A stretch of DNA of 64,000 bases, taken from the NCBI GenBank assembly GCA_963674965.2, contig CAXXFL010000004.1, forward strand, positions 288,001 to 352,000. Reading direction: 5' to 3'. The notes below the pieces were generated by a model. The model did no database searches. It saw nothing but the letters and a program-made list of their open reading frames with translations, and was not told the origin of the DNA. Shown piece after piece: positions 1 to 64,000 of the stretch (position 1 is the stretch's first letter; each line of letters opens with the position of its first letter). Source of the DNA: a bacterium. Lineage in GTDB: Bacteria > RBG-13-61-14 > DATKZS01. The position numbers and the translations under genes were made by a program.

Positions 1-1068
1 GGGGACTCGGCCGGTGACCTGGACGGCGACGGCCTTTCCAACCTCTCCGAGTACGCCGCGGGGGCCGATCCCTGCGACCCGGACACGGACGACGACGGGC
101 TCTGCGACGGGGCCACCTCCCTTTTCGACGGCATGACCCCCATATGCGTGGCCGGGGAGGACATGGACGGAGACGGCGTGGTCGATCCCACCGAGACCGA
201 CCCGACCCTGGCCGACACCGACGGCGACGGCCTGGACGACCCGGGCGAGATCGACGCGGGGACCGACCCGCGCGACTGGGACACGGACGACGACTACCTG
301 CCGGACTGGTACGAGTTGGATAACGCGGGCCGGACGACGGACCCCCTCGATCCGCTCGACCCGAGCGACGGCCTCACGGCGGACTTCGACTCCGACGGCA
401 ACCCCAACTGCCACGAGTACTGGAACGGGACCGACCTGTGGACCGAGAACGTGGACGGCGGCACGGGCTGTTTCTGCTGGGCCGACTCGGGCAGCACCGT
501 CTCGGCCGACGGCATCATCTCTCCCCTCGACGTGAGCGCCCTCAGTTCCCGCGTTTCTCTTAAGAGCGTTTCCTATACCGGGATACTCCCCAATAACGGC
601 GACTCCCAGGAACTGGACATGGACGAGATCATCTCGCCCCTGGACCTTAGCGTCCTCAAGCAGATGGTCGCCCTTCAAACGACCGCGGGCAACCCGAGCA
701 TACCGGTCGAGATCGAACTGGTGGGGTCATCCACCATAACGGCGGACGTCGGGTCTACCGTGGGCATAACGGTGGGGGTGAAAAACGCGACGAAATACTC
801 GGCGGCCTTCGGCGTGATCTTCAAGATCGACGAGTCGTCCTCGACCGGAAGCGCCCACCTTCTCGGGGGAGAAGGCGAGGCCGGTGGGGGAAGATACGAC
901 GTCTCGGGCGCCATCGCCTCGGGTGGAAGGTCGTCGGTCACGGTCAGCGTCGAGGCGGCCGGGACCGTTTACGTAGACGTTACGCTGCCCGGATGCGGCG
1001 AGGACGGCAAAGGGAGGTATTTCCCGGGGCTGGCCGAGGATGGGCTGGTCACGATCATAGCTCAATAA
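1..1068 (+). CDS. C-terminal part (5' truncated by window) of a giant acidic surface protein: DxDxDG Ca-binding (TSP3-like) repeats, dockerin-like module, Ig-like C-terminal domain
   Basis: Frame is open from base 1 (GDSAGDLDGDGLSNLSEY...). Contains DTDGDG repeats and the paired loops DGIISPLDVSAL / DMDEIISPLDLSVL. Paralogous to the C-terminus of 1121-7240. Confidence 0.85.
   Translation, partial: GDSAGDLDGDGLSNLSEYAAGADPCDPDTDDDGLCDGATSLFDGMTPICVAGEDMDGDGVVDPTETDPTLADTDGDGLDDPGEIDAGTDPRDWDTDDDYLPDWYELDNAGRTTDPLDPLDPSDGLTADFDSDGNPNCHEYWNGTDLWTENVDGGTGCFCWADSGSTVSADGIISPLDVSALSSRVSLKSVSYTGILPNNGDSQELDMDEIISPLDLSVLKQMVALQTTAGNPSIPVEIELVGSSTITADVGSTVGITVGVKNATKYSAAFGVIFKIDESSSTGSAHLLGGEGEAGGGRYDVSGAIASGGRSSVTVSVEAAGTVYVDVTLPGCGEDGKGRYFPGLAEDGLVTIIAQ
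328..738 (+). repeat. 411-bp direct repeat, copy 1 (identical to 6497-6907)
   Basis: Base-by-base comparison by eye found no mismatch from ggccggacgacgg to ccaccata; offset 6169. Confidence 0.9.
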
Positions 1069-1120
1069 GGATTGAGTTCGGCATTTTTCTGGTCCCCGAG
1101 TGGGGAGGGGAGGAACGGCC

Positions 1121-4100
1121 ATGAGAATCGCGAGGACGATTTGGTTGGCCGCGTGCTTATTGGCCGCGGCCTGGACGGTATTCGCGGGCCAAGACGCGCG
1201 CGCCAAAAGTCTTTACATCGACGACTCGGCGGCCCCGGCCTCGGCCGGTCCCGGCGTCGAGTTCGAGGTGGCCGTCAACGTGGACATGGAATACGACACC
1301 CTCAAAAGTTATTCCATTCCCGTTTTCTATGACAGGACGGCCCTCGAGTTCATGAGCGCCAGGTCCGGTTCCGACCAGGAACTCGCGGCCCCCATCGCGG
1401 CTGACGGCTACTACTACGGTTACATCGAGACTCAGGACCAGTCGAACTACGCCCAGTCCTGTTCCTCGACCGGGCTTATCACCCTCATGTATCTTAAGTT
1501 CAGGATCCTGCCCGAGGCGGCCCCCGGCTATGGCGCCTATATTTACGTCGGCGACAGCGTGGAGTTGATCGACTGCTACAATGAGGACCAGACCCAGAGC
1601 CTGCCGCCCTGGCCCTGGGACGGCGCGACCGTTCTGGTGGCGGGCCCTCCCATCGGCTCCTACGGGGTAAATAACTTCATGGACCTCGACGGCGACGCCG
1701 CTCCCGACGAAACCGACGCCGAGACCCTGAGAAAAATCGTCTACAACCTGGTGGGCACGAACGAGTTGGGACTGTTGAGCGTCAACGCCAGGAACTGCGA
1801 CGTCAACGGAAACGCCGTGGCCGACGCCTACGACGTGGGCCGGTTCGACGCTCTTATCCGGCCGGTCCGGACCATCCACTCGGGAGACGACGGCCTGTGT
1901 CAGAGCCAGGCCCAGGGCGACGACGTCCAGGACGTCGAGGTGGGAAACGGCCTGCCCAACTCGCTGGGCGTGGGTCCCGGCTTCAACTGCGTGATCGACA
2001 CCTCGCCCTCCGGCGACGACGTCCTCTCCGGCAACCGCGTGTTGACCGGACTCAACGGGGTCTGCGAGACCGTGGCCCAGGGAGACGACGAACAGATAAT
2101 CCCCTACCAGGCCGGCTCGCCCCGGGGCCCGTGCGTTTCGCCCGGCCCCGACCAGACCCTGTCCACCGGGACCTCGGTGGACGACCAGATGGTGGAGGAC
2201 CCCAAGACCTATCTGGACATGCTCGACTTCGCCCCCGCCAAGGGAAACCCCTATTACATGGAGTTGATCGAGCCCGGCTCGACCGTGTACATGAGCTCGC
2301 CCAGGCCCACGCCCATCACCGTGGCCATCTACGACGAGAACGGCAAGCCCAAGACCGGCCTGTCGCCCATCTTCAGCGTCGAGAACACCAGCGGGGCCTT
2401 TCTTGACGGTTCCTCCACCGGGACCACCTACCTCAGCAACGTCGAGTCCGACTCTTACCAGGGACCCGAGGCCAAGGCCGAGGGACAAATCACGGTCATG
2501 TTCCTTCCCGGTACCGCAAACAACGGCTTGAACGTGGTCCAGATATATCTGCCCGGCGACTCGAGCAAGGACATACCCGATCTCGGGCCCCTTTACGCCA
2601 CCTTTAAGGTGTTCGATCAGCCCGAAAGGCATCCCACGCATCTTGCGATTTCGGCTCCTTTCCCCAGCGTGAACGTGGGCGAGGAGACGGAGCTTATCCT
2701 TACGCTCACGGACGGGTCCTATCCGGTGCACGGCATGGCGGACAGGATAAAGCTGACCTCGCGCCGGAACGTCCTGGCCGGCCAGGACCTGGCCAAGTTC
2801 GGCGACAGGCGCGTCACCACCCTGGCCCTCGAGGACTTCGAGAACCAGTCCTTTGGCGGTTTCCTTAACTACCCGGTGAGCGGCGAGCTGGCAATCGACT
2901 CGGACAAGGCCGGCTACTTCGGACATTACGCGGTCAGGGCGACCCACGAGACCGGGGGCGGGCCCTACATGGAGGCGTCCTATAACACCTCCGGGTACGA
3001 TGAAATACACGTTTCCTACCAGTGGGCCTTTCAACAGAACCTGAGCTTGCCCGTTTTCGACGCGCCCTTCATCGTCCAGTACTCGGACAACGGCAGCAAC
3101 TGGCGGGTCCTCAGAAAGGCCGACTCCTACGAGGACTACCAGGGAGGAAACGGCAAGTGGATTTCCGAGAGCTTTAACCTTTCCAATATCGAGGGGGTAA
3201 ACGACAACGTTTTATACCTCCGCTTCCTTTTCAACGTCGGGGCGGGGGATGGATACCCTCAATCCATATTCGTGGACAACGTCGGGATATACGGGGTAAA
3301 GACCATATTCGAGGAGGACTTCGAGAGCTACTCGGCCAACTATTTCCCCGGCGACACCCTCATGCTCATGAACTTCGTCAACTCCGGCGCCGACGGAATA
3401 CTGGACACTACTCCCCTGGCCTCGGACGACGCTCTTTTCGGACAGGGATACGGCAAGCCCAACTCGACCATCATCATCGGCGGCCTTAACGGCGTTATCG
3501 ACACCATGAGCGCCAACGACGACGTGGGAGGGGGCTTCGCGGTGACCTCCGGTCCCGACGGGGTGGCCGACACCTACGCCCAGGGCGACGACTTCCAGGT
3601 CATCGGCTACGGGGAGGGCGAGCCTTTCGCCCGGGCCATAGCTCCCGGCTCGGACCAGGCTCTGGACTCGACGAGCGTTTTGGGCGACGACCAGCTTGTG
3701 GGTTCCCTTGGCTCCAGGCCCCGGATCGAGGTCGTCTCGGACGTATATCCTTCCATAGGCCCCGGCCTGGGAGCTAACGGCTCGGACAAATTCCTTTTCA
3801 TCGGGCGCGAATATGACGGCTCGACCATCGAGACTTATTCCGCCGGCGTCCAGGCGGACCTGGCCGGTTACGACCAGGTCGAGCTCGAGTTCTACATCCT
3901 GTGTCCCAACCAGGCCGACGCGGGCGTTCCCAGCCAGGTCCCGCCCGTTCCGGCGCAGGAGACGGCCGTCGAGGTCAGCGACAACGGCGGCCATTCCTGG
4001 GTCAGGGTATGGGACAACGAGGGCTCGAACTCCGCTACCTGGTCCCGGCATGAGATCGTTCTCCAGGACGACGGCCGCTTCAACCTGACCGACGACCTGC

Positions 4101-7100
4101 TCATCCGGTGGGTGGCCACCATGGACGGGGCGGAAAGCGGCCCCGACCCGGACGGCGTTTACCTTGACAATATTAAAATCAAGGCCGTCGATCCCCTCCC
4201 CGACCGGTTCGGGCCGGTGGTGGACACGCTCGATTACAACGGGACCTACAAGGTCAAGATGAAGTCGAGCCTGGCCGGCTCGGCCGAGGTCTCGGCCATT
4301 TACTGGCCCGAGGTGGTTGACCACTCCCTCGGCGACGCGCCCGTTTTCGGCTCATCCGTCGCCAGCGTCCTCGTCAACCAATTAAAGGCGGACCCCCACA
4401 CGACCAAGCTCATTCCTTCCAGTTTCGAGTTCAAGGCCTGCGAGAGCAAAGAGTTCATGGTGGTGGGCGCCCTGACCACGACCCCCACCGGCCGGGTCGA
4501 GGACCTGACCGAGTATTACGACCTCAAGGTGGTGGGACCGGCCCGACAGACGGCCCCCGGCGTGGTGACGGCCGACTGTTTCCTGGGGGACGACAAGGTG
4601 GATATCTTCATTTTCGCCGAGCCCAACGTGGAGGGGCTATACGACCCGGGAGGAGGAGGATCGGGGTCCCAGACGGGCGACGTGTCGGGACGCGTATACA
4701 AGCCGACCTTCGCCGGCGCGGGGGACGCCCCCATCTGGCTGGACATAGGCGGCGGAGACGTCATCTATTCCCATACCGACTCGCAGGGGTTCCTCTTTTT
4801 TGGCGACGTGCCGGCGGGATCGGGCTACACGATAAAGTCGTCGCTCGAGGGTTACACCCAGAACTCGAAGACCATCACGGTCAACGCCGGGTCCAACACC
4901 TCGACCAGCATTATCCTGCAGTCGGGGGCCAACTTCGATGGGGACGCGCTTTCGGACTCGCTGGACACGGACAAGGACAATGACGGCGTTACCGACTCGG
5001 CCGAGTCGGGAGAGGGCTCGTCCAACTACGATCCCGACACCGACGGGGACGGCCGACCCGACTCGAGCGACGACTTCCCCAACGACCCTGACGAGTGGCT
5101 GGACACGGACGGGGACGGCACGGGCGACAACTCGGACACGGACGACGACGACGACGGTATTTCGGACTCGGAGGAGAGCGTTCCCGGCACGGACGGCTAC
5201 GTTACCGATCCTCTCGACCCGGACACGGACGGCGGGGGAGAGGAGGACGGCTCCGAGGTAAGCGGAAGCCGTGACCCGACGGACGACTCGGACGACTCGG
5301 GAGGTGACTCCGACTCGGACGGATTGATAGACGACTACGAGACCGACACGGGCACGTACGTGGGGCCCCAGAACACGGGATCGGACCCCTACGACTCGGA
5401 CAGCGACGACGACGGCCTGACGGACGGGGCCGAGGTCAACACCCACGAGACGGACCCGAACGAGGCGGACACGGACTCGGACGGCGTTTTCGACGACGTC
5501 GAGACCTCGGGCTGCATGGACCCGAACCTGGCCGACACGGACGGCGACGGCCTTAACGACGGGGTCGAGGACGGGGACACGGACGGGGTGGTGGACTCGG
5601 GCGAGACCGACCCCTGCGACGCGGACAGCGACGACGACGGGATACCCGACGGCTACGAGGTCCAGCACGGGTTGTCGGTCCTGGCCAACGACGCCGCCGG
5701 AGACCTTGACGGCGATTCCCTTACCAACCTGGCCGAGTACGGCTCCGGTACATCGGCCGACGACGCGGACAGCGACGACGACGGCATGGGCGACGGCTGG
5801 GAGGTCAAGGCCTCCTCCTGCGGTCTCGATCCCCTGGCGGGAGACTCGAGCTCGGACGCCGACGCCGACGGTCTCAAGAACCTTTACGAATACGTTCTGG
5901 GCGCCGATCCCTGCGACCACGACACCGACGGGGACGGGTTCTGCGACGGGGACACGGCCACGTACGACGGGGACACGGTCCTTTGCGTCGCGGGCGAGGA
6001 CATGGACGATGACGGGGTCCGCGACTCGGACGAGACGGACGCGACCAAGGCCGACACCGACGGCGACGGGCTTTGCGACGGCGACACCTCGGTGTACGAC
6101 GGCTCGACGCTGATCTGCTCTCGGGGGGAGGACCTTGACCGGGACAAGACGGTGGACCCGACCGAGACGGACCCGACGGTTTACGACACGGATGAGGACG
6201 GCCTCAGCGACGGCGTCGAGTACGGCCGCTCGACCGACCCCAGGGATTGCGACTCCGACGACGACGGGCTTTGCGACGGCGACGCCTCGGTGTACGACGG
6301 CTCGACCCTGATATGCTCGAGCGGCGAGGACCTGGACGGCGACGGCGCGGTCGACCCGGGCGAGACCGACCCGATGGACCCGGACACGGACGACGACGGC
6401 CTTAACGACGGGGAGGAATCGAATTACGGAGCCGATCCTCTGGACTGGGACACCGACGACGACGAGATACCCGACTATTACGAGGCGCTCAACTACGGCC
6501 GGACGACGGACCCCCTCGATCCGCTCGACCCGAGCGACGGCCTCACGGCGGACTTCGACTCCGACGGCAACCCCAACTGCCACGAGTACTGGAACGGGAC
6601 CGACCTGTGGACCGAGAACGTGGACGGCGGCACGGGCTGTTTCTGCTGGGCCGACTCGGGCAGCACCGTCTCGGCCGACGGCATCATCTCTCCCCTCGAC
6701 GTGAGCGCCCTCAGTTCCCGCGTTTCTCTTAAGAGCGTTTCCTATACCGGGATACTCCCCAATAACGGCGACTCCCAGGAACTGGACATGGACGAGATCA
6801 TCTCGCCCCTGGACCTTAGCGTCCTCAAGCAGATGGTCGCCCTTCAAACGACCGCGGGCAACCCGAGCATACCGGTCGAGATCGAACTGGTGGGGTCATC
6901 CACCATATCGGCCCAGGTGGGGTTCACCTGCCGGATAACGGTGGGAGTGCTAAACGCCTCGTCCAACTACACGGCCGCCATGGGCGTGATCTTCGAGCTT
7001 GACGGGGACAGCTCGACCGGCGACGCGGTGATACTCGGCGGCGAGGGGGGCGCGGGGGAAGGACGATACGACGTCTCGGGCGCCATCGCCTCGGGAGGAC

Positions 7101-7240
7101 GCTCGAGCGTGGTCCTCAGGATCGAGAGCGCGGGCACTATTTTCGTGGACGCCCGGCTTCCCGGATGCGGCTCGGGCGGAAAGGGACGCTACAGTCCCGG
7201 CGTGGCCAAAGCACGGGTGGCGACGGTTACCGCCGATTGA
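1121..7240 (+). CDS. Giant secreted multidomain surface protein (~2039 aa): signal peptide, cohesin-like, dockerin-like, Ig-like, two jelly-roll-like, carboxypeptidase-regulatory-like, DxDxDG repeats, C-terminal dockerin-like + Ig-like
   Basis: ATG 1121 follows a GGGGAGG SD; signal peptide ends ...QDARA. Cohesin-like pattern (EFEVAVNV..YSIPVFYDRTALEF..LMYLKFRI..DGATVLV). Dockerin-like DLDGDAAPDETDAETL..DVNGNAVADAYDVGRF. Long Asp-rich repeat region. Confidence 0.88.
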   Translation: MRIARTIWLAACLLAAAWTVFAGQDARAKSLYIDDSAAPASAGPGVEFEVAVNVDMEYDTLKSYSIPVFYDRTALEFMSARSGSDQELAAPIAADGYYYGYIETQDQSNYAQSCSSTGLITLMYLKFRILPEAAPGYGAYIYVGDSVELIDCYNEDQTQSLPPWPWDGATVLVAGPPIGSYGVNNFMDLDGDAAPDETDAETLRKIVYNLVGTNELGLLSVNARNCDVNGNAVADAYDVGRFDALIRPVRTIHSGDDGLCQSQAQGDDVQDVEVGNGLPNSLGVGPGFNCVIDTSPSGDDVLSGNRVLTGLNGVCETVAQGDDEQIIPYQAGSPRGPCVSPGPDQTLSTGTSVDDQMVEDPKTYLDMLDFAPAKGNPYYMELIEPGSTVYMSSPRPTPITVAIYDENGKPKTGLSPIFSVENTSGAFLDGSSTGTTYLSNVESDSYQGPEAKAEGQITVMFLPGTANNGLNVVQIYLPGDSSKDIPDLGPLYATFKVFDQPERHPTHLAISAPFPSVNVGEETELILTLTDGSYPVHGMADRIKLTSRRNVLAGQDLAKFGDRRVTTLALEDFENQSFGGFLNYPVSGELAIDSDKAGYFGHYAVRATHETGGGPYMEASYNTSGYDEIHVSYQWAFQQNLSLPVFDAPFIVQYSDNGSNWRVLRKADSYEDYQGGNGKWISESFNLSNIEGVNDNVLYLRFLFNVGAGDGYPQSIFVDNVGIYGVKTIFEEDFESYSANYFPGDTLMLMNFVNSGADGILDTTPLASDDALFGQGYGKPNSTIIIGGLNGVIDTMSANDDVGGGFAVTSGPDGVADTYAQGDDFQVIGYGEGEPFARAIAPGSDQALDSTSVLGDDQLVGSLGSRPRIEVVSDVYPSIGPGLGANGSDKFLFIGREYDGSTIETYSAGVQADLAGYDQVELEFYILCPNQADAGVPSQVPPVPAQETAVEVSDNGGHSWVRVWDNEGSNSATWSRHEIVLQDDGRFNLTDDLLIRWVATMDGAESGPDPDGVYLDNIKIKAVDPLPDRFGPVVDTLDYNGTYKVKMKSSLAGSAEVSAIYWPEVVDHSLGDAPVFGSSVASVLVNQLKADPHTTKLIPSSFEFKACESKEFMVVGALTTTPTGRVEDLTEYYDLKVVGPARQTAPGVVTADCFLGDDKVDIFIFAEPNVEGLYDPGGGGSGSQTGDVSGRVYKPTFAGAGDAPIWLDIGGGDVIYSHTDSQGFLFFGDVPAGSGYTIKSSLEGYTQNSKTITVNAGSNTSTSIILQSGANFDGDALSDSLDTDKDNDGVTDSAESGEGSSNYDPDTDGDGRPDSSDDFPNDPDEWLDTDGDGTGDNSDTDDDDDGISDSEESVPGTDGYVTDPLDPDTDGGGEEDGSEVSGSRDPTDDSDDSGGDSDSDGLIDDYETDTGTYVGPQNTGSDPYDSDSDDDGLTDGAEVNTHETDPNEADTDSDGVFDDVETSGCMDPNLADTDGDGLNDGVEDGDTDGVVDSGETDPCDADSDDDGIPDGYEVQHGLSVLANDAAGDLDGDSLTNLAEYGSGTSADDADSDDDGMGDGWEVKASSCGLDPLAGDSSSDADADGLKNLYEYVLGADPCDHDTDGDGFCDGDTATYDGDTVLCVAGEDMDDDGVRDSDETDATKADTDGDGLCDGDTSVYDGSTLICSRGEDLDRDKTVDPTETDPTVYDTDEDGLSDGVEYGRSTDPRDCDSDDDGLCDGDASVYDGSTLICSSGEDLDGDGAVDPGETDPMDPDTDDDGLNDGEESNYGADPLDWDTDDDEIPDYYEALNYGRTTDPLDPLDPSDGLTADFDSDGNPNCHEYWNGTDLWTENVDGGTGCFCWADSGSTVSADGIISPLDVSALSSRVSLKSVSYTGILPNNGDSQELDMDEIISPLDLSVLKQMVALQTTAGNPSIPVEIELVGSSTISAQVGFTCRITVGVLNASSNYTAAMGVIFELDGDSSTGDAVILGGEGGAGEGRYDVSGAIASGGRSSVVLRIESAGTIFVDARLPGCGSGGKGRYSPGVAKARVATVTAD
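6497..6907 (+). repeat. 411-bp direct repeat, copy 2 (identical to 328-738)
   Basis: Direct comparison with 328-738. Confidence 0.9.
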
Positions 7241-7265
7241 CGGATATGGAAGAAGAATATGGTCG

Positions 7266-7303
7266 ATTCCAGCCGGCCTCGAGGGGTCGGCTGGAATTTT
7301 TTT
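7266..7303 (+). terminator. Intrinsic terminator after the giant surface-protein genes
   Basis: attccagccggcc / ggtcggctggaat stem (one G-U pair) followed by a T7 run. Confidence 0.8.
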
Positions 7304-7413
7304 CTCTAAAGTGGAATAATATAAACGGAAGAGCGGCCCAACGCCCTTCAGCCGGTCCAAGGCGGATGAGCGAGTCGTTTACACGGGGACTTCAAAAGGA
7401 ACGCGCTGGCGGC

Positions 7414-8826
7414 ATGAAAACCCATAGCACAGGGGAACCGATCGAGTCGCAGGGCGGCGTCATCAGGGACACCATCCTGATTCTGGCCGGTGACCACGAT
7501 CTTCGCTCGAACATTCGCTCCTCCCTCGAGAGCGGCGTCAAGGACGTCGAGATAGCCGAGGCCCTCTCCGGCGACGATGGCTGGAACCGCGTCATCTCGG
7601 GGGGAGTGACGCTGGCCATTGTGGCCACCAGCGCGGGCGACACGCGGGCCATGGACTTCATGCACCGGGTCAAGCTCCACCGCCTGGGGGTGAAGACCAT
7701 CGTGATCTCGGGATCGGCCAGCGCCCAGGAGGTGGTCGAGCACATCAAGGCCGGGGCCCACGATTTCATCGAGCGTCCATTTTCCCCCGAGCACCTTGTC
7801 TCCAGCGCGAGCGAGATACTTGAGGTCCTTCGGCAGGAAAGGATCGAGATTCATAACGCCAGCCCGGCCTCGGACAAGGAACTTATCGGCAACGCCCCTC
7901 CCATCAGGACCATCCGGGACCTCATAGGCCAGGTCGCGCCGACCAACAGCACTATTCTCGTCACCGGCGAGTCGGGCACGGGCAAGGAGGTGGTGGCCCG
8001 GGCCATCCACCGGCGCAGCAAGCGCAACGGCCAGCCCTTCGTGGTGGTGGACTGTGGAGTGATCCCTGCCGGCCTGGTCGAGAGCGAGCTGTTCGGGTAC
8101 GTGTCGGGGGCCTTCACCGGGGCCTCGGGCGACAAGCGCGGCCTGCTCGAGCAGGCCCACAAGGGAACGGTTTTCCTGGACGAGGTGGGCGAGTTTCCCC
8201 TCGACCTCCAGGTCAAGCTGCTGCGGGTGCTCCAGGACGGGGAGATAAGGCGGGTGGGCTCGGACAAGGTTTCCAAGCTGGACCTTCGGGTGGTGGCGGC
8301 CACCAACAAGGAGCTCGAGCGGGAGGTGCGGCTCGGCCGCTTCCGCCAGGACCTTTATTACCGGCTGAACGTGGTCCACATCACCATGCCCCCCCTGCGG
8401 GACCGTTCCGAGGACATCGAGTCCTTCGTTCATTACTTCCTTCAGAAATACCAGGAAGAATACGGGCATAACATCCGGGGCATCACCCGCGGGTCCATGT
8501 CCATGTTCAGGAACTACGAGTGGCCCGGCAACATCCGGGAACTCGAGCATACCATGCTCCAGATCATGGCGCTGCACAACCGCAAGACCATCATCGAGGA
8601 GCGGGACCTTCCCATGTTCCTCGAGCGGCGCGGCCACGAGCGGCAGCGGCGCTTCCTCGAGGACGCCCTCGACCTCAAGCTTTCGCTCGACGACTACGCC
8701 CGCGAGTTCGTGCGCATGTTCGAGTCCGAGTACTCGGAAAAAGACCTGGCCGTGGCCCTGGGCATCACCACCAAGACCCTTTGGCAAAAGCGCAAGAAAT
8801 GGGGCATCCCGCGCAAGAAGGGCTAG
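7414..8826 (+). CDS. Sigma54-dependent enhancer-binding protein (NtrC/AtoC family) with atypical receiver domain
   Basis: Walker A GESGTGKE, GAFTGA loop, FLDEVGE, RFRQDLYYRLNV, WPGNIREL, C-terminal HTH-like segment. Start at ATG 7414 is inferred. Confidence 0.92.
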   Translation: MKTHSTGEPIESQGGVIRDTILILAGDHDLRSNIRSSLESGVKDVEIAEALSGDDGWNRVISGGVTLAIVATSAGDTRAMDFMHRVKLHRLGVKTIVISGSASAQEVVEHIKAGAHDFIERPFSPEHLVSSASEILEVLRQERIEIHNASPASDKELIGNAPPIRTIRDLIGQVAPTNSTILVTGESGTGKEVVARAIHRRSKRNGQPFVVVDCGVIPAGLVESELFGYVSGAFTGASGDKRGLLEQAHKGTVFLDEVGEFPLDLQVKLLRVLQDGEIRRVGSDKVSKLDLRVVAATNKELEREVRLGRFRQDLYYRLNVVHITMPPLRDRSEDIESFVHYFLQKYQEEYGHNIRGITRGSMSMFRNYEWPGNIRELEHTMLQIMALHNRKTIIEERDLPMFLERRGHERQRRFLEDALDLKLSLDDYAREFVRMFESEYSEKDLAVALGITTKTLWQKRKKWGIPRKKG

Positions 8827-8945
8827 TCCGAAATCGACTTCCTCCCCGGCGGTCTTTTCCCATCGGCCTTTGGCTTGTTCCGGCGCCGGCTATCCTTGTC
8901 CGCGAGCCGGGCCGATGCTATATTCTTTTCGTCAGGAGGTCATAA

Positions 8946-9161
8946 ATGGAAATCATCTGCGAAAACTGCGGCTTCGTCCACAAGGAGGACCCCGGCAAAT
9001 TTTGCGAGCGTTGCGGCCGGGTGCTCGAGCGCTTCCACATGGCGGAGGAGGGTGACGACTCGAACGACCATATCCGTTGCGGCAAGTGCGGCATGAGAAA
9101 CACGGCCGACGTAAACGTCTGCCAGAACTGCGGGGAGTTACTGCATAAGCCGAATTTTTGA
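8946..9161 (+). CDS. Small double zinc-ribbon protein
   Basis: Four CxxCG motifs in 71 aa; AGGAGG SD upstream. Confidence 0.85.
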   Translation: MEIICENCGFVHKEDPGKFCERCGRVLERFHMAEEGDDSNDHIRCGKCGMRNTADVNVCQNCGELLHKPNF

Positions 9162-11352
9162 ATACGCGGGAACGCGGAAACGGTCCTCTTTCCGGGCGCG
9201 AGGGATCGGGGCCGGACGGGCGCTCGAGTTCTCGCTTCTGCTGACGGCGGCCTCGGGGCATTCGGCCCTGGCCCTGACGGGCGAGATCAATCCCTTCCAC
9301 GTGGCGGTCATGGCCTTATCCCTGGCGGCCGCTTTCCTTTTTCGCCGGCCGGCCGAGAGGGTCCCCCCCCTGGCCTGGAACGCCGCGCTCATAATCCTTT
9401 TGCTGGTCACGCTGGCCATGGCCCTGGCCCCGCCGAGGGACTTCGCCTCCGTGTTCCACGCCATCGCCTATTTCCTCGTTTACGTCACCATCATAAGGCT
9501 CTTTACCAGGCGGACCGGCCGCGACGACCTCGTGCTTTTACTCCTGGCTTTCCTCGAGGTATCCGCCGCCGGCGTGATGACCATTTCGCCCGCCTTCCTT
9601 TTCTCCGTTTTCGCGTTCATGGTCTCGGCCCTTTCCAGCCTGACCCTTTTCAGCCTGCGAGGGGAGAGCGAGAAGCTGGAGGAGAACCGTGAAGATTTCG
9701 AGCTCAGGCTCGGCCGCCGTCCTCCATCCGACACCGGGTCCAAAGCCTCGGCCCTGGAGCGGGAAAGACTCCCTTCCCTTTTCCCCGTCTTTCCCCTTGC
9801 CTCTTCCCTGGCCATTCTTCTGGCGGGGGCCTTGTTTTTCTTCGTCATTCCCCGGGTGGGCCGGAGTTTCTTCTCCTGGCGGACGGGCATACACTCGCGG
9901 GTGGCGGGCTTTTCCGACGTCGTGCAGCTCGGCTCGGTGGGGGCGATCAAGCGGGGCAACGCCATGATCATGCGGGTGAAAATCGAGGGCGGGGCCCCCA
10001 GTCCCCTTTACCTTCGAGGCATCGCGCACGACCATTACGAGGGGGGAAGATGGAGCGACAAGCTCGGTTATAAGCGCATCCACTACTACGGATACGGGGA
10101 GGCCGTAAGCGTCAGGGACATAAACGTCGATCGCGGCGTGATCAAGCAGGAGATTACCCTCGAGCCCATCGACCACGACTTCCTCTTCGCCGCGCCCATG
10201 GTCGAGTCGGTCTCGGCTCCTTTCCAATTCCGCGGAATAGTGGAGTACTGGAACGGTTATATCGGGTTTCCGCTGGCCACTCCCATTTACGACCGGATCG
10301 TCTACACGGCATGGTCCAGCCCTCCCCCCCAATCTATCGAGGCGTGCAGGGAGGCATGGGCGAGCGCGGACGACCTCGGGTGGCTGGAGAGCCACTATCT
10401 CCAGGTTCCCTCCGGCGCGGACGACATACGCGAGTTGGCCGAGGACGTGGTGAGCGGAGAGTCGGACCCCTGCCAAAAAGCCTGGAAGATAAGGTCCTTC
10501 TTGTCGAGCGAATACTATTACGATCTCGATACGCCCTCCGACCGCGCCCCGGACCCGGTAAAGGATTTTCTCTTCGAGTCCAAAAGAGGATACTGCGAGC
10601 ACTTCGCCACCTCCATGGCCCTCATGCTCAGGTCGGTGGGAGTTCCCTGCCGCCTCGCCGCGGGTTTCCTGGCCGGCGACGACTACAACACCATAGACAA
10701 GTACTATACGGTCCGGGAAAAGGACGCCCATACCTGGGTGGAAATGTACGCCCCCGGTGGAGACTGGTTCATCATGGACCCTACCCCCGCCGGACCTCCC
10801 GCCAAAAGCCTGCACCCCGCTCTCCGCCGGCTCCAGGAAACCCTCGAGGCCTTTAAATACAGGTGGGACAGGTGGGTGGTCGATCTGAGCCTGCGAGACC
10901 AGTACCAACTGGCCCTGGCCGTCAGGCAAAGAGGCAACATGGCGGGAAGAAGGGCGCTCCAGGCCCCCTCCGAGATAGCGTCACTCGTTAAATCGGCCCT
11001 GTCCAGTCCCGCGGCGTGGGCCGCCGTTTTTCTGGCTCTGGGCGCCTACCTGGTCTGGGTCAAAAGACTGGGACCCGCGCTGGGCAAGGGAAAACTCGAA
11101 GTAGGCTCGAATGGGAGGCTGGCGGGCGAATACGCCAAGCTCGCGCGCCGGGCCGAAAAAGAAGCGGGCCCGCGCAAGTCGAGCGAGACGGCCCTCGAGT
11201 TATCGAGGAATCTTTCGCGCCGTTCCTTTTCCTTCGCCGACTCTTTCCACCGGGCCACGGTCCTTTACCTTAAGGCAAGGTACGGTGGCCAACCGAACGA
11301 GGATGAGGCCCTGGAGTCGATAAAGGAAGCCTCGCGCCGGATGGGCGGGTAG
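9145..11352 (+). CDS. DUF3488/transglutaminase-like (TgpA family) membrane protein; start uncertain (first canonical start GTG 9301)
   Basis: N-terminal TM helices, GYCEHFATSMALMLRSVGVPCR, HTWVE and DPTP catalytic triad motifs. The frame is open from 9097. Confidence 0.85.
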   Translation: MSRIFEYAGTRKRSSFRARGIGAGRALEFSLLLTAASGHSALALTGEINPFHVAVMALSLAAAFLFRRPAERVPPLAWNAALIILLLVTLAMALAPPRDFASVFHAIAYFLVYVTIIRLFTRRTGRDDLVLLLLAFLEVSAAGVMTISPAFLFSVFAFMVSALSSLTLFSLRGESEKLEENREDFELRLGRRPPSDTGSKASALERERLPSLFPVFPLASSLAILLAGALFFFVIPRVGRSFFSWRTGIHSRVAGFSDVVQLGSVGAIKRGNAMIMRVKIEGGAPSPLYLRGIAHDHYEGGRWSDKLGYKRIHYYGYGEAVSVRDINVDRGVIKQEITLEPIDHDFLFAAPMVESVSAPFQFRGIVEYWNGYIGFPLATPIYDRIVYTAWSSPPPQSIEACREAWASADDLGWLESHYLQVPSGADDIRELAEDVVSGESDPCQKAWKIRSFLSSEYYYDLDTPSDRAPDPVKDFLFESKRGYCEHFATSMALMLRSVGVPCRLAAGFLAGDDYNTIDKYYTVREKDAHTWVEMYAPGGDWFIMDPTPAGPPAKSLHPALRRLQETLEAFKYRWDRWVVDLSLRDQYQLALAVRQRGNMAGRRALQAPSEIASLVKSALSSPAAWAAVFLALGAYLVWVKRLGPALGKGKLEVGSNGRLAGEYAKLARRAEKEAGPRKSSETALELSRNLSRRSFSFADSFHRATVLYLKARYGGQPNEDEALESIKEASRRMGG

Positions 11353-11401
11353 CATATCGCCAATTTTGGCTCTCTTTGGTTGACTTCGCTTTTCGCTTCA
11401 A

Positions 11402-11431
11402 TTGACAGTCCGGCTTTTTGATTGATAAACT
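11402..11431 (+). promoter_or_regulatory. Putative sigma70 promoter for receiver-lptE-holA
   Basis: TTGACA-18 nt-TAAACT with an extended -10 TG. Confidence 0.55.
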
Positions 11432-11442
11432 AATGAGATAGC

Positions 11443-11805
11443 ATGGCGACGATACTGATAGTTGACGATAACCGGATGATACTTCAGGCCCTTTCCGACC
11501 AGTTGGAAAAGGAGGGCTTTGACACGGAGGTGGCTATTAACGGGGAGGAGGCCCTCGAGTTCCTCCAGTACGAGCGCCCCGACCTTATCATCATGGACAT
11601 CGTGATGCCGGGCATGACCGGAGTCGAGGCCACCGAGAAGATTCGGGCCAACCCGGAATTGAACGCCATCCCCGTCGTCGCCTTCACCTCGCAGTCGAAC
11701 CGGGGACAATGGGGCGAGTTGTTCGACGATTACCTCATCAAGCCCTTCGGGTTCGACGAGCTGATGAGCATCATCAGAAGGTTCGTTGGCGACGACTCGA
11801 GATGA
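11443..11805 (+). CDS. Single-domain response regulator (CheY-like receiver)
   Basis: ILIVDD, IMDIVMP, conserved Thr, YLIKPF. Confidence 0.92.
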   Translation: MATILIVDDNRMILQALSDQLEKEGFDTEVAINGEEALEFLQYERPDLIIMDIVMPGMTGVEATEKIRANPELNAIPVVAFTSQSNRGQWGELFDDYLIKPFGFDELMSIIRRFVGDDSR

Positions 11806-11839
11806 GTCCCGTCTCCTCGATCGGCGGGGAAGGTCCCAC

Positions 11840-12358
11840 ATGAAGAAACTTGTCTTGTCATTGGCCGCCTTGGCGCTTGTCTTTTCCTCCGGATGCGGCT
11901 ACAAGCTGGTGAGGGAAAGCGACGCCGCCCTGCCCTCGGGCGTTAAGAGCGTGAGCGTGAAGCTCGTAAAAAACCAGACCATCGAGGCGGGGCTGGAGGA
12001 CGTCTTTACCCAAGAGTTGATCCGCAGGCTCGAGAGCGACGGCAGGATCGACGTCCGCCGTGACGGCTCGGCCGAGGCCGGTCTCGAGTGCGTGATCACC
12101 GATCTTAACGTCCGTCCCAAGACCTACTCGGCCCAGGGCCGTATCTCGGTGGAGGAGGCGGAGATGAAGACCAGGTGCAAGCTGGTCATCCCCGACTCCG
12201 AGAGCGTGATCTGGAAGACGGGTACCATCGTTTCCCGCGAGGAATACCCGGTGGGTAACGACTACATCCTCAATGAGGAGGCCAAGGAGAGGGCCATCCT
12301 GGAGGCCTGCGTCGATACCTCGGAATCGATCAGGAGCCGGCTCCTGGACTCCTTTTAA
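11840..12358 (+). CDS. lptE: LPS assembly lipoprotein LptE family
   Basis: Lipobox SSGCGY, position directly upstream of holA, typical size. Confidence 0.8.
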   Translation: MKKLVLSLAALALVFSSGCGYKLVRESDAALPSGVKSVSVKLVKNQTIEAGLEDVFTQELIRRLESDGRIDVRRDGSAEAGLECVITDLNVRPKTYSAQGRISVEEAEMKTRCKLVIPDSESVIWKTGTIVSREEYPVGNDYILNEEAKERAILEACVDTSESIRSRLLDSF

Positions 12359-12391
12359 TCCGGCGATCGTCCGCGCCAAAATTGAATCAAG

Positions 12392-13426
12392 ATGAAGTCA
12401 AACGACGCGTCCGATTTTTTTTCTTCTCTCAAGAAGTCCGATCCTCTTCCGGTCTACCTGTTCCACGGGGAGGACTCCCGCCTTATCGGCAAGGCCCTCG
12501 AGGCGGTCGTCAAGAAGGTGGACCTGGGCGACTTGTCGGATTTCAACTCGGACTTTTTCCACGGTAAGGAAAGCGACCCTGGCTCGGTCATCGCCGCGGC
12601 CCGCACTCTTCCCATGATGGCCGACAGGCGCCTGGTGGTGGTCAAGCGGGTGGACGAGTGGAAGGGCAAGGCCCGCGAGGCGCTTCTCGATTACTTGCTC
12701 GACCCCTCCCCCACCACGGTCCTGGCCATGAGCGCCGAGGGGCTATCCCTGCGGGGGGCCTCAGCCAAAAAGGAGGACAAGGACCTCGAGAAGGCCGTGA
12801 ACAAAACGGGCCAGGCCGTCAGGTTCGCCCGACCCAGCAGGGCCCGGCTTCCCGCGGTAATCCGGGAGATGTTCGCCGAGAGGGGCAAGAGGATCGGGGG
12901 TGAGGCGGTGGACCTGCTGATCGACCTGGCCGGCGACGAGACCCGGGGCCTCGAGCACCAGGTGGACAAGGTCGCTATTTTCGTGGGCGAGAAAGACGCG
13001 GTCAGCCGCCAAGACGTGCTCGAGGCCGTGGCCGACGTCAAGGAGGCGAACGTCTTCGAGTTCACCGACGCCATTGGGGCCCACGACCTGGAGGGGGCCC
13101 TCCGGTCCTACCGCCGGATGCGGGACCAGGGACAGGAGCCGCTCATGATCCTGGCCATGCTCGCCCGGCACTTCAGAAACCTCTGGCGCATAGGCGAGTT
13201 GGCCGAGGAGGGGGAATCCCCCGTGGCCATCGCCAAGAGGCTGAAGATGAACGAGTGGGTGGTGAAGAAGTCCTATATGCCCCAGCTTCCCAATTTTCCT
13301 CTAACCGGGACGGGCGGCGTCATGAAGGCGCTGGCCGACCTCGATATTCAGCTTAAAAGCACGAGGACCGACAGGGAAGTGGTATTTGAAAGGACCGTTA
13401 TCCGACTTTGCTCGGGTAAGCTATGA
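12392..13426 (+). CDS. holA: DNA polymerase III subunit delta
   Basis: PVYLFHGED, TLPMMADRRLVVVK, NVFEFTDAIG; lptE-holA-rpsT synteny. Confidence 0.92.
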   Translation: MKSNDASDFFSSLKKSDPLPVYLFHGEDSRLIGKALEAVVKKVDLGDLSDFNSDFFHGKESDPGSVIAAARTLPMMADRRLVVVKRVDEWKGKAREALLDYLLDPSPTTVLAMSAEGLSLRGASAKKEDKDLEKAVNKTGQAVRFARPSRARLPAVIREMFAERGKRIGGEAVDLLIDLAGDETRGLEHQVDKVAIFVGEKDAVSRQDVLEAVADVKEANVFEFTDAIGAHDLEGALRSYRRMRDQGQEPLMILAMLARHFRNLWRIGELAEEGESPVAIAKRLKMNEWVVKKSYMPQLPNFPLTGTGGVMKALADLDIQLKSTRTDREVVFERTVIRLCSGKL

Positions 13427-13690
13427 GGCCTTTACCGCCGCGACCGCCCTCGAGAGCCTGGATTTATAGCGCGCCGCCGTGTTGCGGTGAAGCACGTTCT
13501 TGCTCACGGCGTTGTCGATCGAGCGGATGGCCTTGTCCAGGGCCGCTCCGGCCGCCTCGGCGTCGCCTTTCCCGACGGCTTCCCGCACTTCCCGCACGCG
13601 GTTCCTGTAGTGGGTCCGAACGCTTTTATTCCTGAGGCTTCGCTTTTCGTTCTGCCTGATTCTCTTTAACGCGTCTTTATGATGAGCCAA
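13421..13690 (-). CDS. rpsT: 30S ribosomal protein S20
   Basis: MAHHKDALKRIRQNEKR...LHRNTAARYKSRL; GGAGG SD before the TTG start. Confidence 0.97.
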   Translation of the reverse strand: MAHHKDALKRIRQNEKRSLRNKSVRTHYRNRVREVREAVGKGDAEAAGAALDKAIRSIDNAVSKNVLHRNTAARYKSRLSRAVAAVKAS

Positions 13691-13804
13691 TTTATATCCT
13701 CCAAAAAGTTCATGAACACGGAAATAATTATTTTATAGCTTATTCCGGACAAGTCAAGCCCAAAGGGCGCTCGATAGCCTGGGAAAACTTTTTCGGCCCG
13801 GCCT

Positions 13805-14575
13805 TTATTTAAACTGCCCTATAAGCGACTCGACGATGGGCTCGAGGAAGTCGATCTCCTTTTGGGGTATCTCCAGGAGGGACTGCCCCGTCATGTCGGC
13901 CTGCCTGATGGACTCGGAAAAGGGGATGTGGCCGAGGAACTGGTAATCCTTCAGGTTTTCCTTCAAAAATTTCAACTCGTCCTCGCTCTGGACCTTCGAG
14001 GCCACCACCCCCAGCTTCTTGATCCCAAGGTCTGCCGCCAGCCTCTTTATCGAGGCGGCCGTGTCAAGGGAGCGGCGGCCCGGCTCGACGACCACGATCA
14101 TCATGTCCGTGCCCATGGCCGTGCCCCGGCCCAAGTGCTCGAGGCCCGCCTCCATGTCCAGGATCACGGCGTCCTTATTATTTAGAAACAAATGACTTAA
14201 CAGCGCCTTAAGCATGCTGGACTCGGGGCAGATACAACCGTGGCCGCCGCCCTTTACCGTGCCCAGCACCATGAGCTTTATCTTCTCGTGCTCCTTGGCC
14301 AGCTTGTCGGGAAGGTCATTGACCGCGGGGTTCATGTTAAAGAACCCGCCGATGGTACCGGGCTTGGCCCCGGTCCGCTCGAAAATAAGGTCCTTCATGT
14401 TGGCGATGGGCACGATGGACTCGGGCTCGGGCATGCCCAAGGCCCCGGCCAGGTTGGCGTCGGGGTCGGCGTCGACCATGAGCACCGAATAGCCTTTATC
14501 CCTCAGCCTTCTGGCCAAAAGCGTGGATAATGTGGTTTTTCCGACTCCGCCTTTTCCGGTCACGGCTAACTTCAT
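13805..14575 (-). CDS. cooC: CooC/AcsF-type nickel-insertion ATPase (CODH/ACS maturation)
   Basis: GKGGVGKT, DADPDANL, GCICP Ni-binding CxC, DMEAGLEHLGRGT. Confidence 0.9.
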   Translation of the reverse strand: MKLAVTGKGGVGKTTLSTLLARRLRDKGYSVLMVDADPDANLAGALGMPEPESIVPIANMKDLIFERTGAKPGTIGGFFNMNPAVNDLPDKLAKEHEKIKLMVLGTVKGGGHGCICPESSMLKALLSHLFLNNKDAVILDMEAGLEHLGRGTAMGTDMMIVVVEPGRRSLDTAASIKRLAADLGIKKLGVVASKVQSEDELKFLKENLKDYQFLGHIPFSESIRQADMTGQSLLEIPQKEIDFLEPIVESLIGQFK

Positions 14576-14669
14576 TTTACGAACCTCCCCTCTTTAAAAC
14601 CGCCATACGGGTAACTTACGACTCTTATATTAATGTAATCACTATTGGAGAAATGAAAAGGGCCGAGAA

Positions 14670-16424
14670 TCATCCGCCCAGGCACAGCTTGTCCCAGTTC
14701 TTTACGTCCTTGGCGATCATCACGTCGAACCAGGTCTCGAGGCAAATCTGCATGTACTCGCGGCGGTCGAACTCGCCCCTGTCCCCCGCGGCCTCCCAGG
14801 CGGCGTTTAAAAAATTGGTCTCGTACCTTTCCTTGAAGCGGTTGATACGGACCTCGGACCACCTTTTCAGGCCCTTCTTGATCCAATGGCCCAGGGGCAC
14901 GACCAGCCCCATCTTGTCCGCCCTTTGCAGGACCGCCTCCGGGACTATGCCCTTCATGGCCCTTCTCAGGATGACCTTGCTGGTCAGGCCGTCCACCTTG
15001 AGGGCCGGCGGCAGCTTGAAGGCGAACTCCACCACCCGGTAATCAAGGAAGGGGTTCCGGTTCTCGATGCCAAAGGCGGCGGTGGCCCGGTCGTCCATGG
15101 CCAGCACCGAAGGCAGGGCCAGGTGGAGGTCCGCGTAACCCATCTTGTCGATAAGGTGCTCGTGACGCGAGAAAAGCTCCCACACCTTTGCCCTCACTTT
15201 GGGATCGACCCCGGGCCCCCTGCTCATGAGCGAGTAATAACGGTCCGGCGGGTCGCAGAACATCTGGGGGTTCCAGAAATGGCGCGCCAGGGGAAGGTAG
15301 AGGTTGAAAACCTCCTCCCTGCCCAGCCGGTCCTCGGCCAGCATCATCAAATACCGGACGTGACCCCCGAAAAGCTCGTCGGCCCCCTGCCCGATAAGCA
15401 CGGCCTTGGCCCGCTTCGAGGCCTTGCGCGCCGCCATGAAGGCCGCCAGGCTCGAGGCGCTGGCCACGGGCTGGTCCAGGTGATAGATGATCCCGGGCAG
15501 AAGGCCCTTAAGGTCCGCCGGCTTGGGCCGGATGACGTGAAGCCTCGAGCCCGCCTTCTCCGCCACCATGCGGGCCAGCACAAGCTCGTCGTAGGCCTCG
15601 CCCGCGTCGCTGAAGCTGACCGCGTAGGCGTCCTCCGTCTTCGCCAGGCAGGCCAGGCAACTCGAGTCCAGGCCGCCCGAGAGCATGACCGCCACCGGCA
15701 CGTCGCCCTTCATGCGCAGCTTGACCGAGTCCTCCAGGAGCCAGCGCAGCTCGTCCACGTATTCCCGGTTCTTCTTGTAAGGGCCCGTATGGGTCGGGAC
15801 CTCCCACCACTTCACCAGCTCGAGATCCTTGCCGTCGAAGCTGAGACGGTGGCCGGGCTGAAGCTCCCTCACGTTCGCGAAAAGGGTGTCCCCGAAGAGG
15901 GGAGCCTCGAAGTCCCGGAACTCGTCCGTGAAACGAGGCGTGGCAGTGATTTCGGTCAGGATGCTCTTGATCTCGGAGGCGAAAAGCAGCCGGCCGCCCC
16001 GCTGGTAATAGTACAGCGGCTTTTCGCCCATGCGGTCGCGGGCCAGGTGTATCTTTTCGCCGTCCCATATGGCCAGGGCGAACTGGCCGTTGAAGCGGTC
16101 CAGGCAGGCGGGGCCCCACTGCTCCCAGGCGTGGACCACCACCTCGGTGTCGGTCCTGGTCTTGAACTCGTGGCCCAGGTACTTGAGTTCCAGCTTCAGC
16201 TCGGAGTAGTTGAATATGTCGCCGTCAAGGGCCACCCACGTCTTCTGGGTTTCCTCGCTAAGGGGCTGGTACCCGCCCTTCACGTCGATGATGGCCAGCC
16301 TCTTCACGCCCAGGCTGAAGGGGCCCTCCATGTAATAACCGGTGTCGTCCGGCCCCCGGTGCCTGAGCACCCGCGCCATCTCCTCGACGTCGCCCTTGCC
16401 GTATATGCCGCAAATTCCACTCAT
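14670..16424 (-). CDS. Asparagine synthetase B-like amidotransferase with degenerate glutaminase site
   Basis: MSGICGI, HRGPD, RLAIID, RDRMGEKPLYY, LSGGLDSS, GQGADELFGG, RNPFLD. Confidence 0.88.
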   Translation of the reverse strand: MSGICGIYGKGDVEEMARVLRHRGPDDTGYYMEGPFSLGVKRLAIIDVKGGYQPLSEETQKTWVALDGDIFNYSELKLELKYLGHEFKTRTDTEVVVHAWEQWGPACLDRFNGQFALAIWDGEKIHLARDRMGEKPLYYYQRGGRLLFASEIKSILTEITATPRFTDEFRDFEAPLFGDTLFANVRELQPGHRLSFDGKDLELVKWWEVPTHTGPYKKNREYVDELRWLLEDSVKLRMKGDVPVAVMLSGGLDSSCLACLAKTEDAYAVSFSDAGEAYDELVLARMVAEKAGSRLHVIRPKPADLKGLLPGIIYHLDQPVASASSLAAFMAARKASKRAKAVLIGQGADELFGGHVRYLMMLAEDRLGREEVFNLYLPLARHFWNPQMFCDPPDRYYSLMSRGPGVDPKVRAKVWELFSRHEHLIDKMGYADLHLALPSVLAMDDRATAAFGIENRNPFLDYRVVEFAFKLPPALKVDGLTSKVILRRAMKGIVPEAVLQRADKMGLVVPLGHWIKKGLKRWSEVRINRFKERYETNFLNAAWEAAGDRGEFDRREYMQICLETWFDVMIAKDVKNWDKLCLGG

Positions 16425-16719
16425 GACCGCAAGTTGAAAGTAACACAATTATCGGAACATTTCACAATGGAGCGGCACGGGGAAAGAGGAGGACAGGGAT
16501 TGGGGCTGATTGATCAGGTTTGTAACGGGTTGGCCATGACCCCTACCAGGGTTTGATTTTATCAGGCATGGAAAGGCAGCGCATAATACGGCTTAGCCAC
16601 GGGCTGAGTACTGCTATTTCATGAATTATGCGCGGATTGTTCGTAAGCGTCCGGCCAACCACATCTTGTAAATTTCCCTGGGCAATCCATAATGATGCTC
16701 ATCGAATCGATAGGGAGGG

Positions 16720-17109
16720 GTGAGTATGCCGAGGGGCGTTGGAGTTGGCGGTGAACGGGCCAGGTTTTGGCGGGGGAAGTTGCGGGAGCATAGTTGGAGC
16801 GGTTTTTCGGTGCGCTCGTTTTGCAGGCGGGAGGGATTTTCGCCCGGCAGTTTTTATCGGTGGCGGCGGATTCTTGCGGAGCGAGACGGCGCTGTCGAAT
16901 CTCGGAGTGGTTTGCCCGCGCCCGACCCGTCGGAGGTTTTCGTTCCGGTTTCCGTTGCCGATGCTCGTGACAAGCCCGCCGGCTCTTCCCTGTTTGCGTG
17001 TAACGCGCAGGCGGGCATCGAGTTGGTCTTTCGTTCCGGGCTTTTGCTTCGGGTCGGTCCCGGTTTCGATTCGGAAACCCTGGTCCGGCTGGTCGATCTT
17101 CTCGATTAA
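16720..17109 (+). CDS. tnpA: IS66 accessory protein TnpA-like
   Basis: FWR...SGFSVRSFCRREGFSPGSFYRWRRIL...FVPV...IEL; directly upstream of tnpB. Confidence 0.82.
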   Translation: MSMPRGVGVGGERARFWRGKLREHSWSGFSVRSFCRREGFSPGSFYRWRRILAERDGAVESRSGLPAPDPSEVFVPVSVADARDKPAGSSLFACNAQAGIELVFRSGLLLRVGPGFDSETLVRLVDLLD

Positions 17110-17466
17110 ATGATGCTGAGTCTTCCCCCTTCGGTCCGTATTTTTCTGTGCCTTGCGCCCGCCGACATGCGCCGTTCCTTTGACGGTCTTTTCATGATGG
17201 CCGAGTAAATCGTCCGCCAGGATCCGTTTTCCGGCCACCTTTTCGTATTCGTGAACAAGCGCAAGGACCGGCTGAAAGTGCTATACTGGGACCGCGACGG
17301 TTTCGCCATCTGGTACAAGCGGCTCGAGGAAGGCACGTTCAGTTTTAAAGACGGCGGCTCGGGCGGGGTTGAGATAGACGCCTCCCAGCTTTCCCTCATC
17401 CTCGGCGGCATCGACCTTGGCCGCGCCCAAAACCGCCGGCGATACTCCCGCCGCGCCGAACCATGA
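17110..17466 (+). pseudogene. tnpB: IS66 TnpB accessory protein with in-frame TAA at 17206-17208
   Basis: MMLSLPPSVRIFLCLAPADMRRSFDGL...E*IVRQDPFSGHLFVFVNKRKDRLKVLYWDRDGFAIWYKRLEEGTF. Confidence 0.88.
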
Positions 17467-17541
17467 ACAAGAAGAATCGCAAGCGCTACAATAAAAAGCT
17501 TCGAAAGAAGCGGGAAAAAGAATCTTTAATCACGTTTATAT

Positions 17542-18135
17542 TTATTCAGTCTTGGCTTTTTGCCGCCCTTTTAATTTATCTATATCTTCTCTGATATACT
17601 CTTTTATTGTTTTTTCATTAATAATAATTTGAGTTATTCTTCCGATATCAGCCGCCGATGCTTTCAAATCCATCATATAAAATCTTGCGGGCTTGACAAT
17701 CCCATCATCGGTTTCAATTAATGCTTTAATACAAATAGGCCCTTTATCGGGACTGACCTCGAAGCCGGCGTCAATATATATAGAGATTTTACTTCCTTTG
17801 GTATCACTAAAAATTGGCCCGTTCTTTGATCGTAAATATTTAAGCAAATATGAATATTCTTCCGCAAAAGGCCAACGTTCACATTGCACTTCACCAGTTA
17901 AACAATAAAAGTCATGAGCGAAAAACTCAGAGCCTTCAATATAAGGAAACAAATGTGCAAACAAGTCTATTGATGGGTCACTTTGCTGATTGATTAGATT
18001 CTGAAATTCATAGATTGAATCTATCATTTCATCCTTGGTGTAGAATTCACTTCGCGCCGTTCCTCCAACCGATGGAAGGAATGATAAAAGTATGCATGAT
18101 AATAAAATACGCAAAGCTATTGCTTGTTTTCTCAA
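17542..18135 (-). CDS. Secreted hypothetical protein, tandem paralogue A (AT-rich)
   Basis: TTG start LRKQ after a GGGGG SD; shared N-terminus SCILLSFLPSVGGTARSEFYTKDE. Confidence 0.75.
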   Translation of the reverse strand: MRKQAIALRILLSCILLSFLPSVGGTARSEFYTKDEMIDSIYEFQNLINQQSDPSIDLFAHLFPYIEGSEFFAHDFYCLTGEVQCERWPFAEEYSYLLKYLRSKNGPIFSDTKGSKISIYIDAGFEVSPDKGPICIKALIETDDGIVKPARFYMMDLKASAADIGRITQIIINEKTIKEYIREDIDKLKGRQKAKTE

Positions 18136-18219
18136 ACTATTACCCCCATGCAAGAAACTTACCGACTCCCTATCCCGAGGGAACCTCGCGTTGATTAATA
18201 ACCTGGCGCGTGAAGGCCA

Positions 18220-18816
18220 TCAATTGTCTTTCTTATCTTTTGCTTCTTGAACCATCTTACGCATATCTTCATCGAGTAGGGTATAAATTGATTTGCCATC
18301 GATCCAAAATTCCATAATTCTCCCAAAATCAAAAGAACTTCCTTTTGATACCATCATATATAATTTTGCGGACATTATTTTGCCATCGTCAGTTTTAATG
18401 AGAGCATTGACATATAAAGGTTTAACCTTGGTTAAAGCTTTAAAATCCGCGTCAATAAAAAATTCTATGCTTTTACCTGAAGACCCTCGATAAATAGGAC
18501 CGTTTGGCGATCGCAAGTATCTGAACAAACAAGATTTCTCCGCGGCATATGGGTAATGGGGGCAAAGGCTATTATCAATAAAGCATTCCGGTTCATAACA
18601 ATCGGTTTCTGGTCCTTCCAAACGACATAACAAGCCTATATAATCATCCATATCTGGGTCTTCATCCTGATTGATTAGATTCTGGAATTCATAGATTGTA
18701 TCTATCATTTCATCCTTGGTGTAAAATTCACTTCGCGCCGTTCCTCCAACCGATGGAAGGAATGATAAAAGTATGCATGATAAACAGACGCGTAAAGCCA
18801 TGCCTTGTTTTCTCAA
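18220..18816 (-). CDS. Secreted hypothetical protein, tandem paralogue B (AT-rich)
   Basis: TTG start after GGAGG; same N-terminus; close paralogue of C. Confidence 0.78.
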   Translation of the reverse strand: MRKQGMALRVCLSCILLSFLPSVGGTARSEFYTKDEMIDTIYEFQNLINQDEDPDMDDYIGLLCRLEGPETDCYEPECFIDNSLCPHYPYAAEKSCLFRYLRSPNGPIYRGSSGKSIEFFIDADFKALTKVKPLYVNALIKTDDGKIMSAKLYMMVSKGSSFDFGRIMEFWIDGKSIYTLLDEDMRKMVQEAKDKKDN

Positions 18817-18896
18817 AAGATCACCTCCCCCATACACAAAGATCACCGACGTTCCATCCCGCCTCGCGATTTCTGAGTAACCTGGCGGGACGGCCA

Positions 18897-19487
18897 TCAA
18901 TTGTCCTCCTTATCTTTCGCCATCTCATGCATATCTTCCCTAATTTGAGTTTCAATGTCTTTACCGTTTATCCAAAAATCCATGATTCTACCAAAGTCAA
19001 ATGAACCTCCTTTAAAAAGCATCATATCAAATTTTGCGGACATTATTTTGCCATCGTCAGTTTTAATGAGAGCATCGATAGGTAATGGGCTAATTTTGGT
19101 ATTAATTTTGAAATCAGCGTTAATAAAAATTTCGATGCTTTTACCTGACGAACCACGATAAATGGGGCCGTCAGGCGATCGCAAATATCTGAACAGACAA
19201 GATTTTTCAGCCTCATAGGGATGAGGGCGGCAGAGGCTTTTATCAATCATGCACTCTCGTTCAACACAAGGAGCTTCCGGCCCTTCTTGAAAACGTAACA
19301 AACCTATATAATCGTCATGTATATCAGGATCTTCGGTCTGATTAATCAGCTTTTGGAACTTATAGATTGTATCGATCAGTTCATCCTTGGTGTAGAATTC
19401 ACTTCGCGCCGTTCCTCCAACTGATGGAAGGAATGATAAAAGTATGCATGATAAGAAGATACGCAAAACCATTGCTTGTTTTCTCAA
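18897..19487 (-). CDS. Secreted hypothetical protein, tandem paralogue C (AT-rich)
   Basis: TTG start after GGAGG; same N-terminus. Confidence 0.78.
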   Translation of the reverse strand: MRKQAMVLRIFLSCILLSFLPSVGGTARSEFYTKDELIDTIYKFQKLINQTEDPDIHDDYIGLLRFQEGPEAPCVERECMIDKSLCRPHPYEAEKSCLFRYLRSPDGPIYRGSSGKSIEIFINADFKINTKISPLPIDALIKTDDGKIMSAKFDMMLFKGGSFDFGRIMDFWINGKDIETQIREDMHEMAKDKEDN

Positions 19488-19535
19488 AATGCTGCCTCCC
19501 CCTAAACAAAGCTTTCCGCTGGGCGGCTAATAACG

Positions 19536-19717
19536 GGTACCCCATAGCTCGCCTATGTGGGCGACCGAAGGGAGCAGGTCGGCGCGTATAACTTTAATAC
19601 CCGACCCGCGACTTAATATTTTCCAAGCATCACCGCGGGTGAGCGGCGCCCCCATTCTTTGTACCACTCAACCTGCTCGCTATGCTCGCCCATATAGCTG
19701 AGCTATATGGGTTACCG
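19536..19717. repeat. Long imperfect palindrome (REPIN/MITE-like) with REP-like hairpins at both ends
   Basis: Arms of ~55 bp at 19536-19591 and 19659-19717 are imperfect reverse complements. Perfect 11-bp inverted repeat cccatatagct-g-agctatatggg at 19689-19711. Confidence 0.6.
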
Positions 19718-19745
19718 GCCGGGCCATCCCTTATGTCGTTTAGGC

Positions 19746-20621
19746 TTATCTTTCCGTCTGGGTCCTCCACCAGTTCTTGTCGTGCTTGACGTAAAGCTCG
19801 AGGAAGACTTTTTGTCCCCAGAAGTTTTCCAGGTCATGACGCGCGGCCGATCCGATCTCCTTGATCATGGCCCCGGCCTTGCCGATGACTATCCGCTTTT
19901 GCGTTTCCCGCTCGACTAAAATGGCGGCCTTGATCCTTATCAAGCCGGGAGACTCGGCGAACTCCTCGATCATAACCGCCGTCGAGTAGGGTATCTCCTG
20001 CCTCGTTCTCCTGACCACCTTCTCCCGGATGATCTCCGCCGCCCAGAAACGCTCGGCCTGGTCGGTGAGGACGTCGTCGGGAAAGAGGAGAGGACCTTCC
20101 TCGAGGAGCCCCGCCACTACCTCGACGAACCGGTCCACGTTGTCTCCCTTCAGCGCTGAAAGTGGCACGATCTCCTCGAAGACGGAGAGCTTGGAGGAAT
20201 GGTCTATCAAGGGCAGGACGGCGGCGCGATGGACCTTGTCCACCTTGTTGATCGCGAGGACGCGCTTCATCTCCAGCGTCTCGACCAGGTCCAGCGTCAG
20301 GAGGTCCTCCTCGGTCCAGGGGTTGTCCGCCTCGATGATCATCACCGCCAGGTCCGCGTCGGCCGCGGCCTTTTTGGCCTCCTTGACCATCATCCGGTTC
20401 AGCGGCTTGTTGGACTTGTGGATGCCGGGCGTGTCGAGAAAGATTATCTGGTGGCCGGGCGCGGTATGGATGCCCACGATTTTATTGCGGGTGGTCTGGG
20501 GCTTGGGCGAGGTGATGGCGATCTTGGCGCCGAGCACCCGGTTCATGAGGGTGGACTTGCCGACGTTGGGGCGGCCGAGGAGCGAGACGAACCCGCTCTT
20601 GAAAGCCGCGTCCTCTTCCAT
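19746..20621 (-). CDS. era: GTPase Era
   Basis: FKSGFVSLLGRPNVGKSTL, KPQTTRN, DTPG, NKVD, KH domain VIGKAG. Confidence 0.97.
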   Translation of the reverse strand: MEEDAAFKSGFVSLLGRPNVGKSTLMNRVLGAKIAITSPKPQTTRNKIVGIHTAPGHQIIFLDTPGIHKSNKPLNRMMVKEAKKAAADADLAVMIIEADNPWTEEDLLTLDLVETLEMKRVLAINKVDKVHRAAVLPLIDHSSKLSVFEEIVPLSALKGDNVDRFVEVVAGLLEEGPLLFPDDVLTDQAERFWAAEIIREKVVRRTRQEIPYSTAVMIEEFAESPGLIRIKAAILVERETQKRIVIGKAGAMIKEIGSAARHDLENFWGQKVFLELYVKHDKNWWRTQTER

Positions 20622-20623
20622 GT

Positions 20624-21241
20624 TTAGCGAATCCTCTCCCAGTAGGTGGCGGGATCGGCGGAAATCTTGCCGGGGAACCATCCCATGGCGCCGATCTCCC
20701 ATCTCTGGTGATAGACCATGAGTTTCTTGAAAGGCAGGACGTCGTCTGAGGTCACGCTCATGGTCACGTCCACGATTCCCGGCTCTCCCTCGACGGGCTC
20801 GATGGCGTGGACCTGGTACTCGAGGACCCGGTTCCTCTCGAACTTGCGGTCGCGCATGGCCGGAAGCACGGTATCGAGGAAATCGTAATAAGCGTCGCGG
20901 TCGGGAAAGAAGTCGGGAAGTCCCTCCTGCTCCTCGTAAACGTCGAGTTCGCGTCCCTTGATGAAATCGTAAAAGGAGTTTATCGCCTCGAGCAGCTCGG
21001 GAGACTGGCTGTAGGAATCGAGGACCGTCTCGGGCCGCTTGACGATTTTCATGCGGCTGATCTTATCCCTGGCGTCCTCGACGCGGGTGGGAAGCCACTC
21101 GCGGGCCTCCTTTTTGGTCTTTTGCCAGCGGTCGTGAAGCTGGGCCCGGGTGGGCATGGAGGGGATATCCTGCGCGAACGCGCCCGGCGCGAAAAACGCC
21201 GCCGCGGCCAGGACCGCTATAAATACAAGAGATTTACTCAT
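20624..21241 (-). CDS. Secreted hypothetical protein
   Basis: Signal peptide ending AFA; tightly coupled to era. Confidence 0.7.
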   Translation of the reverse strand: MSKSLVFIAVLAAAAFFAPGAFAQDIPSMPTRAQLHDRWQKTKKEAREWLPTRVEDARDKISRMKIVKRPETVLDSYSQSPELLEAINSFYDFIKGRELDVYEEQEGLPDFFPDRDAYYDFLDTVLPAMRDRKFERNRVLEYQVHAIEPVEGEPGIVDVTMSVTSDDVLPFKKLMVYHQRWEIGAMGWFPGKISADPATYWERIR

Positions 21242-21458
21242 TTTCTTCCACTGCCTTTCCTCGTCGTAAGGGACAATTCAATAGTAACCTGGAGGCCTGG
21301 TTATATCAAGCCCTCCCCTTTTACCCGACGCGTGAAACTCGCGTTTATAGTGGCTTTACTTGCATGGCGTAATGTTCTATTGTGATTAAAATCCCGGCTA
21401 TAGCCTCGCGGCGAGATGGCCGGGCAAGACGTTTTCCGCCCGAAAGGGGGTATTTATC

Positions 21459-22361
21459 ATGCGCGATACAGGCGACGGTTTTCGCTCGCGAAGGAGTTTC
21501 CTGGCCGACCTTGCCGCCGGGGCCGGGGCGGCCGCTCTACTCGGCGGCGGCTGCGAGACCTTCGACTTCTGGGAGGACATCGCCGTCGGTACCGACAAGG
21601 TCACCGATCGCTTTCACCAGTCCATGGCCGGACACGCCAAGGAACTCGTGTTTCCCGAGGCCGACTCGGACGAGTTTTCCTTTTTATGGTTATCGGACAT
21701 CCACATCCAGGCCGGACGCGGCCACTGGATGAAGGAGCTTGGGGCCTTCGCCGACCAGGTGGGGGCCAGGTTCGTGCTCCACTCGGGCGACGCCGTGGAC
21801 AAGGGGAACGACCAGAACTTCCAACTGTTCACCACCGTCGTCGATCGAGAGATACCCGTCCCGTTTTTCAACGCCATCGGCAACCACGACCTGTACTCGA
21901 AAGGGTGGGACCTGTATAAGTTATACGTGGGACCAAGCGTTTACCGCTTCGAGTACGCCACTTGCGAGTTCATCTTTATCGACGACGCCGCCGGCACCCT
22001 GGGCAAGGACCAGATGGACTGGCTGGAGGACGTGCTTTCCCATATCAGCGTGCCCAACCGTTTCGTGCTCGGCCATTACCCGATCTATGACGGTTCCCTG
22101 CAGACGCCGTCCTCCATGGGCAACAACGAGGAACGCATGAAGATGATCTCCATGTTCCAGAAGCTGAACGTTAAATACTTCCTGTGCGGGCACAAACACA
22201 CGGGAGCGCAGTACCATCTTCGGCATACCACCTACCTTATATCCGGGGCCGGCAGCACCTATAAACTGATCCTGCAGGATGAGCCGCACTTTTATCTTTT
22301 CGACGTGAGGGGAGACGAGGTGATGAAGCATAAAATCTACTTCGAGGATATAAGGAGCTAG
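21459..22361 (+). CDS. Calcineurin-like metallophosphoesterase, predicted Tat-exported lipoprotein
   Basis: SRRSFL twin-arginine motif and LGGGC lipobox; SDIH, GDAVD, GNHD, GHKH motifs. Confidence 0.88.
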   Translation: MRDTGDGFRSRRSFLADLAAGAGAAALLGGGCETFDFWEDIAVGTDKVTDRFHQSMAGHAKELVFPEADSDEFSFLWLSDIHIQAGRGHWMKELGAFADQVGARFVLHSGDAVDKGNDQNFQLFTTVVDREIPVPFFNAIGNHDLYSKGWDLYKLYVGPSVYRFEYATCEFIFIDDAAGTLGKDQMDWLEDVLSHISVPNRFVLGHYPIYDGSLQTPSSMGNNEERMKMISMFQKLNVKYFLCGHKHTGAQYHLRHTTYLISGAGSTYKLILQDEPHFYLFDVRGDEVMKHKIYFEDIRS

Positions 22362-22363
22362 TC

Positions 22364-23104
22364 ATGCCGTGCCTTGACGCGAGAAGAATCACGATGGTCC
22401 TGGCGGCCCTGATTTTGCTGACCTGTCCTTTGCTCGTACGTGCCGACTCGGCCAAACCCGAGGGGTACCCGACGGGGGCCATGGTCCGCCTCGATTACCT
22501 CTATCTCGAGGACGCCACGCAGGAAGAGTATTACGCGGGCTTCACCTTTGCCTACGACACGGACGGCAAGTGGTTCAACCCCAGGGCGGGCATAAGGCTG
22601 AGGGCCGACGACGGCCAGATAAGGGCCTACTTCGCGGGCAACGACTTTATCATCACCAGGCGTCTTTCAGCGGGGGCCAGGCTCACCCACGCCGAGTACG
22701 GCGACTGGGAAACGGCCATCAACTCCCTTTGCGGATACGTGACGTATCGGCGCTGGTGGTTCCGGGTCGGCCTGGGCCTGGGCTACGCGGCGGTGATACT
22801 GGAGGGGCCCTATCAAAACCCCATCGAGTTCGGAACGGAAATGCCCGAGACCAGGTTCCTTTACGACCTCTCGATAAGGCCCCATTACAAGGACTTCGAG
22901 CTTGACGTGGGACTGAAAAACTTCGACGACTTCGACGTCAACGGTTTCGACGACAACGGCTATCATCTCGAGCCCATCTGGCACGTGACCGACAATACCG
23001 CCGTCAGCGCCAAGTACGAGAAGAGGTTCGCCGGCGTCTTCATCAACATGATAAACGTGAGCAGCGAGTCCTGGACCGTTTCCGTCGAGCACCGCTTCGA
23101 CTAG
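22364..23104 (+). CDS. Putative outer-membrane beta-barrel protein
   Basis: Signal peptide, alternating aromatic beta-strands, C-terminus WTVSVEHRFD. Confidence 0.62.
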   Translation: MPCLDARRITMVLAALILLTCPLLVRADSAKPEGYPTGAMVRLDYLYLEDATQEEYYAGFTFAYDTDGKWFNPRAGIRLRADDGQIRAYFAGNDFIITRRLSAGARLTHAEYGDWETAINSLCGYVTYRRWWFRVGLGLGYAAVILEGPYQNPIEFGTEMPETRFLYDLSIRPHYKDFELDVGLKNFDDFDVNGFDDNGYHLEPIWHVTDNTAVSAKYEKRFAGVFINMINVSSESWTVSVEHRFD

Positions 23105-23118
23105 GTCGGGAGATAAGC

Positions 23119-23784
23119 ATGATCGATCTTCACATGCACACTATTTGGAGCGACGGCGAACTGGTTCCCGCCGAGATGACCCGCCGCGCCCGGGCCAGGG
23201 GCGTCCGGGCCCTGGCCCTTACTGACCACGTGGACCAATCCAACGTGGAGGTCGTGGTCCCCGCCCTGGTGAAGTTCGTGGCCGAGACGAAAAGATACAT
23301 GGACGTCATCGTGCTCCCGGGCATGGAGATTACTCACGCGCCTCCCCAGACCATCGCCGCCCTGGCGAAGAGAGGGCGCCAGCTGGGGGCCAAGTGGATA
23401 GTGGTACACGGCGAGACGGTGGTCGAGCCGGTCCCGCCTGGTACCAACCTGGCGGCGATCAAGGCCAGGGTCGACCTCCTGGCCCATCCCGGCCTCATCA
23501 CCGAGGAGGAAGTAAGGCTGGCCGCCAAGAACAACGTCACCCTCGAGATTACCGCCCGTAAAGGCCACTCCCTCTCGAATGGAAGGCTCGCCGCCATGGC
23601 CAGGAAGCTGGGCGCGGCCATGATACTCAACACCGACTCCCACTCGCCCGGGGACCTGATCGACGAGGCCTTCGCCCGGACCGTGGCCCTGGGCGCGGGC
23701 CTGTCATCCCGGGACTTCGGCCACATGCTGGCAAGATCGGAGGAACTGGTGAAAAAAGCATTGAAAAGGAAAGCGCAAAAATGA
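23119..23784 (+). CDS. PHP-domain phosphoesterase (histidinol-phosphatase-like family)
   Basis: DLHMHTIWSDG, LTDH, HGET, LAHPG, NTDSH. Confidence 0.88.
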   Translation: MIDLHMHTIWSDGELVPAEMTRRARARGVRALALTDHVDQSNVEVVVPALVKFVAETKRYMDVIVLPGMEITHAPPQTIAALAKRGRQLGAKWIVVHGETVVEPVPPGTNLAAIKARVDLLAHPGLITEEEVRLAAKNNVTLEITARKGHSLSNGRLAAMARKLGAAMILNTDSHSPGDLIDEAFARTVALGAGLSSRDFGHMLARSEELVKKALKRKAQK

Positions 23785-24623
23785 GCAACCTCACGCAAAG
23801 ACTGATCAGCGCCGCCGTTATCATCCCCGCACTTATTTACCTGTTTTACAAGGGCGGGACGCCGTTCATCGTCCTGATCGAGGTGGTCATCGTCCTGGGC
23901 ATGGGCGAGTTCTATCGGATGGTCGAGGCCCGCGGGCTGGCGCCGCAAAAGGGTATGGGTACCCTTGGCGCCCTGGCCTTGGGTCTCACCGCCACCACCG
24001 GGCGGTTGGACTACATGGCCCTATGTCTATCCATCGTCGCCCTCGTCATCCTGGCCAACCAGTTAAGGAGCCTCGACCTGACGTCCACCATAATAGGCAT
24101 GGCCGTGACCCTCCTCGGCGTCGTTTACGTCGGGTGGTTCCTGTCTCACGCCATACTCCTTCGCTTCCCGCCCGAGAGCGCGAACGACCTGGGGTTCTTC
24201 TTTATCATCCTCACCATCGCCGGGACCTTCATGGCCGACGCCGGCGCCTATTTCACGGGACGGGCCTACGGCAAGAAAAAGCTCGCGCCCTTTATCAGCC
24301 CGGGCAAGACCGTGGAGGGCGCCATCGGCGGCGTAGTCGGCGGCACGGCCGGCATTATCGCGACCAAGCTGGTCTTCGACTGGTTCATCTTCGAGCCGCC
24401 CGGGACCATGATGCCTCTCATTCACTGCGTGGTCCTGGGTCCTTTTTTCGTGGCGGCCACCATCGTGGGCGACCTGGCCGAGTCGATGATGAAGCGCGAC
24501 GCCAATATCAAGGACTCGGGAAACCTCATTCCCGGCCACGGCGGGATCATGGACAGGCTCGACTCGATACTTTTCGCCCTGCCCGCGGCCTATTACTACC
24601 TGGCCTTCGTCGTGTACCGGTAG
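23781..24623 (+). CDS. cdsA: Phosphatidate cytidylyltransferase
   Basis: ISPGKTVEG, GDLAESMMKRDANIKDSGNLIPGHGGIMDRLDS. Confidence 0.95.
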   Translation: MSNLTQRLISAAVIIPALIYLFYKGGTPFIVLIEVVIVLGMGEFYRMVEARGLAPQKGMGTLGALALGLTATTGRLDYMALCLSIVALVILANQLRSLDLTSTIIGMAVTLLGVVYVGWFLSHAILLRFPPESANDLGFFFIILTIAGTFMADAGAYFTGRAYGKKKLAPFISPGKTVEGAIGGVVGGTAGIIATKLVFDWFIFEPPGTMMPLIHCVVLGPFFVAATIVGDLAESMMKRDANIKDSGNLIPGHGGIMDRLDSILFALPAAYYYLAFVVYR

Positions 24624-24627
24624 GCTT

Positions 24628-25149
24628 ATGATCATCGAGCACAAGGGCGTCTGGCCCGTAATAGACGAGACCGCCTTTATCGAAAGCACCGCGGTCGTGG
24701 CCGGCGACGTCGAGATCGGACCCTATAGCTCGATCTGGTTCTACTCGGTGGTGAGGGGCGACGTCAATTACGTCCGTATTGGAGAGCGGACCAATATCCA
24801 GGACGGGTCCATCGTCCACGTCACCCTCGAGAGGTGGCCCTGCATTATCGGGTCGGAAACGACCCTCGGACACCGCGCCCTGGCCCATGGATGCACCATC
24901 GGCGACCGCTGCCTCATTGGCATGGGAGCGATAGTGCTGGACGGGGCCGAGGTCGGCGACGGAAGCATCGTGGCCGCCGGAGCGGTCGTGCCGCCGGGCA
25001 TGAAAGTCCCCCCCGGCAAACTGGCCGCGGGAGTGCCCGCCAAAATCATAAGGGACGTCAAGGAGACGGACCTTCATTTCATCCGGGAGCCGCTCGAGCA
25101 ATACATCGCTCTGAGCCACGACTATAAGGACAGGAACTCGGGCCGCTGA
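24628..25149 (+). CDS. Gamma carbonic anhydrase family protein (YrdA/CaiE-like)
   Basis: RGDVNYVRIGERTNIQDGSIVH, GH, HGC; hexapeptide repeats. Confidence 0.92.
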   Translation: MIIEHKGVWPVIDETAFIESTAVVAGDVEIGPYSSIWFYSVVRGDVNYVRIGERTNIQDGSIVHVTLERWPCIIGSETTLGHRALAHGCTIGDRCLIGMGAIVLDGAEVGDGSIVAAGAVVPPGMKVPPGKLAAGVPAKIIRDVKETDLHFIREPLEQYIALSHDYKDRNSGR

Positions 25150-25193
25150 GCCTTCCGGTCCACCTTTTCCGGAGGCCGTGATAAAATTTCAGC

Positions 25194-26285
25194 ATGGCCA
25201 AGGTCCTGGCGGTCGAGCCTTTTTACGGGGGCTCTCATCAATCCTTCATCGACGGACTGATCGAGCGGTCGAGACACGAGTTTCGGCTTCTCACCCTGCC
25301 GCCCTATTTCTGGAAATGGCGCATGAGGGGGGCCGCCGTCACCATGAGCCGCGCGGCCCGGGAGTCGGACTTCGAGCCCGACCTGGTCTTCTCCTCCGAC
25401 ATGCTGAGCCTGGCCGAGTTCAAGGCCCTTTATCCTAAAGCAATTCCAAGCGTGCTTTACATGCACGAGAACCAGCTCTCCTATCCCGCGCCGGAGGAGA
25501 GCCAACGTGACGTCCACTTCGGCTTTACCAACCTGACCTCATGCCTGGCCGCCGACTTCGTGGTCTGGAACTCCAGGTCCCATCGCGACTCCTTTCTGGA
25601 GGCCCTGCCCGGGTTCCTATCCCTCATGCCCGATCACGCGCCCCGCGGAGTCGAGTCGATAATAGAAATAAAGTCGAGGGTCATATACCCGGGCGTGGAC
25701 CTCGAGTCCATCCTGTCCGTCCCCGCCGAGGACGACGGCGGCCCGCCCATTATCCTGTGGAACCATCGCTGGGAGTTCGACAAGGACCCGGAGCAATTTT
25801 TCAAGGCCCTGGAGGAAGTGGAGAAATCGGGCCATGATTTTCGTCTGGCCATATTGGGCGAGAACTTTCAGGTCAAGCCCGAGGCTTTTCTCGCCGGCAA
25901 GGAAAGGTTCAAGGACCGGGTGGTCCAGTTCGGCTTCGTGAAGGAAAGGTCCGAGTACGCGGCCTGGCTTCGACGTTGCCGGGCGTCCGTAAGCTGCGCC
26001 ATCCAGGAGAACTTCGGCATCGCGGCGGTCGAGGCCGCGGCCGCCGGGGCCTTTCCCATCTGGCCGGACAGGCTGAGTTATCCCGAGCTGTTGCCGCCCG
26101 GCCGCCGGCGGGACCACCTGTACTCGGATTTCCCGGAACTTGTGTTAAAATTAAAGCTGGCCCTGGATAAAGCGAGCCCGGCAATTCCCGTCCAAGACGG
26201 CTTGACAAGCCACATGATGAAATTCGACTGGTCGAGCGTGATCGGAGAATACGACGCGCTTTTCGAGGCCGCCGCCGAATCATGA
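25194..26285 (+). CDS. DUF3524-domain GT4 glycosyltransferase (GTDC1-like)
   Basis: EPFYGGSH, WKWRMRGAA, YMHENQLSYP, WNHRWEFDKDP, ENFG. Confidence 0.85.
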   Translation: MAKVLAVEPFYGGSHQSFIDGLIERSRHEFRLLTLPPYFWKWRMRGAAVTMSRAARESDFEPDLVFSSDMLSLAEFKALYPKAIPSVLYMHENQLSYPAPEESQRDVHFGFTNLTSCLAADFVVWNSRSHRDSFLEALPGFLSLMPDHAPRGVESIIEIKSRVIYPGVDLESILSVPAEDDGGPPIILWNHRWEFDKDPEQFFKALEEVEKSGHDFRLAILGENFQVKPEAFLAGKERFKDRVVQFGFVKERSEYAAWLRRCRASVSCAIQENFGIAAVEAAAAGAFPIWPDRLSYPELLPPGRRRDHLYSDFPELVLKLKLALDKASPAIPVQDGLTSHMMKFDWSSVIGEYDALFEAAAES

Positions 26286-26352
26286 CGACGCGTATCTCCG
26301 GCGAAAAGGGATCGCGCGCGCCAAAGAGGGCGGCAAGCCGAAGAAGGAAAAA

Positions 26353-27507
26353 ATGTCTGAAAACCTGCAAACCGTGCGAGTAAACTTAAGTCGTCCCGCT
26401 GACGACTCCTACGATATCTTTATCGGCGTGGACCTGATGGAGAAGGCCGCTCGCGACCTTGCCGCCTCCCCTCTCGGGGACCGGTACGTGGTTGTGTCCG
26501 ACGCCAAGGTGCTCAAGCTTTACGGCAACAAGTTGACCGAGATCATGCGCGACTTCGGGCTGAAGGTCGACCGGATCGGTTTTCCCCCCGGCGAGGAATC
26601 CAAGAGCCGCAAGATGAAGAACTTCATCGAGGAGCACATGCTGGGCATGGGTCTGGGCCGTGATTCCTGCGTGGTCGCCTGCGGCGGCGGGGTGACGGGA
26701 GACCTGGCCGGGTTCACGGCCGCCACCTACATGCGCGGCGTTCCCTGGGTCCAGTACCCGACCTCGCTCCTGGCCATGGTCGACGCCAGCATAGGCGGCA
26801 AAACCGGCATCGACGTGCCGGAGGGCAAGAACCTGATCGGCGCGTTCCATCAGCCCAAGGCCGTTTACATCGACGCTGCCTGCCTCGAGACGCTTCCCCG
26901 CCGCCAGATAACCTCGGGCATGGCCGAGGTGGTCAAGCACGCCATGATCAAGGACAAGAAGTATTTCGGCCTGCTCGAGAACCGGGCCGAGGCCATGCTC
27001 GAGGGCGACGAGGAGGCCCAGGTGCAGATCATCGCCCGAAGCTGCGAGATCAAGGCCGAGGTGGTGAGCAAGGACGAGAAGGAGGCGGGTCTGAGGAAAA
27101 TCCTGAATTACGGCCACACCCTGGGACACGCGGTCGAGGCCGTCTCCGGCTACTCCCTGCTTCACGGCGAGGCCGTCAGCCTGGGCATGTCCATGGAGGG
27201 CGCCCTGGCGGAGTCGCAGGGCATACTCGATCCCAAGGACCTGGAGCGGCAAAACGTCCTCCTGAAAAACCTCGGGCTGCCCGTGAAGGCCAACGTCGTG
27301 TTAAGGGCCCTCATCGGGAGGCAGATACGGCCCAAGGAACTGTTGGACTACACTCACGCCGATAAAAAAGCCCGGCAGGGAATAGTCGAGTACGTGCTTC
27401 CGGCCAAGATCGGGACCATTAAGAAAGCCGGCGCCAAGTCAGCCAAGTACACCATGGGCATGGACGACAAGCTGGTGCTGAATTTCCTGAGGAAGACCTT
27501 CCGGTAA
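26353..27507 (+). CDS. aroB: 3-dehydroquinate synthase
   Basis: GGGVTGDLAGF, YMRG, DASIGGKTG, LNYGHTLGHAVE, HGEAV. Confidence 0.96.
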   Translation: MSENLQTVRVNLSRPADDSYDIFIGVDLMEKAARDLAASPLGDRYVVVSDAKVLKLYGNKLTEIMRDFGLKVDRIGFPPGEESKSRKMKNFIEEHMLGMGLGRDSCVVACGGGVTGDLAGFTAATYMRGVPWVQYPTSLLAMVDASIGGKTGIDVPEGKNLIGAFHQPKAVYIDAACLETLPRRQITSGMAEVVKHAMIKDKKYFGLLENRAEAMLEGDEEAQVQIIARSCEIKAEVVSKDEKEAGLRKILNYGHTLGHAVEAVSGYSLLHGEAVSLGMSMEGALAESQGILDPKDLERQNVLLKNLGLPVKANVVLRALIGRQIRPKELLDYTHADKKARQGIVEYVLPAKIGTIKKAGAKSAKYTMGMDDKLVLNFLRKTFR

Positions 27508-27531
27508 TAAACGGGATTAAACCCGGCGGCC

Positions 27532-28551
27532 CTATTTCAGCGACGCCGCTTTTTCGGCAATCCGGATCATGTTGAGGGACGAGCCCAGCTTGAGGTTGTC
27601 AAGGCTCATCCAAATCTGGAACGCTCGAGGATGGGTGGGGTCCATTCTTATCCGGCCCACCAGGGCCTCGTCGCTGTCCATGGCCAGGAGGGTATCCGGG
27701 TATCCGCCATTTTCGGGGTCGTCCATGACCGAAAGGCCGGGCGCCGAGTCCAGCGCCTTCTTTATTTCCCCGGGAGTCGCGTCCTCATTGAGCTCGACGT
27801 TAAGGGACAAGGCGAGTCCGCAGAAGACCGGCGCCTGGGCCGCCGTGAGGCAGATGGGAATATCCTGGCCCATGAGCCGCGCCAGTTCCGCCGCCGGACC
27901 TGACTCGGCTTCCGCGTTTCCCTCACCGTCGAAGGGTCCCACCTGGGGGAAGAGGTTAAAGGCGGCCCTTCTTGGAAATTTCTCCACCGTCAGGTCCCTC
28001 TGGCCGTAGATATCCACGGTCTGGTTTCCGTGCTCCTCGAAGCCGCCGCCTCCAATGGAGGTCGAGCCATGGATAGTGGTCGCGATTACCCGCTCCACCC
28101 CCCACGACTTCTCCAGAGGCGATACAAGCAGGGCAAGGCCAGAGGCGGTGGCGGAAGGGATCGAGATTATGCGCTTTTCGTCCAGCGCTCCCGCTACCTC
28201 GTCCAGGTTCAAGTCGGCCACGACAAGGGAAGCCGCGGGGTCGAGCCTGAAAGTCGAGGAAGCGTCAATGACCGCCGCGCCGTACTTGGCGGCCGACTCG
28301 GCCATGTCCCTTGCGACCATGGGATGAGCGGCAAAGAAGATAATGTCCATCCCCCGATAAAATTCGGCGGAGAGGGGCTCGACCCTGATCTCGTCGTCGT
28401 TGAAGGGCAGCTTTTCGCCGGCCGTGTTATATGACGCGAAAAGCCTGAGCTCGGAGACGGGAAAATTCCTCTCCTCCATCCTGACCAGGAGTTCCTTGCC
28501 CACCAGGCCGGTCGCGCCCACCAGGGCGACGGTAAATCGCTTTTCGCTCAT
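27532..28551 (-). CDS. Aspartate-semialdehyde dehydrogenase-like protein lacking catalytic Cys/His (Usg-like)
   Basis: VGATGLVG, IDASSTFRL, FNLFPQ, VGRIR, DNLKLG; IPSA replaces NPNC. Confidence 0.85.
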   Translation of the reverse strand: MSEKRFTVALVGATGLVGKELLVRMEERNFPVSELRLFASYNTAGEKLPFNDDEIRVEPLSAEFYRGMDIIFFAAHPMVARDMAESAAKYGAAVIDASSTFRLDPAASLVVADLNLDEVAGALDEKRIISIPSATASGLALLVSPLEKSWGVERVIATTIHGSTSIGGGGFEEHGNQTVDIYGQRDLTVEKFPRRAAFNLFPQVGPFDGEGNAEAESGPAAELARLMGQDIPICLTAAQAPVFCGLALSLNVELNEDATPGEIKKALDSAPGLSVMDDPENGGYPDTLLAMDSDEALVGRIRMDPTHPRAFQIWMSLDNLKLGSSLNMIRIAEKAASLK

Positions 28552-28585
28552 CACTCTTTAACCAGGCCGCCGGGAAAGAGCGGGC

Positions 28586-29710
28586 TCACTTGATAAGTCC
28601 TTTTTCCGCCAACTCTCCCACTCCCTTGTCGACGAGGTCAACCACGCCCTCCTCCTCGACGGCCCAGTCGAGAAACACGGGCAGGCCCCGCTCGAAGCTT
28701 GTCTCGGCCTTGAAGTTCAACACGTTCCCGAGGCGCGTCACGTCGGCGTAGCAATGGCGTATGTCTCCCGACCGGAACTGACCGCGTATTTCGTGATCCA
28801 TGTCGCCGCCCAGGCCGTCCCTTACCGCCTCGGCCACCTGGATGACGGAGAGGGGCCGGCCGGTGCCCACGTTAACGGCCACCGCGTCTTTACCATCCCA
28901 CTCGAGGGCCGCCAGGTTGGCCCGAGCGATGTCGCGAACGTAGGTAAAGTCCCGCCGCTGCTCTCCATCCTCGAAGATGATCGCCGGCTTCTTGGTCAAT
29001 ACCCGGGAGGCCACGATGGCCAGAAGGCCCGTGTATGGATTGCTCAGCGCCTGTCTGGGCCCGTAAACGTTGAAGTAACGAAGGGCCACCGTCGGTATTT
29101 TATAAGCTCTTCCCACCACCAGGGCCAGGTCCTCGGTGGTCTTCTTGCCGATCGCGTATACGGACTCGGATATCCGTGTCTTGCCCTCGTCGGTGGGAAC
29201 GGCCTCGAGCTTCTCCCCACAGTCGCAGCGGAGGTCCCATTCCTTGCGAGCGAACTGCTCGTCCGACCTGACCTTGGGAGCCACCAGGCCGCACTTGGGA
29301 CACTTGTAGCGGCCCTCCCCGTAAATCGACATCGAGCTGGCCACGACCAGCTTGCGGGTCTTCTCCGCCCCCCTGTCGACCAGGGCCTGGAGCAGGGCCG
29401 CCGTCACGCAGTCGTTGCCGTGAACGTACTTCTCGATCTCGTATTGGGACTGGGCCACGCCCACCATGGCCGCCTGGTGGCAGACCATGGTCACCCCGTC
29501 AAGGGCCTTGTCCAGGGCATCCCTGTCCCTTACGTCGCCCTTGATGAACCGGGCCTCGGGATTAAGATAATCGGGCCGACCGGCGTTCTCGCCGTGCACC
29601 TGCGGCTCGAGGCAGTCCAGTATTACAACCTCGTATCCCTTCTCCAGCAGATGGTCGGCAATATGGGACCCGATGAATCCCGCCCCTCCGGTAATGAGTA
29701 CTTTTTCCAT
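28586..29710 (-). CDS. NAD-dependent nucleotide-sugar epimerase/dehydratase
   Basis: ITGGAGFIGSH, YAIGK (YxxxK), LRYFNVYGP, RDFTYV. Confidence 0.93.
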   Translation of the reverse strand: MEKVLITGGAGFIGSHIADHLLEKGYEVVILDCLEPQVHGENAGRPDYLNPEARFIKGDVRDRDALDKALDGVTMVCHQAAMVGVAQSQYEIEKYVHGNDCVTAALLQALVDRGAEKTRKLVVASSMSIYGEGRYKCPKCGLVAPKVRSDEQFARKEWDLRCDCGEKLEAVPTDEGKTRISESVYAIGKKTTEDLALVVGRAYKIPTVALRYFNVYGPRQALSNPYTGLLAIVASRVLTKKPAIIFEDGEQRRDFTYVRDIARANLAALEWDGKDAVAVNVGTGRPLSVIQVAEAVRDGLGGDMDHEIRGQFRSGDIRHCYADVTRLGNVLNFKAETSFERGLPVFLDWAVEEEGVVDLVDKGVGELAEKGLIK

Positions 29711-29772
29711 TGACACTTCCTTTCGATCCTAAAGCCCTTCGGCCTTGGCGACTGACGTATCGCGCCACGAAA

Positions 29773-30936
29773 CTATCTCGACGCCTTCTCCGGCCATCTT
29801 TTCACGAGGTCGTCGATTATGGCCCCGGCGATTTTTTCACTGGTGCATTTTTCCATGAACAGGGCGTGTCCCCTTTCGGCCAGCGACCTCCTCAGTTCGG
29901 GGTCTTCCTTAAGCCTGAGGATGTTATCCGCCAGCCTCACCGCGTCTCCCATGGGGCTAAGCACGACGTGAACTCCGTCCTCGAGAAGGTCCCGCGCCGC
30001 CCTCGAGTCCCCCGTTATAAGCGGCCTTCTCATGGCCAGGGCCTCGTAGGCCTTATAGGGAATTACGCGGGACGCCTTTTCCGTCGTGCCGAATATGCCC
30101 AGACACACGTCGGAATTCGCGATCATCCGGACAAGTTCGGCGTGCGGTATCCACTCTATGAACTTCACGTTCTCGAGACCGAGCTTTTCCGCCTTGGCCT
30201 TTATCTCCGGGTAGAGCTGGCCCTTGCCAACGAAGGTGAACCTGACGTCTTGGCGGTCCCTCAAGATATCGGCCGCCTCCAACTGCACGTCAAGGCCGTG
30301 GAGGGGAATGTACGAGCTGTACGAAATACAGTCCAGGACTCCATCCTCCTCGGGCCAGTCGCGCGGATAAAAATTCTTCTCGTCCGTGCCCAGGGGGATG
30401 GCCAGGAATTTTTTTCGGTCAAGCCCGAACTCCTCACAAAAATAATCCACGTGTTCCCAGGTGTCTAGAAGAACCAGGTCCGCGAGCCGGCAGGACCAGC
30501 GGTCGATGGCCCATAGAAGCCGGGCCCGGAAGGAACCCTTTGGATACAGCCCCCTGTCCTCCACCACCGTGTCGAAAAGGGAATAAAAGGCGTCGAACAC
30601 GATGGGCTTTCGCCTGATCGAGCCAAGTATCCAGGCCGGGAACATGTCGATGTGCCCGATATAGCCCACGCAAAGAAAATCGTGGTCCGGGCCGGTCAGG
30701 TAGCGGTAGGCCAGGCGGGCGTAAGTACGGAGGAAAGCCCGGGCCTGGGCGGCCATGCCCTTTTCGAGTCCGGCCATTTTTTCCTCGTGCGTGGCCCACA
30801 CGTCCAGTTGGCAGGGCGTCACCTCAACGCCGTTTTTCTCGAGTCCTCCGGTAATGGCGTTGTTGCGGGCGTATTCCTCGCCCTTGCTGTAGGTGCCAAA
30901 ATAACAGACCCTCAATTTATCTTTCGCCCTCGACAT
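29773..30936 (-). CDS. GT4 family glycosyltransferase
   Basis: YIPLHG, CLGIFG..KASRVIPYKAYEALAM. Confidence 0.88.
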   Translation of the reverse strand: MSRAKDKLRVCYFGTYSKGEEYARNNAITGGLEKNGVEVTPCQLDVWATHEEKMAGLEKGMAAQARAFLRTYARLAYRYLTGPDHDFLCVGYIGHIDMFPAWILGSIRRKPIVFDAFYSLFDTVVEDRGLYPKGSFRARLLWAIDRWSCRLADLVLLDTWEHVDYFCEEFGLDRKKFLAIPLGTDEKNFYPRDWPEEDGVLDCISYSSYIPLHGLDVQLEAADILRDRQDVRFTFVGKGQLYPEIKAKAEKLGLENVKFIEWIPHAELVRMIANSDVCLGIFGTTEKASRVIPYKAYEALAMRRPLITGDSRAARDLLEDGVHVVLSPMGDAVRLADNILRLKEDPELRRSLAERGHALFMEKCTSEKIAGAIIDDLVKRWPEKASR

Positions 30937-30956
30937 GAGAATTCCTCAACCCGGTC

Positions 30957-32378
30957 CTACGCGGTTTTCGCCCGTCCCCCCGCCACGCGGGACTTAAGCC
31001 ACCATCCAAAGAGCGCCGCTCCCTTTCGCGCCCCCTCGAAAAGTTCTCCCGCGCTTTTAACCTTCATCAGCCGCGAGGCCACGTATCCGGGCCTGAAGTA
31101 AAACGCCCGGTGGGCCATCCTTGCCGCTTGATCCAGCCTTTCCGGGGTCCAGTAGCCGTCCATAATAAACGGCCTTCCTTGCCCCATCTCCGCCGGTCCC
31201 AGGGCGGGGGCTCGCTTGACCCATCCCCTCTCGTCGGCCCACTTGTAAAGCTCGGTCCCGGGAAAGGGGGAGAGGACGCCGAACTGGGCGTAGTCCGCCT
31301 TCATCGATATGGCCAGCTTGACCGTTTCCATCTCGTCCTCGATGGTCTCCCCGGGAATGCCCAGCATGAAATATCCCAGCGTCGAGAGTCCCTCTTCCCT
31401 CGCCATGGCAAAGGCATCGCGCGCCATCTCGACGGTGACGTCCTTTTTTAAGAACTCGAGTCCGGCGGTACCGGCGGTCTCGACGCCAAAGGCGATAAGC
31501 TCGCAACCCGCCCGCTTCATCCACCGCAGGATTTCCCGGTCCACGCGGTTGACCCGTCCCTCGCATTTCCAGCTTATCTGGAGCCCGCGCTCGACGATGC
31601 CCCGGCATATAGCCAGAACGCGCTCCCGGTCGAAGGTAAAAAGGTCATCGTAAATTATAACCTTGCGAATGCCCTCTTTCAAAACGATTTCCTCGATCTC
31701 GGCCAGCACGTTCTCGGCGGACCTGGCCCGGTATCTCTTTCCGCAGACGTTTTTATCGCAGAACAGGCAGCGATAGGGGCACCCCCTCGAGGTAATTAGG
31801 CTCGTCACCGGCTCGGCGCCGAAAAGGGGATGGCGGTATCGGTCGCGGGGCAATGACCTCCTGTCAGGGAAAGGCAAAGCGTCAAGATCGGATATCTTGG
31901 GCCAGTCCCCCGGTCCCCGCTCCTCGCCGGGTACCAGGACGCCGGGTATTTCCCCGGCACGCGCCCGTCCGCCCTCAAGAAAAAGACGCGCCAGGCGGGG
32001 AAGGCTTTCCTCGCCCTCACCGCACACCACCGCGTCAAGCGGAACGGGACACTCATTGAAAACGGCCGAGCCAACGGCCGAGGCGTGCGCCCCTCCAAGA
32101 ACAAGGCGAGGGGCAACGGGCCGAAGGCGCTCGAGCACCGAAAAAGCGGACTCGAGGGTCGGCGTCATGGCGGTAAGTCCCACCACCTGGGGCGAAATCC
32201 TTTTTACTGCCCGCTCGATCTCGGAGGGGCCAAGACCCAGGGCGTCCGCGTCGATAAGCTCTGTCTCGATACCCTCCTTTTTAAGCGCCGCCGAGAGGTA
32301 AGCGAGCCCGATCGGAGGAGTGAGTATTCGCGCCGCCGTTCCCTCGGACACGGGAGGATTGATAAGGACCACGCTCAT
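30957..32378 (-). CDS. B12-binding radical SAM protein
   Basis: PPIGLAYL, LGGAH, GEGE, TSRGCPYRCLFC, YDDLFT. Confidence 0.92.
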   Translation of the reverse strand: MSVVLINPPVSEGTAARILTPPIGLAYLSAALKKEGIETELIDADALGLGPSEIERAVKRISPQVVGLTAMTPTLESAFSVLERLRPVAPRLVLGGAHASAVGSAVFNECPVPLDAVVCGEGEESLPRLARLFLEGGRARAGEIPGVLVPGEERGPGDWPKISDLDALPFPDRRSLPRDRYRHPLFGAEPVTSLITSRGCPYRCLFCDKNVCGKRYRARSAENVLAEIEEIVLKEGIRKVIIYDDLFTFDRERVLAICRGIVERGLQISWKCEGRVNRVDREILRWMKRAGCELIAFGVETAGTAGLEFLKKDVTVEMARDAFAMAREEGLSTLGYFMLGIPGETIEDEMETVKLAISMKADYAQFGVLSPFPGTELYKWADERGWVKRAPALGPAEMGQGRPFIMDGYWTPERLDQAARMAHRAFYFRPGYVASRLMKVKSAGELFEGARKGAALFGWWLKSRVAGGRAKTA

Positions 32379-33418
32379 GAGTTCTCCAGGGCCGCCATCT
32401 CGCGCCGGCTTAGCCCGTAAGCCTTAAGCCACGCGGCCATGGTCCCGGGAGCCACGGCCCGTTTTCTTTTCCATTCCCGCCGAAGGGAAAGGTCGGTCCT
32501 CGCTCGGCCAAGCGCCGCAAGGTAGGCCCTGCAAATGGACCATAAAACCGCCGGAATCGAGAAACCCTTCCCCGTTTTATCGTCCCCGTCGCCCGCCGCC
32601 TTCCCGGCTACCTTTAACGCTCCTCTAAACATGGCCCAGTATCTCATCGCCGTAAAAATCGGGCTAAGCATGACGTAGCGCGCCGGGTAGTAGCGGATGA
32701 GGATGGCGATCCTGTTCCGTTCCACCAGGTAGGCCTTGGCCGGGCTGATCATGCCAAGAGTGCCGCCCCCTCCCCGGTGGTAAACGTAAGCGTCGTCGGC
32801 CAGCGCGCATTCATATCCCATCAGCCTCACCTTAAGGCCAAGGTCGGTGTCCTCGCTGTATGCGAAGAAATCCTCGTCAAAGCCGCCTATCCGGCTGAAA
32901 ACCTCACGCTTTATCATCATGGCGCAGCCGCTGGGTAAGAGGACCGATGGACCAAAGACCTCCGCTTCCCTCCTGAAATGATACGCCCCCCTGCTCATTC
33001 CGTCCAGTCCCAGTTTGACTCCGACGTTGTCAAGCGCGCCGTCGTCGCGGCTAACCAAAATCCTGCACGCCGCCATGGCCGCGTTCCGCTCGAGTGAAAC
33101 GGCCCTCAAGGTCCGCTCGACCCAGCGGGGGTCCGCGACCGCGTCGTTATTGATAAGGGCCAGCCATTCTCCCGAGGCCTCCCTGGCCCCGGCGTTGTTG
33201 CCTCCCGCGAACCCAAGGTTCTCGTCCAGTTCCACAATCTTGACCCAGCCCCCGTGAGCGCGTCGGAGGAGGTCAGCGGAGCCGTCGCTGGACCCATTAT
33301 CCACGACGATTATCTCGTGAAGTGGGACCGTTTGACGGACCAGTGAATCCACGCACTCGATGAGCATGCGCGCCCGGTTATAGTTGACGACGATCGCGGA
33401 GACCGCGGGATACCGCAT
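32375..33418 (-). CDS. GT2 family glycosyltransferase (rhamnosyltransferase-like)
   Basis: IVVNYN, VVDNGSSDGS, NLGFAGGNN, NNDA, GGFDEDFFAYSEDTDL. Confidence 0.92.
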   Translation of the reverse strand: MRYPAVSAIVVNYNRARMLIECVDSLVRQTVPLHEIIVVDNGSSDGSADLLRRAHGGWVKIVELDENLGFAGGNNAGAREASGEWLALINNDAVADPRWVERTLRAVSLERNAAMAACRILVSRDDGALDNVGVKLGLDGMSRGAYHFRREAEVFGPSVLLPSGCAMMIKREVFSRIGGFDEDFFAYSEDTDLGLKVRLMGYECALADDAYVYHRGGGGTLGMISPAKAYLVERNRIAILIRYYPARYVMLSPIFTAMRYWAMFRGALKVAGKAAGDGDDKTGKGFSIPAVLWSICRAYLAALGRARTDLSLRREWKRKRAVAPGTMAAWLKAYGLSRREMAALENS

Positions 33419-34419
33419 TATTTCCCTCGTCTTTTCCGCGCCGCGGCGGCGTGAAAATCGGACCCGATAAGGCCCGAGGACTCGAGGTCCATCTCGAGAT
33501 CGCAAAGGCGTCCAAGCACCTCGAGGTCTTCTTCCCGATCCATGGCAAAATTACCCGCGATGCCGTCAAGAAGTGGATGAAGAAGGGCGCCTCCATAAGG
33601 CTGATCCTCGACCATATCAAACTTCTCCCGGACAAGCGGAAGAATTTCCTCCGACCTTATCGCCTCAAAAGGTGAATCGAGACCGCTACCGTCAACGGGT
33701 GGAACATAGACGCGCCTTTTATAGCCAAAGCCTTTCCTCAGGTCCTTGGCGTACCTTGGATAAAGGCTTTGCAAAACATCATTAATAACGCGCAACTGAT
33801 CTTTTTCCCACTGGAATTTCGACGGACCCACGTACTCGTTGAATATCAGGAGTCCTCCCGGCAACAGCGCCTTTTCAACCTCGGTCAGGACCCTCTCGAG
33901 ATTATCCACGTGATGGAGGCTACTCGCGAAAAAAACCACATTGTAGGACTCGGGCTCGAAACTCGCCTCGTTCACGTCGCATACCTCAAAAAATATCGGA
34001 GCGCCCTTTAATCTCGCCCGCGCCTTGGCGATAGCCTCACTGGACAGGTCGATCGAGTGGAAGCTTATCTCCGCGCCGAGTGAAAGGACGTGCTTCTCCA
34101 GGTCCCCAAAACCGCAGCCCACGTTCAAGGCTTTCCCTATCCCACCTGGCATATGCTTTTCAATAAAATACTCCAGCCAGTTCAAAATCGGATTTCCCGT
34201 TACTCTTATATTATTCCTTTCCCTGATAAAGGGATGATCCTGCCAATTGAGTATCTTGTCCTGGCCTCGGGAGATCGACCAATGCCTTGCCTCCTCCAGC
34301 GCGTGGTCTTCATTCCTCAAGGCCACCCGCGCCTGGTCCCTTAGCAATACATAAGCGCGCCAGGGCTGGTGGAGGGCCAAACCTACCGCCTTCTTGACCT
34401 TGATCCCGCGTGGCTTCAT
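33418..34419 (-). CDS. Class I SAM-dependent methyltransferase
   Basis: LNVGCGFG, IDLS, SLHHV, PGGLLIFNEYVGP. Confidence 0.88.
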   Translation of the reverse strand: MKPRGIKVKKAVGLALHQPWRAYVLLRDQARVALRNEDHALEEARHWSISRGQDKILNWQDHPFIRERNNIRVTGNPILNWLEYFIEKHMPGGIGKALNVGCGFGDLEKHVLSLGAEISFHSIDLSSEAIAKARARLKGAPIFFEVCDVNEASFEPESYNVVFFASSLHHVDNLERVLTEVEKALLPGGLLIFNEYVGPSKFQWEKDQLRVINDVLQSLYPRYAKDLRKGFGYKRRVYVPPVDGSGLDSPFEAIRSEEILPLVREKFDMVEDQPYGGALLHPLLDGIAGNFAMDREEDLEVLGRLCDLEMDLESSGLIGSDFHAAAARKRRGK

Positions 34420-35594
34420 CGTCTTTCCTCGATCAGCTCGCGGTAAAGGGAAGTGAGTTTTTCTCCTAGTTTGTCCATCGAGCGCTCATCCATGACTTTT
34501 TGCCTGCCCTCCCGGCCAAGCTTATCCCGAAGGTCCGCGTCATGGACAAGCCGAGAAACTCCCCTCGCCAGGGAGATAGCGTTTTGTTCTTGATCATCCG
34601 AAAGCTTCGCCCAAGCCGCAGACTCTCCAAGAAGTTCCCGGTTCAGGGGCGTGTCAAAAGCGACGACCGGCAACCCACAGGCCATATAATTGAGTACCTT
34701 GCCGTTCGATTCCGTCCGGGCGATTTTCGGCGCCAGGGCCAGATCGCCCAGGTTAAGATAATCGCGGGCCTGGAAATAATTCACCCTACCCGTGAAGGTC
34801 ACATGGTCTTCAACGCCCAGGGCGACGGCTTTTTCCGGATAATCTCCCAGAGGGTAGCCCATCACCAGGAAATGTACGTTCTCTTTTCTCTCGGCCATTA
34901 TTCCGGCGGCTTTTAAAATCAGGTCCACTCCCTGGTACTCGTTTATAAGGCCGAGATATACAATGATAGTCCGGTCTTGAGGCAAAGACAGGCCGCGTCT
35001 TAACTCATCGCGGGGGTCCCCGGGTCGAAAAGACTCCGAGTCCACGTGGTCCGCCATGGCGCGCGCCCTAAGGCCCCTGGCCGCCAGTTCCTTAGCCATA
35101 ACCTCGGCGCTGGTAATGACCGCGTCCGGCAGAGAGTCGATCATGCCCTCAATCTTCCTCAAGGCCCTGGCCTGCGCCTTATCCTTGGAAACGAAACCGT
35201 GATGCTCGCTTTCCGAGGTCATGCTGCCCTGATAATCGAACAACAAGGGAACGCGGAGTGACTTGCCGATAATATAACCGATAAGACATCCCTCGTGTAG
35301 ATGAGCGTGAATAACGTCGGGCTTATACTTCGCGGCCACAAAAAAGGCCTTGGCCAATAGCAGGGCGTCAAGATAGATTTTATGCCACGAGGGCCCCGCC
35401 TCCAATTTGTTGTAATTTGATATCCTTGGCGTCCTAGCCGTATCGACGCCGGGCGGGTCGTTTCCAATGGGGTAAGTAAGCACGACAACTTCGTGGCCGC
35501 GTTTTTGTAACGCCTTCACCTGTTCGTATATTCTTACGTGACAGCCTCGGTCGGAGAAAAACGGCGTTGGCGCTATCATCAACGCTTTATACAT
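34416..35594 (-). CDS. GT4 family glycosyltransferase
   Basis: APTPFFSDRGCHVRI, HAHLHEG, ESNGKVLNYMACGLPVV. Confidence 0.9.
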   Translation of the reverse strand: MYKALMIAPTPFFSDRGCHVRIYEQVKALQKRGHEVVVLTYPIGNDPPGVDTARTPRISNYNKLEAGPSWHKIYLDALLLAKAFFVAAKYKPDVIHAHLHEGCLIGYIIGKSLRVPLLFDYQGSMTSESEHHGFVSKDKAQARALRKIEGMIDSLPDAVITSAEVMAKELAARGLRARAMADHVDSESFRPGDPRDELRRGLSLPQDRTIIVYLGLINEYQGVDLILKAAGIMAERKENVHFLVMGYPLGDYPEKAVALGVEDHVTFTGRVNYFQARDYLNLGDLALAPKIARTESNGKVLNYMACGLPVVAFDTPLNRELLGESAAWAKLSDDQEQNAISLARGVSRLVHDADLRDKLGREGRQKVMDERSMDKLGEKLTSLYRELIEERR

Positions 35595-36567
35595 CGGCCT
35601 TTTTCCAAATCTCCTTGACGATGTAAGTGGGCTTTTTCTGAGATTCGTAGTAGGTCCTGACCATGACCTCGCCGATCAGACCCAGCATAAGAAGCTGAGT
35701 GCCCACGATCGAGAAAAGAACGCCGATGATGAGGAAAGGGTTTCCGGTCATATCGGTCCCCGAGGCGAATTTCATAATCAGGAGCAGGGCGAAGGATATG
35801 ATCCCGAGGAAAATGGAGGTCAACCCTACCAGGCCGAAAAAATGCGAAGGTCTCGTGAAATAACCCGAGAAAAACTTGAGCGTCACAAGATCTAGTATTA
35901 CGCTCAAGGCGCGCCAGTTGGTGTATTTCGATTTGCCCGAGACGCGGGCATGGTGCTTGACTTCGACCTCAACGATCGACGCGCCCATCAGGTGAGCGAG
36001 AACGGGAATCATGCGGTGCATCTCGCCGTATAAGGATATCTCCCTGATTATCTCCTTGCGATACGCCTTGAGAGTGCAACCGAAGTCTTTAATCTTCACC
36101 CCCGTGAGAATTCTTATAAGAAAATTGCCTAATATCGAAGGCAGTCGCCTCATGATAAAGGAGTCTTTGCGGTCACGCCTCCAGCCGTTGACCACGTCGT
36201 AACCCTCTTCCAGCTTGGCAAGCATCATCGGTATATCGCTCGGGTCGTTTTGGCCGTCCCCGTCCATGCTGATGATCATCTCGCCGCGGGCGTGATCGAA
36301 ACCGGCGGCAAGAGCTGCCGTCTGTCCAAAGTTCCTCCTGAAAGATATCACCGTGACCGAACCGTCATGATCGGAAATATTCTTAAGCGCCTCGCGAGTG
36401 CCGTCAACGCTGCCGTCGTCAATAAATACTATCTCGGTCTCTCCATCTATTTTTTCGCAAGCGGATTTGATCTTGTTGTAAACTCCCACCACGTTGCGGT
36501 TCTCGTTGAAAAAAGGGACAACAATGGTCAGATAGCAGGAAGATTTTTTATCGGGTGGATAGGCCAT
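35587..36567 (-). CDS. GT2 polyprenol-phosphate glycosyltransferase (ArnC/GtrB/DPM-like) with two C-terminal TM helices
   Basis: VVPFFNE, DDGSVDGT, RNFGQTAA, MDGDGQNDP, DFGCTLKAYR. Confidence 0.92.
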   Translation of the reverse strand: MAYPPDKKSSCYLTIVVPFFNENRNVVGVYNKIKSACEKIDGETEIVFIDDGSVDGTREALKNISDHDGSVTVISFRRNFGQTAALAAGFDHARGEMIISMDGDGQNDPSDIPMMLAKLEEGYDVVNGWRRDRKDSFIMRRLPSILGNFLIRILTGVKIKDFGCTLKAYRKEIIREISLYGEMHRMIPVLAHLMGASIVEVEVKHHARVSGKSKYTNWRALSVILDLVTLKFFSGYFTRPSHFFGLVGLTSIFLGIISFALLLIMKFASGTDMTGNPFLIIGVLFSIVGTQLLMLGLIGEVMVRTYYESQKKPTYIVKEIWKKADV

Positions 36568-36696
36568 TATGAAAACTCCATCAGTGAAGCGCTAATTATG
36601 ATATTCGGAGCGATTATCTATTAATAAGACAACGGTTTGCGAATAAAGTTTATCGTTCTTTTTCGCTCGGTTACTATCTTATTACACTTCCAGAAT

Positions 36697-36732
36697 AAAA
36701 AAAAGCGGCGCTCCATGAGGAACGCCGCTTTT
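36697..36732 (-). terminator. Strong intrinsic terminator of the giant surface-protein gene
   Basis: On the minus strand: AAAAGCGGCGTTCC-TCAT-GGAGCGCCGC-T8. Confidence 0.88.
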
Positions 36733-36749
36733 GGCTGTTGGTTTTACAA

Positions 36750-39700
36750 TTACTTGTAAACGACGAAGGTCGAGTCGCTGGCGACCTGGGTCTGAGCCAG
36801 ATCGACCTGCTGGACGTCGAAGTTGTTCCAGTCGAAGAGACCGGACTCGATTCCGCCGTACTCGTAATCATTAGTGTTGTAGACCAAGGTCGCGATCCGC
36901 CAGGATAGCTGCGTGGCGTTGCCGGCCGCTATGCCGTCGAACAGATCGGGGATTACGCCGGTGACGCCGTTAAGAGTCGTCGCTCCCGGGTCCACGTCGG
37001 GGACGTGAACGGTGATGGTGGCGCTGTCCAGGACTGGTCCGCTTACCGACCAGAAGTCGTTCTCTTTGCAGTGATAGCCGCCGGGAGGTCCGCCGGCCCA
37101 CTCGTCGATGATGCACATGCCGCGAGCCTGAGCGCGGATAACCCTGTAACGGATCAGGTTATCGCCCTCGAGACCCAGAGCGCTCCAGTCGGCGTTGACC
37201 GTCAAGAGCTCGTTGCTGAGCACTCCGGTGATCCTGCGCCTGGTGTTAAGCACGTTATGGCGCTCGCTGTTGATCCAGAGGGAGTCTCCAACCTGAACGC
37301 CCGCGTCCATAAACCTGGGGCCGTAGGAGCCCTGGGTGTCCTGGAAGTAACGAATGCCGCCGGTGGTATAAGCCCTGCCGTAGATGCTCGAAACCTTGGC
37401 CTTCGCGGAGAACTTGTCCTCGAAAGCGTTCGAGGTGCTTCCGTTGATGGTCATCACGTCCGCCTCGTACAGGGTGGATTCCCAGGCGTGTAGGGTCCTT
37501 GAAGTGTTGTTCACGAATCCGTTCACGCGGAACCTGAGGAAGAGCCTGTTCCAGTCGTCGCTGGTGTCGGCGATCATGGAGTTGCCCGCCAGGGTGGTGG
37601 TCATGTCCCTTCTCAACTCGCCGTTCCTGTTGCAGGTGGTCGAGTTGTTCGGGGTGTTGGACCACTGAGGGGCCGGATAGATGTAGCGGTCCGGGGACGG
37701 AGTGATGGCCCTGGGAAGGTTCAGGAAGTCGTCGATACGGATGTTCTCGTTGCCGCTGGACTCGGGAGCACCGATGCTCCAGACGGTGACGAGCGAACCG
37801 GGGTTCGATCCGATTTCGAGAAGTCCGCCTTCAACCAGGCCCGCGTCGCCGGTCGGCGTGTTGGTGAGCGATCCTCTGGAGAGCACGTGGATGACCGCGT
37901 AGTTGGTGGGACCGCCGTCCTGCCTGGCCTGGAAGTCAATATAGGCCCCAGGCTCGGCCCAGGTCGAATTGAGACCGGAGTGCTGAATGCTCACGACCTC
38001 GGTGTCGGCGCTGCCGGACCAAGGCCTGATGTCGCGGCTGCCCATCTTGGTGCCGGACGACTGGAAGAAGCCAACCTGGAAGATGGTGAACTCGGCGTCG
38101 TCGATCTTGATGTTGAGGGAAAGACCCGTAACGCCAATACCGGTTCCCACGCCGAAGTCCGCGCCGCTGGCTATGATCTGACTCTTCCTGTAGAAGCGGT
38201 CGTCCCAATCGGTGCCAAGCTCGGAGTCGGTGCGGTTGGGTATGGCGTACTGGTAGCCAAGCTGCCTAACCGAGTCTCTCCTGGCCGGGTCGATGGGAAG
38301 GTCCGAGTCGACGGTGAAGAGTATCTTCCGGTTGACGCCGGTGTCCGGGTCGTAGCCGTAGACGTCATTGTCCCAGTTTTCACGAATGTTGTATCTAAAG
38401 TTGGCCGCCGTGCCGGTGGCGATGATGGTCTCGCCGTTTATCAGGCCGGCGGGCACCGTGGCCTGGGTTAGGCCGATCGCGCATCCGTAGATCGGGAACG
38501 CGAAGAGGTCCAGACCGCCCGTAACCGAGAAGTTGGTGGCGTTGGCCAAGGCGCCAACGTTCCAGACTATCCTGTTTTCACCCGGAGTGTAGGTCCAGAT
38601 TTCCCACGAGGTCTTACCCGGATTGCTGGTCCAACTGTTGCAAGGCACGGTCCAGTTGTTGCGCACGATCTCGGGAGCGACGAGGTTGACGGGCAAAGCG
38701 GCTTTCAGGGCCACCTCGATGCTGTCAAGGTTGTCCAGACACAGGGATATGGATATCTCGTTGTCGGGCGTCATGAGAAGGTTGTCAAGGCCGCCGCTGA
38801 TCTGGTCGGTGCTCTTGAGCGTGGGAATCACGATGGCGGCGCGCAGGTAGACCGGGGGCGCGAAGAGCCGCCTGGCCCTTTCTTGCCTTTGAGCCGCGAT
38901 GTTGCTGTTAAAGGAAGCTATTGGGATGCTGCCCTGAATCCTGCCTTTGTACCTGCCGATCTGGGCGCCCTTGTTGAGCTTGAGATCGAGAGCGAGGTCG
39001 CTGGCGTCAAGGCCGTACCAGCTACGATACGCGAAGTTGCTGTAGTTGCCCGCGCGATACTGAGCAAGGCTGGCGCCTTCCTCCATCTTCGGGCAACGCT
39101 CGCCGCCGCACTTGTAGCCCATGGTAATCTCGTCGATGGGCAGAGGATCGAGGGTCATGGTCAGGTTGCCGGTGGCGTCCGTGAAGTATTCCCTCAGCGT
39201 GCCGCCCTGGATGACCTGGACGTAGACCTTGCCGGCGATAGGAATGTTCCTGTCGTTGTCAACGGCGGTCAGGGTGACCGTGCCGTCGCCGACGCTCGAG
39301 GCGCCACTGTCGTAATCGAGGCCGCCCACGTAGCCGCCGCCAACGCCGCCGGTGCTGGGAGCGCTGGACCAGGCCGTGTGCAGGCTGCCACTGGCGCTGT
39401 CGTTGCCATAGGCGTTGCTGACCGCGATCGAGCAGTTGTAGTCGTCGTCGCCGTTGTAAGAGCTAGTCGGCACGCACTGGGCGTCCGGCCAGTTGGTCAG
39501 GTTGCAGTTGAAGTTCACAACCGAGGAGTCCGACACCGAGGTGCAGGTCACGGTCGAACCGGTCGGCTGTCCTTCTCCAGCGTCGAATACCACCGTCAGG
39601 TTCTGGTTAACGTGAGCGTTCAGCCTGAACCTGTCAGCGTAATCCAGCGGGAACACCGACAGAATCACCGGGGCTGAGCCGCCGCTTACTATGATATCGG

Positions 39701-42700
39701 TCTCGTCATATCCGCCGGCATAAGTGGCGGAAATCGTTGCCGATCCGGGAGTACTCCCAGCAGAATAGGTCGGATTGGAGAAACTTCCGACGCCGGAATG
39801 ACTAAGAGAGGCGCCGCAGTCATCCACGCAACCATCGCCAAAGTCGGCCGAGCAGGAGAAAACGGTCGATCCACCGGTCGATAAAGTAACGGTGCTGTCC
39901 GGCTGCACGTCCACGGTGGCCGTGGTCTCGTTGTTGATGGCCTGGGCGGTGAAGTCGTCGTTGATCGCGCCGCCGCAGGTGGCCGTGTAGGTGTAGTCGC
40001 CGCAAGCCTCGTCGGTCACGTTGTCCGTGTCGTCGCAGCCCTGGCCGTCGGTGCAAAGGCAGGTGGCCACGCCGCGGTCGCAACCGTCAACGCTGGACTC
40101 GTAGTTGGCCGTGCAGTTGATGGCCGTGCCGTCGTTAACGTCCGAGCAGGAGCCAACGACCGAGTCGGCCGCGTCGTTGTCCGTAAAGGACGCCGTGAAG
40201 TCGTCGTTGATCGCGCCGCCGCAGGTAGCCGTGTAGGTACCCGGGGCGCAGCCCTCGTCAACCACGTTGTCAACGTCGTCGCAGCCCTGGCCGTCAGAGC
40301 ATACGCAGGAAGCCGCGCCGCGGTCGCAACCGTCAACGCTGGACTCGTAGTTGGCCGAGCAGGAGATGGCGTCGCCGTCGTCAACGCTCGAGCAAGAACC
40401 CACGACCGCGTCGGCCGCGTCGTTGTCGGTGTAAGAGGCGGAGAAGTCGTCGTTGAGGGTCGAGCCGCCGCAGGTAGCCGTGTAGGTACCCGGGGCGCAG
40501 CCCTCGTCAACCACGTTGTCAACGTCGTCGCAGCCCTGGCCGTCAGAGCATACGCAGGAAGCCGCGCCGCGGTCGCAACCGTCGACGCTGGACTCGTAGT
40601 TGGCCGAGCAGGAGATGGCATCGCCGTCGTCAACGCTCGAGCAGGAACCCACGACCGCGTCGGCCGCGTCGTTGTCCGTGTAAGAGGCGGAGAAGTCGTC
40701 GTTGAGGGTCGAGCCGCCGCAGGTAGCCGTGTAGGTACCCGGGGCGCAGCCCTCGTCAACCACGTTGTCAACGTCGTCGCAGCCCTGGCCGTCAGAGCAT
40801 ACGCAGGAAGCCGCGCCGCGGTCGCAACCGTCGACGCTGGACTCGTAGTTGGCCGAGCAGGAGATGGCATCGCCGTCGTCAACGCTCGAGCAGGAACCCA
40901 CGACCGCGTCGGCCGCGTCGTTGTCCGTGTAAGAGGCGGAGAAGTCGTCGTTGAGGGTCGAGCCGCCGCAGGTAGCCGTGTAGGTACCCGGGGCGCAGCC
41001 CTCGTCAACCACGTTGTCAGTGTCGTCGCAGCCCTGGCCGTCAGAGCAGGTGCAGGAAGCCGCGCCGCGGTCGCAACCGTCGACGCTCGACTCGTAGTTG
41101 GCCGAGCAGGAGATGGCGTCGCCGTCGTCAACGCTCGAGCACGAACCCACGACCGCGTCGGCCGCGTCGTTGTCCGTGTAAGAGGCGGAGAAGTCGTCGT
41201 TGAGGGTCGAGCCGCCGCAGGTGGCCGTGTAGGTACCCGGGGCGCAGCCCTCGTCAACCACGTTGTCCGCGTCGTCGCAGCCCTGGCCGTCAGAGCAGGT
41301 GCAGGAAGCCGCGCCGCGGTCGCAACCGTCAACGCTGGACTGGTAGTTGGCCGAGCAGGAGATGGCGTCGCCGTCGTCAACGCTCGAGCACGAACCCACG
41401 ACCGCGTCGGCCGCGTCGTTGTCCGTGTAAGAGGCGGAGAAGTCGTCGTTGAGGGTCGAGCCGCCGCAGGTCGCCGTGTAGGTACCCGGGGCGCAGCCCT
41501 CGTCAACCACGTCGTCAACGTCGTCGCAGCCCTGGCCGTCAGAGCAGGTGCAGGAAGCCGCGCCGCGGTCGCAACCGTCAACGCTGGACTGGTAGTTGGC
41601 CGAGCAGGAGATGGCGTCGCCGTCGTCAACGCTCGAGCAGGAACCCACGACCGCGTCGGCCGCGTCGTTGTCCGTGTAAGAGGCGGAGAAGTCGTCGTTG
41701 AGGGTCGAGCCGCCGCAGGTGGCCGTGTAGGTACCCGGAGCGCAGCCCTCGTCAACCACGTCGTCAACGTCGTCGCAGCCCTGGCCGTCAGAGCAGGTGC
41801 AGGAAGCGGCGCCGCGGTCGCAACTGTCGGCCGAGGACTCGTAGTTGGCCGTACAGGAGATGGCCTCGCCGTCGTCAACCGCCGAGCAGGAGCCGACAAC
41901 CGTGTCGGCCACGTCGTCGTCGGCCACGTCCACGGTGGCGCCGTCGCTGAGGGAGCTGTAATCCGCGGTAACCACGCACTGGTAGGCGGAGCATCCCTCG
42001 GGGGCCTGAATGAGGCCGGCGCTAAGCAGGGTGCATCCACCGCTAACGCCCCAGGTGGCGGCCGAGGTCACGTCGCCGTCCACGCTGTGGGTTGCGGTAA
42101 GGGAGAGGGTCTCGCCGTCGTTGATCGACGCGGTCGAGGGGGCGACGGTGAGAGTGGCTGGAGGCACGGAGCCTCCTGGCAGAACGCTTACGAGCGCTCC
42201 GAGTATCTGCGTGTCGAACCTTCCGCCCTGTACTCCAAACTCGGAGTCGGCCGGAATGCGGGCCTGCACCTCGATGGTGTTGCCGCAGGTCATCTTGTGC
42301 AGGATGACGGAGGCGGGAGCGGCGGTGGCGCCGTTCCAGGCCCCGGTGTATCCGTAGGCCGCGGCCTCGGTAACCGTCTGGTTCTTGCCGCCGAAGGCGA
42401 CGGGCGTCGGGTCGAGGCCCTCGATGCGGGCCGCCGTGCATCCGCCCACCACCTCGAACACGACTCCCCAGCCGGCGCCGGGAATATTGGCCGTGTTGGC
42501 GGAGACGTTGCGCCTGTAGACGATCGCCTCGAGGGTAATGGTGTCGGCAGTTCCCATGTCGATGACGGTGGCTCCGTCAACGAGCGTCCAGGGCGCGCCG
42601 CTGTAGGCTATGCCCGTCGGGTAGGCCAGGTTAACCCAACCCTGTAGTCTCGAATAATCGAGAGGTGAAACGTTCTGGTCGCCGTCAAGGTCCTGGACTT

Positions 42701-42923
42701 GCCAGCTTGCCGGTTTACACCCCGCGTATCCACCCGAGCTAGACGCAAGTTGCGTCTTCATCTGAGTAGCGTCCAGAGGGTCTATAATTCCGTCGCACGC
42801 GCCCGCGTCGCCGAAATAGTTGGACCCTGGGAGCTCCTCTTGGGCGAATACTGGAGTGGCTACCAGACCCACGGCGAACAGCAGGGCTATCGCCATGGAA
42901 ATAAAGCCAAACCTTTTCATCAT
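36750..42923 (-). CDS. Giant secreted surface/S-layer-like protein (~2057 aa): signal peptide, N-terminal dockerin-like + Ig-like module, eight Cys-rich 83-aa repeats, large unknown C-terminal region
   Basis: AAGGAG SD before ATG 42923; signal peptide ends VFA. Dockerin-like GDAGACDGIIDPLDATQM..DLDGDQNVSPLDYSRL. Confidence 0.9.
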   Translation of the reverse strand: MMKRFGFISMAIALLFAVGLVATPVFAQEELPGSNYFGDAGACDGIIDPLDATQMKTQLASSSGGYAGCKPASWQVQDLDGDQNVSPLDYSRLQGWVNLAYPTGIAYSGAPWTLVDGATVIDMGTADTITLEAIVYRRNVSANTANIPGAGWGVVFEVVGGCTAARIEGLDPTPVAFGGKNQTVTEAAAYGYTGAWNGATAAPASVILHKMTCGNTIEVQARIPADSEFGVQGGRFDTQILGALVSVLPGGSVPPATLTVAPSTASINDGETLSLTATHSVDGDVTSAATWGVSGGCTLLSAGLIQAPEGCSAYQCVVTADYSSLSDGATVDVADDDVADTVVGSCSAVDDGEAISCTANYESSADSCDRGAASCTCSDGQGCDDVDDVVDEGCAPGTYTATCGGSTLNDDFSASYTDNDAADAVVGSCSSVDDGDAISCSANYQSSVDGCDRGAASCTCSDGQGCDDVDDVVDEGCAPGTYTATCGGSTLNDDFSASYTDNDAADAVVGSCSSVDDGDAISCSANYQSSVDGCDRGAASCTCSDGQGCDDADNVVDEGCAPGTYTATCGGSTLNDDFSASYTDNDAADAVVGSCSSVDDGDAISCSANYESSVDGCDRGAASCTCSDGQGCDDTDNVVDEGCAPGTYTATCGGSTLNDDFSASYTDNDAADAVVGSCSSVDDGDAISCSANYESSVDGCDRGAASCVCSDGQGCDDVDNVVDEGCAPGTYTATCGGSTLNDDFSASYTDNDAADAVVGSCSSVDDGDAISCSANYESSVDGCDRGAASCVCSDGQGCDDVDNVVDEGCAPGTYTATCGGSTLNDDFSASYTDNDAADAVVGSCSSVDDGDAISCSANYESSVDGCDRGAASCVCSDGQGCDDVDNVVDEGCAPGTYTATCGGAINDDFTASFTDNDAADSVVGSCSDVNDGTAINCTANYESSVDGCDRGVATCLCTDGQGCDDTDNVTDEACGDYTYTATCGGAINDDFTAQAINNETTATVDVQPDSTVTLSTGGSTVFSCSADFGDGCVDDCGASLSHSGVGSFSNPTYSAGSTPGSATISATYAGGYDETDIIVSGGSAPVILSVFPLDYADRFRLNAHVNQNLTVVFDAGEGQPTGSTVTCTSVSDSSVVNFNCNLTNWPDAQCVPTSSYNGDDDYNCSIAVSNAYGNDSASGSLHTAWSSAPSTGGVGGGYVGGLDYDSGASSVGDGTVTLTAVDNDRNIPIAGKVYVQVIQGGTLREYFTDATGNLTMTLDPLPIDEITMGYKCGGERCPKMEEGASLAQYRAGNYSNFAYRSWYGLDASDLALDLKLNKGAQIGRYKGRIQGSIPIASFNSNIAAQRQERARRLFAPPVYLRAAIVIPTLKSTDQISGGLDNLLMTPDNEISISLCLDNLDSIEVALKAALPVNLVAPEIVRNNWTVPCNSWTSNPGKTSWEIWTYTPGENRIVWNVGALANATNFSVTGGLDLFAFPIYGCAIGLTQATVPAGLINGETIIATGTAANFRYNIRENWDNDVYGYDPDTGVNRKILFTVDSDLPIDPARRDSVRQLGYQYAIPNRTDSELGTDWDDRFYRKSQIIASGADFGVGTGIGVTGLSLNIKIDDAEFTIFQVGFFQSSGTKMGSRDIRPWSGSADTEVVSIQHSGLNSTWAEPGAYIDFQARQDGGPTNYAVIHVLSRGSLTNTPTGDAGLVEGGLLEIGSNPGSLVTVWSIGAPESSGNENIRIDDFLNLPRAITPSPDRYIYPAPQWSNTPNNSTTCNRNGELRRDMTTTLAGNSMIADTSDDWNRLFLRFRVNGFVNNTSRTLHAWESTLYEADVMTINGSTSNAFEDKFSAKAKVSSIYGRAYTTGGIRYFQDTQGSYGPRFMDAGVQVGDSLWINSERHNVLNTRRRITGVLSNELLTVNADWSALGLEGDNLIRYRVIRAQARGMCIIDEWAGGPPGGYHCKENDFWSVSGPVLDSATITVHVPDVDPGATTLNGVTGVIPDLFDGIAAGNATQLSWRIATLVYNTNDYEYGGIESGLFDWNNFDVQQVDLAQTQVASDSTFVVYK
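39932..41921 (-). repeat. Eight tandem ~249-bp coding repeats (83 aa, 8 Cys each)
   Basis: gagaagtcgtcgttgagggtc recurs at 40441, 40690, 40939, 41188, 41437 and 41686 (period 249), plus two variant units. Confidence 0.95.
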
Positions 42924-43057
42924 AATTTGCTCCTTTCTTTCCTTTTGATTAAAAGCCAAATCCCCAAAAACCTAAAACAACTGATAACCTTGATAAAACC
43001 ATAATAAAACCTTGTAAAACCCTTGACCCTATATAAAAAGCTTCCAGGCCGAAATTT

Positions 43058-43073
43058 TGCAAATTCCGTGCCC
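43058..43073 (-). promoter_or_regulatory. Sigma54 (-24/-12) promoter for the 36750-42923 gene
   Basis: Minus strand GGGCACGGAATTTGCA is GG-N10-GC and matches TGGCACG-N4-TTGCW at all but one base. Confidence 0.75.
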
Positions 43074-43964
43074 TTTGATTGCCAAAATCCCAGCGCCTTT
43101 ATTAACGGCTTCTAATGACAAGATAAATTCCTTTTCATCCCCTTTCAGTCCCTGATCAATTTTTACTAAACCCTTTACTTTTTTACTAGTTACAACCCGT
43201 TTAACTATGAAAACATTTCATAAACATGCTTTTCGGGCGTTCTTCTCGCCCACTATGGCAATACCGACTAATAGCAAACCTGCAAAGCAATGTCAAGAAA
43301 AAAACCATATTATGTTAATGAAATTTAATTTTCTCTTTTATTACGGCCATTTATTTTTTAATAAAAAGAAAGTTCAAAAATTGGCGCCAAAATTAATTAA
43401 GGGGCAAGGTCCAAAAAAACCATGCCAACAAATATGCAAATATTTCATAGGGTAAGCGAACACCTTTAGATGCGGGCGCTGAATATCGGTTCAATTTTCT
43501 AACCCCTTTGCGGCATATAATTTAACGCTAGGTAAAATATTTTAAAAACTACCCTATCTGTCCATTAAGATTGAATATTATCCTTACCCCATCCAGCCGA
43601 CCATAATACTTCGTTAATACCGGGCTAATACTTCTTTAATAATCCCTTTTATCAAACATATCGCGCCAACTCTTTTTTTTATGAATTTATGGTCAAGAGG
43701 CAAAGCATGGCGAAAAAATACCTTCAATCCCTGTTTTTTCCCTCCAACGGGCGCCAGCCAATCCATTTTCCATCCCCCACTCCTGGTGACGAGGCCCCAG
43801 GCCTTGGCCAAGGTCCGGGAAAAAAACCGCATCCGGTCAATTTTTCAGCGGTATCTTTATTGAAAATGGCTTGGTACTGTGATAGTAATAAAAGCGTGCC
43901 AATGGTTGGGAATAAAAGCGGCTTCCCTTTACCGCGCGATGGCCGCTCGCAAGGAGGATAATTA

Positions 43965-45551
43965 GTGGAAAGCATTTTCAGTCGTCTTGGCGGACGCGCC
44001 GGTTTGTGGTTTTTGGCGGCGCTTACATTTTCATTATTGCTTGCATCTCCCTCTTCCCGGGCCGGTTCCCTTTCGGAGTCTCAGATCAAGGTCGAGCAGT
44101 GCAAGGTCAAGTTCTCCGAGGGCGATTATAAGGAGGCCCTTGGCCTTGCCGCGGCGGCGGCGGAGGACGACCCGAGCAGCGTCGAGGCCCACCATTACGC
44201 GGGCCTTTGCTACATGGCCCTCAAGGAATATGACTCGGCCCTCGCCAGCCTGGAGAAGGCCGGCGCCCTCAGCCCTAACCAGGCCCTTCTCCAGGAGGAC
44301 GTCGCCTGGGCCGCCCTGTCGGCGGGCAAGAACGACAGGGCCATCGAGGCGGCGGAAGCGGCCCTTTCGATTACGCCCGACTCTGACCGGGCGTCGTTTT
44401 TAAAGGCCCAGGCTTTAATGAGCGAAAACCGCCACGACGAGGCCCTGGCCCTTTACAAGGAATTGTCCGGGTCGGAGGCTTACGGGCAGGCGGCTAACTA
44501 TTACGCCGGCTACTGCCTGGTCAAGATGGGCCGCACCCAGGAGGCGTCCGATTATTTCGACCTTGCGGCCTCCCTGGGCCCGGAGACGGAGATCGGCAAG
44601 GACGCGGCGGTTTACTCGAGGGCCCTGAAGAGCGGTGACGATCTCGAGGAGAAGAAGCCCTGGAGCGTCCGCGTGCGGCTTCTTTATCAGTACGACAGCA
44701 ACATCGTGCCGGTGGACGACGAGCAGAACCTTCCCGAGGACGTGGAAAACATGGAGGACGGCCGGGTGGTGCTTGACCTCGACGCGGCCTACCGGCTGGT
44801 GGACGAGACGAAATATGGAGCGCTGGTAAGATATATCGGCTATATTAATATGCACTCGAAGGAATCGGACGTGGACCTCATGTATCATCTCGGCCAGGTC
44901 TCGGGTTGGTATTACGTCAACGCGGGCCAAGTGCCCATGAAGTTCGGGATGGACCTCGATTACTCGACGGCCAGCGTTGGGGGCGAGGCTTACTCGAGCT
45001 ATCTTCGGGCCTCGCCCGAGGTCTCGGCCTGGTGGACGGAGACCATCCGCACGCGGGTGATACTCAGCTACATGAGCGAGTCTTTCAGCGACCCCATCTC
45101 CGACGACCACGCTGACCTGGAGGACGCCGACGACTATAACCGCGACAATACCAGGATGGGGGCGAGCCTTATCCAGCACGTTTACTTTTATGAGGGCCGG
45201 CTGAACGTTTGGGCGGGCTACTCCTACTCGACGATCGAGGCGGACGGGAAGAACTACACTCGGGACGTTTCCGGGCCCATGGTCGGCGCGGTGGCCCTTT
45301 TCCCGAGGGACATAATAGCCACGGCCATGTTCAGGAACGAGTCGCGCCAATACTCCGATTACGAGGTCAACGACGGCGACAAGCGCGAGGAGCTCATGAA
45401 CTCGGCCACCTTTTCCGTTCAGGTCCCCGTTTACAAGTGGATAAGCGCCTACGGCGGCGTCATCTGGCAGGAGGTTGACGGCAACGAGTCCAACGGCGTT
45501 CTCGACTACGACCGGCTGATCTACTCGATCGGCATGATAGGCGATTTTTAA
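43965..45551 (+). CDS. TPR-repeat + C-terminal beta-barrel outer-membrane protein (Slam/DUF560-like architecture)
   Basis: AGGAGG SD, signal peptide, several TPRs, YQYDSNI barrel-start motif, amphipathic strands, terminal Phe (IGMIGDF). Confidence 0.75.
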   Translation: MESIFSRLGGRAGLWFLAALTFSLLLASPSSRAGSLSESQIKVEQCKVKFSEGDYKEALGLAAAAAEDDPSSVEAHHYAGLCYMALKEYDSALASLEKAGALSPNQALLQEDVAWAALSAGKNDRAIEAAEAALSITPDSDRASFLKAQALMSENRHDEALALYKELSGSEAYGQAANYYAGYCLVKMGRTQEASDYFDLAASLGPETEIGKDAAVYSRALKSGDDLEEKKPWSVRVRLLYQYDSNIVPVDDEQNLPEDVENMEDGRVVLDLDAAYRLVDETKYGALVRYIGYINMHSKESDVDLMYHLGQVSGWYYVNAGQVPMKFGMDLDYSTASVGGEAYSSYLRASPEVSAWWTETIRTRVILSYMSESFSDPISDDHADLEDADDYNRDNTRMGASLIQHVYFYEGRLNVWAGYSYSTIEADGKNYTRDVSGPMVGAVALFPRDIIATAMFRNESRQYSDYEVNDGDKREELMNSATFSVQVPVYKWISAYGGVIWQEVDGNESNGVLDYDRLIYSIGMIGDF

Positions 45552-45581
45552 TTTCGGTCCGATCCAGAAAAGGAGGATCCC

Positions 45582-46460
45582 ATGGCGAAGAAACTATTAT
45601 GCGCGGCGGCGGCCTTCGTGGCCCTTGCCCTTTGTCTTCCGGCGGCGGCCGACAACTCGGGTCAGTTCACCGAGCTTGACGGGACGGTGACGGTCAAGCA
45701 GGCCGCCGGCACTCAGGCCAAGGCCAGCCTGGGCTTCGTGGTCAAGCAGGGAGACGTCATCAAAACCGAGGCCAACGCCAAGGCGACCATCCTCTTCCTT
45801 GACGGCAGCGTCATGCGCCTTGCTCCCTCGACGGAGATCAAGGTCGAGAAGCTGGCCCTGGACGAGGACAAGGGAGTGGTCGAGAGCGCCTACGACCTGG
45901 CCTACGGGACCATGATGGGCGTGATGGGGTCCCTTTTCGGTTCCCCCGAGTCCAGCTATGACGTCAACACGCCGACGGCGGTCTCGGGCGTTCGCGGCAG
46001 CATCCACGTGGTCAGCGTAACTCCCGACCCCAAGACGGGCAAGACCCGGACCACGGTGGTAGGACTCGAGGGCATAACCACCCTGAAGAGCAAAAGCGGC
46101 GGCGAGACCGAGGAACTGAAGCCGGGCGAGTACGGCGTGGTTGACGCCCGGGGCAAGATGAAGCTGATGGGCGAGATGAGCGAGCGAGACCTCGATAACC
46201 TTCTCAACCTTTTCACTTACTCGTCGCCGAGCATCAACGACCGGGCCATGGACCTTCGCAAACTGAGCACCAGGCAGGCGCCCAAGGAAGTGGGAACGGA
46301 GTTCGTGCCTCCCCAGATCGTGCTGGTCCCCGAGAACGTGATCCAGGACTATGAGGACCTTGCGGGCATGGCCGACAACCCGGCCGACCTTATCTTCATC
46401 GAGCCGCCGGGCGCGGCCACCACGGAGTTGAATATCATCATCGTGGTGCCCACGCCTTGA
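45582..46460 (+). CDS. Secreted FecR-domain protein
   Basis: Signal peptide; GDVIKTEANAKATILFLDGSVMRLAPST, VNTPTAVSGVRGS. Confidence 0.85.
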   Translation: MAKKLLCAAAAFVALALCLPAAADNSGQFTELDGTVTVKQAAGTQAKASLGFVVKQGDVIKTEANAKATILFLDGSVMRLAPSTEIKVEKLALDEDKGVVESAYDLAYGTMMGVMGSLFGSPESSYDVNTPTAVSGVRGSIHVVSVTPDPKTGKTRTTVVGLEGITTLKSKSGGETEELKPGEYGVVDARGKMKLMGEMSERDLDNLLNLFTYSSPSINDRAMDLRKLSTRQAPKEVGTEFVPPQIVLVPENVIQDYEDLAGMADNPADLIFIEPPGAATTELNIIIVVPTP

Positions 46461-46557
46461 TCCAGTCAGGGAGAGGTCCAAAGGGGCCTCTCCCGGTTTT
46501 CCCCGGCATGGAAACGAGCGCCTTGCAAGGCCTTGAAGCGCTAAGGAGTTCAAAGGA

Positions 46558-47829
46558 ATGAAAACGACGAGGTTCAGTTCCCTCGCGACGGTGGCATTGG
46601 TTTTACTGACTTCCCCGGCCGTCTGGACGTGCTGCCGGGGAGTGGAGGACGCCGATTCCCCGGCCACCGTGTCTCTAAAGATCAAGGGACCCGCCACAAG
46701 GGGTCCCCTTTCCGGTTACGACCCCGCGGCCCTAGATTCGTACCACCTAAAAATCGAGCTTACCAACCCCACCGAGCTTCATTACGTTTTCGACTATACC
46801 CTCGGCGAGGAGGTGAGCGTCGACGTACTGGTGGGAGACGGCAGGGTGATCGACGTGGAGATGTATTACGTTCCTTCCTTTCCTCCCCCGCTCCCCGAGT
46901 TTCCCGCCGACCACTACGTCACCGTGACGCCGGAGGGCGACAGGACCATCAGCCTCGGCCAGGACGAGGGAAGGGAAGTTGAAATTGAACTGGACTACGA
47001 CCCTCTCCAGATCGGGACCGTGGTGGGAGATACTCCCTTTTACCTCGACCTGGACGGGGAGGCACTCGAGCTGGGAGGCTATAGCGACTGCCCGAGCGGC
47101 ATATTCTGGCTGACCGTCAGCGACCAGACCTTCGGCGGCCTGACCTTCCCCGAGATACCGGTGGTCCTTTTCAGCGACACGGGCCCGCCGCGGCTTAGCC
47201 TTTCCCGTTTCCCCCTCGAAACCACCTACACCGTCGGCCTCCATCATGACGGCATGGGCGTTGACGACGTTTTCACCGTGTCCATAGGGAACTCGGCCGA
47301 TCCCGTCGCGTACGTTAACTCGCTCAGCTTCACCGGGTTCGAAAACGGCAGGATCAGGTTCTCGCCCGAGTGGTTCACGGACGAGGCTCCCAACTCCATG
47401 GCCTCGACCATTCCCTACGTGGAGGGCGGCATGGGCTTCTCCGGAGAAGTCCCGAACCTCGGGGAAGGAGAGGAAAACGAGTGCGAGATAATAAGCTTCG
47501 GGGGCTTTCAACCTCCGGTTTTCTCGCATGATATCGTCCCGATGTTCCAGGAGATCACCTTCGTGACGCCGGAGGCGGGGCAAAGATGCCTGCTTCACGT
47601 GACGGGCACGGATTGCGGCGGGGCCTTCGTGGAGGGCAAGATCGTGGTGACCAGCTCGGACGAGGGAGGGGGATCGCTATGCGGCAACGACGCGTGCGAC
47701 TTCACGACCGGCGATCCTCCCTATAACGAGAACAACTCCAACTGTCCAGCGGACTGTTTTTGCGGAGACGGCTTCTGCCATCCCCTGTCGGAAAGCTTCC
47801 AGTCGTGCGTCATTGATTGCGGCTATTAG
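46558..47829 (+). CDS. Putative acidic lipoprotein/exported protein with Cys-rich C-terminal CGDG.C..E....CP.DC motifs
   Basis: Hydrophobic N-terminus ending WTCC; C-terminal CGNDAC..NCPADCFCGDGFC..SCVIDC. Confidence 0.65.
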   Translation: MKTTRFSSLATVALVLLTSPAVWTCCRGVEDADSPATVSLKIKGPATRGPLSGYDPAALDSYHLKIELTNPTELHYVFDYTLGEEVSVDVLVGDGRVIDVEMYYVPSFPPPLPEFPADHYVTVTPEGDRTISLGQDEGREVEIELDYDPLQIGTVVGDTPFYLDLDGEALELGGYSDCPSGIFWLTVSDQTFGGLTFPEIPVVLFSDTGPPRLSLSRFPLETTYTVGLHHDGMGVDDVFTVSIGNSADPVAYVNSLSFTGFENGRIRFSPEWFTDEAPNSMASTIPYVEGGMGFSGEVPNLGEGEENECEIISFGGFQPPVFSHDIVPMFQEITFVTPEAGQRCLLHVTGTDCGGAFVEGKIVVTSSDEGGGSLCGNDACDFTTGDPPYNENNSNCPADCFCGDGFCHPLSESFQSCVIDCGY

Positions 47830-47850
47830 CGACTTGGCGATTCGATCTAC

Positions 47851-47878
47851 GAGGGCGCCCGTTTCAAGGCGCCCTTTT
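47851..47878. terminator. Hairpin between convergent genes
   Basis: agggcgcc-cgtttcaa-ggcgccct followed by ttt. Confidence 0.55.
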
Positions 47879-48899
47879 ATTTTGGCTCCTCGCCGACCTC
47901 CCTGTATCCCATCTCGCGGGCTATCTTCTCGTGCCTTTCGGCCCTGGTGACGAAACCGGTGGCTCGATATGCAACGGCCAGATAATGATGGGCCAGGGCG
48001 TTGTCGGGTTTTTTATCCAGCGCGGCCCTCAATACCTCGATGGCCTCTTGATACCTTGCGGTCAGGACGTAAAGGGTCCCCAGGTTGACCATGGTTTCGG
48101 CGTCCTCGGGGTCGGCCGTAAGTACTCTTTTATACTCATACTCGGCGTCCGCGTAGCGTCCATTCAAGGCGTAGATGTTGCCCAGGTTGGTATGGGCCTT
48201 CAGGTTGTCGGGGTTAAGAGCGGTTTCCATGAGGAAGGCCGCCTCGGCGTGGTCCCTCTTGCCGGCGGCGAGGAAGGCCACGCCCAGGTTGTGGTAAAGA
48301 CCCGGCAAGGTTGAGTCCAGCTGCGCGGTCTTTTGCAGCGTCGCGATGGCTTCTTGATATTCGCCTCTCGCGATCATGCTGGCGGCCAGGTTGTTATAAG
48401 ACACCGCGAAGTCGGGATCGCTTTTTATGGCGGCGTTAAACTCGGCCATGGCCGCGTCGTGATCTCCTTTCGACTGATATATCAGGCCGAGCTGGTTGTG
48501 GGCCGTGGGGTTGTCCGGCTCCATCTCGAGGGCCTTCATGAAGTCGGCCCTGGCGACGGACGCGTGGTCCCCTCCCCTGCCCTGCTCGCATATTCCCCTC
48601 GCGATCAGCGGCTCGGGCCTCTCGGGAAAACGCTCGGCGCAGGACTCGAACCATCGCGTGGACTGGGCGTAATCTCGGAGCTTGCAGTGGGCCATGCCCA
48701 GGCCGACGCAGGCCTTGACGTTGGACGGATCGCCCTCGAAAACGCTTTTGTAATGCTCGGCGGCCTCGGCGTAGTGGCCCAGTTCCATGAGCTTATGGCC
48801 GACAAGATCGGGCGAGGTCTCGTCTTGCCCTCCCGCCTTGAAGGTCAGGGCTAACAAGGCGAGAACAAAAACGAGCTTCTTTGCGATCGATTCATTCAT
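47877..48899 (-). CDS. Secreted TPR-repeat protein
   Basis: Signal peptide; repeated AHNQLG / YNNLA / YHNLG / AHTNLG TPR motifs. Confidence 0.88.
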   Translation of the reverse strand: MNESIAKKLVFVLALLALTFKAGGQDETSPDLVGHKLMELGHYAEAAEHYKSVFEGDPSNVKACVGLGMAHCKLRDYAQSTRWFESCAERFPERPEPLIARGICEQGRGGDHASVARADFMKALEMEPDNPTAHNQLGLIYQSKGDHDAAMAEFNAAIKSDPDFAVSYNNLAASMIARGEYQEAIATLQKTAQLDSTLPGLYHNLGVAFLAAGKRDHAEAAFLMETALNPDNLKAHTNLGNIYALNGRYADAEYEYKRVLTADPEDAETMVNLGTLYVLTARYQEAIEVLRAALDKKPDNALAHHYLAVAYRATGFVTRAERHEKIAREMGYREVGEEPK

Positions 48900-48923
48900 G
48901 ACGCCGGCCTATCTCTCCGATCT

Positions 48924-50393
48924 TTAACGCCTAACGCCAGACCCGTCCCTCAGTTTACGGTATACCTCGAGATATTCCTTGGCCGAGGCCGACCAGGAAT
49001 GGTCCTCATTCATGGCGTTGGCCATGATGGAACGCCACTGCTCCTTGTCCTTGTAAGCGCTCAAGGCGCCGGTCAGGCATTTCCAGAGGGCCTGGGGAGT
49101 GTATTCCTCGAACTTGAAACCGTTTCCCGAGAGGGTCTTGGCGTCCCAGTCCCGGATAGTATCGTCCAGCCCTCCCGTGGCCCGGACCACGGGCACGGTG
49201 CCGTATTTAAGGCTGATAAGCTGGTTGAGCCCGCAGGGCTCGTACTGGGAAGGCATGAGGAAAAGGTCGGCCCCCGCCTCGATCTTATGGGCCAGCTCGT
49301 CGTTATAAGCTATCTTGACTCCCATCTTTTCGGGGTTTTTTCTTCCCGCCTCGGAGAAAATATTTTCATAGGTTTTATCGCCCGTGCCTAAAAGGACGAA
49401 CTGGACGTCCATCTCGAGCAAGTCCTTTAATATGGACGTGACCAGGTCGAAACCCTTCTGATCGACCAGCCTCGAGATGCCCGCCACCAGGGGCACGTCG
49501 GGCTTTTGGGGCAGCCCGAACTCCTTTTGCAGGTCGGCCTTGCACCTGGCCTTGCCCGAGAGGTCGGCGGCCGAGAACTTGGCCGCTATTTTTTTATCGA
49601 CCTCGGGGCTCCAGATCGAGTAGTCGATGCCGTTGACTATGCCGAAAAGGGAGTCCGCCCGGTTTTGCAGGACCCCCTCCAGCCCGAAGCCGAACTTGGG
49701 ACCCCTGATCTCGGCCGCGTACTTCTTGCTCACCGTGGATATCCCGTCGGAAAAGACTATGGCGCCCTTTAGAAGGTTCATCTTGCCGAAGTACTCGAGG
49801 TAGTCCACCGTGAAGTAATCCCAGGGAAGTCCGATGAGCTTCATGTCCCATTTCCAGAAAATCCCCTGGTAGCCCAGGTTGTGGATGGTGGTAAGGGCCG
49901 GTACCCCCTTTAAACGCTCGTCGTCCTTGAAAAGGGTCCTCATATAGATGGGCACAAGGGCCGCCTGCCAGTCGTGGCAATGGATGACGTCGGGTTGCAG
50001 CCGGTCCATGATGAACTCGAGGGACGCCCGACAAAAGAAGGTGAACCTGGCGCAGTTGTCCGGATAGTCTCCCTCCCTCGAGGTGTAAAGGGCCTCGCGG
50101 TCGAAATACTCGTCGAGCTTGACCAGATACACGTCCACCAAGTCATCGAGCCTGGTCTTGAGGACCTCGCCTTTTTTATCGATCCAGTGATCTCCGTCAA
50201 GGACGGGAACGGTCACCTCGAATCCCGCGGGCTCGGGCGAGTATTTTTGCTCCAGGCCCCGGTAGCAGGGAAGCATGACCGACGTTTCGCATCCCATCTC
50301 GGCCAGGGCTGGAGGCAGCGCTCCCGTCACGTCGGCCAGGCCGCCGGTCTTGGCGTAGGGAACCATCTCAGGCGATACCATCACGATTTTCAT
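48924..50393 (-). CDS. glgA: Glycogen synthase
   Basis: KTGGLADV, HCHDWQ, HNLGYQG, SRLVDQKG, EPCGLNQ. Confidence 0.96.
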   Translation of the reverse strand: MKIVMVSPEMVPYAKTGGLADVTGALPPALAEMGCETSVMLPCYRGLEQKYSPEPAGFEVTVPVLDGDHWIDKKGEVLKTRLDDLVDVYLVKLDEYFDREALYTSREGDYPDNCARFTFFCRASLEFIMDRLQPDVIHCHDWQAALVPIYMRTLFKDDERLKGVPALTTIHNLGYQGIFWKWDMKLIGLPWDYFTVDYLEYFGKMNLLKGAIVFSDGISTVSKKYAAEIRGPKFGFGLEGVLQNRADSLFGIVNGIDYSIWSPEVDKKIAAKFSAADLSGKARCKADLQKEFGLPQKPDVPLVAGISRLVDQKGFDLVTSILKDLLEMDVQFVLLGTGDKTYENIFSEAGRKNPEKMGVKIAYNDELAHKIEAGADLFLMPSQYEPCGLNQLISLKYGTVPVVRATGGLDDTIRDWDAKTLSGNGFKFEEYTPQALWKCLTGALSAYKDKEQWRSIMANAMNEDHSWSASAKEYLEVYRKLRDGSGVRR

Positions 50394-50501
50394 TGCATCC
50401 TCCCATGGCCTTCAATTTCCTCGGCCGGCGATCGAGCCGGCCGCGAAAGGCCCCAAGTATATCTTCAGTTCCTACCAATATGTAACGGACCCCGGGCGAC
50501 G

Positions 50502-51884
50502 CTAGAGGGAAACAATTCCACCCCTGTCCATGTCCGGTCCCTTCGGGCCCCCGTCGTCCTCGGACCTGTGCCTGTCCACCGTCCGCTTGAGCAGCTCGAC
50601 GAAAAACCTGGGAGGGGCCGACTCGCGGTCCAGAGCGGCCAGCCCCGCGGCCGCCGCCACGCGCGCCTCCTCCTCGTCCCCGATCCTGAAAAGGACCACG
50701 GCGCAGTTGAACAGACGGCCGGCGTACAAGTCCCTGCCCCTTATATCCAGCAGGTCTTTGGCTTCCCGCTCGTAGATACTCATCTCTCTTTCGAGTCTTT
50801 GCGAGGCGGAAAGTTCAATGGGTGACGTCTGCATGTCCTCAATCTCCGCCATCACCCTGCCCTCAACCAGGGGCTCGATCATCCAGTCCTCGAAGAGCCG
50901 GTGAGACAAAAGCTCGGCGCTCCGGGCCGCCAGCCCCTTTTCCTTAGCTATTTCCTCGCGGTTTAAAAGGTCCCAGACAAGGTGAGGGCCCTCGGGCTCG
51001 TCGGCCACGCCGATGGCCCTTCTCGAGCTTAAGTATCCCTGCTCCTGGACCTTGCCCCTCAAGGTCCCCTCCTTCTCCGCCGCGGCGATAAGGCGCCGGG
51101 CAAAAGAGGCGTCCACCTTGACTATTACCGCGTGAGGGTTGCGCTTGGTGGACTCGAGCATCTTCTGGAACCTGGCGACGGACACCTGGTAAGAATCGAA
51201 CTTGAGCACGCCCTCCTCGTCGTTTATCAGCGCCACGGCCAAAGTGTTCTTGCCGAAAATGGTGCGGAAAAGATATATAAAGGTCGTGCCCTCCGGGTCG
51301 GGGGGCGACATGTAAGCCTCGTCCACGTACTCGTCGCGCTCGGCCATAATGAACTTCTCACCCGACTCGTCCTTGATCACCGCCCCCGCGCTCTTGGCCT
51401 TGTGCAGGGCCTTGGCCAACTCCTTGGCCTTCTCCCGGGAGGGCGCCGCGTCCTTAAGCGCGGCCAGGAGGTCGGGCCGCATCCAGTCGGTCAGGTGCTC
51501 GACGACGGCTTTTTGCGCGGGACCCGAGAAACTGAAGAACTCGGCGGGGTCGCAGGAGGACTCGCTCTCATCGCAAAGCAGCGACCAGGCCTCGAGCTTT
51601 TCCGCCAGGCCCTCCTCGACGGGCCTGCCCAGTTCCTTCATGGACCGGGAAAGGGATATCATGGCCAGAAGGCCGGCCTTGCCGCTCCCGTACAGCTTCT
51701 CTACCGCCTCGGCCACGCCCTCCTCGCCTAGAAACCCGCCCAGCTTCTCGGCCACCTTCACCTGCTCGTCTCCATGCAGCTTGGGAAAGCGCTTCCCTAT
51801 TTCCTCGAAGGTCTTCTCCCAGTCCATGAGCCCGGGATGGGCCGCCATGAAGAGGTCGTACCACTCCTTGTTGCTTATCGACAT
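50502..51884 (-). CDS. Hypothetical helical protein
   Basis: 460-aa ORF with host-like codon usage and a GGGAG SD; no recognised motif. Confidence 0.7.
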   Translation of the reverse strand: MSISNKEWYDLFMAAHPGLMDWEKTFEEIGKRFPKLHGDEQVKVAEKLGGFLGEEGVAEAVEKLYGSGKAGLLAMISLSRSMKELGRPVEEGLAEKLEAWSLLCDESESSCDPAEFFSFSGPAQKAVVEHLTDWMRPDLLAALKDAAPSREKAKELAKALHKAKSAGAVIKDESGEKFIMAERDEYVDEAYMSPPDPEGTTFIYLFRTIFGKNTLAVALINDEEGVLKFDSYQVSVARFQKMLESTKRNPHAVIVKVDASFARRLIAAAEKEGTLRGKVQEQGYLSSRRAIGVADEPEGPHLVWDLLNREEIAKEKGLAARSAELLSHRLFEDWMIEPLVEGRVMAEIEDMQTSPIELSASQRLEREMSIYEREAKDLLDIRGRDLYAGRLFNCAVVLFRIGDEEEARVAAAAGLAALDRESAPPRFFVELLKRTVDRHRSEDDGGPKGPDMDRGGIVSL

Positions 51885-51932
51885 TGTTACTCCCGTTATT
51901 TAATTTGTCCGCCGCCGCTGGAGCGGTGGGCC

Positions 51933-53069
51933 CTACTTTACAAAGGTCGCCTCGAAAACTCCCTCGGCCGTGAACTTCTCGTTGATGCCCTTGCCGGGCA
52001 TGACCAGATGATAATCGACCTCGGCGTTCTGGCGCGTGAAGACCGGGGCGCTTACGAACTTCTCGGCCACCGCCCGGATGAATCCGGGCAGGTTGTCCAT
52101 GGCGTCGATGGCCCCGATGTACTTGACTCCCCTAAGTTCCCCCGTAAGACGGCACTCGGGCTCGTCAATCTTGAAATTGAAAACGGTGGGGAACTGATAA
52201 CCCCTCCTCTCCTCCGCCTGGAAGCTGGAGGGCTCGTATTGCCATTTGTCCGTGGCGTACAATATCTCATCTCCCTTCATTACAAGTATCCAGGTGGACC
52301 TTTCGTAAGAGTGCTTTTCCGTCGCGATGTAATCGAGGAAATTGATCGAGTATTCGTCGCTGAAAGACCGAAGCGCGTAGAGCTTGCTTAGCTGCTCGGT
52401 GGGAAACACGCTTTGCGTGTTATGGTCCGAGTATCCCCACCCCTTGATCTTCCTCTCCTTCCCGCCGATGACCACGGTCCCCTCCACGTCGGCCCAGGGT
52501 ATCATCACGATAAGGTCGTACCAGGGGCCGTCGGGCGCGCCGTAATGCACCGGGCCCTCGCCGGGACGCCAGCCGGGAGTCCGGAGATTGAAATGAATGT
52601 CCCCCTTCATGGCCGGCCGGTCTTCGTCGGCCTCGAAATCGACGTGCACGTCAAACTCGGGATAATAGCCCTTCCAGTAATTGGGGCCCATCTTGAAATA
52701 AGGCGGGTCGTCCTGGTAGCTCATGGCCTCCGCCGGATAAAGGGACTGGTTATAGGAAAGGTTGCCGTCCGCGTCGGAAAAGGCGAAATACAGCCCCCTT
52801 TCCTCCTTGATGTAAAGCTTCCAGTAGGTGAACTGGATCATCATGCTCGACTTGTCATCCAGGTAGCACATGAAAGTGTAAGTCCAGGAGAAAAAACCGC
52901 CCGGGCTTTCCATGGGCTTCAACTCTTCCTTTGTCAGGCCCTTGTCGGCCCGGGTCGCGACCCCGCCCTTGAAATTGTATACGCCCTTGTCGGCTTTGTC
53001 GGCCCGAGCCACCCCGCAAACGAGAAGGTGCAAGGCCAAAAGGAAAAGGAACGCGCGTTTTCGTTTCAT
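51933..53069 (-). CDS. Secreted protein, possible Svf1/AttH-like (lipocalin-like beta-barrel) fold
   Basis: ATG 53069 with signal peptide MKRKRAF..VARA; SWTY..., IPWADVEGTV..GWGYSDH pattern. Confidence 0.6.
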   Translation of the reverse strand: MKRKRAFLFLLALHLLVCGVARADKADKGVYNFKGGVATRADKGLTKEELKPMESPGGFFSWTYTFMCYLDDKSSMMIQFTYWKLYIKEERGLYFAFSDADGNLSYNQSLYPAEAMSYQDDPPYFKMGPNYWKGYYPEFDVHVDFEADEDRPAMKGDIHFNLRTPGWRPGEGPVHYGAPDGPWYDLIVMIPWADVEGTVVIGGKERKIKGWGYSDHNTQSVFPTEQLSKLYALRSFSDEYSINFLDYIATEKHSYERSTWILVMKGDEILYATDKWQYEPSSFQAEERRGYQFPTVFNFKIDEPECRLTGELRGVKYIGAIDAMDNLPGFIRAVAEKFVSAPVFTRQNAEVDYHLVMPGKGINEKFTAEGVFEATFVK

Positions 53070-53209
53070 CCGGTAATCCCCCTTACAGCGGACGTGCCCT
53101 TGGACGGCGGATGGAACGCCCGCCGCGCCCTCGCGACCCAAGGAAATAGTATGATAACACAAATAGCGGCCCGCGCTAAAGGTTTTGCCGCGAGACTGGG
53201 AATCGCCCG

Positions 53210-54643
53210 TTAAAACTGGAAATAAATAAAAGGAGACGAGGCCGAGGAGAGAAGACTGAAAAGGGCCAGGGCCAGGGCCAGAATGGCCCCCTGCGCCGAG
53301 GGGGGAAGTCCCGTGAAGGCCGTCTTCATCTTTTCCTTCAACTCGGGGGAGGAAAAATGGAGGAAATAACCGAAGATCAGGACCGCCAGGACCTTGGCGC
53401 CCGGAGTTCCCACGCTGGTAAGAGGGCCGGTGGCCAGCTTCGAGACCATGACGGCGGCCTTTTCCATCGAGCCGCACCTGAACACAATCCATCCAATGCA
53501 GACGAGATGGAAAGTGACAAGGCGGGAGATAAAGATCGCGGCCTTACCCGCGTCATCTTTGTCTTGTCCCCTTTTCTCTTGCCAAAGGCGGGTAACGGCG
53601 AGAAGAACGCCGTGATAGGCGCCCCAGATGAGGAAGGTCCACGCGGCCCCGTGCCACAGGCCCCCAAGCGTCATGGTGACCATGAGGGCGAGCAGCATCC
53701 GGGCCCGTCCCTTTTTGTTTCCGCCCAGGCTGATATAGAGGTAATCACGAAGCCAAGTGGAAAGGCTGATATGCCATCTTCTCCAGAAGTCGCGGAGGTT
53801 GGCAGCCAGGTAGGGCCGGTTGAAGTTGACGGGTATATTAAGGCCCAAGATCCTGGCGCTTCCTATGGCAATGTCCGTGTAGCCGGAGAAGTCGCAGTAT
53901 ATCTGGAGGGCGTACCCGTACATGGCCAGCCAGGCCAGGGGCAGCCCGACCCTCGAGGGATCGGAGAAGGCCCGGTCAACATAAGCCTCGGCCAGAACGT
54001 CGGCGATGACTATCTTCTTGAACAGGCCGCAAAGGACCTGGAAAAGGCCGGACCCGATTTTTTCCCAGTCCCGGTCGGGCCCCCTTGCAAACTGGGGCAA
54101 GAGATTGTCCGACCTGACGATGGGCCCGGCCACGAGCTGCGGAAAAAAGGATATATACAGGGCGAAGTCCTTGAGAGAACGGGTGGCCGCCGTATGACCC
54201 CGGTAAACGTCGATAACGTAGGACAAACCCTGAAAAGTGTAAAAGGATATGCCCACGGGGAGAACGAACCGGACCGCCGGCTCCGTCCATGACGCGCCCA
54301 TCCAGGAAAGGGCCTCCGAGACCGACCCCGTGAAAAAACCGAAGTACTTGAAAACGGCCAGGGCCAAAAGCCCTCCCCCCGCGGCCAGGACCAGCCAGGC
54401 CTTGGCCACGCCCGGCTTGCCCCGCGACCGGCTCCTCTCGATCATCAGGCCCGAGACGAAATCGAGGAGAGTTACAGCCAAGATGAGAAGAAGATACGAG
54501 GCGTTCCATCTCGAGTAGAAAAAGTAGCTCGCGCCCAGCAGAAACCACGTTCTGAGGCCCCGTGCCTTCGACTCGGACAGCGCCCACCAGGCGATGAAAA
54601 CGGCGGCCAGGAAGAGCCCGTATTCTGTGGAATTGAAGGACAT
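53210..54643 (-). CDS. MBOAT family O-acyltransferase (AlgI/PatA/DltB-like)
   Basis: LPVGISFYTFQ, FFPQLVAGPI, DFSGYTDIA, FWRRWHISLSTWLRDYLYI, GLWHGA. Confidence 0.93.
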   Translation of the reverse strand: MSFNSTEYGLFLAAVFIAWWALSESKARGLRTWFLLGASYFFYSRWNASYLLLILAVTLLDFVSGLMIERSRSRGKPGVAKAWLVLAAGGGLLALAVFKYFGFFTGSVSEALSWMGASWTEPAVRFVLPVGISFYTFQGLSYVIDVYRGHTAATRSLKDFALYISFFPQLVAGPIVRSDNLLPQFARGPDRDWEKIGSGLFQVLCGLFKKIVIADVLAEAYVDRAFSDPSRVGLPLAWLAMYGYALQIYCDFSGYTDIAIGSARILGLNIPVNFNRPYLAANLRDFWRRWHISLSTWLRDYLYISLGGNKKGRARMLLALMVTMTLGGLWHGAAWTFLIWGAYHGVLLAVTRLWQEKRGQDKDDAGKAAIFISRLVTFHLVCIGWIVFRCGSMEKAAVMVSKLATGPLTSVGTPGAKVLAVLIFGYFLHFSSPELKEKMKTAFTGLPPSAQGAILALALALFSLLSSASSPFIYFQF

Positions 54644-54814
54644 GATTATTCGGAAAAGGCCCGGAATTGCGCGCCAGGCCAGCGAGGGAGATTATATTTC
54701 AAGAGCCCGCGCCTGGCAAGGACCATGGGGCGAGCCGTTGCGAACGATCTCGGGTTTTGCTAGGATTTTAATCCAGGAGACTATAGACCCCTCACCTGGT
54801 AAAAGGAGGCCGTC

Positions 54815-55408
54815 ATGAGTAAGGGATTAATTTTCTTGATAGTGGCGATAGCGTTGATTTTTCCCGCGGGCGCGGGGATATTTTCCTCACGGGCTTCGGC
54901 CGCGGGGGCGAATAAAAAAGAGCTTCGAGTCGTCGAAAAGGTGGACCTCGGGCGCTACCTTGGCGACTGGTTCACCATCGCCAGGATTCCCAATCCCTGG
55001 TCCGGCCGCTGCGCCGGCGGATACCCCCTTAACTACACCCTTAGCGAGGATGGCGATATCAACGTCCTGAACCGCTGTTACCTTAAGGACGGGAGCGTCT
55101 GGAACGTCAGGGGGCGGGCCTGGGTGACGGACACAAAAACCAACGCCAAACTGAAAGTCACCTTTTTTCCGCCTTTTTCCTGGAAGCTTTTCGCGGCCAA
55201 GTACTATATCATCGACCTGGGCGAAAACTACGAGTACGTGGTGGTGGGACATCCGAACCGCAAAGTCGCCTGGATCAACGCCAGAACCACCTCCCTTCCC
55301 GACGAGGTTATGAGGGGAATAATCGAGCGCCTCGAGGACCAGGGCTACGACTACGATAAATTCGAGAAAGTCGACTGGACCACCTACGAAGAAAAGGAGG
55401 GGAAATAA
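54815..55408 (+). CDS. Bacterial lipocalin (Blc-like)
   Basis: VDLGRYLGDWFTIAR, KLKVTFF, YYII..YEYVVVG..WINAR. Confidence 0.9.
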   Translation: MSKGLIFLIVAIALIFPAGAGIFSSRASAAGANKKELRVVEKVDLGRYLGDWFTIARIPNPWSGRCAGGYPLNYTLSEDGDINVLNRCYLKDGSVWNVRGRAWVTDTKTNAKLKVTFFPPFSWKLFAAKYYIIDLGENYEYVVVGHPNRKVAWINARTTSLPDEVMRGIIERLEDQGYDYDKFEKVDWTTYEEKEGK

Positions 55409-55646
55409 GAAAAACCATGGGGGCGGGCCCCGGCGAAAAAGCATATCCTGCTTGAGGTCCAATCCGTGATTCCAATTATATAAAGCCGGCTCCGGCCAGG
55501 CCTGACAAATTATCCTTTCTATAAAACGGAAGACTTGTAAGCTTTCGTTATACAAAGGAAAAATATTTCTCTTCCCCAGTGTAACAAAATCCTCGATCCA
55601 ACCACTAATCATTACGAAAAGTAAATATAATGCCGGAGAGTGAAAA

Positions 55647-57053
55647 ATGAGGTTGATAGATATAATGAGCGGTTTTTTAAGGCCTTTGTGCTTTTCCATA
55701 GTTCTCGTTCTCGCCGTATTTCCTTTGCATGAGGCGGCCGGCGAGACGTCTTTCGCGAATGAAGGACCTGGTTTAATGGGCGATATCACCCTGCCCGGGT
55801 CCATTCAGACCGCACTCGAGAACAACCTGGACCTTAGGCTGTCCAAAAACTCGGTCGAGTCAGGCCAGATAGGCGTAAGCTCGGCGAAAAGCGTTTTCCT
55901 TCCCGACCTTAGCGCCAACGCTTCCCTGTCCGAGAAGTGGAGCGGGAAATACGACGCCGCCTCGGATCACACTGACCGCGTCTCGAGCGACTCCTTTGAC
56001 ACCAGTCTCAAATCGAGCCTTCTTCTTTTCAACGGCATGGCCAACGTGAACGGCCTTAAGAAAGCCCGCTCCGACCTTGGCGCCTCCGAGTTGGAATACG
56101 CCCGTCTTCAGGATTCGGTAATTTACGAGACGGCCTCGGCCTTTCTCCAGGTCTCGGCCGGGGGCGAGATGATCCAGGTCGCGAGGGACAGGCTGGAGAC
56201 AAAGGCCAAAGAACTCGAGCGCGTCGAGGCTTTCTACAAGAGCGGCAAAAGGCCCGTGTCCGACTTTCTGCAGCAGAAGGCCGACATAGCCCAGGCCGAG
56301 CAGGACCTTCTTGACGCCGAGCGCGACTTCGACGCGGGCAAGCTCAGCCTGCTCCAGTTGATGGGCATCCAGTCAAAAGGCGAGCTAACCTTGGCCGACC
56401 CCGGCCGGGACCGGCTGATGGAGAAGTTCCAGACCGGGCTTAAGGAGCCCGAGCTTGGCGAGGCCCTGGCCTCGAGGGCGGATTACCTGGCGCAAAAAAA
56501 GCGCCTCGAGTCGGGAGAGCTTGGATTGAAGACGGCCAAGGCCGGCAGGTGGCCCACCGTCAACCTCAGCGCGACCGCGGGCTCGAACTACTCGAGCGCC
56601 GTGGAGAACCTTGATTTCGACCGCCAGTACGGCGAGGTCAACCCCTATCTTTCGGTGGGGGTCAACGCCTCGGTCCCCATCTTCGATAAGAAATCGACCA
56701 GGAACGAGGTGGCCCAGGCCAGGACGTCATTATCCAACCAGGACATAGCGCTGAGGAGTCTCGAGCTGGAGATATCCAACCAGCTCAGGCTCGCCTGGCT
56801 CGACTACCAGAAGTCGCTCAAGGCGAGGAAGACCGCCGAGGCCAGGCTCGAGTACGCGTCCCAGGCCCTCGAGGCGGCCCGGGCCAGATACGACGTGGGC
56901 CTTATTACCTACATCGAGCTGAGTCAGGCGAGGTCGGACGAGCTCGAGGCGGCTTACAACAAGATCAAGTCCGATTACGACGTGCTTCTCGCCGGACTGA
57001 ACGTCCTTAACCAGAGCGGCGAGATAGTGGACGCTCTCGAGTGGATGGAATAA
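55647..57053 (+). CDS. TolC family outer-membrane efflux protein
   Basis: ALENNLDL, FLPDLS, WPTVNL, VPIFD, ARYDVG. Confidence 0.9.
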   Translation: MRLIDIMSGFLRPLCFSIVLVLAVFPLHEAAGETSFANEGPGLMGDITLPGSIQTALENNLDLRLSKNSVESGQIGVSSAKSVFLPDLSANASLSEKWSGKYDAASDHTDRVSSDSFDTSLKSSLLLFNGMANVNGLKKARSDLGASELEYARLQDSVIYETASAFLQVSAGGEMIQVARDRLETKAKELERVEAFYKSGKRPVSDFLQQKADIAQAEQDLLDAERDFDAGKLSLLQLMGIQSKGELTLADPGRDRLMEKFQTGLKEPELGEALASRADYLAQKKRLESGELGLKTAKAGRWPTVNLSATAGSNYSSAVENLDFDRQYGEVNPYLSVGVNASVPIFDKKSTRNEVAQARTSLSNQDIALRSLELEISNQLRLAWLDYQKSLKARKTAEARLEYASQALEAARARYDVGLITYIELSQARSDELEAAYNKIKSDYDVLLAGLNVLNQSGEIVDALEWME

Positions 57054-57072
57054 AGGGCTGAAAGGAAATCCA

Positions 57073-58317
57073 ATGAAAAAGAAAATCATCCTGGCCGCGG
57101 CGGTTTTGGTGGCGGCCTTGCTCGTGGTCCTCAAGTTCGCCGCGCCCGGACTTCAGGCTCGAGCGCCCGAGTTTAAGTTCGCCGAGCTGACAAGGGGGGA
57201 CGTGGAGGAGACCATCTCCTGCAGCGGCACGCTCAATCCCGTCAACTCGGTCGAGGTTGGCACCCAGATATCGGGCATCGTGGCCCAGGTCCTGGTCGAT
57301 TATAACGACGAGGTCAAGGAAGACCAGCTTCTGGCGGTGCTGGACACGGCCGTGCTCGAGGAGGACGTAAAGGAGGCGCGAGCCAAGCTCGACTCGGCCC
57401 AGGCCCAGTATGGCGAGGCCCTGGCCGAGTACCGGCGCCACAAGCCGCTACTTAAAAAAGGTTACGTTTCGGAGTCGGAGTTCCTTCCCATCTCGACCAG
57501 TCTGCAGACGGCCAGGTCCGGAGTCGAGACGGCCAAGGCCTCCCTCCAGCGCGCCGAGCGCAACCTGGGCTACGCGCACATCAAGTCGCCCATCGACGGC
57601 GTGGTCATATCGAGGAACGTCGAGGTCGGACAGACCATGGCCGCCAGCCTCAACGCTCCCACCTTGTTCGTGATCGCGGGCAACCTCTCGAACATGGAGA
57701 TCATCGCCCAGGTGGACGAGAGCGACGTAAGCCTGGTCAAGGAGGGCCAGGAGGTCAGGTTCGAGGTCCAGTCCTTTCCCGACCGGGACTTCCCCGGAGT
57801 GGTCGAGAAGATAAGGCTGCAGCCCGTCACCGTGTCCAACGTGGTCAACTACGAGGTGGTCATAAAAACGGCCAACGAAAAGGAACTCCTCCTTCCCGGC
57901 ATGACGGCGGAAATCGAGTTCATCGTCAAAAGCGCGAAAAACGCCCTCCTCGCCCCCAACTCGGCCCTGGCCTTCAGGCCCTCCGAGGAAATACGCGCCG
58001 AGCTCAGGAAAAGGAAAGGTCCCGGGCAAGCGGGAAAACGCCCAGCGCCGAGCGGGGAGAAAAAGGAAGCGAAAGGATCGAGCGCCTCGGGCAAAGGGAC
58101 CCTCTGGCACGTGAACGAAAAGGGAGAGATCGACATGGCCAGGGTATCTCTTGGCATGACGGACGGCTCCTTTACTCAGATAATGGAAGCGGGACGATTG
58201 AAGGAGGGCGATCCCGTGATAACGGGCCTGGCCGACTCGGAGGACTCGGGGTCCAGTTCCAAGAAATCCTTCTCCCTTCTGCCCCGCCCCAGGGGCGGAA
58301 GAGGTCCCCGGTTTTGA
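57073..58317 (+). CDS. MacA-like periplasmic adaptor
   Basis: VEVGTQISG, IKSPIDGVV, VDESD, LLPGMTA. Confidence 0.92.
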   Translation: MKKKIILAAAVLVAALLVVLKFAAPGLQARAPEFKFAELTRGDVEETISCSGTLNPVNSVEVGTQISGIVAQVLVDYNDEVKEDQLLAVLDTAVLEEDVKEARAKLDSAQAQYGEALAEYRRHKPLLKKGYVSESEFLPISTSLQTARSGVETAKASLQRAERNLGYAHIKSPIDGVVISRNVEVGQTMAASLNAPTLFVIAGNLSNMEIIAQVDESDVSLVKEGQEVRFEVQSFPDRDFPGVVEKIRLQPVTVSNVVNYEVVIKTANEKELLLPGMTAEIEFIVKSAKNALLAPNSALAFRPSEEIRAELRKRKGPGQAGKRPAPSGEKKEAKGSSASGKGTLWHVNEKGEIDMARVSLGMTDGSFTQIMEAGRLKEGDPVITGLADSEDSGSSSKKSFSLLPRPRGGRGPRF

Positions 58318-58342
58318 CGACAATGGACCCGGCGAGGCGGCC

Positions 58343-59110
58343 ATGGATAATGTAATCGAAACCAGGAAGATGACCAAGACCTACCAGATGGGAGACGTCA
58401 AGGTCGAGGCCCTGCGGGGAGTGGACCTGACCATCTCGAGGGGAGAATACGTGGCCATTATGGGGTCCTCGGGCTCGGGCAAATCCACCCTCCTCAACCT
58501 CCTGGGATGCCTGGACTCCCCCACCTCGGGCGAGTACTTCCTGGAGGGAAAGAACGTGAGCGACATGGACATGAGGGGTTACGCCGACGCCCGCAACGAG
58601 AAGATCGGGTTCGTTTTCCAGATGTTCAACCTCCTTCCCCGGACCTCTTCCATCGAGAACGTCGAGCTGCCCCTGCTCTACGACCGTTCGGGCAGGATCA
58701 AGGACCACCGCAAGGCCGCCGCCGAGGCGCTCGAGAGGGTGGGACTGGCCGACCGGGCCCATCATTTTCCCCACCAGCTCTCGGGCGGACAGCAACAGCG
58801 GGTGGCCATCGCCCGGGCCCTGGTGAACAGGCCCGCCATCATCCTGGCCGACGAGCCCACCGGCAACCTGGACACCAAGACCTCGATCGAGGTCATGGCC
58901 CTCTTCAAGGAACTCAGCGAGGAGGGCAAGACCATCGTTATCGTCACCCACGAGCCGGACATAGCGGCCCATACCAAGCGGCTGGTCGAGGTAAGGGACG
59001 GCCTTATTAACGGCGACTATGAGATAGTTGGCGGCAAGATCAGGGGCGAGCAAGCCTCGGCCGCGAGGGGAGGGATCGCCCGGTCCCTCCTCCCGGCCGA
59101 CGCCTCGTGA
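58343..59110 (+). CDS. ABC transporter ATP-binding protein (MacB/LolD-like)
   Basis: [36 protein letters not shown]. Confidence 0.95.
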
Positions 59111-59126
59111 ACGAACGGGATGGAAC

Positions 59127-60347
59127 ATGAGACAGATGATCAACATGCTCAAGACGGCGGGAAAAAGCATACTTAAAAACCGCACGCGAAGCCTTCTCAC
59201 CTCGCTGGGAATCATCATCGGCATATCCTCGGTCATCGTGCTGGTCGCCATAGGGGAGGGATCGAGGGTGCAGATCGAGGGCGAGATAAACTCCCTGGGC
59301 ACCAACCTTCTGATGGTAAGGCCGGGAGGGAGGAGATCGGGCGGAGTCAGCCTGGGCGCCGGATCGATGAACAGCCTGACCTTCGACGACGTGGAGAAAA
59401 TAAAATCCAAGTCCTCCCTTATCAAGCTGGCCTCTCCGGTGGTGACCTCCAACGAGCAGATAGTGGGTGGAAGCGGAAACTGGAACACCAGAATATACGG
59501 CGTGTCGCCGGAATATTTCGAGATCAGGGACTGGGAAATCGAGCAAGGTTCTTTTTTTACCGACAAGGATTTGAAAGGCAAGAAAAAGGTCGCCCTCCTC
59601 GGCAAGACCGTGGCCGACGAGCTTTTTCCCGACCAGGACCCGACCGGGCAAAAGATCAGGATAAGGAACATCCCCTTCAAGGTGGTGGGAACGCTCAAGG
59701 GCAAGGGCCAAAGCGGCATGGGCCAGGACCAGGACGACATGATCCTGGCGCCGGCCACCACGGTGCTATACCGTCTGAAGGGCGGCCGGAACATCGACAT
59801 GATCAACCTGAGTTCGATCACCATGGACGACACTTACAAGGCGGAGGAGGAGGTGGCCTCCATTCTTCGCGATTCCCACCGCCTGAGCGCGGGACAGGAG
59901 GACGACTTCGATATCCGGAACCAGGCCGAGATTCTGGATACCATGAACGAGGTCACGGGCGTAATCACCACCCTTCTCGGGTCGATCGCGGGAGTCTCCC
60001 TTCTCGTGGGCGGAATCGGGATCATGAACATCATGCTGGTGTCGGTCACGGAAAGAACGCGGGAGATCGGCATCCGTCTTTCGGTGGGCGCCAGAAAGAG
60101 CGACATAATGATCCAGTTCCTCGTCGAGGCCATAGTGCTAAGCCTGGTGGGAGGACTTATAGGCGTCCTGCTTGCCCTGGCCATCACCGGGATACTTAAC
60201 GCCTATTCATCCATCAACGCCGTGATCCAGATGAAGATAATTCTCATCTCCTTTTTGTTCTCCGGGGCGGTGGGCGTATTCTTCGGTTATTACCCCGCCA
60301 GGAAGGCGTCTTCTTTAAATCCCATCGACGCTCTAAGATATGAATGA
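59127..60347 (+). CDS. MacB-like ABC permease
   Basis: RSLLTSLGIIIG, GGIGIMNIMLVSVTERTREIGIR, PARKASSLNPIDALRYE. Confidence 0.95.
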   Translation: MRQMINMLKTAGKSILKNRTRSLLTSLGIIIGISSVIVLVAIGEGSRVQIEGEINSLGTNLLMVRPGGRRSGGVSLGAGSMNSLTFDDVEKIKSKSSLIKLASPVVTSNEQIVGGSGNWNTRIYGVSPEYFEIRDWEIEQGSFFTDKDLKGKKKVALLGKTVADELFPDQDPTGQKIRIRNIPFKVVGTLKGKGQSGMGQDQDDMILAPATTVLYRLKGGRNIDMINLSSITMDDTYKAEEEVASILRDSHRLSAGQEDDFDIRNQAEILDTMNEVTGVITTLLGSIAGVSLLVGGIGIMNIMLVSVTERTREIGIRLSVGARKSDIMIQFLVEAIVLSLVGGLIGVLLALAITGILNAYSSINAVIQMKIILISFLFSGAVGVFFGYYPARKASSLNPIDALRYE

Positions 60348-60584
60348 CGTATAGCCGTCCGGGTCGGCTCGTAATCTTGTGCATATATTTGCCCGGATAC
60401 CGGCAATTTTCGCGCGGGCTTGTTATTCGCCCGTTAAATCTCCATTTAAGATATATACCATCATCACTTACAAGAAAGAACATTTGACAAAAGGGAAAAT
60501 AAATGCTAAATGAAAACCGCCGAGGAAATATTCGCGTATTCATCCTGGTAAATATGTTTAAATTGTTGGTTTACAAGGCAAATC

Positions 60585-61526
60585 ATGAACTTTCAGGACC
60601 TGATCCTCACGCTGCAAAACTACTTTGCAAAAAGGGGATGTCTAATCGTACAACCTTATGATATCGAAGTCGGAGCGGGAACTTTCAACCCCTCGACTTT
60701 TCTTCGCTCGATCGGGCCCGAGCCGTGGAACGCGGCTTACGTCGAGCCTTCCCGGCGTCCAACTGACGGAAGATACGGAGAAAATCCCAATCGTCTCCAG
60801 CATTACTATCAGTTTCAGGCCATCATGAAGCCATCGCCCCCGGATATCCAGGACATATATCTGGACAGCCTCAGGGCCATCGGCGTAGACCCTTGCGCCC
60901 ATGACGTGCGCTTCGTGGAGGACGACTGGGAATCTCCCACTTTAGGCGCCTGGGGCCTGGGCTGGGAAGTGTGGGTGGACGGCATGGAATGCACCCAGTT
61001 CACCTACTTCCAGCAATGCGGGGGCATCGACCTCTCGCCCATCTCCGTCGAGCTCACCTACGGGCTCGAGCGCATCTGCATGTACCTGCAGGACGTGGAC
61101 AACGTTTACGACCTGGCCTGGAACGACGAGTTCTCCTATGGGGACGTGCATCACCGCGGCGAGGTCGAGTGGAGCGGGTACAACTTCGAGAAGGCCGACG
61201 TTGACTCCCTTTTCCGGCATTTCGACGACTGGGAAAAAGAGAGTATCAGGCTCGCCGACCTGGGACTTGTCCTGCCCGCTTACGACGCCTGTCTCAAGTG
61301 CTCACACGCCTTCAACCTCCTCGACGCCAGGGGCGCCATCAGCGTGACCGAAAGGGTGACGAGGATACTCAGGGTCAGGGACCTGGCCGGAAGCTGCGCC
61401 CGCCTGTGGGAAAGGCAGCGCTACGATCTGGGCTTTCCCCTCATCAAGGAAGCGAAGGAAAAAGCCGACTGGCTTCAAAAGTACGAGGGAAAATTCGGGG
61501 ATAAGGAGCAGGAAAATGGGAAATGA
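60585..61526 (+). CDS. glyQ: Glycine--tRNA ligase alpha subunit
   Basis: [39 protein letters not shown]. Confidence 0.98.
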
Positions 61527-63630
61527 CCTTATCCTCGAGATCGGCTGCGAGGAAATCCCGGCCCGTTTCCTCGGTCCCTCCCTCGAGCGGCTGAGGGACA
61601 AAACCGCCGCCGCCCTGGACAAGGCCAGGCTCTCAAGAGGAGAGATCGAGACCCTGGGAACTCCCCGCCGCCTGGCGGTCATCGTAAGGGACCTGGCCGA
61701 GGCCCAGGAGAACTGGGAGGAGAAAAAAACCGGCCCCCTCCTCAAGCAGGCCTTCGCCGAGGACGGTTCTCCCACCAAGGCCGCCATAGGGTTCGCCAGG
61801 TCCTGCGGCGCCTCGGTCGAGGAACTCGGGAGGGAGGACTCCCCCAAGGGCGAGAAGCTGGTATTCGTGAAAAAGGTGGAAGGAAGGAAAGCCGGCCAGG
61901 TGCTGCCCGAGCTTCTGCCTGAAATAATCTCGTCGCTCGAGTTTCCCAAATCCATGAGATGGGGAAAGGGAGAGATGACCTTCGCCCGTCCCATCCACTG
62001 GATACTGGCCATGCTGGGCGATAAAACCGTTTCCCTCGAGCTTGGCGGACTTCAGTCGGGCAACTCGAGCCGGGGGCATCGGTTCACTCATCCCGATCCC
62101 TTCTCGGTGAAAGGAGCGGGTGATTACGTCTCGAGCCTTATGGAGCGGGACGTCCTCGTGGACCCGGCCGCGCGGCGGGAGATCATCGTCAGGGAGGCGA
62201 GCAAAAAGGCCAAGGAACTTGGCGGCGAGCTGGCGCCCGATCCCGGTCTCATCGGCGAGGTATCGAACCTGGTCGAGCGGCCGGTGGTGATAGCGGGCAA
62301 GTTCGACGACAAATACCTCTCCCTTCCCCCCGAGGTGACCGTCTCCTGCATGCGGACTCACCAGAAGTATTTCGCGGTGAGAAAGCCCGGCTCGGAAAAG
62401 GAGCTTTTGCCCTATTTCATCGCCGTGGCCAACACTCCGGCCAAAGACATGGGAGTCATCGTGAAGGGCAACGAGCGGGTGCTCGAGGCCAGGCTGGCCG
62501 ACGCCGAGTTCTATTGGGACGAGGACCTTAAGACCGGGCTCGAGCGGATGAAGGAAAAGACCTCGGGCATGGTCTTTTTCAAGACCCTCGGTTCCTACGC
62601 CGACAAGATGGAGAGGACCGCGAAAATATGCGAGCGCCTGGCCCTCGAGCTTTTCCCCGACGACGCGTCCATCCGGGACGCGGCGGTCAAGGCGGCCCAG
62701 TATTCCAAGGCCGACCTGGTCAGCCAGATGGTAGGCGAGTTCCCCGAGCTTCAGGGCGTGATGGGAGGCGAGTACGCCCTGGCCGCCGGCCTGGACAGGG
62801 ACGCGGCCGAGGCCATCCGCGACCAGTACCTTCCCCGCTCGGCCGAGGACGTGGCCCAGGGCAATTACGCCCTGACCCCCGCGGGCGACGCGCTGAGCGC
62901 CGCCGACAAGATCGACTCCCTGGTGGCCTGCTGGGCCGCGGGCCTGGCCCCCAGCGGCTCGGGCGACCCCTTCGCCCTCCGCCGGCAGGCCCAGGGCGTG
63001 GTGAACCTCATCCTGGCCAAGGGCTACGCGGCCAACCTGGCCGGCCTGGTCGAGCTGGCGGCGGGCCTTCTGCCCGAGGGCCTCAAGATCGCCGGCGAGG
63101 AACTGGCGAAACAAGTGCTCGACTTCATCCTCACCAGGGTCCGCGTCCAGCTTATCGAGTCCGGCTACGCCTACGACGTGGTCGACGCCTGCCTCGCGGT
63201 CTTCAATGGAGACCTTGTAACCACCATGCAAAAGATAGAGGCGGTCTCGAGGCTCAAGGAAAGGGAGGACTTCGACGACTTGATGCTCGCCTTCCGCCGG
63301 GTCATGAACATCATCGAGGGACAACCCGGCATGGTCGAGAGCGACGCCTTCGAGCACCAGAGCGAGGCGGTCCTCTACAGCGAGTACACCAGGGTCCAGA
63401 TTCGCGTCGAGCCCCTCTTGTCGGTGGGCAAATACGACGACGCCCTCGAGTTCATGGCCAGCCTCAAACCGGCGGTCGATAAATTTTTTGACGATGTGAT
63501 GGTAAACGTTGACGACGAGCGGCTGAGAAGGAACCGGCACGCCATCTGCTCGGTAATCGCCTCCCTGTTCAAGGAAGTGGCGGACTTCTCGCTCATCGTC
63601 GTCCAGGGCGACAAGGCGGGCGGCGGATAA
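61516..63630 (+). CDS. glyS: Glycine--tRNA ligase beta subunit
   Basis: [45 protein letters not shown]. Confidence 0.97.
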
Positions 63631-63672
63631 AGCGATCGAGGCCTTGCATCATCGGCACGGAAGGAGAGGAAA

Positions 63673-64000
63673 GTGAGCAAGAAATTCGTATATTTCTTTG
63701 GCGGGTCAAAGGCCGAGGGCGACGCTTCGATGAAGGAGTTGCTCGGCGGAAAAGGCGCCAACCTGGCCGAGATGGTCAACCTCGGCATGCCGGTGCCTCC
63801 CGGTTTTACCATTACCACCGAGGTCTGCACTTATTTCATGCAGAAGCAGAAGTATCCGCCGGCGATGAAGGAGGAGATCAAGGAGGCCCTGGCCCGGGTC
63901 GAGGAGATCATGGACGCCAGGTTCGGCGACACCTACAACCCCCTTCTCGTCAGCGTCAGGTCCGGCGCCCGTCAGAGCATGCCTGGAATGATGGACACGG
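63673..64000 (+). CDS. ppdK: Pyruvate, phosphate dikinase (N-terminal part, runs off window)
   Basis: GTG 63673: [54 protein letters not shown]. Confidence 0.96.

Follow-up and report, generated by a model that had tools for sequence, protein, structure and literature searches.

Three giant secreted proteins encoded in the 64,000-nt stretch of DNA analyzed here (the window) carry duplicated calcium-loop modules resembling dockerins, and two of them also begin with a cohesin. The locus raises the question of what these dockerins bind. The original prediction took the three proteins as parts of a single non-cellulosomal surface scaffold.

Modules of the three giant proteins

The three genes and their dockerin and cohesin modules are present as predicted (Table 1), and in structure models the modules adopt the expected folds: a nine-stranded cohesin sandwich for the N-terminal domain of giants A and B, and a three-helix dockerin with an Ig domain after it for the C-terminal unit. 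The observation that the proteins lack recognizable glycoside hydrolase (GH), SLH and transmembrane (TM) anchor domains also held, with no such family over cut-off in any of the three. The single scaffold did not survive: the three genes are 3 of 30 in the genome that bear the same unit, and giant C comes from a different family, order-wide and with a synteny of its own. A three-gene locus was rejected, the genes between 7240 and 36750 being housekeeping, signaling, unannotated or glycosylation genes.

Table 1. Positions in the window of the giant genes, their modules and the adjoining glycosylation genes
Feature	Position	Strand	Remarks
Giant A, 3' end	1..1068	+	TSP3-type Ca repeats, C-terminal dockerin and Ig; cohesin head outside window
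Giant A C-terminal dockerin	478..672	+	SPL/SPL at repeat positions 9-11
Giant A terminal Ig-like domain	691..1065	+	
Giant B	1121..7240	+	2039 aa from ATG; tandem paralogue of giant A
Giant B N-terminal cohesin	1205..1648	+	
Doc'	1670..1864	+	Divergent, asymmetric dockerin-like pair immediately after giant B cohesin
Gly/Asp-rich insert domain, then Ig-like domain (2240-2617)	1865..2617	+	Giant B
Asp-rich TSP3-type calcium-repeat stalk	4931..6598	+	Giant B; TSP3_bac 26 bits, cut-off 25
Giant B C-terminal dockerin	6647..6841	+	
Giant B terminal Ig domain	6860..7237	+	Intimin/invasin-like
Glycosylation gene run	28586..36567	-	GT2, GT4, methyltransferase, GT2, B12 radical SAM, GT4, epimerase; directly downstream of giant C
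Giant C	36750..42923	-	2057 aa from first ATG; signal peptide, N-terminal dockerin and Ig, Cys-rich stalk, C-terminal head
Giant C C-terminal head	36753..39674	-	~970 aa; no known family
Cys-rich tandem repeats, giant C	39945..41921	-	Eight x 249 bp (83 aa), 94% matches
Giant C tag Ig-like domain	42174..42599	-	
Giant C N-terminal dockerin	42630..42815	-	DPL/SPL; Dockerin_1 21.4 bits, cut-off 22.9

Giant A is 1,922 aa long (G000:C4:283300-289068, where G000 is the genome of the window), its gene starting ~4.7 kb upstream of the window. Its cohesin head passes the Pfam cut-off (PF00963, 28.1 bits against 24.1), while the giant B cohesin, 35% identical to it, reaches 15.3 bits. The window dockerins all fall under the Dockerin_1 cut-off, the best at 21.4 bits, and one of the 13 genome matches to this family (PF00404) passes, at 23.6 bits. 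The terminal dockerins of giants A and B have the same protein sequence, and the giant A copy is also identical in protein sequence to the modeled one. Giant B has a Sec-type signal peptide (read by eye). Its second dockerin-like pair, Doc', matches Dockerin_1 with an E value of 0.15 and has helices at 169-179 and 208-218 in a model of the paralogue (pLDDT 61-77); the model, which has a pTM of 0.62 and a disordered linker, gives no sign that Doc' docks in cis on its own cohesin. The Ig-like domain at 2240-2617 appears related to the Ig of the dockerin-Ig unit (hhalign probability 58, 104 columns). A metagenome scan for the cohesin head returned nothing.

The conserved head of giant C is present in 11 of 13 phylum genomes, and gave no Pfam match at E<=1 and no match in the ESM Atlas. 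A GT2-like gene lies directly after the giant C orthologue in seven genomes (G001, G004, G005, G006, G007, G008 and G009, by eye). The glycosylation gene run is a probable modifier of giant C, which is probably glycosylated. Giant C was also considered as a highly expressed S-layer subunit and this was rejected, its codon usage being an unremarkable 77th percentile.

The dockerin-Ig unit in the genome and the order

The genome-wide module count that the original prediction had proposed gave 30 tagged genes in G000: 29 ORFs matched an HMM seeded with the two distinct dockerin modules of the window, and one more ORF carries two divergent copies. The 29 matches, among 51,083 ORFs, all have E <= 4.3e-21 with no weaker tail, which argues against chance. 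In the tagged proteins a dockerin is followed by a ~125-aa Ig-like domain, the whole unit spanning ~205 aa. The products are secreted and often giant, 20 of the 51 G000 ORFs of at least 1,500 aa bearing the tag, and mostly have a signal peptide and no membrane anchor. The tag forms the exact C-terminal end in 26 of the 30 genes and is N-terminal or internal in some proteins, with the same recognition residues (see below). Tagged cargo includes peptidases (peptidase C25 among them), propellers and one lectin. No GH family scored over cut-off in the 29 tagged ORFs scanned, long stretches of which are unannotated; on this basis the system is non-cellulosomal, as predicted. Searches of G000 with Pfam and our own profiles found two single-cohesin proteins and no multi-cohesin scaffoldin, and neither of the two matched SLH or CBM3.

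All 11 order genomes have the tag (ten by the first search, and G005 with a divergent one), and none of the 30 genomes searched outside the order does. The host is seemingly diderm, with secretins and outer-membrane barrels. Neither the tag profile nor a single cohesin found a sequence match in the PDB, Foldseek on the tag model gave Ig-like and other non-dockerin folds only, and the ESM Atlas gave leads below 0.9 only. NCBIfam, searched for the C-terminal domain (CTD) signature of the type IX secretion system (T9SS), did not match the tag. No paper on dockerins in this lineage was found in the main-text literature searched, and Peer et al. 2009 may list such modules; the accessible text of PMC13170169 names the phylum and contains neither 'dockerin' nor 'cohesin'. 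The dockerin-Ig unit is probably a genome-wide surface-display tag, with the binding itself predicted.

Repeat symmetry and recognition residues

The dockerins have the two calcium-loop and helix repeats, with D, N or S at positions 1, 3, 5, 9 and 12, by which type I-like dockerins are recognized. Repeat symmetry was measured on the 124 of 153 aligned segments having both repeats, grouped into 72 clusters at 60% identity. In both repeats, D occupies position 12 in 71-72 of the 72 clusters and D or N occupies position 5 in 65-68. In the G000 C-terminal class, the first calcium loop contains a short insert. Within-protein repeat identity exceeded that of shuffled pairings at positions 7, 9, 10, 11, 14, 17, 18, 21 and 22 (z 5.7-11.4), and symmetry was absent at positions 6, 13, 15 and 19. 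According to the available part of PMC6780208, positions 10, 11, 17, 18 and 22 are dockerin recognition positions; this internal symmetry of recognition residues is the signature of dual binding, a subject treated in the accessible part of 10.1101/2019.12.19.882373.

The same five positions follow the genome. Modules of different classes within one genome were identical there at a fraction of 0.39, against 0.15 for modules of the same class from different genera; for the Ig domain, the same comparison gave 0.25 and 0.33. The linker and the Ig domain track class, and only the recognition face tracks the genome. None of 1,000 label shuffles reached the observed value, and the effect holds without G000. 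This test used 45 modules from 11 genomes (44 plus G005), with only 5 of the 26 C-terminal G000 modules taken and the relatives represented by those among the matches listed. Compared with a 39-module subset, the effect is weaker but kept; the five modules omitted there included four off-code ones, and the off-code modules are two in G007 and two in G000:C3:434377. Among the 29 G000 modules, 17 are SPL/SPL, 8 SPL/SAL, 3 include DPL and 1 has a single match, and the three tags of G001 have one common code. In giant B, the SPLD motifs of the two repeats are encoded by different synonymous codons. One family, f3, has no genome code, its N-terminal and internal classes differing (0.13, against 0.16 when shuffled), and at least two receptors would therefore be needed there. 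A recognition face both symmetric and genome-tracking is as expected for one species-specific partner, and these sequence patterns show selection for a shared partner.

Candidate receptors and related systems

That the tag binds a shared receptor of the cohesin type is, in our view, likely. The tagged proteins would be exported by Sec and then cross the outer membrane by some route; Ca2+ would fold the dockerin, which would bind one species-specific cohesin-type receptor in two possible orientations. The likeliest receptor is a lipoprotein family found throughout the order, whose C-terminal domain is cohesin-like but divergent and rich in inserts; its G000 members are G000:C3:192929-194791 (lipobox read by eye) and a paralogue with an Fn3 stalk at C2:408334-411066. 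In this way the outer membrane would hold peptidases, propeller and lectin adhesins, the TSP3-stalked giants and giant C, surface exposure being assumed. Giants A and B would be clients via their tails, and possibly second-tier adaptors via their cohesin heads. We regard the complete proposal, with the lipoprotein as the anchor, as tentative.

The lipoprotein matches the cohesin profile in two collinear segments scoring 44.8 and 26.0 (49+25 of 155 cohesin columns), above the best of 40 shuffled profiles (15.9 and 16.9) and above reversed controls. Whole-profile comparison with cohesin gave a probability of 49, and neither Pfam Cohesin nor a PDB sequence search matched the domain. The family occurs in 11 of 11 order genomes and 0 of 140 others, by a profile built from these genomes, and no other cohesin-like gene was found in G001. 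Co-occurrence of an order-wide core gene with an order-wide tag is trivial, and the 11 genomes are kin. A precedent for a lipoprotein receptor exists within the same order, where a gene for a small lipoprotein cohesin comes immediately after one with a different dockerin type at its end (G002, G005 and G006); neither such a cohesin nor a type-B dockerin was found in G000. Codon usage places the lipoprotein gene at the 98.6th percentile of 2,831 ORFs, by a crude reference set, and it adjoined no tagged gene in the G000 neighborhoods viewed. Complex prediction of its C-terminal domain with the tag and two Ca scored 0.00 in two runs, which counts neither way.

A less likely arrangement makes the N-terminal cohesins of giants A and B the receptor, with the tagged proteins as caps and the giants chaining head-to-tail, as the original prediction had suggested, perhaps rooted via Doc' or a FadL/PorV-like barrel. 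These heads are clear cohesins, and the cohesin-Doc'-Ig head occurs in 10 of 13 phylum genomes, including every genome with the complete C-terminal tag class seen (G000, G003, G004 and G007). The gene directly upstream encodes a FadL/PorV-superfamily barrel in G000, G002, G003, G005 and G009; in G007 the barrel gene is one position further up. A neighboring pair in Chlorobium chlorochromatii, with a C-terminal dockerin and an N-terminal cohesin, is modeled as binding in the accessible part of 10.64898/2026.03.19.712371. However, the head was not found in G001, G006 and G008 (97, 97 and 93% complete), all of them tag-bearing, making it unlikely as the sole receptor; the lipoprotein, present in all 11 genomes, is favored as the anchor for this reason. 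Conversely, the head is present in G011 and G012, where the tag was not found and contig ends truncate the giant C homologue. The two G000 cohesins are also divergent for a code common to their clients, and two unanchored single-cohesin proteins would be a poor scaffold for 30 clients unless polymerizing.

It is improbable that the tag is instead a secretion or sorting signal, read in the manner of the T9SS C-terminal domain by something other than a cohesin, for instance the FadL/PorV-like barrel or TPR-CsgG. Peptidase C25 is a type of T9SS cargo, and the cargo and the exact C-terminal position of most tags would suit such a role. TPR-CsgG genes adjoin the cohesin-giant locus in G005, G007, G009 and G012, and the barrel has PorV-family matches, though sub-threshold (43.5 against a PorV_fam cut-off of 90). 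Against this, N-terminal and internal tags carry the same code, and twofold symmetry with rapid species turnover is a better fit to cohesin binding than to a conserved transport step. A search for the T9SS core gene SprA gave no signal in any control genome. Quite improbable, too, is homotypic, Ca-dependent binding of the tags to one another, forming a species-specific lattice or capsule that has no receptor apart from the tags. Self-binding would equally account for a common within-genome code and a symmetric face, and the tagged proteins are themselves without an anchor, but such a lattice would still need one, two codes coexist in f3, and the cohesins and cohesin-like lipoproteins of the same genomes would be left unexplained. 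A partnerless structural calcium-binding cap, homogenized among paralogues by gene conversion, is very improbable indeed: paralogues share some identical C-terminal modules, which shows that DNA is copied within this class, but across classes the recognition face alone follows the genome, and within a protein the adjacent helix positions 13, 15 and 19 lack symmetry.

Non-cellulosomal cohesin-dockerin display is already known from the planctosome, Ca. Stygibacter and Chlorobium. Among the closest known systems are the type I cohesin-dockerin pairs of cellulosomes in which the surface anchor has a single cohesin (C. thermocellum OlpA/OlpC complexes, PDB 3ul4 and 4dh2); unlike in the cellulosome, GH cargo, a multi-cohesin scaffoldin, CBM3 and SLH were not found here, the dockerin forms a fusion with the Ig after it, the host is apparently diderm and the proposed anchor is a lipoprotein. 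As described in the accessible part of PMC6461901, the planctosome of Nemodlikiaceae is likewise non-cellulosomal, with TSP3 repeats, a large cohesin protein, a dockerin-cohesin adaptor and peptidase cargo, and is, as here, a hypothesis from sequence; it names few components and proposes a lamin-tail-domain protein as anchor, in contrast to the 30 tagged genes, dockerin-Ig fusion and measured genome-specific code described above. The Ca. Stygibacter (Cloacimonadota) complex, per the available text of PMC8542988, shares signal-peptide proteins, C-terminal dockerins and peptidase C25, but has GH cargo and a multi-cohesin/CBM scaffoldin with a CTD, neither of which was found here. Chlorobium Cag_2037/Cag_2038 are similarly adjoining large genes with an N-terminal cohesin and a C-terminal dockerin, but form a single RTX/T1SS-type pair with the modules on different proteins (10.64898/2026.03.19.712371, in part), rather than a genome-wide tag. 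Omnitrophota dockerin-type giants also combine dockerins with TSP3 repeats and are proposed to act in attachment; in the accessible part of 10.1101/2023.11.21.568195 they carry many dockerin repeats and transmembrane anchors per chain of at least 30,000 aa, whereas the chains described here mostly bear a single tag and lack a TM anchor.

Non-cellulosomal dockerins are for the most part annotated with no evidence for a partner, while here sequence evolution alone appears to reveal a shared species-specific binding face across three protein architectures. If this reading is true, an uncultured diderm lineage needs no SLH, sortase or transmembrane anchors to display much of its giant surface proteome. 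A more far-reaching joint reading, which we consider unlikely, is that an order-wide, fast-diverging and self-specific dockerin code would be a general address label for the surface proteome: the lipid-anchored, insert-rich cohesin variant would capture any tagged protein, cohesin-headed giants would extend the array into branched or head-to-tail fibers, and species turnover of the code would leave secreted enzymes and adhesins kept by, or sticking to, kin only. The plug codes of the order (SPL, xSG, LGS, GVP, GPD and others), which may be orthogonal, form a natural panel for which candidate sockets are named, the domains concerned spanning 150-400 aa; if plugs and sockets do pair, they would provide new orthogonal Ca-dependent connector pairs for protein assembly.

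Tagged proteins of the window and their range

The window corresponds to G000:C4:288001-352000. Each of the three large ORFs of the original prediction, and each of its five cohesin- or dockerin-like modules, was located where it had been placed, and, as the prediction had also held, no glycoside hydrolase (GH), SLH or TM-anchor family exceeds the cut-off in the three proteins. Giant A, present in the window by its 3' end only (1–1068), is 1922 aa in full and a tandem paralogue of giant B (1121–7240), with 46% identity across the N-terminal region; both begin with a cohesin, that of giant A passing PF00963 in Pfam. With the modules of the window as its seed (the tag, a ~205-aa fusion of a dockerin and the following Ig-like domain), an HMM was run over 51,083 ORFs of the source genome, G000, and matched 29, at the C-terminal end in 26, the N terminus in two and internally in one. 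The system first described from three proteins is not limited to them. One further ORF (G000:C3:434377-436284, L028), for a secreted protein of 635 aa, carries two copies of the dockerin+Ig module that are divergent and asymmetric; this protein may serve as an adaptor. Among G000 ORFs of at least 1500 aa, 20 of 51 are tagged, and the N termini of tagged proteins, read by eye, mostly resemble Sec signal peptides. Pfam identified TSP3 repeats, LVIVD propellers (8 ORFs), FG-GAP, PKD and C-type lectin domains and C1, C13, C25 and M6 peptidases on the 29 ORFs, and no GH family over cut-off. A protein library yielded 179 relatives at E<=0.001, with the tag forming the end of most among the 150 matches listed.

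Of 41 genomes, 10 were found to carry the tag, every one of them from a single order, and the eleventh genome of that order has a divergent copy. Giant C (36750–42923, minus strand) is a core gene, with matches to its head in 11 of the 13 genomes of the phylum. The arrangement of the window, in which giant C is followed by a GT2-like gene, recurs in seven relatives. A paralogue ~70% identical to giant C (G000:C1:208867-214590, L005) has one in-frame TAG after ORF codon 326, reflecting a pseudogene, read-through or a sequence error. The head of giants A and B, a cohesin followed by a divergent dockerin-like pair (Doc') and an Ig domain, is present in 10 of 13 phylum genomes; in five genomes a FadL/PorV-superfamily barrel gene is its immediate upstream neighbour, and in a sixth that gene is displaced upstream by one gene. 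G000 has two further barrel paralogues on C6. In G005, G007, G009 and G012 the barrel/giant locus has genes with TPR and CsgG domains next to it; the CsgG-domain genes of G000 lie elsewhere.

The window also contains a low-GC patch at 16699–19487 (44% in 18001–20000) with four short ORFs lacking Pfam/NCBIfam matches, and, ahead of giant C, an intergenic stretch of ~1 kb that is low in GC (42924–43964) and may be a long regulatory region.

Coordinates of other loci (L, locus stretch; C, contig of G000)
Feature	Coordinates	Remark
Small lipoprotein cohesins (second cohesin-dockerin class, relatives)	L054:9760-10305, L058:3938-4501, L059:6333-6863	
Barrel gene of the FadL/OmpP1/PorV superfamily, immediately 5' of giant A	G000:C4:281619-283223 (L001:11619-13223)	syntenic in several relatives
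TPR + CsgG-domain genes	L054:180-2354, L057:1-3980, L094:9504-12170, L096:3-1799; G000:C1:1442976-1448893	

Repeat symmetry and genome-specific code

Both dockerin repeats were present in 124 of 153 aligned segments, which clustered into 72 groups, and repeat 1 was compared with repeat 2 of the same protein and of other proteins. Same-protein likeness was far higher at positions 5, 7, 9, 10, 11, 14, 17, 18, 20, 21, 22 and 23 (z 4.8–11.4), weakly so at 8, 16 and 24, and absent at 6, 13, 15 and 19 in these 72 groups; clustering at 50% left the pattern unchanged. The symmetric positions trace one helical face and include the dockerin recognition positions 10, 11, 17, 18 and 22 reported in PMC6780208. 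This symmetry is sequence-level evidence for a putative binding partner of the tag.

One triplet per genome is common to N-terminal, internal and C-terminal tags: G000 has (S/D)PL, G001 has GPD, G002 and G004 have mostly xSG, and most of G007 has GVP; in G003, where only the C-terminal class was seen, it is LGS. When 45 modules were compared at the five positions reported for recognition, identity was 0.39 within a genome across classes versus 0.15 within a class across genera, and the Ig domain showed the reverse (0.25 versus 0.33). A value as high as that observed arose in 0 of 1000 shuffles, the genomes being kin and hence not independent. The effect persists without G000 (0.54 versus 0.09), where non-face positions are likewise in excess, though smaller (z 3.6). 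Family f3 has two codes and no cross-class effect, and outside it four modules depart from the code of their own genome. The code, too, is evidence for a presumed tag partner, and a tag with no partner at all is very improbable.

Candidate receptors and proposed mechanism

The tag probably binds a shared cohesin-type receptor. Searches of G000 turned up just two clear cohesins. Through a weak match, a family of lipoproteins was identified whose C-terminal domain has cohesin-like strands and large variable inserts. Two collinear segments of this domain score higher against a cohesin profile than reversed, Ig and 40 shuffled controls; Pfam and PDB searches with it gave no matches. All 11 genomes of the order have the domain, against 0 of 140 others, the short-form copies of G004, G005, G008 and G009 having been found before their inclusion in the profile. 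Of the two copies in G000, one has a stalk made of three Fn3 domains. The order does make use of lipid-anchored cohesins, because G002, G005 and G006 each encode a small cohesin lipoprotein directly 3' of a gene whose end is a dockerin of another type. The gene that precedes the cohesin in this second class ends in a short dockerin-like domain; the class was not found in G000. The candidate lipoprotein is our tentative choice as the tag's anchor, at a likelihood a little short of even. That the giants' own cohesin is the main receptor is unlikely: it was not found in the tag-bearing G001, G006 and G008, although these are draft genomes and may still encode it. Reading of the tag by a non-cohesin sorting partner is improbable, and self-association of tags slightly more so. 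Two ~450-aa lipoproteins at G000:C2:334975-339826 (L169, L170) have in common with the candidate anchor family its N-terminal domain.

Added to the observed folds, tag number and positions, symmetry, genome code and distributions, we infer a mechanism in which tagged proteins would be exported via Sec, would then cross the outer membrane, and would dock to the lipoprotein as anchor in a Ca-dependent, dual-mode manner. The giants would be clients and possibly adaptors too, and giant C may be glycosylated. Two secretins are encoded in G000, one within a pilM-Q-like run.

Known systems and other large proteins

As proposed here from sequence, the tag system would resemble the single-cohesin anchoring of the cellulosome in its mode of working. 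Identity with a cellulosome is ruled out, as the original prediction had it, by the finding of no GH cargo and no multi-cohesin scaffoldin in G000. Non-cellulosomal cohesin-dockerin systems are already known as a kind, of which the tag system is a variant, and have been proposed for Nemodlikiaceae (PMC6461901), Ca. Stygibacter (PMC8542988), Chlorobium (10.64898/2026.03.19.712371) and Omnitrophota (10.1101/2023.11.21.568195). Our literature search found no account of the modules of this lineage; the new elements are a dockerin fused to an Ig domain, the use of this fusion across the genome, a species code that could be measured, and the candidate divergent receptor family.

A 1543-aa lipoprotein-like protein (G000:C5:99214-103845, L112) has a C-terminal hydrophobic tail, the Gly/Asp insert domain of the giants and no Pfam match; most genomes of the phylum encode similar-sized proteins that contain the domain. 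A 1666-aa acidic protein (G000:C4:358401-363401) has at its end a hydrophobic and basic tail, rich in Gly and with Cys, which we take to resemble MYXO-CTERM-type sorting tails. Two untagged acidic giants (G000:C3:23574-29639 and C5:76788-84659) have in common a ~70-aa C-terminal domain which, by eye, is unlike the tag. A run of very large untagged ORFs, of up to 7102 aa, lies at G000:C6:748616-896909, some with RHS-like or variable C termini as judged by eye.
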